Origin: Squalus acanthias
Taxonomy: Eukaryota
Length of the DNA: 64,000 nt
Assembly: GCA_030390025.1 (NCBI GenBank)
Contig: CM059432.1
Location: 31,560,001 to 31,624,000 of the forward strand
Direction: 5' to 3'
The position numbers were made by a program, and so were the translations under genes. Shown here piece after piece: positions 1 to 64,000 of this stretch. The notes under the pieces are model-generated. The model had not been told where the DNA came from, ran no database searches, and was given only the letters and a program-made list of their open reading frames with translations. The first letter of the stretch is position 1, and every line of letters starts with the position of its first letter.

Positions 1-1057
1 TTTTTACTAGCTTTTTATTCCTGATTTTTAAAATTTAATTAACTGAATTTAAATTCCCCAGCTGCCGTGGTGGGATTTGAACTCATGTCCCCGGATCATT
101 AGTCCAGGCTTCTGGATTACTAGTCCAGTAATATAATCACTATGGGAGTCCCATACTGTTGTGCAAAAACCTTTTATTAAACCTTCTTGTTTCAGCAGTT
201 CCAATAGCACAGTTGTTAAGTGTATTGCCTACTGTGCAATTGAGCCATACAGACCAGGGAGGCCCAAGGCTCGATCGTCCATTTGTGCCGAGTTAGCTGA
301 TCTCAGAGAGGGTGGCAATGGGAGAACAAACAGTTGGCTTCAATGTTTCTGGGCTAGAGAAGTGGAAAACAAAAACACAGCTCCCACTTCACATGATTAT
401 CCACTGATTCCAACTGGAAAGAATGCACATGTGGGCATTGGGCGGGTACAGCATGTGCTCAAGGTTGGAGAGCCTGCCAACACTCACTCTCTAAGCTCTG
501 ACATGAAGAGCAGCTAATTGGGTCTGGTATTAATGAGCTTCTAGTCTCCTTGCAACTGCGGTCAGCAAGAGTCAACCAGCCCCAACAGCAGAGGAGTGAT
601 TTTTTATTAAAAAAACAGAATGTCTGCCGAAGTATCACCATGCAATTGGCATTTTTAAAACAACATGCCAAATGTTTTGTTCCTGTGTTTTCCTGTAATT
701 AGCTGGAAGATGTTTTCTTTATTCTTGATCTGCAGGCCATAACTTCAACCTAACTAAGGCCTCTTTAAATGGAACGATTTGCTAAGTGCTTCCTCTTTCA
801 TGTTTTATGATCTTTATGCCAAATAACATGACCAAATAGTTCTGTGGAGCATGATGGTTCCTGTGCTACTGGGATCTAGGAAACAGCTTCCATGGCAAGC
901 AACTGGCCAGTAGAGACATACAGATAGATATTCTGCTGTTTTATCTAGGCATAGATGAGAAATTATACAGAACTTTCCCTCAGGGGATGAAGTAACAAAA
1001 TTGGGTCAATCAATGCAAGACCATCAGGAATCTCAAAAAATCCATCCTTTAACTTAC

Positions 1058-1150
1058 CATCACTATAGTCCTTGCGGTGGTGGGAGACGTGGTACTGCCG
1101 CGGGTATGTCCCGCCTTTTCCTGCTCTTTCACAATAGTGATTGGCATGTT
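1058..1150 (-). CDS. MAP3K3-like exon 10 ([32 protein letters not shown])
   Basis: ctttcag|AA...G|gtaagt, 93 nt; KGGTYPRxYHVS motif of MEKK2/3. Confidence 0.94.
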
Positions 1151-4100
1151 CTGAAAGAGAAAAAAAATTAAAATTAGCCATTATTGGATGGTTTGAAAGC
1201 TACCGCAGTTCAACGATCCCTCGAAGAACCAGATAATTAAATCTCCTAACAATACTGACATGTAAGATTTCTCAGCATTTAACTTGGCTTCTTTCTTAAA
1301 ATAGATTATACAATCACCACTGCAAAAGCTGCCAAACTTGTATGCTGTGCCAACAAATGGCTTGGCTCAGTTAGTAGCACTCACCATTGACCAGAAACTT
1401 AACTGGACCAGCCACATAAATACTGTGGCAACAAGAGCAGGTCAGAGGCTGGGTATTCTGCGGCGAGTACCTCACCTCCTGACTCCCCAAAGCCTTTCTA
1501 CCATCGACAAGGCACAAGTCAGGAGTGTGATGGAATACTCTCTACTTGCCTGGATGAGTGCAGCTTCAACAACACTCAAGAAGCTTGACACCATCCAGGA
1601 CAAAGCAGCCTGCTTGATTGGCACCCCATCCACCACCTTAAAAACATTCACTCCCTCCACCACCAGCGTACCGTGGCTGCAGTGTGTACCATCTACAAGA
1701 TGCACTGCAGCAACTCGCCAAGGCTTCTTCGGCAGCACCTCACAAACCTGCAACCTCTACCACCTAGGAGGACAAGGGCAGCAGGTGCATGGGAGCACCA
1801 CCACCACCAAGTTCCCCTTCGAGTCACACACCATCCTGACTTGGAAGTATATCGCTGTTCCTTCATCATCACTGGGTCAAAATCCTGGAATTCCCTCCCT
1901 AACAGCACTGTGGGAGTACCTTCACCACACGGACTGCAGCGGTTCAAGAAGGCGGCTCACCACCACCTTCTCAAGGGCAACAAGGGATGGGCAATAAATG
2001 CTGGCCTTGCCAGCGCCGCCCACATCCCATGAACGAATATAAAAAAAACCTCTTACCTGTGTGTCAGAAAGTTTGTGAGCACATAATCTAGGCTGACATT
2101 TCAGTCCAGTAATTGGGGAGTGCTGTATATTAAGAGGTGCTGTCCTTCAGTTTATTTTTTACATTCTTCTGAAAATGTGTTTTTCTATTTGTTTTTAGGA
2201 TGAAGGCAAAGCTACATTTATTGCCCATAAATGGTGGGCCATCTTCAGAGTCCATTAAGAGTCACCCACATACAGACTAAATCAGGTAGTGGTGGCAAGT
2301 TGCCTTCTCTGACAGGTGGGAGTGAAAGACACGTGAGTATTTAGTTCTCTCATAAGAACATAAGAAATAGGAGCAGGAATAGGCCACTTGGCCCCTCAAG
2401 CCTGCTCCGCCATTCAATAAGATCATGGCTGATCTTGGGCTCAAAGCCACTTCCCTGCCCACTCCCCATAACCCTTCACTCCCTTATCTTGCAAAATCTG
2501 TCATCATTCTAATGAGGGTAGCATTTCCCTTTAAGAGGTCAATTCAAAATCGCCATTTGCTCACTAAGAAACACAGGTACGCAAGAAGAACATAACAGGA
2601 TTAAATATACTAATATTGTTTTATTTTGTGTTCACAATTTATTATTGAGTACCCTAATTGAAGACCAAGGTCCATTGGAACAGGAGTAGGCTATTCAGCC
2701 TCTCAAACCTGCTTCGCTATTCAGTTAGATCATGACTGATCTGTATCTTAACTCTATTTGCCTGTCTTGGATCCGTATCCTTTAATAACCTTACCTAACA
2801 AAAATCTATCAATCTCAGTTTTGAAATTTTCAATTGACCTAGCTTCAACAGCATTTTGAGCGAAAGTTCCAGATTTCTACTACCCTTTACATGAAGAAGT
2901 GTTTCCTGACATAACCCCTGAATGGCCTGGCTCTAATTTTAAAGTTATGTTGTGGACTCCCCCACGATGAAGGAGGAAGACAACTAGCAGTTATATCGCG
3001 ACTTCCACAACCCCAGGACGTCCAAAATTCACTTCACAGCCACTGAAATACTTTTGAAGTCCAGTCACTGTTGCAATGTAGGGAAACACGGCACTCAATT
3101 TGATTCCACAAACAGCAATGAGACAATTTTCCAGATTTTTTTTTTAGGTGGTGTTGGTTGAGGAAAAAATGTTGGCAAGGACACCGTATCACCAATATCA
3201 GTGTTAAAGAAGACACCTGATCTGCGAGCACTGGCTGCTGATACTGGGTACCCAAAGTGTGAAACTGTTCCACTGCCCACCACTACCATCCCTGTACCAC
3301 ATCTGCTCCAATTTGAGCTCAGCAGAATGTTTTTATGTCAAGTGCTGAGTATAGATCGCAACAATGACTATCCTTTAAAAGTAATTTGCCGATTGTGAAG
3401 CGCTTTGGGGAACCCTGAAGATTTAATAGACACTTAGGGGGGAATTTTGTGGGGGGGTCAGTGGACGCGATCAGTGGCGGGTCGGGTGGGAAAGTGGTTT
3501 TTTTTGATAGCGGGGTCCCGACCCGCTGTAAACCCGCCACCACGTGCCTTTACCAAATATCGGGTCTGCCAGCACTGAGCAGACCCGACACGCAGCGGCA
3601 GAGGAGGCAATTAAAATCATTAGTGGCTTGTTTAACAATGCTTTTTTCCCAGCATTTTGAATTTGACAGGTCACCCAACGGTTTCCCGCTGTCCTGGACC
3701 TCGTCTGTGAAGCTGAGGTGGGAGGTCACACGCCATTGTTTCAGCTGATGAGTTGACAGCTTCAAATGTCAAGTCAAAGCTCCCAGCTGATTGAGAAATG
3801 TTCCCTTAGCCACTAGCTTCTCTAAACTGCATTTCTACTACAGATTCAGGATGCTGCAAGTCTTTACACAAGTCTCCATCCAGTCTGACCTCATTACTGC
3901 TCCCACCATTGACCGATCGCTTCTGTCATCTCTACTTCACCTGCCATCTATTCCATCAGCATCAGTGCACTTTATACTCTCACCTTGGTCCTCAGAATCC
4001 CACCACGATCAGCCCCAACACCAGCACTACCAGGCACACCAGCAGTACCAGCAACAACACCAACATTCTCCACAATCAACTGATGCTGCACAGGACACAG

Positions 4101-7100
4101 ATCATCAGCACCTGACCACATTGCTGCCCGGGAGGCCAGGGATGGCCTCACCATAGCCAGATTTACTTCACTTGACGCTGTACACCCTGGCTGCCACATG
4201 ATGTGCCAGGTTGTCACCACCCCACACCAACACCATAAAGCATCTCTACAATGCCAAGCCATTCCTTTCACACTCATGACCATTACGGGGGGTAATGTTA
4301 TGTCTCACCATTCACTGCAACTCACGAAGCCACATCCAAAGGTGCACACAAATCTGTCCAAGAACACAAAGTGTTGAAAATAAAGGTTTCAATATTTGAC
4401 ACCACATTAACAGAAACTTTACATGAACATTGGATAAAACACCCAAGTGCCTACCCTTGTGTGTTGTTAGTTGGTATGATTGCATGAGGATGAGGGTGAG
4501 TGTGAGGGGTGGCTAGTGAGATAGGGATGTGATAATGTAGATAGAGAGGGATGGGTGGAGGTGCAAGGTAAGTTGGTGTGAGTAAGGATGTGCAGGAGTA
4601 GGGTAGGGAAGGCAGAGTGATGGGGATGTGATGAGAGGCACAGCAGGATGAGGTTGAGCGTGGCTTTGTACTAGCATTTCGTGATCTACTGAGATCATTG
4701 AAACGTTTGCAGCACTGCACCCTGACCACATCCCTGTTTGTGCCCTCGTCTGTAATGTGCAACCAGGCTGTGTTGATCTCCTAGGGAGGTCTTCTCCGCC
4801 CATAGGAAGGGAAGTGGTCCTCCCTGAGTGCTGTGACTCCCTCCATAAGCATATGGAGGGAGTCATGGGAGAGCTTGGGTGCAGTCCTGCACCTCTGTGC
4901 AGTGCTTGTCAGTGTTTGCAGTGTTTGTAGAACACTGACAGCACAACTGTCAAATTAAAGTTGGCTATGGTCCCTTTAAGGAAACCGGCTGATGACGTGT
5001 CATCAAATGACATCATCAGACCCGCTTCCTTCAATTGGCCGGGAAACTCGCTGGACGGGCTTAACAAGCCCAATCACGGTAAATTTATTCTACACAGCGG
5101 GCTGGAGTCGGCAGTGGGGCCAGGACCCGCCACTGACGTCGCCCGCCACGGACCCGCCGAGGTTGGTAAAATCCAGCCTTAAATAAATACAAGTACTTTT
5201 TTTCTAAGACAAGTTTTGAATGAGTTCTCTGAACAGATTTTTTCGAAGGTAAAGCTTTAAGAGCATTTTTTTGATCTGGGGAAAAACTCTGGATGAATCA
5301 GTTCTGGTGATTACCCACAGAATTAGCATCTCCGTAAAGGAGAAAGTAATTCTATGAGTAATCACCAGAACTGATTTATCTGCAGAATTCCTCCCACACA
5401 AAAAATTAGACTTGAAGCTTTAGATTTGAGAAATTTGCTCACAAAATTAAGAAATGGCAATGACGTCAACATAAATCATAACATGATGGCCTGAATTTTA
5501 ATACTTTGGCAGTTTGGGAGCTGGGGCCGGGGTCTCGGAAGCGGTCAGGAAACTCGGCAGCACCCTGGGTTTCCCGCAGACCCTGCCGAATTTAACAGCA
5601 GGGCCTGATTTGCATTGGAAACCTCTGTTTCCCACCTGCAGCCAGTCAGATTGAGAGGCTGGCTGGCTGCGGGCAGGTAGGCCTGTGGCACTAGGCCGCA
5701 GAGAGGAGGGAGGGATGGAGGAAGGGACTGCATGGGGGTCGGAGGAGCATGGGGGGGGGGGGAGGGGGGGAACGGAAGATCATCGGAGGGCCGGAGAAGC
5801 GGGGGACAAGGGGGAGCACATCGGAGGGCCAGAAGCGGCAGATCGGGGGGCCGGAGGCTGATTGTGGGGGCGGGGGCTCACCGCGTGGGAGCCGGAGGGG
5901 CATGGGGTGGTGGGGGGAGGTGGGAGGCCTCGTGGGTGGGGGGGAATCAGAGGCCTCGTGGGGGTTAGGTTGGGCAGGGCCGCTGGATCCGGGAGGTAAG
6001 TATAAAGGCACTTACCTCCTGGATCCAGCAGTCCTTGCCTTCCATTAGCTGGCGGGTTTCAGGAGACCTGCATAACCTGACCAGCCACTGTTAAATTTAA
6101 AATGGTGGTTGAATCTGAGGCACGCCAGCCTCATTATGATATTTAAATAGTCGGCCCACCTCCTGGGAAGAGGTTGGCTGCCTGTCCCCCTTCCCGCCTC
6201 CGTTAAAACCGGAAGTGGGCAGGTTTGGAGGCGGGTTCTGGTCGGGATTCAGAGTTGTAACACTTTAACTTCCCACCCGACCCCAACCCACCCGTTTTTT
6301 AGGGTTAAAATTGTCCCTGATGTCTTTGTGACAAAAATGGTAAAGAAAGAATTTGCATTTATGCAATGTGTTAATAGGTCCTTGCAACGTCCCAAAGTAC
6401 TTTTGCAGAATGAGTAAATTTTGGACTGCAGTGAATGTTGTTCTGCAGGGAAACGGCTCGGCTCGTCCCCACGAACACACAAAGGTTTGTTAATACTTTT
6501 TCTATGAAGGAGCTGTAGGGCACATTTAACTCTGTGCCACAGTAGATCTTAATGTTTAAAATGTTAAAAGGATTCGATAAGGTAGATACAGAGAAACTAT
6601 TTCCTCTGATGGGGCAATAAAGAAAGTAACAGCCGTGAATTCCATTAAAAAATACACCCAAAGCAAGTGTTTTGCCACTGTCGCACATCACTGAAAGAAA
6701 ATTGCGTAGTTTAAAACTTTTTAGTACTGAATGTCTTTTGGAACTTGCACGTGTATTTACTGCCAAAAATTATTTTTCTTAATTTTCGAGCCAGGTATTT
6801 AGGAGGGAATTCAGGAAGCACTTTTTCACCTAAAGGGTAGTGGAAATCTGGAAATCTCTCCCTCAAAAGGCTGTGGGTCAATTGGAGCTTTCAAAAGTGA
6901 GATCGATAGATTTTTGTTGGCTACGGGTATCAAAGGGTGCGGAACCAAGGAGAGTAAGTGGAGTTAAGATACAGATCAGTCATGGTCTAATTGAATGGAG
7001 GAACAGGCTAGAGGGGATGAATGGCCTACTCCTGTTCTTCAGCAGTCAGAGCTTACATCTGCCTCATGGTTGCATCCCTGGCCCCAAATGAATTTCTCGG

Positions 7101-10100
7101 GTGGCGGAAGAGGGTCAGTGTAATTTGAATAATTTCATTGGTCTCTTGGGCCGTTCCTAGTGCCACTGAGATGGTCGCCAAGGTGGGGGAGGAAATTGCT
7201 GCGGCAGCGACCGGTGTAGCCTGTCTAGCAGCGCTGGCTGAAAATGTTGAAATCATTTTTTAAATTTTTACTTTTTACATTAGTGCAACGATCAATTGAA
7301 TTGGAGAAAGCGGTCACTTATAATTTAAGTACCCCTCCCGCAAGACCATGGCATCCCTATGCCAGAGACTGATGGCATTGCAAGTGTGCAGCATTGCTAA
7401 GGTGTAAATGATTGGAAATAATCCTGCCAATTTGCACCTAATTACAGTTCACCCACTCGTACTTGAGCAGATATACTGAACATCCAATGTCACTTCTGGT
7501 GGTATTTCAAGGCAGGCAATCAGGAGGATGCATCTTCGCCCTATCTTCCACCCACCTACCCAGGTTACACCAATTTACTGGCGTGCCAGAGGAAATTCGA
7601 CCATTGCGCTTTAAATGGAGGTCTATATTCTTCTTCTGGATATGGTGGACAATTGGCTTAACCACTCACTGCCAGATCTGGCTGGACAACATAAAGCATT
7701 ATCAGGTCCTGCTCTCATCTGCCAAAACTACTCACTATTCCAGGATCATTCTGGAATGCAAAGATAACCCCCGGATTCTTTTCTCCACTGCTAACCATCT
7801 TGTTAAACCCCTCTCTCCTGTCTCCTCCACCCTCACCTCCAACAATAAGTGCGAGGAGCTCATGGACTTCTGTCTCTAAAATTGAAACCATCCGATCAGC
7901 TGCCTCTGCCACTTCCCTTCCTTCCCCTAGCCCACTGGGCAAAACTTCCTCTAAAGTTCCCCCCTGCCCTAGCCCTGAGCTCACATCTTTCTCCAGTTTC
8001 TCTCCGATCTCCCTGCATGACCTCTCCGTGCTCATCTTGTCCATGAGACCCACTTCCTGCTCCCTTGACCCTATTCCCACCAAACTGCTGACCACCCAAC
8101 TTCCTTTTTTGGCTCCCCTGTTAGCTGACATTGTTAACGGTTCTCTCCCCTCAGGTACTGTCCCCCTCTCCTTCTGCTGCCATCACCCCTCTCCTCAAAA
8201 AACCAACCCTTGACCCTTCCGTCCTTCCAAAATACCGCCCCATTTCCAACCCTGCTTTCCTCTCCAAAGTCCTTGAATGTGCTGTTGCCTCCCAAATCCG
8301 TGCCCATCTTTCCCGGAACTCCATGTTTGAATCCCTCCAATCAGGTTTCCGCTGCTGTCACAGTACCGAAACAGCTCTCATCAAAGTCACAAATGACATC
8401 CTTTGTGACTGTGACAAAGGTAAACTATCCCTCCTCATTCTCCTCAACCTGTCTGCAGTCTTTGACACGGTTAACCACACCATCACTTCCAATGCCTCTC
8501 CACCGTCGTCCAGCTGGGTGGGACTGCACTCGCCCGGTTCAATTCTTATCTATCTAATCGTAGCCAGAGAATCACCTGCAATGGCTTCTCTTCCCGCTCC
8601 CGCATCGTTACCTCTGGCTATCCTTGGCCCCCTCCTATTTCTCATCTACATGCTGCCCCTTGGCGATATCATCCGAAAACACAGTGTCAGTTACCAAATG
8701 TACGCTGAAGACACCCAGCTCAACCTCACCACCACTTCTCTCAACCCCTCCACTGTCTCTAAATTGTCAAACTGCTTGTCCGACATCCAGTAGTGGATGA
8801 GCAAAAATTTTCTCCAATTAAATATTGGGAAGACCAAAGCCATTGTTTTCAGTCCCCGCCACAAACTCCATTCCCTAGCCACTGATTCCATCCCTCTTCC
8901 TAACATCTGTCTGAGGCTGAACAACACTGTTCGCAACCTTGGTGTCATATCTGACCCTGAAATTAGTTTCCGACCACACATCCGCATCATAACTAAGATT
9001 GCCTGTTTCCACCACCATAACATCGCCCATCTCCGCCCTTGCCTCAGCTCATCTGCTGCTGAAACCCTCATCCATGCCTTTGTTACCTCTAGATTTGACT
9101 ATTCCAACGCACTCCTGGCTGGCCTCCCACATTCTACCCTACGTAAATTTTAGGTCATCCAAAACTCGACTGCCCGTGTCTTAACTCACACTAAGTCCCG
9201 TTCACTCAATCACCCCTGTGCTTTCTAACCTCCACTGGCTCCAGGTTAAGCAACGCCTCGATTTAAAATTCTCATCCTTATTTTCAAATCCCTCCATGGC
9301 CTCGCCCCTCCCTATCTCTGTAATCTCCTCCAGCCCCACAACCTCCCAAAATATCTGCACTCCTCTAATTATGCCCTCTTGAGCATCCCTGATTTTAATC
9401 GCTCAACCATTGGTGGCCGTGCCTTCTGTTGCCTAGGCCCTAAGCGCTGGAATTCCCTGCCTAAACCTGTCTGCCTCTCTACCTCTCTTTCCTCCTTTAA
9501 GACGCTCCTTAAATCCTACCTCTTTGACCAATCTGCCCTAATTTCTCCTTAGGTGGCTTGGTGTCAATTTTTGTCTTATGACGCTCCTGTGAAGCACCTT
9601 GGGACGTTTTACCATGTTAAAGTTCGCTATATTAAATACAAGTTGTTGTTGTTATTGTTGTTCCATGTACGTGAGTTGTCTCCCATTTATATTAAGACCA
9701 AATCCACTGATTTGTAGATTTCATGGAATGGGTGGAATCCAATGGCCCAAAAAATTGGTAAAAATCCCCAAAATTACTTGTACTAGAATTTGACTTCCTC
9801 AGTTACCATAAACTAGTTTGCCCTGGTTGGGACTAATCACAGTAATTAATAGATGGCCTGAAACCTGTTGAATGCGGACACACAAGGAGGAAGGAGGGGC
9901 AGTGAAATAAATGACCATTTGCCCATCTGCTCGATATTTTGAGTCCCTTGGTCACGTGTGGGTGTTTAGGAATGTTCGGCTTTGTGAATTTACCTCAACG
10001 GTATAATCTTATCAGTAGGGTGTCTTTGACATACCCTTCTCACATTTCCGTTTTCACATCTTCAGCCCATGTTACATCAGAGCTGAGAAAGCTGAATTTG

Positions 10101-13100
10101 GGAAAGGCTCATACGTCCCTTGAGGATCAGGGACTATCAGCAGATTGTTCCAGCTCCATCACAAGTGCAACTCTCGCTCTTATAGCAGCAGTGCCTTATT
10201 TCCACTGGGGTCTTTTTTGTATTTAACTTTTCACCATTTAGAACTCCCAATTTTTCAGTTTTTATTTCTGAAATGATTTCCCTGGAATTTTCTTGAGGTC
10301 TAGTTTGGATCTTTCAAAAACAGGAAAAAAAGAAACCAAAGTTAAATTATCAGTGGAAAACAGAGATAAATATTTGAAAAATGTGTTCGTAACATTGGTA
10401 TTCACTCTCAGTGTATCCTCTGTGTGTGTGTGTGTGTGCGTGTCAAAGTATTTATACGCGGACTCCTTAACAATTGGAATGCAGGGCAGCAAGAAAGAGG
10501 TATCTGGGAAGTCAGGAGCAGGTATTGCAATTGAAATCCAGGGAATATAAAACCAGGCTTTTAATTATACGATAATGGAACAGCAAAAACATGTGAAAAA
10601 TCAGAAAGAGGCAAACCATCTGAGGAGGAACAGAGCAGGGCGTTTTCAGAAAAATCTTGAAAACTTGAAACCCAGAAGCCCTAGTGTATCCCTGTTGACC
10701 AATACTCCAAGTAATTAGGGTGCTGCGGCAGGCACCCTGAAGTCAGGACATTCAATTCCACAAGAGCATGCATTAAGATGTGCATGAATTCATCAGTATG
10801 ATAAAATGGTAGACTGTCAGGTTCCCCTCTCCCCGCACAGCACTAATTTCTCCATTGGAAGAGCGCCAAATTTTTAAATACACTCGAAAACTAACAGGGT
10901 AGAGGCCTGGAAATCAACATTAAAAAAATATATATTTATTCTCAGGATGTGGGAGATGCTGGTTTGTCCATTTTGATTGCTCATTCCTAACTGCCCTCAG
11001 AAGTTGATGGTGCACCCTTCATAGCGATTGTTAGTGCAACTGAGGAACTTGCCATGCCACTTCAGAGGTCATTAAGAGTTGACAATGTTGTGTGGACTGG
11101 AGTCACCTGTAGGCCACACTACGTAGGGGTAGCAGGTTCCCTTTCCCTAATGAAAGACATTGGTGAAACAGTTGCTCTTTTTTTTTATGACAATCCAGTA
11201 GCTTTTATGGTCATTTTTTTTCCTGCTGCCAGCCCACAAATTACCAAATTTATTGAATTCAATTTCACAACTTTCCATGGTGGTATTTGAACTAGGACTT
11301 TTAGTTCAGTGCCATAACCACTATACTACCATATCCGTCACAGGGAACCTGAAGACACGAAAGGCAGGCAGCACAGTGTTTGAAATTCCGAAACACTACA
11401 TCACAGAGTAACACAATGCAGGTTTGTACCTCCACACTGTGAGTTACTGACCTCAAATAGTCATTCTCTCCATATGTACAGTCCCTTCTCCATCAGTACC
11501 AACTACAGACGACAAACCATGACAGAGATAACATAAGTATATCTGTAAATATGTTAGACCAGGATTTGGAGCAGGAAGTGGAGAGGAGTGAACAACGTCT
11601 GTGAAACCAAGACAAATTGCCTGGATGTATATCAAGGCTAGGTTCTTGGAAACCTTGGGGCATTATTATAGGAACACAATGCAGTAACATGTAACAGAGA
11701 GATCACACATTTACAGTGGGGAACATTCATTTGGGTAGCACAATGCTCCATTAAAATATCATCAAAACAGTACACAATAATAAAGCACCACACCATGAAG
11801 TAAGTGGCAAGTTTTTGATGACCTCATAGTTACGAGAGCGAATCTTGAGTGATTTACAGTCTTAAAATCTGAGGTTAACTTTCAGCTTTCAGGCACACAG
11901 AACGACAGAAAAGCATTCTTGGTCTGTGTACATAAAGGGTAAGGTGCATCTGTTCACATCAGTGGAATTTGGAACCAATTATTTGGATTTACTAGCTGGC
12001 TGACCAGTTTTAATTTCAAACTGAACAGCTGGTCTGGAACCGGCTAAACCTCATTGCATTGGAATGCTCTTCTGTCAGGTGCTTCAGGATGACTAGATCA
12101 TGAGGACGTGGGTAAATGCTCTCACTCTGCTGTCTCTCTCATTACTTTTCACTAATGATACTTACAAATCTATACAAGCTTGAAACCAAATTTTACGCAG
12201 TGTGCTTCTGTTAAAGAAAGACTTGCATTTATATAGCGCCTTTCATGACCACCGGACGTCTCAAAGCGCTGTACAGCCAATGAAGTACTTTTTGGGGTGT
12301 AGTCACTGTTATAATGTGGGAAACGCGGCAGCCAATTTGCACACAGCATACTCCCCTGCTCTTCTTCGAAATAGTGCCATGGGATCTTTTACATCCACCT
12401 GAGAGAGCAGACGGGGCCTCGGTTTAATGTCTCATCCGAAAGATGGCACCTCCGACAGCACTGCACTGGAGTGTCAGCCTAGATTTACGTGCTCAAGTCC
12501 CTGGAGTGGGACTTGAACCCACAAACTTCTGACTCAGAGGCGAGTGTGCTACCCACTGACACTTGGTACAAGTTTAGACCAAGCTGGATAATGTAATGGA
12601 AGGGAATGGAAATTCCAAACCTCCTGACTATTCCCTACAACGCTGTTTTGTTTTCTCGATTCAAGTGTATCTGAGAAAAAGTATTTGGGCAGCAATGAAC
12701 GTGCAAACGTCATGTTTCCTTCTACTGCCGCTCAGGTTATGATGCCAGCTGTGTAAAGTCTTGGGATATTTTCAATGTGGAAGATGCTATATAATTGTAA
12801 GTGGTTGTTGTGATTTTCTTCATGTCAGGTAAAATTGAGCATGTACCCTTGTGTCAATCTGGTTTGTATGCATGAAATCACATATTGAGTTAATTACAGC
12901 CAATTGTTTGGTTCTCCTCAGTATGCTGATACAATACACATGTTCATGAAGCAATCATTTGTTCTGAATTCAATCTGTCGAAATGCTTACCCCACCCCCT
13001 CATTCCATCCCCAGCTAACATGGCGAGTCCTTGCTGGGATATAGTTCCTCGGACACCAAAATCTCTCTAATACATTGCCCAAGTCACTCTTCATGTGTAA

Positions 13101-16100
13101 GTCTGGACGATCAGTGTCGGCAGGTTATTTGACCATGAAAAACGGAGGGGGGTTATCACAGCTGTTCCTGTCCTCACCCGATCTTCCCACATGCATACTA
13201 AAAGGCTCCCCCAGTAGTTTGATGGGTACATACACTGTGAAGTACTGAAGCAAACAAACCAGGAATGTCCGAGGTTTGATCCCTAGTCTGTACTGTTAGC
13301 TGGTTTCAATCGGCATAGCAGTTGGGTCAGTCTAAGTGGGCACCTTTTTCTCCGTTCAGGTAAGATTGAGAAAACACAGGGTTCCTGCTCTTGACTACAA
13401 TCCAGTGACCCCTTTCTAGAAATTTCAGATGTGGATGTCAGGGGAGGATTTGACTGAGCTTGTGGCTCAGCACAGTTGACCAGCCTGTCAAACTTCCTAT
13501 TGCACCCTTGCCTCTGCCAGCTCCACCCAAGCGTCTGCCTGTTGGCAGTCTTCCATTCTGATTTGCTGTACAGTCCCAATGTTCCAGTTCCATTCTTCCT
13601 CTTGTTTTGTCCCAGTTGAGACTCAATCCATCACTTTCCAAGACCCTGTCAATCATAGTCTCACCATCAAAACACTCAAGTTATTGTATACAGGTCGCCA
13701 CCATTACTTCTGTGTTGGTGAATTACCCTCTGCCTCCACCAGCTTCTCGTCATTGTCAACCTATTTAAACTGTCCCATACAAATGAGGGAGGCCCTTCAG
13801 TCAATCTGACTCAGCCTCCCACACAAACCTACGGTTCCAATACCATAGCATCCAACTGCCTGTTGAATGTCTCTCAAGTTTGTGTGATCCCTACCCTACC
13901 TGAAGATCAGGTATTGATCACCTGTTTTCTGACATCAATCCTGAACTTGTCATTTACCTGTCCACAGTACTGGCAGGCAGTCTGCATGAAATTCTTACCT
14001 TTGAAGTTGAAGCATTCATCGGGATAACTCTTCGCAAGTCCAGGCTGGCAGAAAGGCGGGCTGTGATTTTTGAAAATAAAACATGAAAAGATAACAAAGA
14101 GTTAATAAATCAGAAGACGACATTTCAAATCCTTAAGCATTACTGTAAATTGTTTTAAAAGATTTTAATATTTAACATTTTTGAATCCTTAGTAAGAATT
14201 CCTCTGGCCACTATGTGCAGTGGCATCAAAAGTACATTTAGGTTTGAACACATTTACAAATGAATTGGAAATGCATTACAAAGGAAATGCTCACAAACGC
14301 ATTTACTATATCACCATACATAGCAACCAGAGGAATCCTTGCTCTACCTTATTCCTGGAGATGATTATTTCAGACTCGAGCAGCGCAAGGTTAGGAAGCA
14401 GGAAGGAAGAAAACTTAAATAAGTAAGTTCCTCAGTGACCCTGATATACAATAGCTCATCCAGAGTTCCCACTGCTTATTCCTATCCAGTGATCACAACT
14501 AGAAAGTCACATGGGGACAAATTTGGGCTCGGCTGTGATTTTCCCAACCCCCACCCTACCCCCAATCGATACTCATCGTTTTGGCTCCCTTGTCAGGGAG
14601 GCCCTTTGGTGATGGCTGCCAGTGCCGATGGAATCGTAGCTCATCATGAATCAATGCCTCCTGGGGGGTGGGGGTGGGGCAGGGTTATAATTTGGTCCTT
14701 CTTTATTCAACATTAAGAATAACTATCTTTCTTCCATTACCCAGTCATCCTGGGTCCAACAGCAGTTCAAGGTAAGAGGGATAGGCAACTGCTAAGTATT
14801 AGGTCAGTGTCACTCTTAAGTAGTCCTGGGGATGACATTCTCTGAGGCTTCCACTTTCTCCCTAATGGGAGATATCTGATCTCCACTTAGCATTCTCCCC
14901 TCCCCAGCAAAATGGCTGTGATTGAGAAATCTTTAGTTACTAACGCACAATCATCACTCTTTTAGGACACCAAATTGTACATCTCTCCAATTTTCCTTCA
15001 ATCATATTCATTTTTGGTAACCTTTCTTCAAGGTATTTGAAGTCCAGTCGCTCAAGCAACAGTGCGTTGGATTCCAAACCTTGTTGGCACCTCCGTCAAG
15101 AGGTTTTGTCACTTGCTTGCAGGACACTGTACGAAGAGATGTACTGCTATTGACTTTTTCTTCTCAGGAAGGGTAAATTTTTTTATATACAAGTAAACTA
15201 GGTGACAGGCCAAGGCCTATAGTGCAGGACAATGCAAGACTGAAAGATAGAATTGGAGAGGAAATTATATAAATCAAGTTAGTGGTCAGATGGCATCGAG
15301 CTTGGGTTTCAAAAAATTCTAGAGTGTTCAATCTGTTATTAGGGACATCGGCCTAGAAATTGGATAAGGCCCGAAAACGGGTGGGAGCATTGCACAGCGC
15401 TATGTGCCCGCGCCCATTCAAAGTGGTAAACTAGGTGAGCATGCAAAATTCGTGCTGCCTGCTCATTATAATGATTGCAGCCTGATCTCAGGGCTAAACG
15501 CGCTGCTGATTGGCTTAGCGCTCAACAGGGGGGCCAATATCGGATGCAGTCTACTGGCCAATAAAGATTGCCCTAGGTTCTCTGAACTACTTAAAGGAGA
15601 GGTGCTTTGTTGCTGAAGCGAAAGGGATAGAAAATTTTCCTATGCAGCACTGGAGGCCTTGGTCCTGGGGGTATAAAGACACCGTCAGGTCCCCTACCCG
15701 CAGGGGGGCAGCAGGCCTTCAAGGCTGAACACCAGAAGGGTGTGAGAGGAGACTGTTCACGCCGTCACTGCAATGAGTGTTGTCCCCAGGACCTGGATCC
15801 AATGCCGCAAAAGATTTAATGACCTCACTCGAGTGGTCAAGGTGAATGAATGCATCATCAAATGCCATATCCCACCATCTGCACCACAAGCCTCACACAC
15901 TGCTCAATGCACCACACCCCCATCACTCACCTACCAACATTCTTCACCAATCACCGCTCATACCTCACAATCATAGCTTCACTTCGCCCTCACACCACTA
16001 CTGCAAGACTCACACCCACATCTCACACATTGCACACACTACCAGCTATTGAACCATGGCAGGCACATCACCCAAACACATTGCACCACACTCATTGACA

Positions 16101-19100
16101 CACTTCCCCTTCTATTGCAGACAAGGTGGCGCACAACTGCTGGGAGCACCAGCAGATGGGTGGAAGGCAAGCCAGACTTCACGGAGCTGGAGGAAGCAGT
16201 TCTCGAAATAATTGGGGGGGCAGTCAAAGAGGCGAGCGGGGAAGTGGAAAGCATTGCAATGGACAAAGAGAAAGAGAGAGAGAGAAGAGAAAAAGAAACT
16301 GCTTCAGCTAATCTTGCCTTGTGGAAGTGCATCTTCAACTTTGATCAATAAGTAGTCCTCAACCACCAAGACAAATACAAAGGATGAATCATGACAAAGA
16401 AGGGTGTTTTCACCCCAAGAAACGTATAGATGAAGAAGGCCCTTCAATCCATTTGATCTCATCATTCCAGAATACCAAACAACCATCTTTCTTTTTACAG
16501 CATTAATGTCAACATGAACAGGACATTGGCTGAATGTTTCATTCAAAGGACGGCACCTATGATAGTGCAGCAGTCCCTCAGTACTGTACGGGAGCGTCAG
16601 CTTAGATTACGGTGTGGGACTTAAACCTACAACCTTCTGACATTGATGTGACAGTGCTACCAACTGAATCAAGCTACAGGAGAAGAGAGAATAGGAAACA
16701 AAAGCAAAGATCGTTTTTTTAATAAAAGGCAAAACACAACAATTCAAACACTGATGCTATCCAATTTGTTTTCCACAGCTGCAAGTATCTACCTGTCTAT
16801 TGATCTGTCCAGTGACTGACAACTTCCAGACAGTGATGCTTCAGCACTGCTGAACGGGTCCAACACCTGTGGTCAGAAAGAAAAGTAAACTTTGAGAAAC
16901 AGCCATCCTTGTGATCTTGCAGTTAAGAGATCTACAGATTAAACAAATTTCTGCTTCCACACTGCAACTACAGATGGGAATAAATGTAGAATAAAAGGTC
17001 AACTGAAAATGTTTGTACCTTTTGACCCTGGAGGGAATCCACTGGAATAAAAGGATGCAACTGTATAAATCTGTAAATTCTTTCTTGATAGATTAAAACC
17101 AGTGCCAATGTTATAGTTACACTCTTACCTTGCATGGGCTACAGTCTCCCCAAGGTATTTCTGTAAATAGTGGAACTACAGCAAGATAACCCAGCAAGCA
17201 GAAAGGTCTTCACCTGTGTGGAAAACATTACCTCTCTCATCCTGCTCTTTGGAGCCATGCACACACAAACTACTTTGGCAACTAAAGAGAATGGTTTTAT
17301 TTCTAATCATCTGCAACGATGAAGGTCCACCCACAACTACGAATGATTTATGGGATAATATGTACACAGGCCATTCATTCTCTGTCAATCAGCTGCATTT
17401 ATTTTGATAAATCTGCACTGCATATATATCACAATTGGTTCATTCTTTGATATGGATGTAATCACACATCACCTACTTGAAGCGAATTCAGTGATCATCA
17501 ACCCCTGCACTGTTACAGATATCAAGCATATTTGGCAATGCAGTGGGTAACGTGGAAGAAGAGTGCAGGAAACCAGTACATTTTGTTACCTAAATATCCC
17601 CTCATTCTTAGTTTTGAGGCCATTTAGGTGTCAGCCGTCGCTCAGTGGTAGCACTCTCATCTCTGAGTCAGAGGTTGCGGGTTCAAATCCCACTCCAGAG
17701 ACGAGCACAAAATCTAGGCTGACACTCCAGTGCAGTACTGAGGGAGTGCTACACTGGTGGAGGTGCCGTCTTTCAGATGAGACATTAAACCAATGCCTTG
17801 TCTGCCCTCTCAGGTGGACATAAAAGATCCCATGGCACTATTCTGAAGCGGAGATGCCGGTGTTGGACTGGGGTGGACAAAATTGAGAGGTCGCACAACA
17901 CCAGGTTATAGTCCAACAGTTTTATTTGAAATCACAAGCTTTCGGAACTATCGCTCCTTCCTCAGGTGAAGTAAATTGGATACAGAATCGTCAGAGCATA
18001 TATAGATGGAAAAAAAAGCATGTGTACTTTACAATTGCAGACCAATAAATTAAATCATCCTGACTATCTGCCGAGGTGTGATAAAGTTAATTAAGTCAGC
18101 CAGGAAGGTACCACATCAAAAGACATAGCAAGATACAACTGAGACAATGAGGTGAAGTCGCAGGGGTTCTAACGTGTCAAAAGCTGCCGTCTGTATGTAA
18201 AACGAAAAGCTTTAAAAAAAAAAATTTACTTTTTTACTGGGAAAATTTTTACTTTTTTACTGGGAATCACATCTGTGAACAAGCTAACGACGACTCGAGT
18301 CCGGATCACGTCATGTATCGTGACATAAACGATCTTGGGTTTATGTCACGATACATGACGTGATCCGGACTCGAGTCGTCGTTAGCTTGTTCACAGATGT
18401 GATTCCCAGTAAAAAAGTAAAAATTTTCCCAGTAAAAAAGTAAATTTTTTTTTTTAAAGCTTTTCGTTTTACATACAGACGGCAGCTTTTGACACGTTAG
18501 AACCCCTGCGACTTCACCTCATTGTCTCAGTTGTATCTTGCTATGTCTTTTGATGTGGTACCTTCCTGGCTGACTTAATTAACTTTATCACACCTCGGCA
18601 GATAGTCAGGATGATTTAATTTATTGGTCTGCAATTGTAAAGTACACATGCTTTTTTTTCCATCTATATATGCTCTGACGATTCTGTATCCAATTTACTT
18701 CACCTGAGGAAGGAGCGATAGTTCCGAAAGCTTGTGATTTCAAATAAAACTGTTGGACTATAACCTGGTGTTGTGCGACCTCTCACTATTCTGAAGAACA
18801 GGGGAGTTCTCCCCGGTGTCTTGGTCAATATTTATCCGTAAACTAACATCACTATTACAGATTATCTGGTCATTATCTCATTGCTATTTCTGGGGCATCA
18901 CTGTGCTCAAATTGGCTGCTGTGTTTCCCTACATTAAAACAGTGACTCTTAAATGTGTTCAAGTTTTCATTAGAAATAAGGGGCAGAGGAAATCATCACG
19001 AATGCATTTACAATAAATTACGCAGAGGAATTTTCGTCCCACTGCTTATGGTTGCTTCTTATATATTTATCAACTGCCATTGATCATGCTCAAAACAACA

Positions 19101-22100
19101 TAATGCTGTTTCAATTCTATTCAGTAACTTTGATTCCAGATCACAGTGTAAACTTGGCTCTGTTGATAACACTCTTGCCTCTGAGTCAGTGGATTATGGA
19201 TTTAAGCCCCAGGATTTGAGCTCACAATCTAGGCTAACACTTCAGTGCAGTACTGAGGTGTTGCTATATTGCCGGAGCTGCTGTCTTTCAGATAGCATTT
19301 GTCTGTTCAACTAGTTCAAGTGGATATTAAAGGTTCCACTGCATTATTCAAAAAGCGGGGAGTTCTCCTGCTGTTTCGGCAACACACCGGCTTCAAACAC
19401 CACAATAAACAGATCAACAGGTCCTCCATGTCATTTGCTGTTTGTGCTATTTACAAATTGGCTGCTGCATTTGCCTACATAACAACAGTGACTACACCAC
19501 TTCCCACCATTTGCCAATCTGAGTAATTACCTTTAACCTCTACTCCCTGTTTTGTAGCCAGCTTGCTATCCATTCTGCTACTATTCCCTTGACTTCACAT
19601 GTTCTGACCTTATTCATGAGTCTACTATGCGGTACTTATCGAAGACTATTTGGAAATCTAAATATACTACGTCTACTGAGTTACCCTTATCTACCCTTTT
19701 TGTTACTTCTTCAAACAATTCAGTAAGGTTGGTCAAGCATGACGTTCTCTTTTGGAATCTGTGCTGAATACTCTATTATAGTTTCAGTTTCTAGGTGTTC
19801 TAGATAAATCTGCTATGTATATAGAGAGACTAAAATCAATTAAACAAACCCTACAATCATTGCTTATCCAATCATGTGAGCTAACTCCCACTTCCCATTC
19901 CCTCTAACCCACCCTCAGTGGCTGCTCTTACAGTCACTATGTCCCTGCCCTCCTAAACACCATTTAACACCTCCCACCCTGCTTTCCAAAGCCCTTCTCT
20001 TTCATTATACTTTCCTCCCTAATTCTCCCAATCTCTTTGCTCCCCCTCACCCTCTTGGTTTCCGCTTTTGTCCTCTGTGCTATAAAGCACCAAGATGATT
20101 TTCTGTATCTGAGAGATACAAGATGCTATTTAATCACTGGTCTGTCTGTTAATAGTGGCAGAGAAAAAATGGGAATTGGTAAGCAGTAACTCATCAAATT
20201 TGTAGGGGCCGATTTTATGATATTGCACGTCCTACGGGGAGTACATCTCTGGGTTTCAGGGGCACACCCATCATGATTTTCCATCCATTTAATTTAATAA
20301 AAGGAAATAATGGGGTGCATGCCTGAATTCCCAGCAGCCAAAGCACCTTGCTGCAAACGCAATTTCATAAAACTGGCAGTGTTGTGAGGGGACAAGTCTA
20401 AGAGAAGGTGTACTCAGATTAAATCAGAAATAATCTTGATAAACTGCTCACATTTCAATCATGTGGTCTAATTTTTCCATGTAATGCACTGCAGACTGCA
20501 CGTCGCCTTACATTATAAAAGCTGAATATCGACATTAAGTACAAACCCTTCCAAACCTGAAAGTGAAGTAAAGTAAAGGGCTGGATTTTCAATGACCCGT
20601 GGAGTCGGGTTTGGAGGGGGGGGGGGGGTTAAAGTTGCAGATTCGGGGGTCCCAACCTCATCCCGACTCCATCCCGCCTCCATGCCAGTTTCTCTGGCGG
20701 CGGGTACCCGACCTGGTCTGAGACCCGACTCCCCGAGGCGGGAAGGGATTAGTGACAATTAACTGCCTGTTAACAGGTAGTTAACAGGCAGTTTTTTGCA
20801 TAATCCCTATTTTCAAAAGAAAAGTGTGGGCTTCCCGACAGGTGGCAACCACTCCAAGTTATCGGGGCGGGCCGTGGGTCTGCAGGGGTTGGAGGGGTCG
20901 ATATATCCGGTGGGCAGGTGAGTGATGGGTGCATGTGTGCAGAGGTAAGTGTGTAAGGTAAGTGCGAAGTGTTGGAAAAAGTTTCACTTACCTTAACTTC
21001 CTCCTGCAGGTGTCAGCCCTTCAGTTCTCGGGAGTTAGAAATCTCACCGGCACAGAAAGCAGGAAAGCCGTGGACCTGTCAAAAACAGCAGCCTTCTATT
21101 TTCTGTGCTGGAATGATTTCTAACTCAGCCTGAAAGGAAGGACTGAAGTTAGAAATCATATTGTGAGTGTTTCACAGCTTCACAGAGCTGTCAAACGCTG
21201 ATATTTCATCTGTCAAAAGCTCTTGACAGATGAAATGTCAGTCTGTGACGTCACCTGTTGCCGGGTGGCCCTTAATTGGCCTGCTGAGCCCACTGGGCGG
21301 GCTCAACAAGGTCAATCAAGGGAAAATACAGTGGGTTGGCCACATCTCGACGGAGGCGGGTTCACAAGCCAGAATGTGTGATTCCCGACCCCAACCCGAC
21401 TCCAACTTCAAAATCCAGCCCAAAGAGTCCGCTGGAAATAATGTTGAGGCACCACAGCAGAATTCCAATGACCATACAGCTATAGGACGAGCGTTCATCC
21501 CCACACAGTGGGGGTAATTTCTGCTTTGGGCGATAGTGCAAAACAGGCGATATTGGATCAGCAACCCATTATACATTTCTTCCGATTGAAGACAATGGAA
21601 ATTAAAATCGGGAAAGATGTGTTAAAATCAGAAAAAAATTAAAATCAGGTGGCTGATCCGATATTGCCTGTTTTACACTATCAACCAAACTCGAAATTAC
21701 CCCACGTGAGTTTTTATCAAAATCCCTTCCTCAGGGTCTCACCCGATATATTAACCTATGTTTTTCTTGCAAATCTTGGCTTTTTTTTTAAATTTGTTCC
21801 TGGGATGTAGGCTTGTGGTGAAGGTACTCCCATAGTGCTGTTAGGGAGGGAGTTCCAGGATTTTGACCCAGCGACGATGAAGGAACGGCGATATATTTCC
21901 AAGTCAGGATGGTGTGTAACTTGGAGGTGAACTTGGAGGTGATGGTGTTCCCATGTGCCTGCTGCCCTTGTCCCTCTAGGTGGAAGAGGTCGTGGGTTTG
22001 GGAGGTACTGCTGAAGAAGTCTTGGCGAGTTGCTGCAGTGCATCTTGTAGATGGTACACACTGCAGCCATGGTCCGCCGGTGGTGGAGGGAGTGAATGTT

Positions 22101-24725
22101 TAAGGTGGTGGATGGGGTCCACCATGGGTGGTGGATGGCTGACCTACTGTGTAATTCCAGCATTTACTGCTTTAAGACAAGAATATGTAGGACATACAGT
22201 TCTTCTCATATAATCATTATTGCATCAAGAAATTTACTTTCACCGGATATAAACGTGTGTCGCCAGCCTCTGCGTATAGTGCAGAGTGATCTGGCAGGTA
22301 GAATGACCCTTACGTTTTGCTCCAAAGTCTCTGGAATGAATTCTCCCTCACTATGGATGCTGGTGTAAGATCCTTGACGTGCAAACTGCTGCTGTCCGTC
22401 AGGGACGCTCCCAGGAGGAGGCGAGCTACGACCAGTATGCAGGGAACCTGTGGCAATTAGAACGAATGAAAAAATATTGAGGAGCTTACTTGCTTTTATG
22501 AAAAACTTTTGCAATAAAAAAACCCCACCAGTGTTCAGTCTGAAGATCTCCCCAGTGACACACATGCTTGTTACTCTGCTTATGTTAGAGGTGTTAATCT
22601 GGTTTGATGTGCAGCGTAGATTCACCAGAATGATACGGGGGGGGGTTAAAGGATTAAATTATGAGGACAGGTTGTATAAGCTTGGCTTGTATTTATATTC
22701 CATTGAGGGGTGATCTATTTGAGGTGATTAAACTGATAAATGGATTCGATAGGGTTGATAAGAGAATCTATTTCCTCTGGCGCGGGAATCCAGAACAAGG
22801 GTGCACAATCTTAAAATTAGAGGTAGGCCATTCAGGAGTGAAATCAGGAAGCACTTCTTCACACAAAGGGTGGTGGAAATCTGTCACTCTCTTCACCAAA
22901 AGACCGTGGAATGCTGGGGCAATTGAAGCTTTTAAGACAGAGATCAATAGATTTTTGTTAGGTAAGGGTATCAAGGGATATGGAACACAGGCGGGTGAAT
23001 GATTTGAGGTATAGCTCGGCTCTGATCTAACTGAATGACAGAACAGGCTCGGGGGTTGAATGGCCTATTCCTGTTCCTATGTTATAGATTGCAGGGGAAT
23101 TGACTTCTCTATGTGGGGGGTGCAGGGTGAAGATTAAGCTCACTGATGCTGTCTACAGCATCATAAATAGTGCATAAAGTGACCGCCAGAACCAATTAGA
23201 AATACTTGGAGATAGCTTCCACTGGCGTTTCCGCAGGACCACCACCAGGAGCACTGGCAGCCAGATTTTCTATCCGCAGGTGAGCAGTGTGGTCTGCCCA
23301 ACTTTGCGTAGGCTAATGGTAAAGTTGCATCGATTGCTGCAACGGGAAAGTAACTAGTTACTTTCAGAAGACTGCGTACGTGTGCTTGCTCATCCGTTGC
23401 TTGCTGGTGCTGCAGAATCAGGCCCATGACATAAAACAGGTCTGAGTTGTAAGGGGTAAATTTGGGACAGATAATAAAAATAACCTACATTTATATAGCG
23501 CCTTCAACATAGAAAAAACGATCCCAAGGCACTTTACTTAGGCATAAAGAAAACGGAAGGAAGGTGACCAACAGCTTGGTCAAAGAAGTGGGTTTTAATA
23601 AGGAGGAGAGGGAGGTGAACGTATTTAGGGGAGTATTCCAGAGAGTGGGACCTAACTAGCTAAAGGAGGGATGTCAAGGAGTTTGGAGAGGGGGGTGCAG
23701 AGAGGGTGTAAGGGCATGGAGGGATTTAAAGACAAGAATAACATTTTTTAATTTGAGGCACTGGAGGACCAGGAGCAAATACTGTTCAGCGATATCCGAA
23801 GTGATGGCAAGTGAGACTTAATGCAGGATAAGATATCAGCAGCAGAAGGGGTTAATTAATAACCTTGTAGTAAAGGTGATTTAGGGAAGAGTGACCATAA
23901 TATGATAGAATTTTATATTGAGTTTGAAAGTGATTTAGTTAAATCTGAAACTAGGATCTTCGATCTAAACAAAGCAAACTACGTAGGTATGAGGGACGAG
24001 TTGGCTAAGGGAGATTGGGAAACTACATTAATAGGTATGACAGTAGACAAGCAATGGCTAGCGTTTAAAGAAATAATACATAATTTACAACAAATATACA
24101 TTCCTTTAAGGCACAAAAACCCCACAGGAAAACTGGTCCAATCGTGGCTAACAAGAGAAGTTAAAGATAGTATTAGATCAAAGGAAGAGGTTTATAGTGT
24201 TGCCAAAAAAGTAGTAAGCCTGAGGATTGGGAGAATTTTAGAATTCAGCAAAGGAGGACCAAGAAATTGACAAGGAAAGAGAAAAAAGAATATGAGAGTA
24301 AATTAGCAAGAGACTTAAAAATAGATTGTAAACGTTTCTATAGGTATGTAAATAGGAAGAGATTAGTGAAAGTAAACGTGGGCCCATTAGAGGCAGAGAC
24401 AGGAGAAATTATAATGGGCAATAAGGAAATGGCAGAGACATTAAACAAATACATTGGGCTGGATTTTGATACTGGGGCGGGTTGGGGTCGTGTCATCCGC
24501 ATTTCGTGTTATCCACCCGCCTGCAATTGGATGTGGGAGATTGATGCAATTTTCACTTAATTGGGCAATTGAGTTCCAGCATGTGGGAACCCATGAACCA
24601 ATTAGTAGTTTTAGTCTGAAAGTCGCCTCTGATGATGTTATCATTGCAGGTCAGAGACTGCCTGGTTTCAGAGATTGCCTGGCCTTTGCTGTGAGAGGAC
24701 CTGGATGTAAAATGAGCAGCATCTC

Positions 24726-24762
<37 letters not shown>

Positions 24763-27700
24763 GAGAGAGAGAGGAGAGAGAGAGAATTTGTTTTGCAACC
24801 AAGTCCTCCCAGGCAGTCTCTGAAGACATTCAATGCAGCAGCATCAGAGGCGACTTTCAGACCTAATACTACTACTACCTTCATCACAATACTACTACTA
24901 CCTTCATCACATCTCCGTTGTAATAGTGGACCTGCAGCTGATAGTCAGCTATCCACTTGTGCTCCCGCCAGGTTTCACTGGCGTGTTTCACATCAGGCGT
25001 ACTTCACGTCGGAAAAGGGTTAAACTAGCTAAAATGTTTCAAAATGGCATTACAGAGCCAATTTAGGGCTTGTTAAGGGCTTTAATGGCCTCTCCCGCCT
25101 CTTGGAGGCGGGACGGAGTCGGAACCCCGCGACCGATTTTGTCAAAATTGCGTAGAGGCGGAATGGAGTCGGGATGGGGTCGGGACCCCCGAATCTGCAA
25201 CTTTAACCCCCCACACGCCTCCAAACCTGACTCCACGGGTCATTGAAAATCCAGCCCATTGTATCTGTCTTCACGGTAGAAGACACAAAAAACATTCCAG
25301 AAATAATGGGGAACCAAGGGTCTAGAGTGAATGAGGAACTGAAAGAAATCAGTATAAGTAAAGACATAGTACTGGAGAAATTAATGGGACTAAGTGGCGA
25401 CAAATTTCCTGGACCTGATGAGCTGCATCCTAGGGTTTTAAAAGAGGTAGCTGCAGAGATAGTGGATGCACTGGTATTAATCTTCCAGAATTCCCTAGAT
25501 TCTAGAACAGTCCCCAAGGATTGGAAGGTAGAAAACATAACCCCGCTATTTAAGAAAGGAGGAAGAGAAAAAAACAGGGAACTATAGGCCAGTTAGCCTG
25601 ACATCAGTAGTAGGAAAAATGCTAGAATCTATTATTAGGGATGTGATAGATAGTAGATTGGCGGTTAGGATCAGATCAGCCATGATCTTATTGAATGGCG
25701 GAGCAGGCTCGAGGGGCCGATTGGCCTACTCCTGCTCCTATTTCTTATGTTCTTATGTTCTTATGTGGTAACAGGGCACTTAGAAAATCATAATATGATT
25801 AGGCAGAGTCAACATGCTTTTCAAAAAGGGAAATTCTGTTTGACAAATCTGTTAAGAGTTTTTCGGAGATGTAACTAGTAGGATGGATAAGGAGGAACCA
25901 GTGGATGTGGTGTATTTGGATTTTCAAAAAGCATTCGATAAGGTGCCACACAAGAGGTTATTACACAAAATTAGGACTCATGGTATTGGGGGTAATATAT
26001 TAGCATGGATTGAGGATTGGTTAATGGACAGAAAACAGAGAGTAAGAATAAACGGGACTTTTTCAGGTTGGCAGGCTGTAACTAGCGGGGTCAGTGCTTG
26101 GGCCTCAGCTATTTGCAATTTATATTAATGACTTAGATGAAGGGACTGAGTATAATGTATCCAAGTTTGCTGATGATACAAAGTTAGGTAGGATAGTAAG
26201 CTGTGAGGAGGACGCACAGAGGCTGCAGAGAGATATAGACATGTTGACTGAGTGGGCAAGAACATGACAAATGGATTACAATGTGGGGAAGTGTGAAGTT
26301 AGCCACTTTGGTAGGAAAAACAAAAAAGCAGAATATTTTTGAATGGTGAGAGGCTGGGAAATGTTTGCACTCAGAGGAACCTGGGTATCCTTGTACATGA
26401 ATCACAGAAAGTTAACATGCAGGTACAGTAAGCAATTAGGAAAGCAAATGGTATGTTAGCTTTTGTTACAAAGGGATTAGAGTATAAGAATAAAGAAGTC
26501 TTACTACAATTATACAGGTCATGATGCGGAGATGCCGGTGTTGGACTGGGGTGGACAAAAATGAGAAGTCGCACAACACCAGGTTATAGTCCAACAGTTT
26601 TATTTGAAATCACAAGCTTTCGGAGCTTACGTGGCCCCTTCATTTAAATGTAGTCGTCTGCCATTGTAAGTTACACATGCATTGTTCTCTATCTATATAT
26701 GCTTTGTCGAGTCTGTATTTCTTTACTTCACCTGAGGAAGGGGCCACGTAAGCTCCGAAAGCTTGTGATTTCAAATAAAACTGTTGGACTATAACCTGGT
26801 GTTGTGCGACTTCTCATTTTTTTACAATTATACAGGGCATTGATGAGGCCACACCTGGAGTACAGTTCTGATCTCCTTACCTAAGGAAAGACATAGAGGG
26901 AGTGCAGCGAAGGTTCACTGGACTGGTTCCTGGGATGAGGGGATTGCCCTATGAGGAGAGATTGAGTAGACTAGGCCTATATTCATTAGAGTTTAGAAGA
27001 AGGAGATCTAATTGAAACATATAAAATTCTTAAGGGGCTTGACAGGGTTAATGCTGGGAAAATGTTTCCCCTGGCTGGGGAATCTAGAACACGAGGTCAC
27101 AGTCACAAAATAAGGGGTAGGCCATTTAGGACTGAGATGAGGAGAAATTTCTTCACTCAAAGGGTTGTGAATCTTTGGAATTCTCTATCCGTGGATGCTC
27201 AGTCGTTGAGTATATTCAAGACAGAGGTCGATAAATTTTTGGGAACAAAGGGAATTAAGGGATATGGGGATAGTGCGGGAAGGTGGAGTTGAGGTAGAAG
27301 ATCAGCCATGATCTTGTTGAATGGTGGAGCAGGCTTGAAGGGCCAAATGGCCTACTAATTTTGGACAAGTAGGTGTTCGCTATGAAGTATTTCTTTACAC
27401 AGAGGAAGTTCAGCAGCTGCTGCATGTTGCCAGGAAGGGTAGTTGTAGTGAGGACACTGGAATCATTTAAAAAGCCACAAGCTGTAATAGGTGATGGTAG
27501 GGTTGGTATTCACTTTTTCTATCCTCAAGCTATTTATTTACTTGGGTATGTGGGCATCGCTGGCAAAGCCAGTATTTATTGCCCATTTCTAGTTGCCCTT
27601 GCTCTGCTCCTTTAAGACCTTTCTAAAAACCCACATCTTTGACCAAGCTTTCGGTCACCCTCCTAATGTTTCCTTCTTTTTGCTGAGCATCTGTGGAAAA

Positions 27701-30700
27701 TTTTCAGTGTTCTTGTTCCATGTGCTACAGCGCCCAGAGTTAATCAGTAATTTTAATGGATTTTTATTTTAAAGAAAAAAAGCCCCAGACAGAAACATTT
27801 ATTCTCTTTCTGTCAGTAGACATGCCATTTTCTGATATGAAGTGTTGTTATGAAAATGCTGTTGAAAGTCTTGGGAATCAAAAGAATCAGTGTTAACTTA
27901 TCAGTAACAAGCTTTCCTGTCAGACTCTAGCCTGACTGTTAAACCATTAAGGGAAATCTAGGAGGACATTACTTACTCCCAGTCCTCCCCACCCATGCTA
28001 CTGTGGAGTGCATTTGATAACTCCAGTCCTTGGGCTGACAGTCCAGTAAGGTCATGGAGCATTCAGATGTACTGTCTTTCTGAGGAGACATTAAACAGAG
28101 GACTCGTCTGCCCTCTCAGGTTGATGTAAAAGATCCCATGGCACTAATCTGAAGAAGAGCAGTGGAGTCCTGGCCAACCTTTATCCCTCAACAAACACCT
28201 TAAATACAGATTATCTGGGCATTTATCACATTGCTGTTTTTGGGACCTTGCTGTGCGTAAACTGCCGACAGCGTTTTCTATATTACAACAGTGACTACAC
28301 TTCAAATGCACGTTATTGGCCGTAAAGTGCTTTGAGATGTCCTGGGGTTGTGAAAGGCGCTATATAAATGCAAGTCTTGCTTTTCTTTCGAAATGAATAC
28401 ATAGCCGTTCTACTGCTTATATATAGCAGATAATATACAGAAAGGTTCACTTTAAGTGGATTTTTTTTGACCAAAAATTAGAACTAATAAAATGATCTTC
28501 TGTAAGAGTTAAACTGTGCACTCTGCACTCACAAAAACCAGTAGCACTTCAATGTCAAGACTGCTTTCAGACGTACTGAGGTACACAAACCTTTGTGGGA
28601 ACTAGTAGAGGAAGTTAGCCTAAGCTGCCAATGTTGCAGGAAGCGCATGATTAACAAAAACCAACTGGAGTCAGTCTTCTGATAACAAAAAATGTGTCTT
28701 TGGCTGTAGACGTAAATATCCATCTTTGAGGGTAAACCCGTTAATTTAAAACTGACTCTAGCACAAAATAAGCTCCAAACAAAAATAATGAATTTCACAG
28801 CTCCCCCATCAACTTCCTGGGTAAATGCACTGGCCCCAAATGTACTCATATTGGTGGGTTCCTGCCGTAACTCCGGAGGGATCCAGTGGAACTATCTGAA
28901 ACTCCGTCCGGACCCAGATGCATGGGATCCCAGCCTACGCGGAAGTTTGTAGTGGCCTTGTTTGATGCCCCTGACCCCCTCCCCACACAAGGCCACTGCT
29001 GTGAAAAGATTAGCGCCAAGGCTGGAGGCTTGTCACACTGGGAGTTCCTGCTTCCTCAGTCTTAGTGGGATTCGGCCAGATGCCAAATGAGATGAGGTGC
29101 ACCAGCTTCCAGAAGGGCGCAAGTGAGCCCCATCAAGTGAGGAGGGTGGGTGGCCAGGCCAGGGGTGGATCTAGACCCCCAAAGATGGCTGATCATTTTT
29201 TTTTTAATTATTATGTTCCCATCTCTCCCCGGCGACCCCTCCCCCATCCACGCCCCACCTCGGGACTCCTAAGTTACGGCAGAGTTTCTGCAGTCTTTGC
29301 CAGGTGGGGGGGTGTTGCAGATACATCCACACCGCACCGAAGACCCGCGCCCGCAGAGTTCTCCGCCTGAACCCTTACAAATTTTGATGGGGTCAGTGGT
29401 GGAGTTCCGTGATTGCCGAGAACCTGCCCGTGCAAATTTTCAGGCCCGTTGTGCATTTTGGGAATGCCTGCTCTATGCTGAGTTAGTTGATCTCAGCCAG
29501 CCCAACAGTTGGGGCAGGGGGGGGGGGGGGGCGGAGATGGTGGCAGGGGGCGCTACAATTAACCTCTGACTCTGGGCTATGAGGAGGAAAATAAAACAAT
29601 AAACAGCCACTTTTCTTGCTCCTTGTCACTATCCAATGTCTCTTTCTAGAAAGTGTGGATGTGTGTGAACATCAGTTGAGGACAGGACTGAACACTACTG
29701 TAATACCTTCCCTAGCCAAATAGCCTACCACACTCAGTGTTTCGGCTCACACATGAAGAATGGACACTTGGCCAAGGTACCAGAGTAGCGACCTAGGAGC
29801 CAAAATTCAGGGGTCTTCAACAATAACTACAACTGCAACAACTTCCATTAATGTAGTCCCTTTAATGTAACAAATGTCCAAAATCGCTTTACAAAGAGAG
29901 AGTGAACACCAAGTAGGAGGGGGGATCAGGGGATGTCGCAGAAAGTGCGGTTGAAGAGGATTATTTTGAGGAGATTTTTGAAAGTGGTGAGAGCTGTGAT
30001 GAGGAAGGGAATTCCACAGTGCAGAGGCCTTGTTAACCAACGGTGGAGCGGGGTTCAGGCAGAAAGGTGCACAGAAGACCAGAGCCAGGGGCGTGCGCTG
30101 GAGAAGGCTGCAGAAATAGTGTGTGGCAAGGCCATGAAGGGAGTTATAAACTATGACATTCAAGGTCAAGGAGCCAGTGGAGGTTGGCGAGGACAGGGTT
30201 GCTGGGTACATGGGAATTAGTGCCATATAGGACTTGGACAACAGAATTCTGGATGAGACAGGATGAGACTGACAAAAATAATGACGTTAATGAAAAAGGG
30301 GCTGAGAACAGTGGTGCTGCCCATCTCAGTACAGGGTGCTGTGCAACAGTGAAGATGGGTTTGATTCCCTTTCTGTTGAATTCTCAAATCTCTAGACATT
30401 CAACTGGGGTAAGGAAAAGGGAGGAAAAAACCACAACTGAGAAATCATCACGGGTCTTCCCTACAACAACAACTTGCATTTATATAGCAGTAGTAAAAAT
30501 TTGTAATGTAGTAAAACGTCCCAAGACGCTTACTCATTTATACCTGCAGTTTCAGAAAATAGGCCCAGGAGTAGGTTGACTATCCGCGCTCGCAGTCAAG
30601 GGAAAAAGTGAGATCAGCTAATCTAGAACAGGCTGGCAACCACATTGGGTCCTTCTTGGTCAGTACGGCTCAGCTATTCACTGGATAAACCCGGAGAGCC

Positions 30701-33700
30701 ACATGGGAGCCTAACAATATCGCACCTTTGCTGGTTATTTTACGTAACAAGGTTGTACCAGCTAGCTCACCTGTCGACAGTTTCCGATGTCGCTCATTCC
30801 CCTTATACAACGATCCCAACAAGTCTCCCATAGACTTAGACATTCTAATTTCAGGTAGCTTCTCTGTGGTTTTGCAGTTCACCTGTCAGAATCGCATAGA
30901 AATAACATAAATAATAAATTGTTTAAGCAGCAGAATTGATAAACTAAAAACAAAATGCTCATGCTGGAAATCGGAGTAGAGAGATAATGCTGAGTAAGCC
31001 TATCAGCATCTGAGAGACAAAGTTAGGTTAACATTTTGGGTGAAGAACCTTGTGTTCTGATAAAGGATCTATGTCTGAAATATTAACCTGTCTTTTCTCT
31101 TTCAGATGCTGACAGACACGCTGCCTATTTCCAGCACTTTCTGTTCTCGATTTTAACTGAAGTGTTTTTGGCGTAATGTTGATGCTGTTGTACATTGCTG
31201 CTACATAATTCCACGGTTGCAGTTTTCAGGAGGAAACTGTTCATTTGAGCTTGGAGGCACACGGTTTGCAGCACTGCTTATTTTCACTAACCTCTTTACA
31301 AAACAACTCACTTAGAGATCTGACTTCTAATTTCTTTTTTCTCTCTATTTGTTTTGAATATTTGTTTAAACCATAGTTGCTGATAGTATCACGGGTAGCA
31401 AACTGAATGGAATTACTGAGCCCGACGGTGTGAGGGAGCTGGATTAACAACAGGAGAGATACAATCAATAACACTGGCTGGGAGGAATTACGAAGCCTGA
31501 CAGTGTGATGGAGCGGGATTAACAAGAGGAGTATAGTCAGTTACTGGGTGCTGACTGAGAGGAATCATTAATTCTGATTGTATGAGGTAACTGGATTATC
31601 AAGTCAGATACAGCCAGTAACATTGGGCACTGAATGAACCCCACACTGAATAACATCAATAGAACTACTGTGGAATCATTAGTACAGAGCACTGGTTAAG
31701 AATAGTTACTGAACCTAACAGTGCAAGGGAGTTGGATTAACATCAATAGGTATATTGTACAGCATTAATGTAAGGTGCTGGTTGAGAGGAATTACGGAGT
31801 CATACAGTGCCAGGAAGCAGTATTATCAACTAAAACAGGGAAGATTGTTGGTTCTAGTAAATATTTGAATGTGATTTTTGATCTTGTAAATCATGCATCA
31901 GGACTCTTTGATTGTCTATCACAGGAAAGCATGCATTCACAACATGACCTTGCCAACTGCAAGCTGATCTCATATTTCATGCCAGGTGGGAGTTCCAAAG
32001 CCAAGCTAATACAGAGCTCAAGCATATTAATTGCTTGGCTCCGAAGAATTTCCAGTTATATATGTGGCCCATGCTTGCAATGCAGTGATGGAAGTCAGGA
32101 ATTTTACCCTTCCCTACAGTTCACAGTTTAGGGCCAACCAGGACCTAGAGGCAGAGGAGAGGACAGCAACAAGGCTGGTCCTGTGTTGGAGTAATGATGT
32201 GACAAGCTTCAGCCTCAGAAAGAGATGTCTTGGAGTGGAGATTATAGAGGCATACAAGATACTTAATCGGATATAGAAAGTAAACCCAGGGCAACACTTT
32301 CAAATATGCAGGACAAGAAGTGAGAGGTTCAGGGTTATGAAGGACAAGTTTAGGACAGACATCAGGAAATCTTTCTTGACACAAAAGGTGATCAACTGGT
32401 TGCCAGGAAGAGTGGTTGTGACCAGGACATTGGGCTTATTTAAGAAACAGCTAGCGGATGTAATAGCAAGATGGTAGGGTTGTAATGGGAAGACAATGCG
32501 GTTGTCATGGTAGTGTTGGTATTCTGGAAGGATGAGAGCAAAAATGGCCAAAGATCCTTATTCATCCAAACCTATCTTTCAATGTTCACACTACACCAAT
32601 GCTTCCATTGCCACCTGCATGACTTGTATGAAGAGTCTATCAGCCAAATCCTAACAAATAGCTTTGACTCAAGAAAAATATAGGTAAAAGTATTTATTAT
32701 ACAAGAAAACTCACATGGCTGTTTTTTCGAGGCATAACTGAAATCCTCAGGCTTTTCATACTAGAATTGAGGTCCAAGTGCTCAACTGCTTTGTCCAATT
32801 CATTCTGGCATCGTAATGGAGTGCGAAGCTATATGGTAATTTATAAACACACACAAACAAAGTTAAGAGAATGTGCAGATCAGTGCATAACTAGAAACTC
32901 TCCAGGCTTGACTTCCCCAGCACATTTCTCACTGAGTTTCATCTTACACAAGCCTGAACTCAACAAGAATTCCACTGCCTGGATCCTATTGTGTACTAAG
33001 CCCCACTCATTTATCACACTTATCTTTGTTTATCAGCATTGGCTCTCTGTCCCCCAGTGCATTGATTTCACAATCCTCATTTTCATTTACAAGCCATTCA
33101 CTCCCGCCATATCTCTCAACCTCCTCCATCCCTACACCTTACAATCTCCTCACTCGTCCACTCAGCCTGCTCTCTTTTTTGCTTCACCATCCAAGGCACA
33201 GCCCTCATGGTTGCACTGTGCAATTCTCTACTTGAACTCCTACAACACAGCCCACCTTCAAAAGCTACTCAAAAACTACCTCTTCGACCACCGTCTTGGG
33301 CACCTCCCATGACTCTACTTCCAACCCCTTCATCCCCCCGTCCCCCCACCCCACCAACACCACGCTCAATGTCTGAAAAAAGTGATAGTAGGGACACCAG
33401 AGGCCTGACCCCACAGGCCGCACCCACACAAATTCCCACCCACACCAATTATTATTCTCAACAATAAATTATCTGATTCATCAGTTATCAAACTCTTTCA
33501 CACTGGGTCCATCAACAAACTCACCCTATCACACCCCTATTGCCAAAGTCTGAAAAACAAATATATCTCCTCCTTCACTTATGCAATCATAAAATCATAC
33601 AGAACAGAAGGAGGTCATTCGGCCCACCCTGCCTATGCTTCTTGCTCTCCTTCTCCACTTTTATTTCATTCTCTCCCTCACTTTTATCTCTCTATTATTC

Positions 33701-36700
33701 ATATTTTTCTCTCCTTCTTTTTCCTTCTCTTCCTTACCTCTGCCACCATTTTCTTTTCCCTCCCATGCCTGTAGCATTGGAGCCTGCCGTACAGGGAAAC
33801 TGCATAGCAACATGGGAAAGACAGGGGAGCCAGGATTTCAAAAGGAGCCAAGCAGTGAAGTAAATATTGACAAACAGGCTGATGCTAAATGTTGGTTGGG
33901 ACATTCTTGACCATCTGGTGTGATGGTTACACTGGTGACCGCACAGACATTATGCGCATTGTGCAGAAAGCTAATAACTAACAAATTAAGCACGCAGAGC
34001 ATTAGAAAAATGTACCTCATTGTTAATAAAGTGTAACTCCATTTGCTGTCCAAAAGCATCATTGACCTTTTGTAGCATGTCTTTCAACTTTACTGGTCTT
34101 GGGAACTGCATGATCCTTTTAAAAAAAGAAATCCTCAGATTACATAAAAGATTACAATCCCTTAATGAAGAAGCAAGAACCTCATAGCAGTTTTTGGGAA
34201 TCTAAAATAGCTTTAAGGTCCATCAATGTTCTCCCTCCCTTCACCTCCTGGTATCTCAAACAATAGCCACCCTCTAGGTCTAGGTCAAGTGGTCATTCTT
34301 CCTAATGTGAGCCAATACAGTGAATGTTTGCAGGTTTTTCTTAAGGCTTGTTTCTTTTTATAGAAAGGAATTTCCCTATTTCTGAATTCTGATCATTCTC
34401 GCCAGACTGTACAGATTCTACAGACAGGGCATAACTACAGATTAATCAAGTATACAGATTGCTAGAAAAGCTAAGGGGGATGGGTGAGGAAATCACTGAC
34501 AAAGCCAATCCTGGCCTCACCTAACATCCACACGCATGAACATCCTTTCGAGCAGGGAGCTCTGTTCAGTGATCAGTTGTGTAAAACCAGATGTATTCCT
34601 TCCCCCCTCTACCGCCACCCACCTGCATTTCCCCCCGGCCTAGCAGGGAGATACAGAGGTGAATTGCAGCTCCCCCAATGCCACTCTAGTTGAAATTAAC
34701 CAACTCAACCTTGGACCTTGCAAGTGTGTAGTCCATATCACACCGGGCAATGTTATGCATTGTCATTAGAGGAAGCTTTTTTAAAAATTGATTTCTCACA
34801 TAATTTTGCTAATTGATTTACTTTTACAAATTTCCATTTAGAAAGCCAAAACCAGTGAAGTCCTTACATACAGAAATCTGGTCAAAGTCATAATAAATGA
34901 AACAAAAGACTTTTTGTTAAATAATCTAAAAATATAACTTGCCTTTTTTCTTCTTCATGCTCAAACTTGATCCTCACCTCACTCTGCAAAAACAGAGAAA
35001 TGATTACCAGAACCAAAATGGTAGAAAAAATAACTTATACTACTTCACCAAGATCATGGATGCATAGAATCATAGAAGATAGGAGCAGGAGTAGGCCATT
35101 CGGCCCCTCTAGCCTGCTCCGCCATTCAATGCGATCATGGCTGATCATCCAAATTCAGTACCCTGTCCCTGCTTTCTCCCCATATCCCTTGATCTCTTTA
35201 GCCTTAAGAAATATATCCAACTCCTTCTTGAATCTATTTAATGAATTGGCCTCTACTGCCTTCTGTGGCAGAGAATTCCACAGGTTCACCACTCTCTGGG
35301 TGAAGAAATTCCTCCTCATTTCTGTCCTAAATGGCTTACCCCTTACCCTTAGCATTGGCCATCCCTGCTGGTTTGACACTGCTGGGACAAGCTATCAACA
35401 ACGACTTGCAGAGTTCTTGGAGGGTTGTAAGGCTGGAGGAGGTTACTGAGATAGGTAGGGGCGGCAGAGTTTTGGATGAGCTAAAGTTTAAGTTAAAGCA
35501 TCGAAGATGGGATGCCGACCAGGAGAACATTGGAATAGTCGGATTTCAGCAGCAGGTGGACTGAGGCACGGGCAGAGATGGCCGATATTATGGAAGTGGA
35601 AGTACGTGGTCTTCAAGGAATATCATTGAAGTTTTCTGGCAGAGGTAAGATACCTCCACCCACCAGCCGCGCGTATTGGTAACATGCCCGTGATTGTTCG
35701 AAATGCACTCACCAATGACATATACTGGGAAAGTTTATGTTTATAAATAGGTTTGAACAGACAACTGGATGACAAGTTAACTATTCCAGTGCTCGCCTGG
35801 CTGGCCTCCCATCTTCCATCCTCCATAAACTGGAGCTCATCCAAAACTCTGCTGCCCGTATCCTAACTCGCAACAAGTACCGTCCACCCATCACCCCTGT
35901 GCTTGCTGACCTACACTGGCTCCCAGTCCAGCAATGCCTCAAATATAAAGTTCCCATCCATGTGTTCAAATCCCTCCACAGCCTCAGCCCTCCCTATCTC
36001 TACAACCGCATCCAACCCTATATCCCTCCGAGAACTCTGCGTTCCTCCAAATCTGGCACAGACATGTTGGGCCAAATGGCCTCCTAATGTGTGGTAAATT
36101 TCTATGATTTTATGAATCCCAGTGAGCTCTGTGTAGTTGAGAGGTGGCTATGTGGTGAAGAGCTAGGTCCTGAGGATGCAGGAGATAGGTCTCAGGGAGT
36201 AGACAAGCTCAATGAGACAGAGAAGGAGATGGGGGAGAAGCTACAGAGTGATATGAGGAGAAGTTGGCAAAGTTAGGAGTGCTCTCCTTGGAAAAGAGAA
36301 GGTTAAGAGGTGACCTAACCTTCAAGATGATGAAGTTTTGATAGAGTAGATAGACAACAATTATTCCCTCTGGCGAGTGTGTCAATAACTAGAGGTCATA
36401 GATTCAAAATCATTGGAAAAAGATCTAGAGGGAAGATGAGGAGAACTTGTTTGACTCAGATTTGTCGGGATCTGGAACGCACTACCTGAAAATCGGAAGC
36501 TGATTCAATAAATAATTTTAAAAGTGATTTGGACAGGTACTTGAGGATAAGGAACTTACAGTGTTACGGACAAAAAGCAGGGGTGTGGGACTAAGCACGA
36601 CTGCTCTTTCAAAGAGTCAGCATAGGTATGATGGGCCTCTTGTGCTGTAGGACAAAGCAGCCCGCTTGATCAGCACCCCATCCACCACCTTAAACATTCA

Positions 36701-39700
36701 CTCCCTCCACCACCGGCGCACCGTGGCTGCAGTGTGTATCATCTACAAGATGCACTGCAGCAACTCGCCAAGGCTTCTTCGACAGCACCTCCCAAACCCG
36801 CGACCTCTACCACCTAGAAGGTTAAGGGCAGCAGGCGCATGGGAACACCATCACCTGCAAGTTCCCCTCCAAGTTACACACCATCCTGACTTAGAAGTAT
36901 ATCGCCGATCCTTCATCGTCGCTGGGTCAAAATCCTGGAACTCCCTCCCTAACAGCATTGTGGGAGTACCTTCACTACAAGGACTACAGCGGTTCAAGAA
37001 GGCGGCTCACCACCACCTTCTCAAGGGCAAGTAGGGATGGGCAATAACTGCTGGCCTTGCCAGCGACGCCCATATTCCAGGAAGGATTTTTTTTTAATTT
37101 CTATGATGCTATGATTCTATATGAGGACGATCCAAGTGTTGGGGGTTGTTGGGTGCAGGTAGGAACGTGAGCAGATAGTTTTAAACTTTGTGATGAAAAA
37201 AAATTCACGAGTTCCTCTCACTTGCCATTTGGGGGGGGGGGGGGAAGACAAAAGGAGCAGAGGAAATAGGTCAGATGAGGAGGACTGTCATCGAAAGGAG
37301 GAGTCTGGGATGTCAACACTTATATGTATGTCCGTGTGCTCTAAACTGAACATAAAATATATTGAAGAAAAATTAGCTATTATTTTTTCCAAAGGCAACT
37401 ATTTCTGCAGCTAGGGAAGGGCCTTGCTAGTCATTCAGAATAATAGCAAACGCTAAATGATATTCCTAAGTGGAACACACCCTCAGTAAGAAACTAGCCA
37501 GAGTCAACTGAAACAGATAATAAAGGAATGCTTTGATGTACATACACTGACATGGAAAAGGGAGGAAAGCCAGTTCTTTTAACTGTTGAAAACTGAGGAG
37601 GAGCTGGAAATCAAACTGAGAAACTCGAAACTTAGAATGGGATATAAACTGTGATTGTCAACATGAGCAAGTCGAGTAGCAGAGAATTCACTGACTATAA
37701 GCTTCCAGCTCTGCTGATAGCCAGAATGATTACAGCATTCTTGGCAGAGCTCCAAAACAATCAAGAGTAAAAGTAAACTGACTCAGGAATGCCCAGTGCT
37801 GCACCCATAAGAAGCACAGGACTAAACATTCTCCAAAGGCCTGAATTGGCAGTGTCCCTTTCCCTGTGAGGCCCATGCCATGTAGTCACTGAGACTGCAG
37901 CAAAGTGTCATGGCAGCAGTGTGAAATTTTTATGCCATATCCACTTTATAATAAACACAAAGGGTACAACTTAGAAATGTTATGTTTATGAGAGTAGACA
38001 GTGTTGGCAAGGCTGCATTTATTGCCCAGCCCTAGTTGACTTGAGAAGACAGTGGTGGGATAGACCACATCAGAGAGCACTCAGGTAACCACATAGTGTG
38101 AGACTGGAGTCACATGTAGGCTAACCAGGTAGTGGTAGGAACCAACTAGGCGTTTACAACAGTCCAGTGCCATTCATATTTACTTTTCTGGTGCTAGCCC
38201 ACAAATTACCAGATTTATAGAATTCAGCTTAATATGGTGGGATTTTAACTCGTGATCTCTGGGTTGCTAGTCAATTAACATAATCACAATACAGTAAACT
38301 CTTGTTTAAACGGCACTTAATCATCCAGAATACTTTAATAACCGGCAAAATAGATAACCGGTAATCTTGCCGAATCCATCCAGCACTCGTTTTGCCGAGT
38401 CCGAGTCTCCCGCGGTGGCCGAGTTAGTCAGTGGTTTTTATTTTTGTTTGTGTTAAAAATTACCTTGGTAGGTATACCTCTCTGTTATCCAGAATTTTTC
38501 ATCAAACGGCACCATCCTGGTCCCATAGGTGCCGGATAAAAACGAGTTTACTGTACTACTATCCTTCCAGGCCTGGGCTACACTTGAATTTTGAGCTGTA
38601 TAAAACCTGAGGTATTTTGCCTTATTGTCATTGGTTTTGGGACAGTGGGACTGTACCAGCCTCAAGCTGTTCCTCTCCCCCCGGTTATACTTCTCCCCCA
38701 AGGAGGCAATAGTTTAAATGAGAATCTGTCAGAATTCAAGACCCACAAAAGGTGGGTCTCCACTGCCATGAAACAACTACTTGTATAAATGTCCCACGGT
38801 ATTCCGCAAAGGGAAGTGGATGCTGAGCAGCAAGAAAAGAACAAAAATTGGGCAAAAAGATAGGTTTTGAGTGAGCTCTTATACAGGGGTTGGGGGTAAT
38901 ATATTAGCATGGATAGAGGATTGGCTAACTAACAGAAAACAGAGAGTCGGGATAAATGGGTCATTTTCAGATTGGCAAACTGTAACTAGTGGGTGCCGCA
39001 GGGATCAGTGCTGGGGCCTCAACTATTTACAATTTATATTAATGACTTGGATGAAGAAACCGAGTGTAATGTAGCCAAATTTGCTGATGATACAAAGATA
39101 AGTGGGAAAACAAATTGTGTGGAGGAAGCAAAGAATCTCCAAAGAGATATAGATAGGCTAAATGAGTGGGCAAAAATCTGGCAGATGGAGCATAATGTGG
39201 GAAAATGCGAGGTTATCCACTTTGGTTGGAAAAATAAAAAAGCAAATTATTATTTAAATGGGGAGAGATTACAAAATGTTGGGGAGCAGGCTTGGGGGAG
39301 AAATATAACCAGGGGAAGAGGAGCAGCATGAAGCTGGTATAGTACCACTGTCCCAAAACCAATGACAATAAGGCAAAATACCTCAGGTTTTATACAGAGG
39401 GATCTGGGGGTCCTCGTACATGAAACACAAAAAGTTAGCATGCAGGTACAGCAAGTAATTAGGAAGGCAAATGGAATGTTGGCCTTTATTGCAAAGGGGA
39501 TGGAGTATAAAAGTAGGGAAGTCCTGTTACAACTGTACAGGGCGCTGGTGAGATCACACCTGGAGTACTGTGTACAGTTTTGGTCTCCTTATTTAAGGAG
39601 GGATATACTTGCATTGGAGGCAGTTCAGAGAAGGTTCACTGGGTTGATTCCTGAGATGAAGGGGTTGTCTTATGAAGAAAGGTTGAGCAGGTTGGGCCTA

Positions 39701-42700
39701 TACTCATTGGAGTTTAGAAGAATGAGAGGGGATCTTATTTAAACATATGGGGGTAGAAATTAGGTCGCGCCCCATTTGGGGCGCAAATATCGTCTGGACG
39801 CAAATATTAGCGCCTGGCGCTAATTATCGGCACCGACTGGAAACTTCACTTTTACCGCCCCGGGAGGTGAGTGGAGCGCTAAAGCAGGCGCTGCACACCT
39901 GTCTTAAGGCGCAAAGGCCGAGCAGTGAGGCGCTAACTCAGAGCGCTGGCGAAGCTCATGTAATGTCAGTCAGCAATGGAACACACACACAATGGCACGG
40001 GCCAGTTCTTAAAGGGGATGGTTAATCTTGCTTTCCATCCACATCCTGATTATTTCAGCCTTGAATCTCGGCCTGGAGAGACTTGCACATCAAATGTGCT
40101 GGAAAGAACAATGGAGAGTACCAGGCAAAGAGCTCAGAGTGCAGCTCCCACAGTCTCTGCTAAATCGATACAAGGAATGGCAAATCAAAATGAACCTGCA
40201 AAGTGCTGCTCAGTACCCAAAACTCCTTCACACAACGTTGAATCTCTCCAGAAGTCTCTCCCTCTCTCTCTCAGAATGCGTAGTTCAAAAATGCCACCAA
40301 CAATAAAAGACAGGAAGAGGCCCCCTTTAAATAGCGCCCCCCCCAGCCCCACAGCGATTGATAGCGTTCCAGTCTTCTGGTCGTTGGAAGCGCCAGGCGG
40401 TAAGGCAGGGGGCGCCACTCAATTTCCGCTCCGGGGCGCCACAAGGGCGTTGCACCATGGAATGACGTCACAATCTGCGCGCGCAGGTGGTCGCAGCGGT
40501 AAGTTTTAGCGCCGCCGCACAATGTCAAGTTAAGTTCCCGAGCGGCGCAAACATCGCTGCGCCCGGGCGTTGGCGGCTTTGCGCCCCATTAGCGCCCTCT
40601 TAAGGCGCTAACGGGAGGCGCAACCAACTGAATTTTTACCCCATAAGATTCTGAAGGGGCTTGACAGAGTAGATGCAGAGAGGATGTTTCCCCTCGTGGG
40701 GGAATCTAGAACTAGGGGGCGTAATTTCAGAATAAGGGGGGCACCCTTTTAAAACGGAAATGAGGAGGAATTTCTCCTCCAGAGGGTTGTGAATCTTTGG
40801 AATTCTCTTCCCCAGAGAACTGTGGAGGCTGGGTCATTGAATATGTTTACGGTGGAGATAGACAGATTTTTGAATGGTAAGGGAATCAAGCGTTATGGGG
40901 AGCGGGCAGGGAAGTGGAGTTGAGGCCAAGATCAGATCTTATTGAATGGCGGAGCAGGCTCGAGGGGCCAAATGACCTACTCCTGCTCCTACGTCTTATG
41001 CTCTTATGTGAGGGCAGAGGTAAAGATGGAAAGGTTTAGAGAGGGAGTTCAGAGAGTAGGGCTGAAGGCTCTGCTGCCAATGGTGGAATAAAAGGACATG
41101 GGGATGCATAGGAGTCAAAGGAATGAAAAACAAGGGCTGGGACATAAAGCTGGAGGAGTGGGCAAGCTATGGTGGGGCAAGGGCATGGAGGGCAATGGCT
41201 TTGTAAACAACGACTAGAAGTTTGAATTCAAGGAGCCAATGGGGGTCAGCGAGAATGGGACAAAACAAGTCTTGCAGTTTATATTTCTAACTGGAAATGA
41301 TGGTGAAGGAACACAGCAACAAGAGTAAGCCATTCAACTCCTCCAGTCTGCTCCGTCATTCAATTAGGTCATGGCAGATCTGTATCTTAACTCCATCTAC
41401 CTGCCTTGATTCCATTACCCTTAATACACTTGTCTAACAAAAATCTACCAATCTCACATTGACCCTTTCACTTATCAGCGGCTGCAGCTTTATAATGTAA
41501 AAGGGTCTTTGAATAAAGTACTAGTGGTCACTGGTCTGTCACTGGTGGTGTGGACAATTTGAGGTGGTGAACTAAGAGTACAACACCAGACACGTACTAT
41601 ACATCGAAACAGATTGCTTTGCGTGTGATTTTTCCTGCAGCATAATGGGCTCAGTTCACTGAATTAGCCCGGTAACAACACTAGCAAGGTTTGCTGACTT
41701 AAACCAAAACTGTCCTGGTCTTTCACACAAATCTTACCTGTTTGTTTTTGCTAATATCATAATCCAGCAACTTTCGGCACTTGCCCAAAGCAGCCAGATC
41801 TTTCATAATCGAATTCAGGGCTTCCTGTTCATCTGGGAAACAAAAAACAAAACAAAAAATCAAGTTCACGTGAAGGTTACTGACACATTTTTGTCCATTC
41901 AGCTGAAACAAAATAAATCTTTCAAACTTAAATAAACTCAATTAGAACCAAGCAGTCTGTTCAACCTCCAAAATGTTGCTTTCCTATAATACAAGAATTA
42001 TTTTGAAGCGCGTTGAAGGTCATTAATTAAGTGGCCTGCATCAAAAAGGATGTTGACAACATGCAAGTGCCGTGCAAGTCACTTTCCCAATAACTGGAGG
42101 AGTTTGAGTGATCCACAAGTTCCAAAGAACTTGCATCTATTTCCCAACTTTCATGTCGCAATGCCCCCGAAGCATTTTACAGCCAATGAAGTACTTTTCT
42201 TTAAGTATGATCACTGCTGTAATGTAAGGAAACATGGCAGCCAATTAATGCACAGCAAAGTCCCACAAACAGCAACGTGCTTTAGTGATGCTGTTAGAGG
42301 AATAAATATTAGCCAGGACTCAGCTCGTCTTCATATAGTGCAATGGGGGGGATGGGGGTCGATCGCGGGGAGGGTCAGTGGATCGCGGGAGGGTCAGTCG
42401 ATCGCGGGAGGGTCAGTGGATTGCGGGGAGGGTCAGTGGATCGCGGGGAGGGTCAGTGGATCGCGGGGAGGGTCAGTGGATCGCGGGGGGAGGGTCAGTC
42501 GATCGCGGGGGGGGAGGGTCAGTCGATCGCGGGGGGAGGGTCAGTCGATCGCGGGGGGAGGGTCAGTCGATCGCGGGGAGGGTCAGTGGATCGCGGGGAG
42601 GGTCAGTCGATCGCGGGGAGGGTCAGTCGATCGCGGGGAGGGTCAGTCGATCGCGGGGAGGGTCAGTCGATCGCGGGAGGGTCAGTCGATCGCGGGGAAG

Positions 42701-45700
42701 GGTCAGTGGATCGCGGGGGGGAGGGTCAGTCGATCGCGGGGAGGCTCAGTCGATCACGGGGTGGGTCAGTCGATCGCGGGGAGGGTCAGTCGATCGCGGG
42801 GAGGGTCAGTCGATCGCGGGGAGGGTCAGTGGATCGCGGGGAGGGTCAGTCGATCGCAGGGAGGGTCAGTCGATCGCGGGGAGGGTCAGTCGATCGCGGG
42901 GAGGGTCAGTCGATCGCGGGGAGGGTCAGTCGATCGCGGGGAGGGTCAGTCGATCGCGGGGAGGGTCAGTCGATCGCGGGGAGGGTCAGTCGATCGCGGG
43001 GGGAGGGTCAGTCGATCGCGGGGGGGAGGGTCAGTCGATCGCGGGGAAGGTCAGTTGATCGCGGGGAGGGTCAGTCGATCGCGGGGGGGGGGTCAGTCGA
43101 TCGCGGGGAGGGTCAGTCGATCGCGGGGAGGGTCAGTCGATTGCGGGGTGGGTCAGTCGATCGCGGGGAGGGTCAGTCGATCGCGGGGGGGAGGGTCAGT
43201 CGATCGCGGGGAGGGTCAGTCGATCGCGGGGAGGGTCAGTCGATCGCGGGGAGGGTCAGTCGATCGCGGGGAGGGTCAGTCGATCGCGGGGAGGGTCAGT
43301 CGATCGCGGGGGAGGGTCAGTCGATCGCGGGGGGGAGGGTCAGTCGATCGCGGGGAGGGTCAGTCGATCGCGGGGAGGGTCAGTCGATCGCGGGGAGGGT
43401 CAGTGGATCGCGGGGGGGAGGGTCAGTCGATCGCGGGGTGGGTCAGTCGATCGCGGGGAGGGTCAGTCGATCGCGGGGGGGAGGGTCAGTCGATCGCGGG
43501 GGAGGGTCAGTCGATCGCGGGGAGGGTCAGTCGATCGCGGGGAGGGTCAGTCGATCGCGGGGAGGGTCAGTCGATCGCGGGGGGGGGTCAGTCGATCGCG
43601 AGGAGGGTCAGTGGATCGCGGGGAAGGTCAGTCGATCGCGGGGGAGGGTCAGTCGATCGCAGGGGGAGGGTCAGTGGATCGCGGGGAAGGTCAGTCGATC
43701 GCGGGGAGGGAGGGTCAGTCGATCGCGGGGGAGGGTCAGTGGATCGCGGGGAGGGAGGGTCAGTCGATCGCGGGGAGGGTCAGTGGATCGCGGGGGGAGG
43801 GTCAGTTGATCGCAGGGAGAGGGTCAGTGGATCGCGGGGAGGGTCAGTCGATCGCGGGGAGGGTCAGTCGATCGCGGGGAGGGTCAGTGGATCGCGGGGA
43901 GGGTCAGTGGATCGCGGGGAGGGTCAGTGGATCGCGGGGAGGGTCAGTCGATCGCGCGGGGAAGGTCAGTCGATCGCGGGGGGGAGGGTCAGTCGATCGC
44001 GGGGAGGGTCAGTGGATCGCGGGGAGGGAGGGTCAGTGGATCGCGGGGAGGGTCAGTGGATCGCGGGGAGGGTCAGTCGATCACGGGGAGGGTCAGTGGA
44101 TCGCGGGGGGAGGGTCAGTGGATCGCGGGGGGGGAGGGTCAGTGGATCGCGGGGGGGAGGGTCAGTCGATCGCGGGGGGGAGGGTCAGTGGATCGCGGGG
44201 AGGGTCAGTGGATCGCGGGGGGAGGGTTAGTGGTTCGCGGGGGGGGGGCGGTCAGTGGATCGCGGGGGGAGGGTCAGTGGATCGCGGGGGGAGGGTCAGT
44301 GGATCGCGGGGGGAGGGTCAGTGGATCGCGGGGAGGGTCAGTCGATCGCGGGGGGAGGGTCAGTGGATCGCGGGGAGGGTCAGTCGATCACGGGGAGGGT
44401 CGATCGCGGGGAGGAGGGTCAGTCGATCGCGGGGGGAGGGTCAGTCGATCGCGGGGAGGGTCAGTCGATCGCGGGGAGGGTCAGTCGATCGCGGGGAGGG
44501 TCAGTCGATCGCGGGGAGGGTCAGTCGATCGCGGGGAGGGTCAGTCGATCGCGGGGAGGGTCAGTCGATCGCGGGGAGGGTCTGCCGTTTACGGGAGGCG
44601 GGTGTCAGCCGATCGCGGGAGGTGTGGGAGTGGGGATTGCAGATGGCGGCAGACAATTTACTTGAGGGGCCGGGGGAATCACTCCTGCTCCTCCTGGCCT
44701 ACAAGCAGTGCTGGAAAAGGTTGCTGGATCCGGAAGCCCAAGCGGCCGGGTTCTACTGCAGTACTAATATAGGAAAATTGTGAAAAATCTGTCATTGCAC
44801 AAGCAAACTGTAATAAACACATGCCAACTTCACGGTTGGATGAATTACTCACCCAACCCTCTACATTTCAAAAACAGAAAGGAAAGTCCCTTTTACTTAG
44901 TCACTGTCATAACTTTTCCCTAGAATAAATGCTTTCTCTGCATTATTTATCAGCAGAAATTCAGAAAAAACAGTACCAAAAGAAGTAGGCAAGCAACAAC
45001 AACAAAAGCTTGCATTGACATAGTAAGACGTCCCAATAAAGACAGGAGACAATAATTGACACCGAGCCAAAGAAGGAGATATTAGGATGGTGTCCAAAAC
45101 CTTGGTCAGAGGTAGGTTGTAAGGAGCATCTTAAAGGAGAGAGGTGGAGACGTGGAGAGGTTTAGGGAGAGATTTCCAGTGCTTACGGCCTAGACAGCTG
45201 ACGTGGGGATGCACAAGAGGCCAGATTTGGAGGAACTCAGAGTTCTCAGACAGTTGTAGGGCTTGAGGAGGTTACAGAGACAGTGCAGAGCGAGGCCATG
45301 GAGTGATTTGAACACCATGATGAGAATTTTTAAATAGAGGCATTGTTGAACTGGAAGCCAATGTAGGTCGGTGAACACAGGGGTGCTGGGTGAACTTGGT
45401 GCGAGTTTTTTTTTAATTTGTTCATGGGATGCAGGCATCGCTGGCAAAGCCAGCATTTATTGCCCATCCTAATTGCCCTTGAGAATCATAGAATCATACA
45501 GCATAGAAGCAGGCCATACGACCCATCGAGTCTGCGCCGGTGCTTTCGAAGAGCAATCCAGTTAGTCCCAATCCCCCTCTCTTTCCCCATATCCCTGCAA
45601 TTTTTTTTCTTTCAAGTATTTATCCAATTCCCTTTTGAAGAAACAGAGATATATTTCCAAGTCAGGATGGTGTGTGACTTGGAGGGGTTCTTGCAGGTGA

Positions 45701-48700
45701 TGGTGTTCCCATATGCCTGCTGTCCTTGTCCTTCTAGGTGGTAGAGGTCACGGGTTTGGGAGGTGCTGCCGAAGGAGCCTTGGTGAGTTGCTGCAGGCAA
45801 CGGAGTTAGGATACAGGTAACGCAGTTTTGGATGAGCTTAAGTTTATGGAGGGTGGAAGATGGGAAGCTGGCCAGGAGAGCAATGGAACAACCCAGCCTG
45901 GAGCTGACAAAGGAGGGTTGATCCAGAGAATATGGTGTCTGATATGAGTGGTTAACAAAACTGTTTATGATGGTGGTGTGCTAAAAACAACAAAAGTGAG
46001 AATGTGAAGAATATGAGGCAGCAATGGAAAGAAGATTCTATCATTGATTCCCATCTCCTTTTAGCATTGGCAGCAGCCACAAATTAAACAGAATATATGG
46101 ATATGGCCAGCATCTGATTCCCTTCCTGTCGAACATTCCTTCCTCAAGCAACACCACAAAAGATACAGTTTGACTGGTCATTCATTGGGAGATATTGCTG
46201 TATGCAAACTGGCTGCTATATTTGCCTACATAACAACTATTGCTGTGCTTCAAAGTCAATTAATCTGTAGTGTAGTGCTTTACAATGTCCCAAGAACATC
46301 ACAAGATGCTGTATAAATTCAAGTTTTTGTCTTTCCATAGGATAAATTTTGTGGATGTGATAGTGTTAATGAAACATCCTACCCAAAATGCAAATTAGAT
46401 AGATTTCTTTCAGAAATTAATATTTTGGGATATGGTATATGAGTAATTTGAGACATGACATATGGGCCAGGATTTTGCGGTAAGAATAATGGTGAGGCTA
46501 ACAGCACTCATCGTTATTATGGAGTAAATCGGACTGCAACTTCTGGCGTCCGCACATGTGCAGTTCAACGCGGAAATCAGGAAGTTCCTGTACGATTTGC
46601 CCAGCTCCTCCACAAGCTGCGCTACACCGGTACCTCGCCGATAGACTCAACATTGAAATACATGGAACGGCATGAAGTTGCTGTGCTTACTTGATATATA
46701 CATACTAAACTCGCCAGAAAAATTTAAGGCTTCTGCATTCACAGAATCATAGAATGGTTACAGCAAAGAGGAGGCCATTCGGCCCATCGAGCCTGTGCCG
46801 GCTCTCTGCAAGAGCACTTCAGCGAGTCCCACTCCCCCGCCCTTTCCCCGTAGCCCTGCAAATTTTTTTTCCTTCAGGTACTTATCCAACTCCCTTTTGA
46901 AAGCCACGATTGAATCTGCCTCCACCACCTTTTCAGGCAATGCATTCCAGATCCAAACCACTTGCTGCATAAAAAAGTTTTTCCTCATGTTGCCTTTTGT
47001 TCTTCTGCCAATCACCTTAAATCTGTGTCCTCTGGTTCTCGACCCTTTCGCCAATGGAAACAGTTTCTCTCTATCTACTCTGTCTAGATCCCTCATGATT
47101 TTGAACACCTCTATCAAATGTCCTTTCAAAAATTTCTGCTCTAAGAAGAACAACCCCAGCTTCTCCAGTCTATCCACGTAACTGAAGTCCCTCATCCCTG
47201 AAATCATTCTTGTCAAAGAGTCAGAGTCATAACGGCACAAAAGGAGGCCATTCTGCCCATCGAGTCCGCGCCGGCTCTCTGTAGAGCAATCCAGTCAGTC
47301 CCATTCCCCCGCTCTATCCCCGTAGCCCTGCAAGTTTATTTCCCTCAAGCCTATCCAGTCTCCCCTTGAAAACATTGAGTGTGTCCGCTTCTACCACTTC
47401 CGTCAGCAGCGAGTTCCAGGTCCTCACCACTCGCTGCGTAAAAACGTTTTTCCTCACATCCCCCTGTATCTCTTGCCCAAAACTTTAAATCTGTGTCTCC
47501 TACTTGTACCATCAACTAGTGGGAACAGCCTTTCCCCGGCTAGCCTATCCAAACCAGTCATAATCTTGTACACCTCTATCAAATCACCCCGCAGCCTCCT
47601 TTGCTCTAATGAAAACAAATCCAGCTTCTCCAACCTGTCCTTGTAGCTAAGATCCCCCATCCCCAGAACCATTCTGGTAAATCTCCTCTGCACACTCTCA
47701 AGGGCCTTCACATCCTTCCTAAATTGTGGTGACCAGAACTGGACACAATACTCCAGTTGTGGTCTAACCAGCGCTTTATAAAGATTCAGCATAACTTCTC
47801 TACTTTTGTACTCAATACCTCTATTTATGAAGCCCAAGATCCCATATGCTTTGCTAAACACTCTCTCAATATGTCAAGCCACCTTCAGGGACCTATGCAC
47901 ATTAACTCCCAGGTCCCTCTGTCCCTGCACACTCTTTAAAACTGTGCCATTAAGTGTATATTGCCTCTCCCTGTTCCTTCTGCCAAAATGCATCACCTCA
48001 CACTTCTCTGTATTAAATTCCATCTGCCACTTGTCTGCCCATTCTGCTAGCCTTTCTATGTCCTGTTGCAGTTGATTGGTATCATCCTCACTGTTTGCCA
48101 CACCCCCAAGTTTGGTGTCATCAGCAAATTTAGAAATCCTACTTTGTATTCCAATATCCAGGTCATTTATATATATCAAAAAAAGTACTGGCCTCAGCAC
48201 TGACTCTTGGGGAACACCACTGTCTACCATCCTCCAGTCTGAAAAACAGTCATTTACCACAACTCGCTATTTTCTGTTCTTAAGCCAATTCCTTATCCAA
48301 GCTGCACTGACCCACCTATTCCATGAGCCTCAATTTTGTTAACCAGCCTTCTATATGGTACTTTGTCAAACACCTTCCTAAAATCCATGTAGACAACATC
48401 CATTGCATTCCCTTCATCGATCCTCCCTGTTACTTCATCAACAAATTCAATTAGATTAGTCAAACATGATCTGCCTTTTACAAATCCATGTTGGTTCTCC
48501 TTAATTAGCTTAAACCTCTCCAAGTGCCCGTTAATTTTTTCCTTGATTATTGTTTCTAAAACTTTACCCACCACTGATATTAAATTAACCGGCCTGTAGT
48601 TACGAGGATTGTCTTTACACCCTTTTTTGAACAATGGCGTCACATTTGCCACTTTCCAATCCTCAGGCACCTCCCCCCGCATCTAGGGAAGATTGGAAAA

Positions 48701-51700
48701 TTATGGCAAGCCCTTCCGCTATCTCCTCCCCTAATTCCCTTAGCAACCTGGGATGCAAGTCATCTGGACCAGGCGACTTATCCACTCTAAGCATACCCAA
48801 CCTTTCTAGTACATCCTGTCTATCAATTTTCACCCCTTCCATTGCTTCTACCTTTTCCATTGCTACCGACATTTTGTCAGCATCCACCACCTTAGTAAAC
48901 ACCGATACAAAGTACTCATTGAGTATTCTAGCCTTGCCCTGCGCCTCTAAGCATATAACACCTTCTTTGTCGCTAATAGGCCCCACCTCGCCTCTTACTA
49001 CCCACTTACTGTTTACATGTAAATCTTTTCTGCACCCTCTCAAAGGCCTTCACATCCTTCCTAAAGTGTGTTGCCCAGAATTGGACACAATGCTCTAGTT
49101 GAGGCCAAACCTATATTTTATAAAGGTTCACCATAACTTCCTTGCTTTTGTACTCTATGCCTCTATTTATGAAGCCCAGGATCCCGTATGCCTTTTTAAC
49201 CACTTTCTCAACCTGCTCTGCCACCTTCAACGATTTGTGCACATTTACCCCAAGGTCTCTCATGTACCCACCTTAGAATTGTATCCTTTCGTTTATATTG
49301 CCTCTCCTCGGTTTTCCTACCAAAATGTATCACTTCACACTTTTCTGCATTAAATTTCATCTGCCACATGTCCGCCATTCCACCAGCCTGTCTATGTCCT
49401 CTTGAAGTCTATCACTATCCTCCTCACTGTTCACTATACCTCCAAGTTTACATTCGTGTGATAAGTCTTAATTACTGCCAAACAACCTCTCTGGAACTGA
49501 AAATTTAATTTTACAAGTGTGGAATCTCATTCCTTTAGAATTTAATTATTGTTGCAGATTTTTTTTTTTAATTACATTTTTCTTACTTTTTCTTTCTATC
49601 TCTTTTTATCTCTCTCTCTTAATCCCATCTTTCTTTCCCTCTCTTTATTTTGCTTTCTGTACATGATTTTACATTGAATTAAATATTCTAACTTGCACTT
49701 CCTGGTTTAGACTCTGCGTGCCTCAGTGAGGATTTTTCAATCTGATTGGTTGAAGAGACACGCTGTTGCTTTCCCTGTTCACACAGGTCCCAGATCCCCT
49801 GTAGAGGGCGCCGTGCTGTATCGGACACCCGATGACTGTAAGTTGCCGCTCAAAAGCCTATGATAAAATCTGTGAGCAGCTGTAAGTGTAATGAATGGCG
49901 AGCGCCATTCGTTCGCCGCTGACTGCAAAATCCGGGCCATGGTCTGTATAGCGTGCTTGGGAGGAACAGGTGGCTTTAGACCTATGGTTCCCAAAGCTTT
50001 CCACTATGGCTGGTTTTCCTCACCTAATATCTGTTGTAGACTAATTGATACAGATTGATTGCCATGATCATCTTTAACGCCATTATTATTGTATCATGCA
50101 AATACCAGGATGGTAGAAAGCAAATTAAATGGACTTTGTTTTTTTCCCCTTCTGGCAATTCCTCTGTTCCTAAATCAAGAACCTGTGTTTTCTTTCAGGT
50201 GGTGACTAATCCAGTTGCTCAATCCCAGCAGTTTTTGTTTTAAACTTCAAATTTCCAGTAATTGTGCTTTTTTAAAAAAAAAATTCACCACATGCACTCT
50301 GGGATTCTCTCCCTAAACTCGTTCAGCTTGCTACCTCTCTCATTCACTTCAAAAGCCTCCTCGACCAAGACCTGCTTTAACTCTCGTTTAACTTTGGGGT
50401 GTTTCACTAGGTTGAAGATGCTATAGAAATGCAAGTTGTTGATCTATACAAATAGTTCATGCAGGAATAAACATTACTTTTCTCAAAGGCAATAAGTTTC
50501 CACCTCCCCAAAAAACAGCCCAGCTAATTCAATCAACTGCTACTGGGTATTGGAGACAGACTGTGCTGCATAAAGCAGAACCCACATAGCTAAAATGCCA
50601 TTACCTCTGTCAAAGTTACACAGTAACTACAAGTTATTCTTAAAATGTTGTTGTGGCACCAGTTGCTGGGAACACTTCAGCAGGAAAAATGCAGGTAATT
50701 GGTAATTTGACAAAAAACAGGCCAAATTGCTGTAAACATTACAGGGCAAACCTCGTCGTCAAGAATACCATACGCACTTCAGCAGGGAGATGTTTTTGGG
50801 GGTGGACAAAAGATTGAGTAAAGATTTTCATAGGAACAGGAGTAGGCCATTCAGCCCCTGAAGCCTACACTGCCACTCAATTAGATCATGACTGATCTGC
50901 ACCTCTACTCCATTTTCCTGCCTTTGCTCCATATCCCTTCATACCCTTACCCAATAAAAATCTATCAATCTCAGTTTTGAAAGCTCCATTTGACCCAGCA
51001 TCCACAGCCTTTAGGGGAGAGAATTCCAGATTTCCATTACCCTTTGTGTGAAAAAGTACTTCCTGATTTCCCTCCAAAATGGCCTGGCTCTAATTTTAAG
51101 ATTATGTCCCCTTGTTCTTGATTCCACCGCCAGAGGAAATAATTTCTCTGTATCTATCCTATCGAATCCTTTTAACATTTTAAACACCTTGATTAGAACA
51201 CCCCTTAATCTTCTTTTTCATCTATACTAGGCGTTCTCCTGTGGCCTTGCACACAGGAAGCCAAGATCAAGTGTAGTCTACAGCTGAATCGGGCGAGGGA
51301 TATTTAAACCAGGGCACACAGACATAATTAAGTTCCAATTTTAAAGTTGTACTTTCTGCCCTTATTTTTATATTTCCATTATAACTTATGTCCACATTAA
51401 AAATGGAAACATTGGGCCAGAAATTCGGCTGTTGTCGGGTGAGTACGCGCTGTGTACTCATCCGTAAGGCCACCTGAAGTGCCGGTTTCCTGCATGCACT
51501 GCGCATGCGCGGGAAACCGAAACTTCCGTTCCCCTGAAGGGAGGGGTTCAGAAGTCGAACGCATGCGCGGGAGAGGCTGCGCGCACGCAGCGAACTTCAG
51601 GTTTTTTTTCTGGTTTCTCCGGGAAGGTAAGTATGAAGAAGCTGCACTTTTAAAAAGGAGGCGCAAGGCCTGTTTTTGACAAGGTAAGTGATTAATTAAT

Positions 51701-54700
51701 TACAATTTAAACATTTTTTCAACAGGTTTATCTTTTTTAGATACTTTAAAGAAAGGTAAGTTTATGTTTAGCACCGTTAAAAAGTATAATTAATATTTTC
51801 AAAAATTTAAATTTTTGTTTGAAGTAGTTAATTTATGTAACTTATAATTATTTTTAAAATGTGATTTTTTTTTTAAATTTATTTGAAGTTTAAGTGCGGT
51901 TTTGGGGCCGATCTCCATTCATAGATTTGACAGGTCTTCCTGTCAAATCTATGAATGAAAATGCCCTGCTCCGATTGGCTCTCCATGGCCCACGTGATCC
52001 CAGGGGACGCTTCGAACTAACTGCGCCCCTGGGATACGCAAGCACTGCGCGCCGGCAGCTGGAGGAGGCCCAGGACCCGAAGTCCTCGTGGGCCCAAAGC
52101 ACAACTGCAGGCGCGGTAGGCAAGTACGCGCGCGATGCTTGCACCCGCAGGAAGCCGGAAAGCCGAATTTCTGGCCCAATGTAAACTTGTCCTGCTGTAA
52201 TTGCACTCTCCTGCCAGCGTGGTACTGCAGTTCCTTCACTGGTAGTAGAGTGTATTTGCGGTGTGACAAGCTTACATAAGTAGTTCCATTATAAAGATTG
52301 CACAAAGGAATTTATAATGGAAAAAGTTGACAGGAAGTGCATACTGACGCAAGATTATTAATATATTCACCTTATCTCATCTCTCGCAAATGTCCTTTAG
52401 CATTTCACACAATGGGTGACTGAACTGCAGTGCCTGTTGCTGTATAGGCAAACACGGTAGCCATTATGGGCACAGCAAGATCCCACAACAGCTATGACCA
52501 GTTAATCTGTTTTCACATGACACAGGTTGAAGGAGGAATGTTGACCAGGCCTGTAGGAGAACTCCTAGCTCTTCTTCAAATCTTTTAACATCCAACCAGA
52601 ACAGGCAGATGAAATTTCAGTTTCAAATCTTATTCAAAGTAGGGCACCGCCAACAATGCAGTAACTCTCGAACTTATGAGTTGAAATCTTTGGTAGCAGT
52701 TATGGGAGAAAAATTGGGTTGCTTTGCGCCTCCCGTTAGCGCCCCCAGCGGGGCGCAAAGCACCTAGCGCCTGGGCGAAGCGCCACTAACGCCTCCTGCA
52801 AAATTCAGCGGGAGGTTAGCGGCAGCGGTAGCTGGTAGCGCCCCGCGGCACTGCGTCTCTGGCGATGACGTCATCACCGTGCGCAGCGCCCCGGCCGCAA
52901 ACTTCAGTTGCGCCCCCTTGACCTATCGCCGCACGCTATGTCCAACAGGGTCAGGTTGCCGTTTTTGCAGCCGCGGCGGCTCAAGTTAAAGGGCAGGTGT
53001 CGGGCGCCCATTTTTTTTTTTGGCCGACTGCCAGCACCTGCCCCCTTCCCCTTTTTTATTCGGGGTGCCGGCCGCAATCGCTCAGCCCGGCACTCCTCTT
53101 GAGTGCCGGGCTGCTTTCCCGGCACCCCGCTCCCCGGTGGTCCAGCAGGGCCCCAGTGCGCGCAGTCAGGGGAGGGAGGCCTGCAATACCGCGGCGCTAC
53201 GTGCCGATGCACGTGGCGCTGTTGCACGTAGCGCTGCAATATTCACTTGTAGCGTCCCAGGAAGGAGGGGGAGTGCTTCCAGTAGCATCCCGCCTCCTGC
53301 TTGGGGCACTAACTTTTTCGGGGCGCTGGTGAAGTTGGCGCCCCCTTTAATTTTTCCCCCTCTCTCTTTAAACCAAAATGAGTGAAACTTGAATGTGAGA
53401 GATGTGACAAGCATTAAAGTGAGAGAATTTAAAAACTTAAACAGGGAAAAGGAAAGCAAAGAAGTGAATTGCCGAGCTCTAGTTTTCTGAGGTTTAATGA
53501 AGTCTGACAGAGGGATATACATTTAATTTAGAAGATTTTCCATGACTGTCCCTACCCCCATCCCGTTGGGAGGTTGCTATCTTTTAAAATGGGTCCTACT
53601 TCCCATTCTGCTGTTGATATAACAAAGATTTTGGCTTTCATCATTGGTCCTGCAGGATGTGTTCACATTCACTCTTGGGTAAATAGACTACTGTGGAAAA
53701 CATGGAAAGTACTCCAGTCTATGTGTCATAAGTTAATGAAATAAACAGTGACTGAGGTGCAGGGTCAACTCACCCTATAGTTGAATGAACTGTCGACAAT
53801 CACTTGGGCCAGGGACTGGATAATTCTCAATGCGGCATAACTCCCCACCCTCAGGAGAGGTGGGGGGAAATTGGAGGGGGAGGGAGGAGTGTTAATGTCA
53901 TTTAAGAATCAGTAAAAATAGCTTCTAACTAAGGAAAAGTGTAATGAGATGTCCTGTGCATGAAATAGTGAAGTGTTTCAGGACAATAACACCATGTATG
54001 GCATGATCTGGGCTGTGAGAGGAATAGCTTGCTGTGGTCAGGAAGTCAGTCTAGTGGAAATTAATTTGGGAACGGTGAGGGTTGAAAAGAGAAATGTTCT
54101 TAATGCAATTTGGCTCTCATCAGATTTGCTATTAAAAAGCAGGTGGATGATATTTAGTGCTTGAAAGTGATGCAGTCATTGAAAATGCTATGTTGCAGGG
54201 TGAGGTGCTAACCTTTTATTATAGAACACTCTCTTCTCATCTTCCAGGGGTTGTGCCACATTACTGAAACAAAAACTACAGTAAAAGAAAAAAAAACCAA
54301 ACCACACTAGTAGTCTGTATCAGATCATATCTCAAGGTGCTTTATCACTGTTGCATTGGTTTAGGGATGGCACTACGCCGGCCTAACGGTCCTCCATTGA
54401 TATTTTCACCAACCGGCATTGTTCATTAGAAGCCAAGCAGAAGTGAAGTTGGCGAATCGAGCGGCAGCTCCTCAAACAGAACAATGTAATTTGGGCAGTT
54501 TATATTAATAACTGCAGCCAATAGCAAGAGAACCACGTGGTCGCTATCAGCTGTAATTTTTAAACCATCAACATGCTGCATGAGCGAGAGAGCGAGCGTG
54601 TGAGAGAGAGAGAGCGAGAAAGCGATCAAGAGAGCAAGCGAGCGCAAGAGAGCGAGTGAGCAAGAGAGCGAGAGAGAGGGCAAGAGAGGAGGCAAGAAAG

Positions 54701-57133
54701 AAAGAGGGCAGGAGAGAGAGGGCGAGAGAGAGCGAGGACGAGAGAGGGCAAGAGAGAGGGCGAGCACGAGGGCGAGTGAGAGAGTGCGAGAGAGAGAGGG
54801 CGAGAGAGAGGTCGAGAGAGAGAGGGCGAGAGAGAGAGGACGAGAGAGAGAGGGCGAGAGAGGGCGAGAGAGAGAGGGCGAGAGAGAGAGGCGAGAGAGA
54901 GGGCGAGAGAGAGAGGGCGAGAGAGAGAGGGCGAGAGAGAGAGGGCGAGAGAGAGAGGGGCGAGAGAGAGAGGGCGAGAGGGCGAGAGCGAGGGCGAGAG
55001 AGAGGGCGAGAGAGAGGGCGAGAGAGAGAGGGCGAGAGAGAGGGCGAGAGAGAGGGCGAGAGAGAGGGCGAGAGAGAGAGGGCGAGAGAGAGGGCGAGAG
55101 AGAGGGCGAGAGAGAGAGGGCGAGAGAGAGGGCGAGAGAGAGGGCAAGAGAGAGGGCGAGAGAGAGGGCGAGAGAGAGGGCGAGAGAGAGGGCGAGAGAG
55201 AGGGCGAGAGAGAGAGGGCGAGAGAGGGCGAGAGAGAGAGGGCGAGAGAGAGGGCGAGAGAGAGGGCAAGAGAGAGGGCGAGAGAGAGGGCGAGAGAGAG
55301 AGGGCGAGAGAGGGCGAGAGAGAGAGAGAGGGCGAGAGAGAGAGGGCAAGAGAGAGGGTGAGAGAGAGAGGGCAAGAGAGAGAGGGCGAGAGAGAGAGGG
55401 CGAGAGAGAGAGAGAGAGGGCAAGAGAGAGAGAGGGCAAGTGAGAGAGAGAGAGGGCAAGAGAGAGCGGGCGAGAGAGAGAGAGGGCGAGAGAGAGAGAG
55501 AGGGCAAGAGAGAGAGAGAGGGTGAGAGAGGGCGAGAGAGAGAGAGGGCGAGAGAGAGAGAGGGCGAGAGAGAGAGGGCGAGAGAGAGGGCGAGAAAGAG
55601 AGCGAGGGCAAGAGAGAGCGGGCAAGAGAGAGAGAGAGGGCGAGAGAGAGAGGGCGAGAGAGAGAGAGGGCAAGTGAGAGAGAGAGAGGGCGAGAGAGAG
55701 CGGGCGAGAGAGAGAGGGCAAGAGAGAGAGGGCAAGAGAGAGACGGGAGAGAGAGAGAGGGCAAGAGAGAGAGAGAGCGAGAGAGAGAGAAGGTGAGAGA
55801 GGGCGAGAGAGAGAGGGCAAGAGAGAGGGCGAGAGAGAGGGCGAGAGCGAAAGAGCGAGAGAGAGCATGAGAATTCAAACAATAATCAGAGTTGTCACTA
55901 CTAATTGCATTAGAATGAATACTTAAAGGAAAATTGACCATTTAATCTTTAATGTTATGCTTATACAGCCTTTGCCTGCTGCTCCTAATTTATAGCCTCA
56001 AGTTACTCTCACATTGTAATCAACATTGCATCATGCCAGCTCAAAATGCACTCTCCAGAGACATCTCAGGCTGGGAGAGAAAATTATAATTGTTCATTAA
56101 GTGAACCTAATACATGGGGGCCCACCTCCTCAAGGGCCATTAGGGATGGGCAATAAATGCTGGCCTTGCCAGTGACGCCCACATGCCATGAACAAATTTA
56201 TTTTTTTAATTCCTAGAGGCAGTAGGTAAGTGCAAAGCAGGTGGATCTCCCTTGGGGCAGAGCATGAATCTGCTGGGTTTCAGCCCCATGCAACCTGTAG
56301 CCCAAACTCAGTGTGGGGTGAATGGGGAATGTAGGCAAGTCATCTGCTCCCATGACTAGATGAGGCAGGAGCATCGATTAGCTCTGTTGTGTCTTGACTG
56401 GCATGGGCATAACAATGGAAATAACCATGTGCCAATTTGATACAGGGTTAACAGCAGGGTATAGTAGCGAACAGAGTGCTACCCCTGTGCACTTGGAGGG
56501 GTGGAGTAGGGCGTCAGGATTTTCGTTCCCAGGATCATTTAAATGATCTTTACTCTTTAATGAAATCCTAGTAATAAAACTAGTAGCATCTTCTTTAGGG
56601 CATACTTTATGTTTTTTTAACACAAGTGCCTTCACCCATACACCACCGGGACCCCATTTCTCCAACTCCCTGTTGTGTAGTCGAAGGGCCCACTGCACCT
56701 AGGTTTCCCATCTTTTATAAGTCCAAAACCGGATGAAAAGAAAGCATTAAACAAAAAGCACTGTGCACATGCATAACATGGCTCTGTTCACAACCAGCTA
56801 GGTAACCGCCGTAATGGCACCCAGGGAAAAAACAAAACAAAACAGGCCACTGAGACCCACAAGAAAGGTTAGGATAAAGAAGGCATTTTGGCCCATTTGA
56901 TCTCTTCCAGAATACCTACCCTTTGCTTTCAAAAAGTAGACATAATGAGCCAAATCACCTCCCTCTGTGCTATAACCTCTACAGTTCTATCTTCCCATTA
57001 CAGCATCTAACAGTTTCCTAAATGACTTGTTTCTCTTTCGGACGCTGACTAGGCTGTGTGTTCCCAGTAAGTACTGGTTTTGTTTTACAAGTTTGAAAAT
57101 AAATGAAGGAGACAGAAGGATTTACTTACCCAT
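1058..57133 (-). CDS. MAP3K3-like: MAP3K3/MEKK3-like kinase gene (MEKK2/3 family), coding exons 1-10; gene continues past the left edge of the window
   Basis: Exons of 4+95+41+100+114+112+134+74+62+93 nt have compatible phases and join to [111 protein letters not shown]...[65 protein letters not shown]...AKSYPD...[22 protein letters not shown]. This is colinear with the MEKK3/MEKK2 N-terminal half as recalled. Exact orthology is not established. Confidence 0.92.
1381..2048 (+). mobile_element. 5'-truncated LINE 3' end (CR1/L2 superclade, Crack/Daphne-like)
   Basis: RT C-terminal peptide [28 protein letters not shown]...YS..AW, frameshifted; 3' end AATAAATGCTGGCCTTGCCAGC plus A tail; near-identical copies elsewhere in the window. 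Confidence 0.85.
3437..5178 (-). mobile_element. PIF/Harbinger-derived element with a decayed Myb/SANT gene
   Basis: Flanked by TTA/TTA; imperfect TIR (GGGGGGAATTTT / AAAATCCAGCC); minus-strand [15 protein letters not shown] at about 4680-4730. Confidence 0.65.
5488..6318. mobile_element. MITE with G-rich internal repeats
   Basis: Termini GGCCTGAATTTT / AAAATTGTCCCT; possible TSD GAT; same family as 59352-60699 in the opposite orientation (CCTGCCCACTTCCGGTTTTAACGGAGGCGGGA). Confidence 0.7.
7665..9660 (+). mobile_element. L2-clade LINE, 5'-truncated ORF2 (RT) with frameshifts
   Basis: Peptides [42 protein letters not shown] (YADD-like), [10 protein letters not shown]; ends in a (GTT)n tail. 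Confidence 0.9.
12215..12560 (-). mobile_element. Deu-domain SINE (internally deleted)
   Basis: Reverse complement of the same SINE: B-box GGTTCAAGTCCC, TAAAAGATCCCATGGCACTATTTCGAAG and an L2-like tail. Confidence 0.75.
13999..14060 (-). CDS. MAP3K3-like exon 9 ([20 protein letters not shown])
   Basis: aatcacag|C...G|gtaaga, 62 nt; phase 2 to 1; AKSYPD corresponds to MEKK2/3 RAQS(Y/F)PD. Confidence 0.85.
15350..16330 (+). mobile_element. PIF/Harbinger-derived fragment with an intron-containing Myb/SANT pseudogene
   Basis: TIR-like start [22 protein letters not shown]...(stops)...[21 protein letters not shown]|gtgaat, then intron, then ttgcag|..KVAHN..QMGG. Confidence 0.7.
16793..16866 (-). 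CDS. MAP3K3-like exon 8 ([25 protein letters not shown])
   Basis: ccacag|GTG...AG|gtagat, 74 nt; matches MEKK3 [25 protein letters not shown]. Confidence 0.93.
17932..17970 (-). ncRNA. Minimal type I hammerhead ribozyme (mirror copy, sense to the host pre-mRNA)
   Basis: Exact reverse complement of 18699-18737. Confidence 0.78.
18699..18737 (+). ncRNA. Minimal type I hammerhead ribozyme (PLE-associated)
   Basis: TTCAC-CTGAGGA-A-GGAGC(GATA)GTTCC-GAAA-GC-TT-GTGA: CUGANGA and GAAA core boxes, 5-bp stem II, stem I TCAC/GTGA, palindromic AAGCTT stem III. Confidence 0.8.
20578..21421. mobile_element. Harbinger-type MITE
   Basis: 12-bp TIR GGGCTGGATTTT; 3-bp TSD AAA. Confidence 0.8.
21511..21703. 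mobile_element. Short hairpin MITE
   Basis: About 55-bp imperfect arms: GGGGTAATTTC...GATAGTG.AAAACAGGC.ATAT.GGATCAGC and their reverse complement. Confidence 0.7.
21790..22118 (-). mobile_element. Same LINE family, 3' fragment
   Basis: Reverse complement of part of 1381-2048 ([26 protein letters not shown]). Confidence 0.8.
22314..22447 (-). CDS. MAP3K3-like exon 7 ([45 protein letters not shown])
   Basis: ccacag|GT...AAC|gtaagg, 134 nt; hallmark RSSPPPG and [16 protein letters not shown] motifs. Confidence 0.95.
22610..23082 (+). mobile_element. CR1 3' fragment
   Basis: [16 protein letters not shown] and the CR1 3' UTR. Similar fragments lie at about 2352-2500(-), 2678-2960(-), 6550-7040(+), 32140-32470(+), 35065-35350(-), 36270-36650(+), 50830-51235(-) and 62745-63205(+). 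Confidence 0.8.
24456..25257. mobile_element. Harbinger-type MITE inserted in CR1
   Basis: TIR GGGCTGGATTTT; TSD ATT; removing it rejoins the CR1 frame (LNKY-I-VSVFT); its right end is the reverse complement of the left end of the 20578 MITE. Confidence 0.85.
26519..26822 (+). mobile_element. Penelope-like element, short copy with inverted arm, inserted in CR1 ORF2
   Basis: TSD TACAATTATACAGG at 26505-26518 and 26823-26836. 85-bp inverted arms at 26557-26641 and 26737-26821. Same GGAGATGCCGGTGTTGGACTGGGGTGGACAAA tail as the 17849 copy. Confidence 0.87.
26727..26768 (+). ncRNA. Minimal type I hammerhead ribozyme
   Basis: TTCAC-CTGAGGA-A-GGGGC(CACGTAA)GCTCC-GAAA-GC-TT-GTGA. Confidence 0.78.
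30771..30882 (-). CDS. MAP3K3-like exon 6 ([37 protein letters not shown])
   Basis: ctgacag|GTG...ACAG|gtgagc, 112 nt; phase 0 to 1 fits both neighbours; SKSMGD and RKLS resemble MEKK3 SQSAGD and RHLS. Confidence 0.85.
30950..31150. mobile_element. Old, degenerate palindromic element, probably a second PLE-derived family with a decayed hammerhead
   Basis: Imperfect inverted arms (TCAGCATCTGA...AGGTTAA / TTAACCT...TCAGATGCTGA and TGCTGGAAAT / ATTTCCAGCA) flank GTT-CTGATAA...GAAA-TATT-AAC. Confidence 0.5.
31405..31830. repeat. Degenerate tandem repeat, about 75 bp period
   Basis: Recurring GGAATTAC..AGCC.GAC.GTGTGA.GGAGC.GGATTAACAA at about 31409, 31483, 31561, 31705 and 31788. Confidence 0.55.
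32715..32828 (-). CDS. MAP3K3-like exon 5 ([38 protein letters not shown], end of PB1)
   Basis: atatag|CTT...CAT|gtgagt, 114 nt; carries the LDKA...SSMKSLRI motif of the MEKK3 PB1 domain. Confidence 0.92.
34016..34115 (-). CDS. MAP3K3-like exon 4 ([35 protein letters not shown]1)
   Basis: ttttaaaag|G...GAG|gtacat, 100 nt; homologous to MEKK2 [13 protein letters not shown]...AFGQSMDLHYTNNE. Confidence 0.93.
34943..34983 (-). CDS. MAP3K3-like exon 3 ([14 protein letters not shown], start of PB1), GC donor
   Basis: tttttgcag|AGT...AAAAG|GCAAGT, 41 nt; homologous to MEKK3 SDVRIKFEHNGERR; phase 2 fits the next exon. Confidence 0.9.
36650..37090 (+). mobile_element. Same LINE family, 3' fragment
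   Basis: [35 protein letters not shown]...HHHLLKG and the shared 3' UTR. Confidence 0.85.
38292..38553. mobile_element. Tc1/pogo (Tigger-like) MITE
   Basis: TA TSD; TIR CAGTAAACTC...CGGCAC (about 25 bp, imperfect). Confidence 0.8.
38889..41008 (+). mobile_element. CR1-clade LINE 3' part with nested MITE (39749-40642) and a templated insertion (39279-39397)
   Basis: [43 protein letters not shown] tail at about 41000. Confidence 0.92.
39749..40642. mobile_element. GC-rich MITE (GGGGTA.AAATT TIR) inserted in CR1
   Basis: Terminal GGGGGTAGAAATT / AATTTTTACCCC interrupts the CR1 at E-T-Y-K-I; related to 52704-53360. Confidence 0.75.
41738..41832 (-). CDS. MAP3K3-like exon 2 ([32 protein letters not shown])
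   Basis: tttcccag|AT...CAG|gtaaga, 95 nt; matches the MEKK3 start [11 protein letters not shown]. Confidence 0.93.
42356..44580. repeat. CpG/G-rich minisatellite, 20-bp unit GGGAGGGTCAGT(C/G)GATCGCG, about 100 copies
   Basis: Direct tandem repetition with variable G-run length. Confidence 0.97.
45040..45900 (-). mobile_element. L2 3' fragment interrupted by a Crack-like LINE piece, itself interrupted by a CR1 tail
   Basis: Minus-strand [22 protein letters not shown]. The L2 resumes at about 45798 after the insert at about 45405-45797; the CR1 tail is at about 45484-45640. Confidence 0.7.
46465..49938. mobile_element. Harbinger-type MITE hosting the nested CR1 pair
   Basis: TIR GGCC(A/C)GGATTTTGC; TSD ATG; the CR1 block is flanked by CATTC repeats (46736-46740, 49451-49455). 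Confidence 0.7.
46745..49450 (-). mobile_element. Two nested CR1 LINEs (copy B at about 47213-49020 inside copy A)
   Basis: Minus-strand peptides [49 protein letters not shown]. Copy A rejoins across B (cattcttgt|aaatcttttctgcacc). Confidence 0.88.
51414..52177. mobile_element. Harbinger-type MITE
   Basis: 17-bp perfect TIR GGGCCAGAAATTCGGCT; CpG-rich ends and AT-rich core. Confidence 0.8.
52704..53360. mobile_element. GC-rich MITE related to 39749-40642
   Basis: Shares GCGCCTCCCGTTAGCGCC and ATGACGTCA subterminal motifs; termini GGGAGAAAAATT / AATTTTTCCCCC. Confidence 0.7.
54590..55866. repeat. Purine-rich compound microsatellite [(GA)n GGC/GGCA]
   Basis: About 1.27 kb of GAGAGAGAGGGC-type units. 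Confidence 0.97.
57130..57133 (-). CDS. MAP3K3-like coding exon 1 (ATG G); the exon extends as 5' UTR to an acceptor at about 57215
   Basis: Minus strand reads agc ATG G|GTAAGT. It supplies the G that completes GAT (Asp2) with the next exon, the same M-D split recalled for MAP3K3. Upstream is a polypyrimidine acceptor, ttcttgtttgttcag|cag. Confidence 0.8.
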
Positions 57134-58303
57134 GCTTACTGTCAACATCAGGACAAGCTTTCTGTGAGTCAAAGTAGCAAATTCTGGGCTATCTTCCCAT
57201 CATGAGGTCACCCTGCTGAACAAACAAGAAAGTATATATATTTATTAATACAGTACAGCACATAAAGCAACATCTTGTTTAAAAGAATGCTTATCAATGT
57301 ATTTGTTCAAAAGAAAGATTTTTATTTTAAGAATGAATCTATTTTTAGAGAATTTTCATCAATATTGCATGTTGTAATATGGATTTTAAGCCAATGTGAG
57401 AGATGTTAGTGTTGGGGAAGGGAGCCCTTTTCAGTTACTGGTAGCTCAGGGATAGCACAGTTAGATGTAAAGTTCCTTGTACCTCCTACCTCATACTGTA
57501 GAGCGGTAGCTTCAGGTTCAGTCAGCCGTATGACCCTACTCCTCATCTGACAGGTAGGAGGTGACCAGAGCTAGCAGGAAATAGTTCAGCCACTAAATAT
57601 TCTTGTGTCATTGTATAAAAGAGGAGCAGGGGATGAGAAGGGAGAGAAAGCACTCCATCTCATCAAAGATGGGGATTAACATTCAAAGATCAGTGAGGTC
57701 TCCCAGTGTTCTGGTCAACATTTCTCCTTCAAACAATACCACCAAAAAGCAGATTAACTGGTCATTTGTCTCACTGGTAGTTGTGTGGCAATGTTGGAGC
57801 AGAATGGTGTGTTAAAAACAGTCACTTCACTACATGAAGTGTTTTGAGACATTTCAAAGATACGATAAAGCAATGTCAATACAAGAATTATTATCCAATA
57901 TTTTAGTTAATATGGGAACGCAGCATGAAACATGAGGAAGGGGAGAGGCAGCACCACGAATTCTTAGAATATCGATTCAAATGTACACTGTGCGTCATTT
58001 ATACAAATTCACACTCCCAGACAAGTTTCTCCCAGCAGGAATGCGTATCGAGAATTTAGGCGTGAAGGTCAGTGGGCACAATGGGATATACAGTCATTTT
58101 GATTTTAAAATTTTATTCTTATAAATGCAAGGAACATCACCAGATCCCCATTGGCGTAATGTAGTAAGGGCACTGGCCGGTGCAGCACTAAGCCGTGGGG
58201 ACCGGGAAAGTTCTAGGTTCCATCAGTGGACTGTGCTGATCTCAGTTGGAGCAGTAATTGCTATGCTACAATTAGCTTCAGTGCCCTGAACTAGATTGGA
58301 GGA

Positions 58304-58462
58304 TAGTAGCCATGATGTGGAGATGCCGGTGTTGGACTGGGGTGGACAAATGTGAGAAGTCGCACAACACCAGGTTATAGTCCAACAGTTTTATTTGAAA
58401 TCACGAGCTTTCGGAGCGCTGCTCCTTCGTCAGGTGAAGTGAAGAGGTGTTGTGCGACTTCT
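58304..58462 (-). mobile_element. Penelope-like element, minimal copy (hammerhead plus tail plus 17-bp inverted end)
   Basis: TSD TAGATTGGAGGA at 58292-58303 and 58463-58474. Same tail and pLTR sequence as the other two copies. GGTGTTGTGCGACTTCT at the right end inverts 58355-58371. Confidence 0.85.
58401..58438 (-). ncRNA. Minimal type I hammerhead ribozyme with C at the cleavage position
   Basis: Minus strand TTCAC-CTGACGA-A-GGAGC(AGC)GCTCC-GAAA-GC-TC-GTGA. Confidence 0.8.
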
Positions 58463-59351
58463 TAGATTGGAGGAAGGGAAGAGGAAAAAAAATCAGTCAG
58501 GATTTCTGCTCTTGATGGTAACCCTGCCTTGCCTGCTGGAAAGCCCATGGGGTGGGGGGGGGGGGACTTACCCACTCGCTTGCCGCCCTAATCTGGCCGA
58601 CTGCAATTTTAAGTTGCAGGCAGCAAGAACACCTGCTGGAAGCCGGCGGAGTCCTTCTTTAAATATGCAGATCAAGCTCCGGCGACGTTGTCGTGGACCA
58701 ACTGCTATTTTTATCAGGGGCCTGAGCAGCGGAGGTTTCCCCGCCAGGCCAAAGCTGTCAGGAGCTGTATCAAGTGCCGGAAGAGGTCCAGTAAGGAAAT
58801 TTTCTTCAATTTATTTGAAGTTTCCTTGTGGGCCAGGAGTAGCAGTCCAAGCCCCACAAGGAAACCTTGAGCCTTCCCTGCCCCAGACTTCTCCACCCCG
58901 ACCACCCCCGATTCCCATCCTGAGCTGCTCTGATCCACTTACCCCTGGTCTCCAGCAGTGACCTCTGAGCTGCCCAATTTTAACAGCCAGGCAGTCGTTT
59001 CCCACCAACTTCCCAGCCGTTTTGGTAGGGATGTTGGCAAGCGGCAAACAATCGGTCGAGCCTCCCGGTTACCGCTCCCAGACGAGCTAGCTGCTCATTG
59101 GGCCACGTTCCAGCCCCGTAGTTAAAATCAACCCCCCATGTGTATGTAGACTGGGTGTGGTGGACTCCATAGCTGAACAATCTGCAAACACATCTCCTTT
59201 GATGCCATTTAATCAGACATTCTGTTTCTATTCCTGGATTTTAAGAAACAAAAACTTTGTTGGAATGTGTAATAGGCTTAGCTTAGTAACTTTTAAAATA
59301 AGAATAAGTAAGATTAAATTATTGTAAAGCTCCCTCTATCTGCAAACACAT

Positions 59352-60699
59352 GGGGGAGAATTTTAACCACGAAAAATGGGTGGGCTTGGAGCATGGGGGT
59401 AGTTAAATTGTTAAAAATGGGATTTCCAACCTGAACACGCCTCCAACCTGCCCACTTCCGGTTTTAACGGAGGCGGGACAGTGTGGGGGGGGGAGGACGA
59501 CCAATCTGCTCCCAGGGGACGGAACGTCAATTTAAATATTATAATGAGGCTGGAAGCCTCTTTTTAACCTCCTGGATCCAGGGTCCTTACCTAACCCACC
59601 CCCCTGATCAGAGACCCCTCTCCCCCCAGCACCTCCCACCCCCCGGCTCCCAACGTGGCCTCTGATCGCCTTCCCAGGACTCCCCCACCCAGGCCTCAAC
59701 CCCCGCCCCCCCCCCCCGACCCCCCCAACGATGATGCTGAGGCCAGCCACGATCCTCGGTGGCCGGCCCTGATCTTCTCTCTCCACCCCCCATCTCTACC
59801 TGACCTCCCCCCCACCCCCCCCACGATTCCTTTTAACGGCACGGCCCGATCCCCGGCTGACCACCCGCTGATCCTTTCCCCGGCCCCAATCCCCAGTCCT
59901 CCTACCCACAACCCCCCCCTACCCCGCCCCAATCGTCTGCCCAGCCCGATCCCCGATCCTCTCTCCCCCCCACCCTCTGATCCTTTCCCCGGCCCGATCC
60001 CCAGTCCTCTCTACCCCCCCCCGCCCCACCCCAATCATCTGCCCGGCCCGATCCCCGATCCTCTCTCCCCCCCACCCTCTGATCCTTTCCCCGTCCCCGA
60101 TCCCCAGTCCTCTCTACCGCCCCCCCCCCCCCCCCCCCACCCCACCCCAATCGTCTGCCCGGCCCGATCCCCGACCCTCTCTCCCCCCCCACCCTCTGAT
60201 CCTTTCCCCGGCCCGATCCCCAGTCCTCTCTACAACCTCCCCCCCCGCCCCACCCCAATCGTCTGCCCGGCCCGATCCCCGATCCTCTCTCTCTCCCCCC
60301 CCACCCCCGGATCCTTTCCCTGGCCCCGATTCCCGGTCCTCTCTTTAACCCCCTTCCCGTTCTTCTGCCCGGCCCAATCCCCTCTCCCCCACCCACCCCC
60401 GATCCATTGACCAGCCCTCGATCCTCTCTCCTCCCCCCCCAACCCCGATCGATTGCTCGGTCCGCGGTCCTCACGCAAACCCTCCCTTACTGCTCCGTGC
60501 GGCCGCAAACCTACCCGCCCGCAGCCAGCCAGCCTCTCAATCTGGCTTGCTGCGGGCGGGAATCCGAGGCCTCGCATTGAAATCAGGCCCTGCCATTAAG
60601 GTCTGCTGGGCCTGCGGGAAACCCAAACTCCCGGGTTTCCCGACCGCATCAGAGCCGCCCCCCGCCCCCAACACATCTTCCCCCAGAAAATTCCAGCCC
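59352..60699. mobile_element. MITE with an expanded internal C-rich tandem repeat (about 100-115 bp period)
   Basis: Termini GGGGGAGAATTTT / AAAATTCCAGCCC; units CCCAATCGTCTGCCCGGCCCGATCCCCGATCCTCTCTCCCC repeated about four times in 59880-60420. Confidence 0.72.
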
Positions 60700-61697
60700 T
60701 ACTGTCTGGGCTCAAATGGCCGGTTAGGCCAGTTACCAGAATGCTGCTGTGTGCATAGAACTTGGATGAGCCATTGCCTTCAGGGTGTGGAAAAAAGTCT
60801 GGGGGAGGAACAAATCCTGATTTTTTTTTTTTAAATTGAGAATTTATTTTTGTAGATCTCATTTTAGTTTCCATCCGTTTTCAAGCGAAATTGACATGAG
60901 TAATCCACATTTATGCAGTAATTCCGCAGAACTTCCTGAACTGTCAACCACAGAGACTGTCTTAGACAACAGCTATGCAGAGATAGGGCTTCAGTGTAAC
61001 ACTGCAGGACCTCTAGACAGAAAGACCAACAAGAAAAAACACTCACACTCAGTACTTAATAGGGTTGATTTTAACTAGAGGCAGGAGTCGTGTGAGCGGG
61101 GAGGGGCTATAAGGAGATTACAAACTGTCCGGATCTCCGCAGCATAGGTCCCGCCCGAACATGGCAGGAAGCAGGATGTCAGGCAGCAGGAGGCTGCTGC
61201 CGGGGACCTGGAAGAACAGTCTCAGGTAAGTGGTTGCGAGGTGGGGTCAGGACAAAATTGAGGGAGGGTGTGAAGCCCCAGACAGGGCTACCCAAGGGTT
61301 CCTTGAGCGGCCCGGAGGATCACCCCTGCTCCTCCTTGCCCACAAGGAAACTATTAAAGAAAAACATCCACTATAGTCCTACAAGAGGCTGTTGGAGCTG
61401 AGTCAATCACTGAACTGTTTATGATTCCATTAGTCTCTCCATAGATTAACAAGAATTCAGTTAAGAAAGATGGAAATATTGGCCCACAGTTAAAAACTAC
61501 TGGCAAACCAACATAATAGAAACTAAATATATACTATTCCCTGTGCCGTATACACATATGAGCAGTTCCAGAAGTTAATAGCTGAGACGCTGTACATGAA
61601 GCTCCCTTACATAGTGGAGCACAGTACAATGGAACCTCATTCTTCAGTTCTGTCAGATAGGTCCTTTGGTTACTCACATTGGTCTCAGTCCAGTAGG

Positions 61698-62488
61698 CCT
61701 GGACGACATTCAGGCTTGGGCTGATAAATGGTACGCAACATTCGTGACACACAAGTGCCAGGCAATGACTATCTCCAACAAGCGAGAGTCTAACCACCGG
61801 CCCTTGACATTCAACAGCAGTACCATCACTTAATCCCCCACCATCAACATCCTGGGGGTCACCATTCACCAAAAACTTAAATGGACCAGCCACATAAGTA
61901 TTATGGCCACAAGGGGAGGTCAGAGGCTGGGTATTCTGCGGCAAGTGTCTCATCTCCTGACTCCCCAAAGCCTTTCCACCATCTACAAGGCACAAGTCAG
62001 GAGTGTGATGGAATACTCTTCTCTTGCCTGGATGAGTGCAGCTCCAACAACACTCAAGAAGCTCGACACCATCAGGACAAAGCAGCCCACTTGATTGGCA
62101 CCTCATCCACCACCTTAAACATTCACTCCCTCCACCACTGGTGCACCGTGGCTGCAGTGTGTACCATCTACAAGATGCACTGTAGCAACTCACCAAGGCT
62201 TCTTCGACAGCACCTCCCAAACCTGCGACCTCTACCACCTAGAAGGACAAGGGCAGCAGGCGCATGGGAAGTTCCCCTCTAAGTTACACACCATCCTGAC
62301 TTGGAAATATATCGTCATTCCTTCATCGTCGCTGGGTCAAAATCCTGGAACTCCCTCCCTAACAGCACTATGGGAGTACCTTCACCACACGGACTGCAGC
62401 AGTTCAAGAAGGCGGCTCACCACCACCTTCTCAAGGGCAATTAGGAATGAGCAATAAATGCTGGCCTTGCCAGCAAAGCCCACATCCC
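61698..62488 (+). mobile_element. Same LINE family, 3' fragment
   Basis: Colinear with 1381-2048 and extends further 5' (IQAWADKW-like segment). Confidence 0.85.
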
Positions 62489-62744
62489 AGGAACGAATTT
62501 TAAAAAAGACCAGCATTATGTTCAAGGCCCAAACGCTGAATTCCTATTTTGCTGTTATTTTTGTTGTTTCGTTCAAATTTTTTTATCGCAAGAATGACTT
62601 TGAATTATCAGAGGTAAACTGTAGAGTCAAACTGCCAACTGACAGATATTTTTTAAACTTCAACAGTTGTTCTTTTTTCATTCAATCATGGATTATAAAG
62701 AACCCTAAACAAGAATATTGCCATCACCATGGGCAACAAGCCTG

Positions 62745-63205
62745 TCACCAGAATGATACCGGGGCTTAGAAGGTTAAGTTATGAGGGCAGGTTGCATAAA
62801 CGTGGCTTGTATTCCCTTGAGTATAGGAGATTGAGGGGTGATCTGATCGAGGTGTTTAAAATGGTGAAAGGATTTGATAGGGTAGATATGGAGAAACTAT
62901 TTCCTCTGGTAGGGGAATCAAGAACAAGGGAACAGAATCTTAAAATTAGAGCTAGGCCATTCAGGAGCAAAATCAGGACGCACTTTTTCCACACAAAGGG
63001 TAATAGAAATCTGGAATTCTCTCCCCCTAAAGGCTGTGGATGCTGGGAAAATTTAAGTTTTTAAGACTAAGATAGATAGATTTTTGTTAAGGAAGGATAT
63101 CAAGGGATATGAAGCAAAGGTGCGATAATGGAGTTGAGGTACAGATCAGCCATGTACTAACTGAATGGCGGAGCAGGCTCAAGGGGCTATTCTTGTTCCA
63201 ATGTT
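62745..63205 (+). mobile_element. CR1 3' fragment
   Basis: [35 protein letters not shown] and the CR1 3' UTR. Confidence 0.82.
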
Positions 63206-64000
63206 CTCAAGACATACGCTGCTTGAAGCCATTCAGGCTATTTGTTTGATGGCCTGCCCTCATAATTCGTTCCACAACCCTACTATGCTTTGAGTGATAA
63301 GTCAACAGAGCCTCCAGATCTTGCACTACCAGTTTGCTGGGTGGTCCGAACCATCATTTATTTCTGATTACAGAGCATGCACTGACAACACCTTCAATCT
63401 CCAGACTTCACAGAGAAAACTCCATAAACAGATAACACCAAACGGGTTTGTTTATTTCTCGTATGTTGTGAGTGACAAAGCACTAAAGGAGTGCTTAGGT
63501 CGTCCCACGCATAGGATATAAATCACATCTCTATGCCAATCATCATATATATTGTATAAGCACATTTATTTTAAGCTGTTGGATTCAACTTTTCGTGGGG
63601 TGAGGGCTCCTTAGTTTCTCCCCTCCTCGCTTGAGAGTCCAGACTCAGAGAAATTGGTGCATGTGCGCACACACACACACACATGCATTTTTCAGCAGGG
63701 GACAACTGAAGAGCATGACAGATTTTCAGGGCGCTGAGGTCAACTGTAACATCCCAACTGCTGCCTAGGCTATTGAGTAACTCAGCACCAATGAGTTGAC
63801 CTGGGGCATACAGGTCTGCATGGCATAGTCCCACAACAGACGCTGCCTTTGTCCACTGCACCACAGTAAAAACTTATGCAAGCCCTGCATCGGCTCAGTT
63901 GGTAAATCTAAATAGTGAGTGCCTGAGCCATACGGACCAAGAAGGTCCCAAGTCCAAGCTCTAATCAGTGTTAATTGATCTCAGTTAGGCAGTGGTAGGG

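Follow-up and report, generated by a model that had tools for sequence, protein, structure and literature searches.

A perfect 902-bp palindrome in an intron of a shark MAP3K2/3-type gene as a probable by-product of Penelope-like element (PLE) integration

The locus described here raises the question of how an intron came to hold a 902-bp palindrome whose arms are identical to the last base. Self-alignment of the window (the whole 64,000-nt stretch of DNA analysed) showed that the two arms (17884-18330 and 18339-18785) match perfectly as reverse complements, with 447 of 447 bases paired, and that inward pairing stops at the first base of the 8-bp spacer (18331-18338, GATCTTGG). Both the geometry given in a preliminary description of this DNA (two 447-bp arms around 8 bp) and its statement, made by eye, that the arms are free of mismatches were thus confirmed, with 0 differences in 447. 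A separate repeat search scored the arms as 452 nt at 100%, a figure that includes that search's own end extension. The palindrome is the sole near-100% pair among the 40 longest minus-strand self-matches listed for the window, the runners-up in the same list being pairs of dispersed repeats with 69-93% identity. The CpG observed/expected ratio is 0.92 in the arm vs 0.47 in the window, and GC content around the centre is 30% over 20 bp, 40% over 40 bp and 48% over 100 bp. Within the arm, at 18219-18266, a 23-nt unit occurs twice in tandem after the A11 run.

The palindrome is not the whole of what was inserted. It is flanked by a 13-bp direct repeat (17836-17848 and 18784-18796), and an unpaired tail of 35 nt (17849-17883) sits on the left end only. 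The insertion therefore extends beyond the palindrome coordinates; it measures 935 bp, is asymmetric and lies inside a SINE. When the flanks are joined at the duplication they form a SINE, and three further copies of it in the window can be aligned through the site with 68-80% identity, so that the target duplication and the rejoined SINE reported earlier were both recovered; the same target sequence is found in a minus-strand copy at 12378 that is uninterrupted. We take this SINE to belong to a shark tRNA-derived family. The features of the insertion are as follows.

17642-17848, plus strand: interrupted SINE, 5' part (80% match to the uninterrupted copy 12559-12364)
17836-17848, plus strand: left copy of the target-site duplication, 13 bp of host SINE sequence (repeat comparison, SINE alignment)
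17849-17883, minus strand: PLE tail, 35 nt, at one end only; 3' end of the element RNA and putative reverse transcription start site 1 (same tail in the copies at 26519 and 58304)
17884-18330, minus strand: left arm, 447 bp, element sense in the direction of host transcription (orientation from the hammerhead core)
17936-17965, minus strand: left-arm core of a minimal type I hammerhead (descriptor scan)
18331-18338, plus strand: 8-nt spacer, in frame with the right arm (self-alignment, translation)
18331-18363, plus strand: candidate final 10 codons and stop of a PLE ORF (translation)
18339-18785, plus strand: right arm, 447 bp, inverted copy without tail; its last 2 bases are also the first 2 of the right target duplication
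18704-18733, plus strand: right-arm core of a minimal hammerhead, lying antisense in the host pre-mRNA (descriptor scan)
18784-18796, plus strand: right copy of the target-site duplication, 13 bp
18797-18950, plus strand: interrupted SINE, 3' part (75% match to 28164-28296; 87% to 12346-12301)

The host is a gene of the MAP3K2/3 type transcribed from the minus strand, and two of its exons enclose the insertion.

22314-22447, minus strand: exon on the upstream side of the intron (open frame between CAG/GT borders, 3' end in phase 0)
16793-16866, minus strand: exon downstream of the intron, presumably exon 8 (CAG/GT borders, phase 0 start, open frame)

Because borders, open frames and phase agree between these two exons, the insertion can be placed in a 5.4-kb intron, 983 bp from the downstream exon (about 1.0 kb from the arm edge). 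Furthermore, the exon 34016-34117 matches the PB1 domain, with E values of 3e-10 for human MAP3K2 and 7e-7 for MAP3K3 (6 of 7 sequences listed). The position claimed before, in a minus-strand kinase intron about 1 kb before the next exon, is therefore upheld by exon structure and by the PB1 match; a kinase domain was not found within the window. The sequence of the gene has diverged rather far from human MAP3K2 and MAP3K3, and it could represent a third paralogue. More exons of the same type lie on the minus strand at 41760-41860, 34968 and 1058-1150, besides that at 34016-34117. The same intron also contains three short imperfect inverted repeats (21511-21703, 21190-21249 and 20744-20808; 72-83%), and 20575-21430, a relative of 25144-25260, has the look of a nested element bounded by terminal inverted repeats. 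Elsewhere in the window, long G-rich and GA-rich tandem arrays (42300-44700 and 54500-55900) have open frames in several phases.

One indication of what kind of element was inserted comes from its hammerheads. A minimal hammerhead descriptor found four motifs in the window and none in each of 30 shuffles; one motif lies in each arm of the palindrome (copy A) and one in each of two sibling copies (B and C, see below), with none outside the family. The core consists of CUGAGGA, a bulged A, a 5-bp stem II, GAAA, a palindromic AGCU in place of helix III and a 4-bp stem I, and stem II shows compensatory variation among the three copies. The bulged base, the G10.1-C11.1 pair and the palindromic stub of helix III are described for the minimal hammerheads of metazoan PLEs in the available text of PMC4209133. 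The core gives the orientation of the element: its sense strand is the minus strand in the tailed left arm and the plus strand in the right arm, which makes the unit head-to-head. PLE insertions typically have an inverted, 5'-truncated copy beside the 5' end together with a tail of 30-40 bp (PMC8557442 and PMC3846280, both seen in part; the tail also in PMC11167929), and head-to-head is given as the commonest form of complex PLE insertions (PMC3846280). Four features that characterize endonuclease-type (EN+) PLEs were found here, namely the minimal hammerhead, the one-sided tail, the inverted 5'-truncated copy at the 5' end and the target duplication, and the tails measure 35 nt (A), 38 nt (B) and 51 nt (C) vs the 30-40 bp expected. 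Tail, duplication, a hammerhead in each arm and the published inverted layout thus bear out the PLE origin that had been proposed for this sequence.

Rfam gave no match at the gathering score over the whole window, and the 8 matches obtained for 17600-19000 with E up to 10 were all under the gathering score and included no hammerhead. The stability of the lone hammerhead folds was not significant (z -0.93; z -1.42 to 0.22), the minimum-energy structure of a two-copy cofold was not the dimeric active fold, and exact-pattern scans of viral, metagenome and prokaryote collections returned 0 loci. The 3' end of the element can form a stem of CUGUUGGACU with AGUCCAAC (17858-17918 and the equivalent positions in B and C), which is present in the three tailed copies and not significant vs shuffles; the tail-less end falls in its loop and the tailed end beyond its base. 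As for coding sequence, the translation of the spacer and the start of the right arm reproduced the 10 residues given before, which had been likened to what is presumably a PLE ORF-end motif. As the spacer is in frame with the right arm, the right copy would extend 8 nt further 5' than the left one. The tail of copy C (58304-58317) ends, on the sense strand, in ATG GCT ACT A, which by analogy with A. vaga Pen2a may be a PLE ORF start. That the palindrome is a by-product of PLE integration appears to us very likely, an assignment made from layout, tail, hammerhead and duplication in a copy that holds at most 10 codons. More specifically, we read the locus, with a probability of about 0.8, as a dead, 5'-truncated insertion of an abundant endonuclease-type PLE that was placed head-to-head in one event.

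The two sibling copies in the window allow this design to be compared.

26505-26836: copy B, with a 14-bp duplication, a 38-nt tail, 85-bp identical arms and 95 unpaired nt of the tail-less copy
58292-58474: copy C, with a 12-bp duplication, a 51-nt tail, 17-bp identical arms and 74 unpaired nt, mostly of the tailed copy

A duplication, a tailed copy and an inverted tail-less copy are present in 3 of 3 family members, with duplications of 13 (A), 14 (B) and 12 bp (C). Across the three copies, the tailed ends are spread over no more than 14 nt and the tail-less ends over about 7 nt, and these two clusters are 35-50 nt apart. The tail-less copy extends further 5' in two of the three (by 8 nt in A and 95 nt in B), the reverse being the case in C. 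Given that the siblings share the layout with unequal arms, the near symmetry of A would be one outcome of routine integration. Where copies differ, the two arms of a copy agree with each other, as seen between A and B in stem II of the hammerhead and at 17889. The visible self-complementarity at the junctions of B and C amounts to at most 1 base, and the inner junction of B (26641-26650) is a perfect 10-bp palindrome, CATTTAAATG. ATT adjoins the tail-less end in all three copies; it also occurs at position 4 or 5 of all three duplications, against a window background of 0.083 for each and with the position picked post hoc. Copy B lies in a LINE remnant.

Of 24 sequencing runs listed, 5, from 2 samples of one organism, contained at least half of the sequence words, and no RNA run was among those listed as containing them. 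Contigs from 4 of the 24 runs were compared with the stretch 16900-18345 (left flank, tail, left arm and spacer). Contigs piled up over the whole arm in two DNA runs of one organism, and in one of them (X1) the summed depth was 0.6-4.9 million vs 5.7 on the unique flank, a sum that is not a copy number and indicates a very abundant repeat. At 17889 both arms of A carry the minority contig letter, the other letter accounting for 2.7 of 3.9 million depth in X1 and 3.3 of 4.5 million in X5. Since both of these runs have other letters than the window at 17239 and 17289, they may represent a different haplotype. The run of a second organism (X6) showed 15 differences in 508 over the flank; its inner arm (17978-18271) was nearly without cover and its outer 130 nt very highly covered, and we did not take the missing cover as evidence. 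Contigs of X1 and X5 also join SINE position 17848 straight to the tail-less end of the element (17883-17889), at 10-14 times the unique depth (64 and 79 in X1, 220 and 211 in X5) and with a short side of just 22-23 letters. This hints at other loci with the element in the same SINE position and in opposite orientation, and at a possible preferred site.

How one event could write two identical arms in opposite orientation is best considered from what is described for the PLE of the anole. According to the available text of PMC11167929, both strands are nicked and extended by the purified protein, which has a preference for ATT and is a predicted dimer; reverse transcription begins at two neighbouring internal sites in the RNA, and these sites set the tail. 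Two-strand priming is not itself applied to the inverted layout in that text, and PLE integration is called unresolved there and in PMC8557442. Given that the palindrome is a PLE by-product, we lean towards priming at two nicks. The GIY-YIG endonuclease would nick the target twice, 13 nt apart, and the 3' end at each nick would prime reverse transcription on RNA of one source element. At the left nick this would begin at the outer start site, so that the tail is copied. Synthesis from the right nick would use the inner start site, which lies about 35 nt inward, and would involve a 2-nt match in sequence. The two cDNAs would stop 8 nt apart, end repair would join them and the gaps would be filled. 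Two-nick priming predicts a tail on one arm, arms that are identical because they derive from a single template, and either arm as the longer one, as seen in the three copies on which this argument is based. It has to account for two independent cDNAs of about 450 nt whose ends differ by no more than 8 nt, which requires a common stop such as the RNA 5' end or a stall; our guess is that a shared RNA 5' end is the reason, and microhomology may be hidden at the centre of A. We found no paper stating two-nick priming for the inverted PLE layout in a search that covered few subscription journals. As a tentative generalization, young shark copies could record PLE integration as such, with a dimer priming both staggered nicks at two start sites of one RNA, the outer reverse transcriptase displacing the inner cDNA, and the cDNAs being end-joined.

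The same element could instead have produced the palindrome by self-priming, if the first cDNA (or a copy from antisense RNA) folded back at a short palindrome and copied itself, endonuclease resolution left a one-sided tail and small central deletions perhaps followed. This is the published reading of head-to-head PLE units in PMC3846280, with the tail as a product of endonuclease resolution (PMC8557442), as far as the available parts of both go. It directly explains identical arms around an 8-nt loop, and near-equal arms such as those of A are what a fold-back should give; the spacer of A starts with GATC, the 10-bp palindrome at the junction of B is the kind of feature taken as self-priming in PMC3846280, and the ATT beside every tail-less end also agrees with it. 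However, the unpaired centre of A and of B is part of the copy that lacks the tail, the tail being carried by the opposite arm. Without a second priming or a later deletion, copying one arm from the other cannot produce this arrangement. Moreover, the junction of C shows no visible self-complementarity, and in vitro the tail corresponds to two reverse transcription start sites (PMC11167929, in its available part). We consider self-priming less likely than two-nick priming, of which it is the strongest competitor.

An origin of the identity after insertion is much less probable. In that case an older insertion would have had its arms homogenised by arm-to-arm gene conversion, and it is true that arm identity alone dates the event loosely: 0 of 447 differences sets an upper bound of 0.67% on arm divergence, which at 7e-10 mutations per site per generation (a rate with a wide interval, for a shark of another species, in the available text of PMC10587355) is an upper bound of about 4.8 million generations. 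The earlier judgement that the insertion is very young is weakened to this bound, even though the intact duplication and the undepleted CpG do favour a recent event. The same two observations stand against conversion, as arm conversion would preserve neither the 13-bp duplication nor arm CpG, and B and C likewise have identical arms and intact duplications. Conversion, which had been offered as the other explanation of the perfect arms, is unnecessary, because the layout is documented for PLEs and shared by both other copies in the window. An assembly or chimeric-read artefact has hardly any probability left. No contig crossed the fold among the 15 of 399 joints and 24 of 1721 loose ends listed, for a stretch without the right arm; but a fold-back read would mirror the flank too, and the one-sided tail, the 13-bp duplication, the resumed SINE and the two siblings of the same design make an artefact very unlikely.

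Some other classes of sequence were considered and set aside. A MITE or foldback DNA transposon does not fit a tail of 35-51 nt at one end, ends varying by up to 14 nt and arm lengths that differ between copies. Non-LTR retrozymes are head-to-tail tandem repeats with hammerheads (10.64898/2026.07.22.740005, in its available part), whereas the copies here are head-to-head with at most one hammerhead per strand. A PATRR-type cruciform site was rejected on the 8-nt spacer and on the GC content of the centre given above for 20, 40 and 100 bp, and a miRNA precursor because the best Rfam match, MIR6450, scored 46.8 bits vs a gathering score of 70 and is due to the hairpin alone.

With regard to consequences, computed folding of the insert as pre-mRNA gave a single hairpin with 450 pairs (-836.8 kcal/mol), so that the predicted duplex of about 450 bp in the kinase pre-mRNA, some 1 kb before the next exon, is supported by the model. 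Long intronic duplexes are edited by ADAR. Probably, as far as the computed fold goes, the long hairpin is edited and spliced out with the intron, and the palindrome has no function of its own. With the antisense arm transcribed first and the hairpin formed, the sense hammerhead would be buried, as had been suggested; its sequestration would matter little, since single minimal hammerheads gave no cleavage in the available text of PMC4209133, and the anole PLE hammerhead needs protein (PMC11167929, likewise in part). The suggestion of a fragile site through cruciform extrusion is weakened by the 8-nt spacer and by a centre with 48% GC over 100 bp. In the available part of PMC1851657, a 9-bp spacer plus four nearby mismatches abolished extrusion and instability of a 600-bp AT-rich human palindrome; that test palindrome carried mismatches, and the one described here has none. 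Single-stranded DNA hairpins during replication are possible. The pre-mRNA hairpin so close to an exon is also what could speak for a selected regulatory element of the kinase gene (an editing substrate, a small-RNA source or a splicing control), a reading that together with the cruciform fragile site we hold to be very improbable. The inverted layout is the default of the family and so requires no selection, the short spacer strongly lowers cruciform extrusion, and the hammerheads compared above either did not cleave singly or depended on protein.

As a single locus this is of small weight, one more truncated PLE insertion in a head-to-head layout already documented, real but ordinary. Its value is that of a clean integration record, in which the intact duplication can be read base by base, as can the two ends and the central joint. 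If two-nick priming is true, features seen over the many copies would discriminate it from self-priming: arms unequal in either direction, private variants common to both arms, and blunt junctions. By leaving long, perfect inverted repeats in introns, the family would furthermore be a standing source of dsRNA and possibly of replication-hairpin instability.

Several known systems resemble the insertion, as far as the available parts of the respective sources allow comparison. It is like the complex insertions of EN+ PLEs (Penelope/Poseidon, Neptune and A. vaga Pen2a; PMC3846280, PMC8557442) in its inverted 5'-truncated copy, one-sided tail of 30-40 bp, duplication and head-to-head order; it is unlike them in comprising the terminal ~480 nt only, with near-equal arms (8-nt difference) that are fully identical, and its duplication is 13 bp vs 8-10 bp in the rotifer examples. 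With PAc (Poseidon, Anolis carolinensis; PMC11167929) it shares two end positions defining the tail, an AC-rich stem-loop at the end, the ATT target and a hammerhead near the end. However, the ORF of PAc starts in stem II of the hammerhead, whereas here no ATG is present there and the sole candidate start is at the outer end of the C tail. The cores are like the minimal hammerheads of metazoan PLEs (PMC4209133) in the bulged base, G10.1-C11.1, palindromic 15.2-16.2, short stem I and location on opposite strands, at a distance of about 770 bp vs the 100-700 bp described for opposite strands. Finally, human PATRR11/22 (PMC1851657) are likewise long genomic palindromes, of similar or greater size, but the palindrome described in this work differs from them in its centre, which is not AT-rich (48% GC over 100 bp), in its 8-nt spacer and in its retroelement origin.

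What the first reader, a model, noticed from the sequence alone, without database searches (positions are those of the whole stretch)
17849..58462. Family of hammerhead-ribozyme-bearing Penelope-like retroelements that always inserts as tail + inverted arm + direct arm (3 independent copies)
Seen in sequence: three insertions (17849-18785, 26519-26822, 58304-58462) sit in three different host repeats. Each has its own 12-14 bp TSD, the same left tail (GGAGATGCCGGTGTTGGACTGGGGTGGACAAA), inverted arms of 447, 85 and 17 bp, and a CUGANGA...GAAA hammerhead core. All three have the same genomic orientation. Established: Penelope-like elements carry minimal type I hammerheads in their pLTRs and often show inverted 5' pLTRs with a short tail. 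Inference: this is a recently mobile shark PLE/retrozyme family with several subfamilies. The 35-50 bp tail is present only on the inverted arm, so that arm cannot be a post-insertion fold-back of the direct arm. It implies a second RNA-templated priming event from the opposite target nick, starting further 3' on the RNA.
Basis: partly seen in the sequence, partly recalled or inferred. Interest (0 to 1): 0.85.

Follow-up and report, generated by a model that had tools for sequence, protein, structure and literature searches.

The report
Penelope retroelement with two-sided priming
These are three leftover copies of a very common, young jumping gene of a known kind (Penelope-like) in a shark-type genome, and its many back-to-back copies suggest that it likely copies its RNA from both cut DNA ends at once, a step that has so far been unresolved for this group.

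Summary
The three insertions are real, at the stated coordinates. They are 5'-truncated copies of an abundant Penelope-like retrotransposon: 98,841 exact end-motif hits in the 3.7-Gb genome, intact 892-aa RT + GIY-YIG ORFs, and a Neptune/Nematis-type linker. The tail is the element's 5' UTR up to the ATG. 'Always' is wrong: 43 of 73 census insertions have this layout and 20 are single tail-less arms. The layout, hammerhead and two RT start sites are published, and the scan noted this family before on other DNA. Not found in my searches is the genomic evidence for mechanism. The target is a palindromic site with a 12-13 bp duplication. Of 141 two-armed copies, 137 carry one tail and none two. 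Either arm can be the longer. Arms pile up at a TATA/Inr-spaced +1 with an extra G (3,679 versus 548-695 at neighbouring positions), as expected from copying a cap. In 27 of 129 insertions the arms carry different recurring alleles. Best reading: a likely dimer nicks both strands, each 3' end primes its own cDNA on sense RNA, and the cDNAs are end-joined. Untested at the bench.

The parts
17836..17848 (+). copy 1 left target-site duplication (13 nt)
17849..17883 (-). copy 1 tail = 5' UTR of the element between the pLTR end and the ATG
   Evidence: the same sequence leads into the ATG in full-length copy L031
17884..18330 (-). copy 1 tailed arm (447 nt: ORF 3' end, 3' UTR, promoter motifs, hammerhead at 17932-17969)
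18331..18785 (+). copy 1 tail-less arm (455 nt), 99.3% identical to the pLTRs of L031
18331..18363 (+). last ten codons and stop of the RT-EN ORF
18665..18697 (+). TATA-like box (from 18665) and initiator-like +1 A (18697), the inferred transcription start
   Evidence: spacing of 30-32 nt kept in the main subfamilies; arm ends pile up here with an extra G; no RNA 5' end data
18700..18737 (+). minimal type I hammerhead (stem I 4 bp, stem II 5 bp, palindromic AGCU stem III); predicted cut after 18733
   Evidence: no Rfam match; activity untested
18743..18748 (+). AATAAA, candidate polyadenylation signal
   Evidence: sequence; invariant in 23 of 23 variants
18784..18796 (+). copy 1 right target-site duplication
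26505..26518 (+). copy 2 left TSD (14 nt); right copy 26823-26836
26519..26639 (-). copy 2 tail (26519-26561) and short tailed arm ending inside hammerhead stem II
26644..26822 (+). copy 2 tail-less arm with complete hammerhead (26728-26768)
58292..58303 (+). copy 3 left TSD (12 nt); right copy 58463-58474
58304..58446 (-). copy 3 tail (58304-58352, running a few bases into the ORF) and tailed arm with hammerhead (58401-58437)
58446..58462 (+). copy 3 tail-less arm (17 nt)

Best explanation
The three copies are truncated insertions of an abundant, young Penelope-like retrotransposon with an RT + GIY-YIG ORF, and the two-armed form likely arises by twin target-primed reverse transcription from both ends of a predicted symmetric 12-bp staggered cut. 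Steps: (1, inferred) the 892-aa protein acts as a dimer and nicks both strands of a pseudo-palindromic site, C-N3-G-N-C [12 AT-rich nt] G-N-C-N3-G. (2, inferred; both start sites shown in vitro for the anole relative) one 3'-OH primes at site E, the pLTR end, helped by 1-3 nt of pairing; the other primes at site T, about 40 nt further 3', at the ATG. (3, inferred) both copy sense RNA through the uncleaved hammerhead. On a capped mRNA they run off at +1 and gain an extra base opposite the cap; on longer-than-unit RNA (read-through, multimeric or circular; not resolved) they go on into the ORF, up to several units. (4, inferred) the two cDNA 3' ends are joined with 0-3 nt of microhomology or a short insert. 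If only one end primes, a single-armed copy results. Usually both arms come from one source RNA; in about a fifth of cases from two.
For: Element: full-length natural copy L031 = 689-nt 5' pLTR + tail + 892-aa ORF + identical 3' pLTR; RVT_1 E 1.4e-8; top eight Foldseek hits are telomerase RTs. Cut: TSD 12-13 nt in 101 of 139 two-armed copies; target matrix of 52 distinct 12-nt sites correlates with its own reverse complement at r = 0.84 (best of 5,000 permutations 0.58); one host site is used 3 times in each orientation. Asymmetry: 137 of 141 two-armed copies with TSD >= 10 nt have one tail, 4 none, 0 two (sampling was largely tail-anchored, which favours finding two tails). Tailed arm longer in 21, tail-less longer in 37, equal in 3 of 61. 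Cap-type ends: 27 of 87 arms reaching the +1 bin stop there (0.031 per nt versus 0.002-0.009 in four other bins); G before +1 occurs 3,679 times versus A before +1 555, G before +2 695, T before +2 1,127, G before -1 548; in 11 of 30 sampled G cases the joining partner does not supply the G. L345 has both arms ending at +1 with the extra G and two different stem II alleles. Two templates: 27 of 129 insertions differ between arms at a non-CpG site where both alleles recur elsewhere; a linked two-site haplotype differs in 3 insertions, in both directions. Dimer model of residues 1-320: score 0.51, best of 3 controls 0.00; runs agree in at least 39% of contacts, pLDDT at least 58; this mark was reached by 21 of 30 microbial and 17 of 29 eukaryotic solved homodimers (animals 7 of 16; only 1 of 7 without an older solved relative) and by 0 of 23 and 0 of 30 single chains. 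PMC11167929 (main text read): the anole element nicks and extends both strands, starts RT at two adjacent internal sites that bound the tail, and uses uncleaved RNA. PMC11702581 (passages): extra G at L1 5' junctions reflects capping.
Against: No RNA 5' end data: +1 is inferred from motif spacing and junctions. In 16 of 30 sampled G cases the partner can supply the G, and several 'inserts' could be templated by nearby element sequence; the share not explained by the partner is similar in the control sets, so the argument rests on the absolute counts. Arm lengths are strongly coupled (Spearman 0.77; 8 of 26 long pairs within 20 nt), which a fold-back also predicts. 55 of 73 arm pairs share an identical stem II. 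Discordant alleles sit mostly in a short GCA repeat and could be recurrent slippage or gene conversion. None of 30 ORF-start loci began exactly at +1 (nearest +3, -10, -12), so long products need another template that I could not identify. In vitro the anole protein showed no strand preference for start site, so the one-tail rule has no shown cause. Census and junction samples come from C1 only, were picked by exact motifs, and the census was tallied partly by hand.
Confidence: 0.75

Rival explanations
1. Fold-back or self-priming: one target-primed cDNA snaps back (or an antisense RNA self-primes, as proposed for rotifer elements) and the second arm is a DNA-templated copy of the first.
For: Near-equal arms and palindromic junctions (copy 1 differs by 8 nt); most arm pairs are identical apart from private changes; proposed in PMC3846280 (Discussion read).
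Against: A single snap-back makes the first arm always the longer, but both directions occur (21 versus 37). It must stop exactly at the E site used by single-armed copies, or invent the tail. It does not give arms with different recurring alleles (27 of 129) or junctions where both arms carry the extra G (L345, L346). An antisense template would not give run-off at the sense +1.
Confidence: 0.13
2. A double-stranded, more-than-unit DNA intermediate is resolved by the endonuclease, which cuts at E on one side and T on the other; the tail is a cutting scar.
For: Craig et al. 2021 ascribe the tail to EN-mediated resolution (PMC8557442, passages); a fixed stagger and palindromic target resemble integrase reactions; multi-unit tandems exist.
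Against: Both outer ends are ragged (T end offsets 0-20, E offsets -5 to +8) with excess microhomology at E (mean 1.5 versus 0.6 nt), as expected of priming; inner ends are RNA-type run-offs; RT starts bounding the tail were mapped in vitro.
Confidence: 0.08
3. Two-armed copies are two separate insertions into one hot spot, later rearrangements or assembly artefacts.
For: Target hot spots in host repeats are reused; long perfect inverted repeats are hard to assemble.
Against: One TSD flanks the whole structure; arms come from the same subfamily far more often than chance (55 of 73 identical stem II versus 0.105 expected); the tail exists on one side only; most structures are 150-400 nt.
Confidence: 0.03

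Closest known systems
EN+ Penelope-like elements of the Neptune/Nematis type (Craig et al. 2021, PMC8557442; passages read)
   Same: Single ORF with telomerase-like RT, CX2-5CxxC linker and C-terminal GIY-YIG; partial tandems, inverted 5'-truncated copy, 30-40 bp tail at one end, hammerhead in the pLTR.
   Different: No microsatellite targeting seen here: a palindromic site with a 12-13 bp TSD. Clade placement by RT tree was not done.
Poseidon element of Anolis carolinensis, PAc (Frangieh et al. 2024, PMC11167929; main text read, supplements not)
   Same: Two adjacent internal RT start sites bounding the tail, both strands nicked and extended, AT-rich target, uncleaved RNA as template, predicted N-terminal dimer.
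   Different: PAc is Penelope/Poseidon clade; its hammerhead overlaps the ORF start and RT starts about 111-118 nt inside the ORF, whereas here both sites lie at or before the ATG. That paper does not explain inverted copies and found no strand bias.
Penelope elements of Drosophila virilis and Adineta vaga (PMC2377424, PMC3846280; passages and one Discussion read)
   Same: Tandem copies flanked by inverted repeats, 31-37 bp tail, TSD, promoter inside the pLTR (TATA/Inr-like in A. vaga).
   Different: Inverted repeats were ascribed to self-priming on an antisense template; copy numbers were far lower.
Twin priming of human LINE-1 (as described in PMC11702581, passages)
   Same: The second target 3'-OH primes a second cDNA; TSD kept; cDNA ends joined by end-joining; extra G at capped 5' ends.
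   Different: L1's second primer anneals upstream of the first cDNA, so the pieces barely overlap; here both start at fixed sites 40 nt apart and copy the same region, giving an inverted duplication in over half of the copies.
Minimal hammerheads of metazoan PLEs (Cervera and De la Pena 2014, PMC4209133; two of four parts read) and non-LTR retrozymes (bioRxiv 10.64898/2026.07.22.740005; abstract and passages)
   Same: Short stem I, extra base before stem II, palindromic stem III; facing pairs 100-700 bp apart on opposite strands were already noted.
   Different: These copies are truncated products of a coding element, not tandem non-coding retrozymes.

Membership tests
EN+ Penelope-like element | Single ORF with telomerase-like RT | tested here: met
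   892-aa ORF in L031; PF00078 E 1.4e-8; AlphaFold2 model pLDDT 89, top Foldseek hits TERT, E 7.6e-9
EN+ Penelope-like element | C-terminal GIY-YIG endonuclease | tested here: met
   PF01541 E 2.2e-4 on residues 735-892, 21.9 bits, just under the 22.6 cut-off; E 2e-25 to the matching part of P0025, which passes
EN+ Penelope-like element | Pseudo-LTRs from partial or full tandems | tested here: met
   Period about 3,138 nt; L031 and others; an array of more than four units
EN+ Penelope-like element | Inverted 5'-truncated copy and 30-40 nt tail at one end, with TSD | tested here: met
   137 of 141 two-armed copies; TSD table
Minimal type I hammerhead | Conserved core and paired stems I-III | tested here: met
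   97.8% of cells paired versus 23-48% for slid partners; C-G to U-A in stem I in 8 of 23 variants, possibly one event. Rfam gave no hammerhead match
Minimal type I hammerhead | Self-cleavage | not testable with these tools
   Arm ends do not pile up at the predicted cut (5 of 114 in that bin)
Neptune / Nematis clades | CX2-5CxxC linker before the GIY-YIG domain | tested here: met
   C-X4-C-X2-C seen in P0001; definition
Neptune / Nematis clades | Placement in the clade on an RT tree | not tested
   No clade-labelled reference proteins were returned
Penelope/Poseidon clade | Linker zinc finger absent | tested here: not met
   Linker motif present
Non-LTR retrozyme | Non-coding tandem repeats of short hammerhead units | tested here: not met
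   Dispersed truncated copies of a coding element; tandems are of the full 3.1-kb unit
L1-type twin priming | Second primer anneals upstream of the first cDNA; pieces do not overlap | tested here: not met
   Arms overlap almost fully and start at fixed sites; works like it, is not the same

The most novel reading that the evidence does not exclude
Penelope-like elements integrate by a symmetric, integrase-like double TPRT: a homodimer makes a fixed 12-bp palindromic cut, its two RT sites are licensed for different start points on the RNA (one at E, one at T, never two at T), and it can carry two RNA molecules at once, paired perhaps through the palindromic stem III of the minimal hammerhead, like a retroviral RNA dimer.
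Probability: 0.3. Interest if true: 0.8.

Novelty: new member of a known kind. Interest (0 to 1): 0.55.

Why it matters
How Penelope-like elements finish an insertion, and where their inverted repeats and tails come from, has been left open in the papers read (self-priming on antisense RNA, EN resolution, 'steps yet to be validated'). This family offers tens of thousands of young insertions and many intact ORFs. Its junctions favour two primings on sense RNA and give exact predictions (target motif, stagger, start sites, cap dependence) for a reconstituted assay. These elements are the closest mobile relatives of telomerase, and a protein that makes a defined staggered cut and primes both ends is also of interest for RNA-templated insertion tools.

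Tried and rejected
Rfam: no match at gathering score in the window and no hammerhead at E <= 10 around copy 1 (hits were hairpin artefacts of the inverted repeat). Single-strand folding z-scores were not significant. Sequence search of solved structures gave one weak RT hit, E 0.89. Single-sequence folding of the EN domain failed (pLDDT 33) and was not used. RNA: no RNA holder listed on record; four contig sets guessed to be RNA were laid on one unit, but contigs cannot show starts or strand and no start cluster was reported, so nothing is concluded on expression. A first arm-versus-arm local alignment ran through the palindrome and was discarded. Rows dropped: from 64 distinct two-armed copies of the first sample (61 from C1, 3 from the window) 3 lacked a usable anchor, leaving 61; L128 was set aside as a duplicate of L127 and L166 as a multi-unit case; 129 of 139 could be aligned. 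Idea that each arm independently jumps from the capped 5' end to the 3' repeat: disfavoured because arms are short together or long together (27 both short, 26 both long, 8 mixed), also within the older lineages (26/14/3) but not testable in the copy-1 lineage (1/12/5). Idea that short arms start at the hammerhead cut: rejected. Literature searches found no paper tying Penelope inverted copies to twin priming, a palindromic 12-bp target or a cap-derived G; the library lacks most subscription papers (Arkhipova 2006, Evgen'ev and Arkhipova 2005, Pyatkov 2004 not seen), Repbase/Dfam could not be searched, and the supplements of PMC11167929 were not read and may bear on target motif and junctions.
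Full report
OBSERVATION. The three insertions are at the stated coordinates with the stated TSDs and tail. The lengths 447/85/17 are what both arms share; in copy 3 the 17-nt piece is the tail-less arm. A complete hammerhead core is on both arms only in copy 1. Copy 3's flanks are not shown to be a repeat. Three copies in one orientation are unremarkable: the 3.71-Gb genome holds 98,841 exact pLTR-end motifs and 33,353 exact tail motifs, with 0 hits for the reversed controls.

WHAT IT IS. Extending the best relatives of copy 1 gave a full-length natural copy, L031: a 689-nt 5' pLTR, the tail, an intact 892-aa ORF and an identical 3' pLTR, inside a TSD. The tail is therefore the 5' UTR from the pLTR end (site E) to the ATG (site T). 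[quoted passage not shown] The closest named relatives are shark proteins at 81-94% identity. By the criteria in PMC8557442 the linker points to Neptune or Nematis and away from Penelope/Poseidon; no tree was made. There are 549 exact tail-to-ORF junctions, and several of the copies fetched have intact frames. The pLTR reads: TATA-like box, initiator-like A 30-32 nt later (+1), hammerhead from +4, AATAAA, site E near +89, ATG near +128. The hammerhead keeps its pairing across 23 variants, has no Rfam match, and its activity is untested.

IS IT 'ALWAYS'? No. All insertions with an exact end or tail motif in C1:1-3,080,702 were fetched and classed, partly by hand: 43 of 73 two-armed with a tail, 20 single tail-less arms (15 with a TSD of 10 nt or more found by script), 3 single tailed arms, 7 unresolved. 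Two-armed copies carry more motifs and are over-sampled.

MECHANISTIC EVIDENCE. Target: TSDs are 12-13 nt in 101 of 139 two-armed copies, and 52 distinct 12-nt sites give a matrix that matches its own reverse complement (r 0.84); one site was used in both orientations. So the cut looks symmetric and the E/T asymmetry is not set by the DNA. One-tail rule: 137 of 141 have one tail, 4 none, 0 two. Either arm may be longer (21, 37, 3 equal of 61), though lengths are coupled (Spearman 0.77). Inner ends: arms stop at +1 about three to fourteen times more often per base than in other bins, and not at the hammerhead cut. Genome-wide a G precedes +1 in 3,679 of 36,670 cases, against 555 for A; G before +2 occurs 695 times (T 1,127) and G before -1 548 times. 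In 30 sampled G cases the partner could supply the G in 16 and not in 11; the control sets showed similar shares, so the excess lies in the counts. An extra G at full-length 5' junctions is read as cap copying for L1 (PMC11702581). Two templates: 27 of 129 insertions have arms that differ at recurring non-CpG alleles, 3 at a linked two-site haplotype in both directions, while 55 of 73 share an identical stem II. L345 shows both marks at once: two arms ending at +1 with G, with different stem II alleles, joined blunt. A dimer model of residues 1-320 scored 0.51 against 0.00 for the best of 3 controls (contacts agree at least 39%, pLDDT at least 58; mark reached by 17 of 29 eukaryotic homodimers, animals 7 of 16, and 0 of 30 single chains); this supports but does not show dimerisation.

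HOW IT LIKELY WORKS. A dimer nicks both strands 12 nt apart; one 3' end primes at E, the other at T; both copy sense RNA through the uncleaved hammerhead; the cDNA ends are joined. Shown: layout, TSDs, target symmetry, one-tail rule, end pile-up, mixed alleles. Inferred: nicks, dimer, cap, order of events. Unexplained: why T is used only once, and what the longer-than-unit template is (none of 30 ORF-start loci began at +1; arrays exceed four units). Arms are short together or long together, which suggests that both primers usually use one RNA or one class of RNA. Fold-back explains the near-symmetry but not the two-way length asymmetry, mixed alleles or double-G junctions; it may still finish some long copies.

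COMPARISON. The layout is the textbook one: inverted pLTR with a 31-bp tail and TSD in rotifers (PMC3846280), inverted repeats and a 34-bp repeat in Drosophila (PMC2377424), tail at one end across clades (PMC8557442), facing minimal hammerheads (PMC4209133). Frangieh et al. (PMC11167929) showed both-strand nicking and extension and two RT starts bounding the tail. Earlier notes of this scan filed the same family as known. My eight literature searches found no statement of twin priming, a palindromic 12-bp target, cap-derived G or mixed arms for these elements, but several key papers and Repbase were out of reach.

VERDICT. Interest 0.55, because the family makes an open step of Penelope transposition directly testable.

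Noticed in passing
window 17836-17848 and L031:4322: Window copy 1 and the full-length copy L031 sit at the same position of the same host SINE-like repeat; other host-repeat sites are also reused (one site 6 times, in both orientations), so host repeats carry hot spots that match the target motif.
   Followed up: partly
L341-L342 (G000:C2:211,212,500-211,224,500) and L343-L344: Arrays of more than four near-identical 3,138-nt units, and a two-armed copy in which both arms exceed one unit; points to a circular or multimeric RNA template.
   Followed up: partly
L068 and L077: The tail is followed by the same unrelated sequence in both loci; may be another subfamily's ORF start or the Tx1 element that earlier notes say targets this tail. 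Not checked.
   Followed up: no
L142, L144, L189: Tailed copies next to unusually long apparent duplications (28-57 nt) in the same host repeat.
   Followed up: no
window 38596-39397, 16518-17801, 5239-5433: Other inverted repeats (107, 91 and 95 nt arms) unrelated to this family; possibly MITEs or paired SINEs.
   Followed up: no
P0016, P0017: Annotated host gene models fused to pieces of this ORF family (a shark epsin-2 isoform at 94% identity, a turtle protein); probably gene-prediction read-through into insertions.
   Followed up: no
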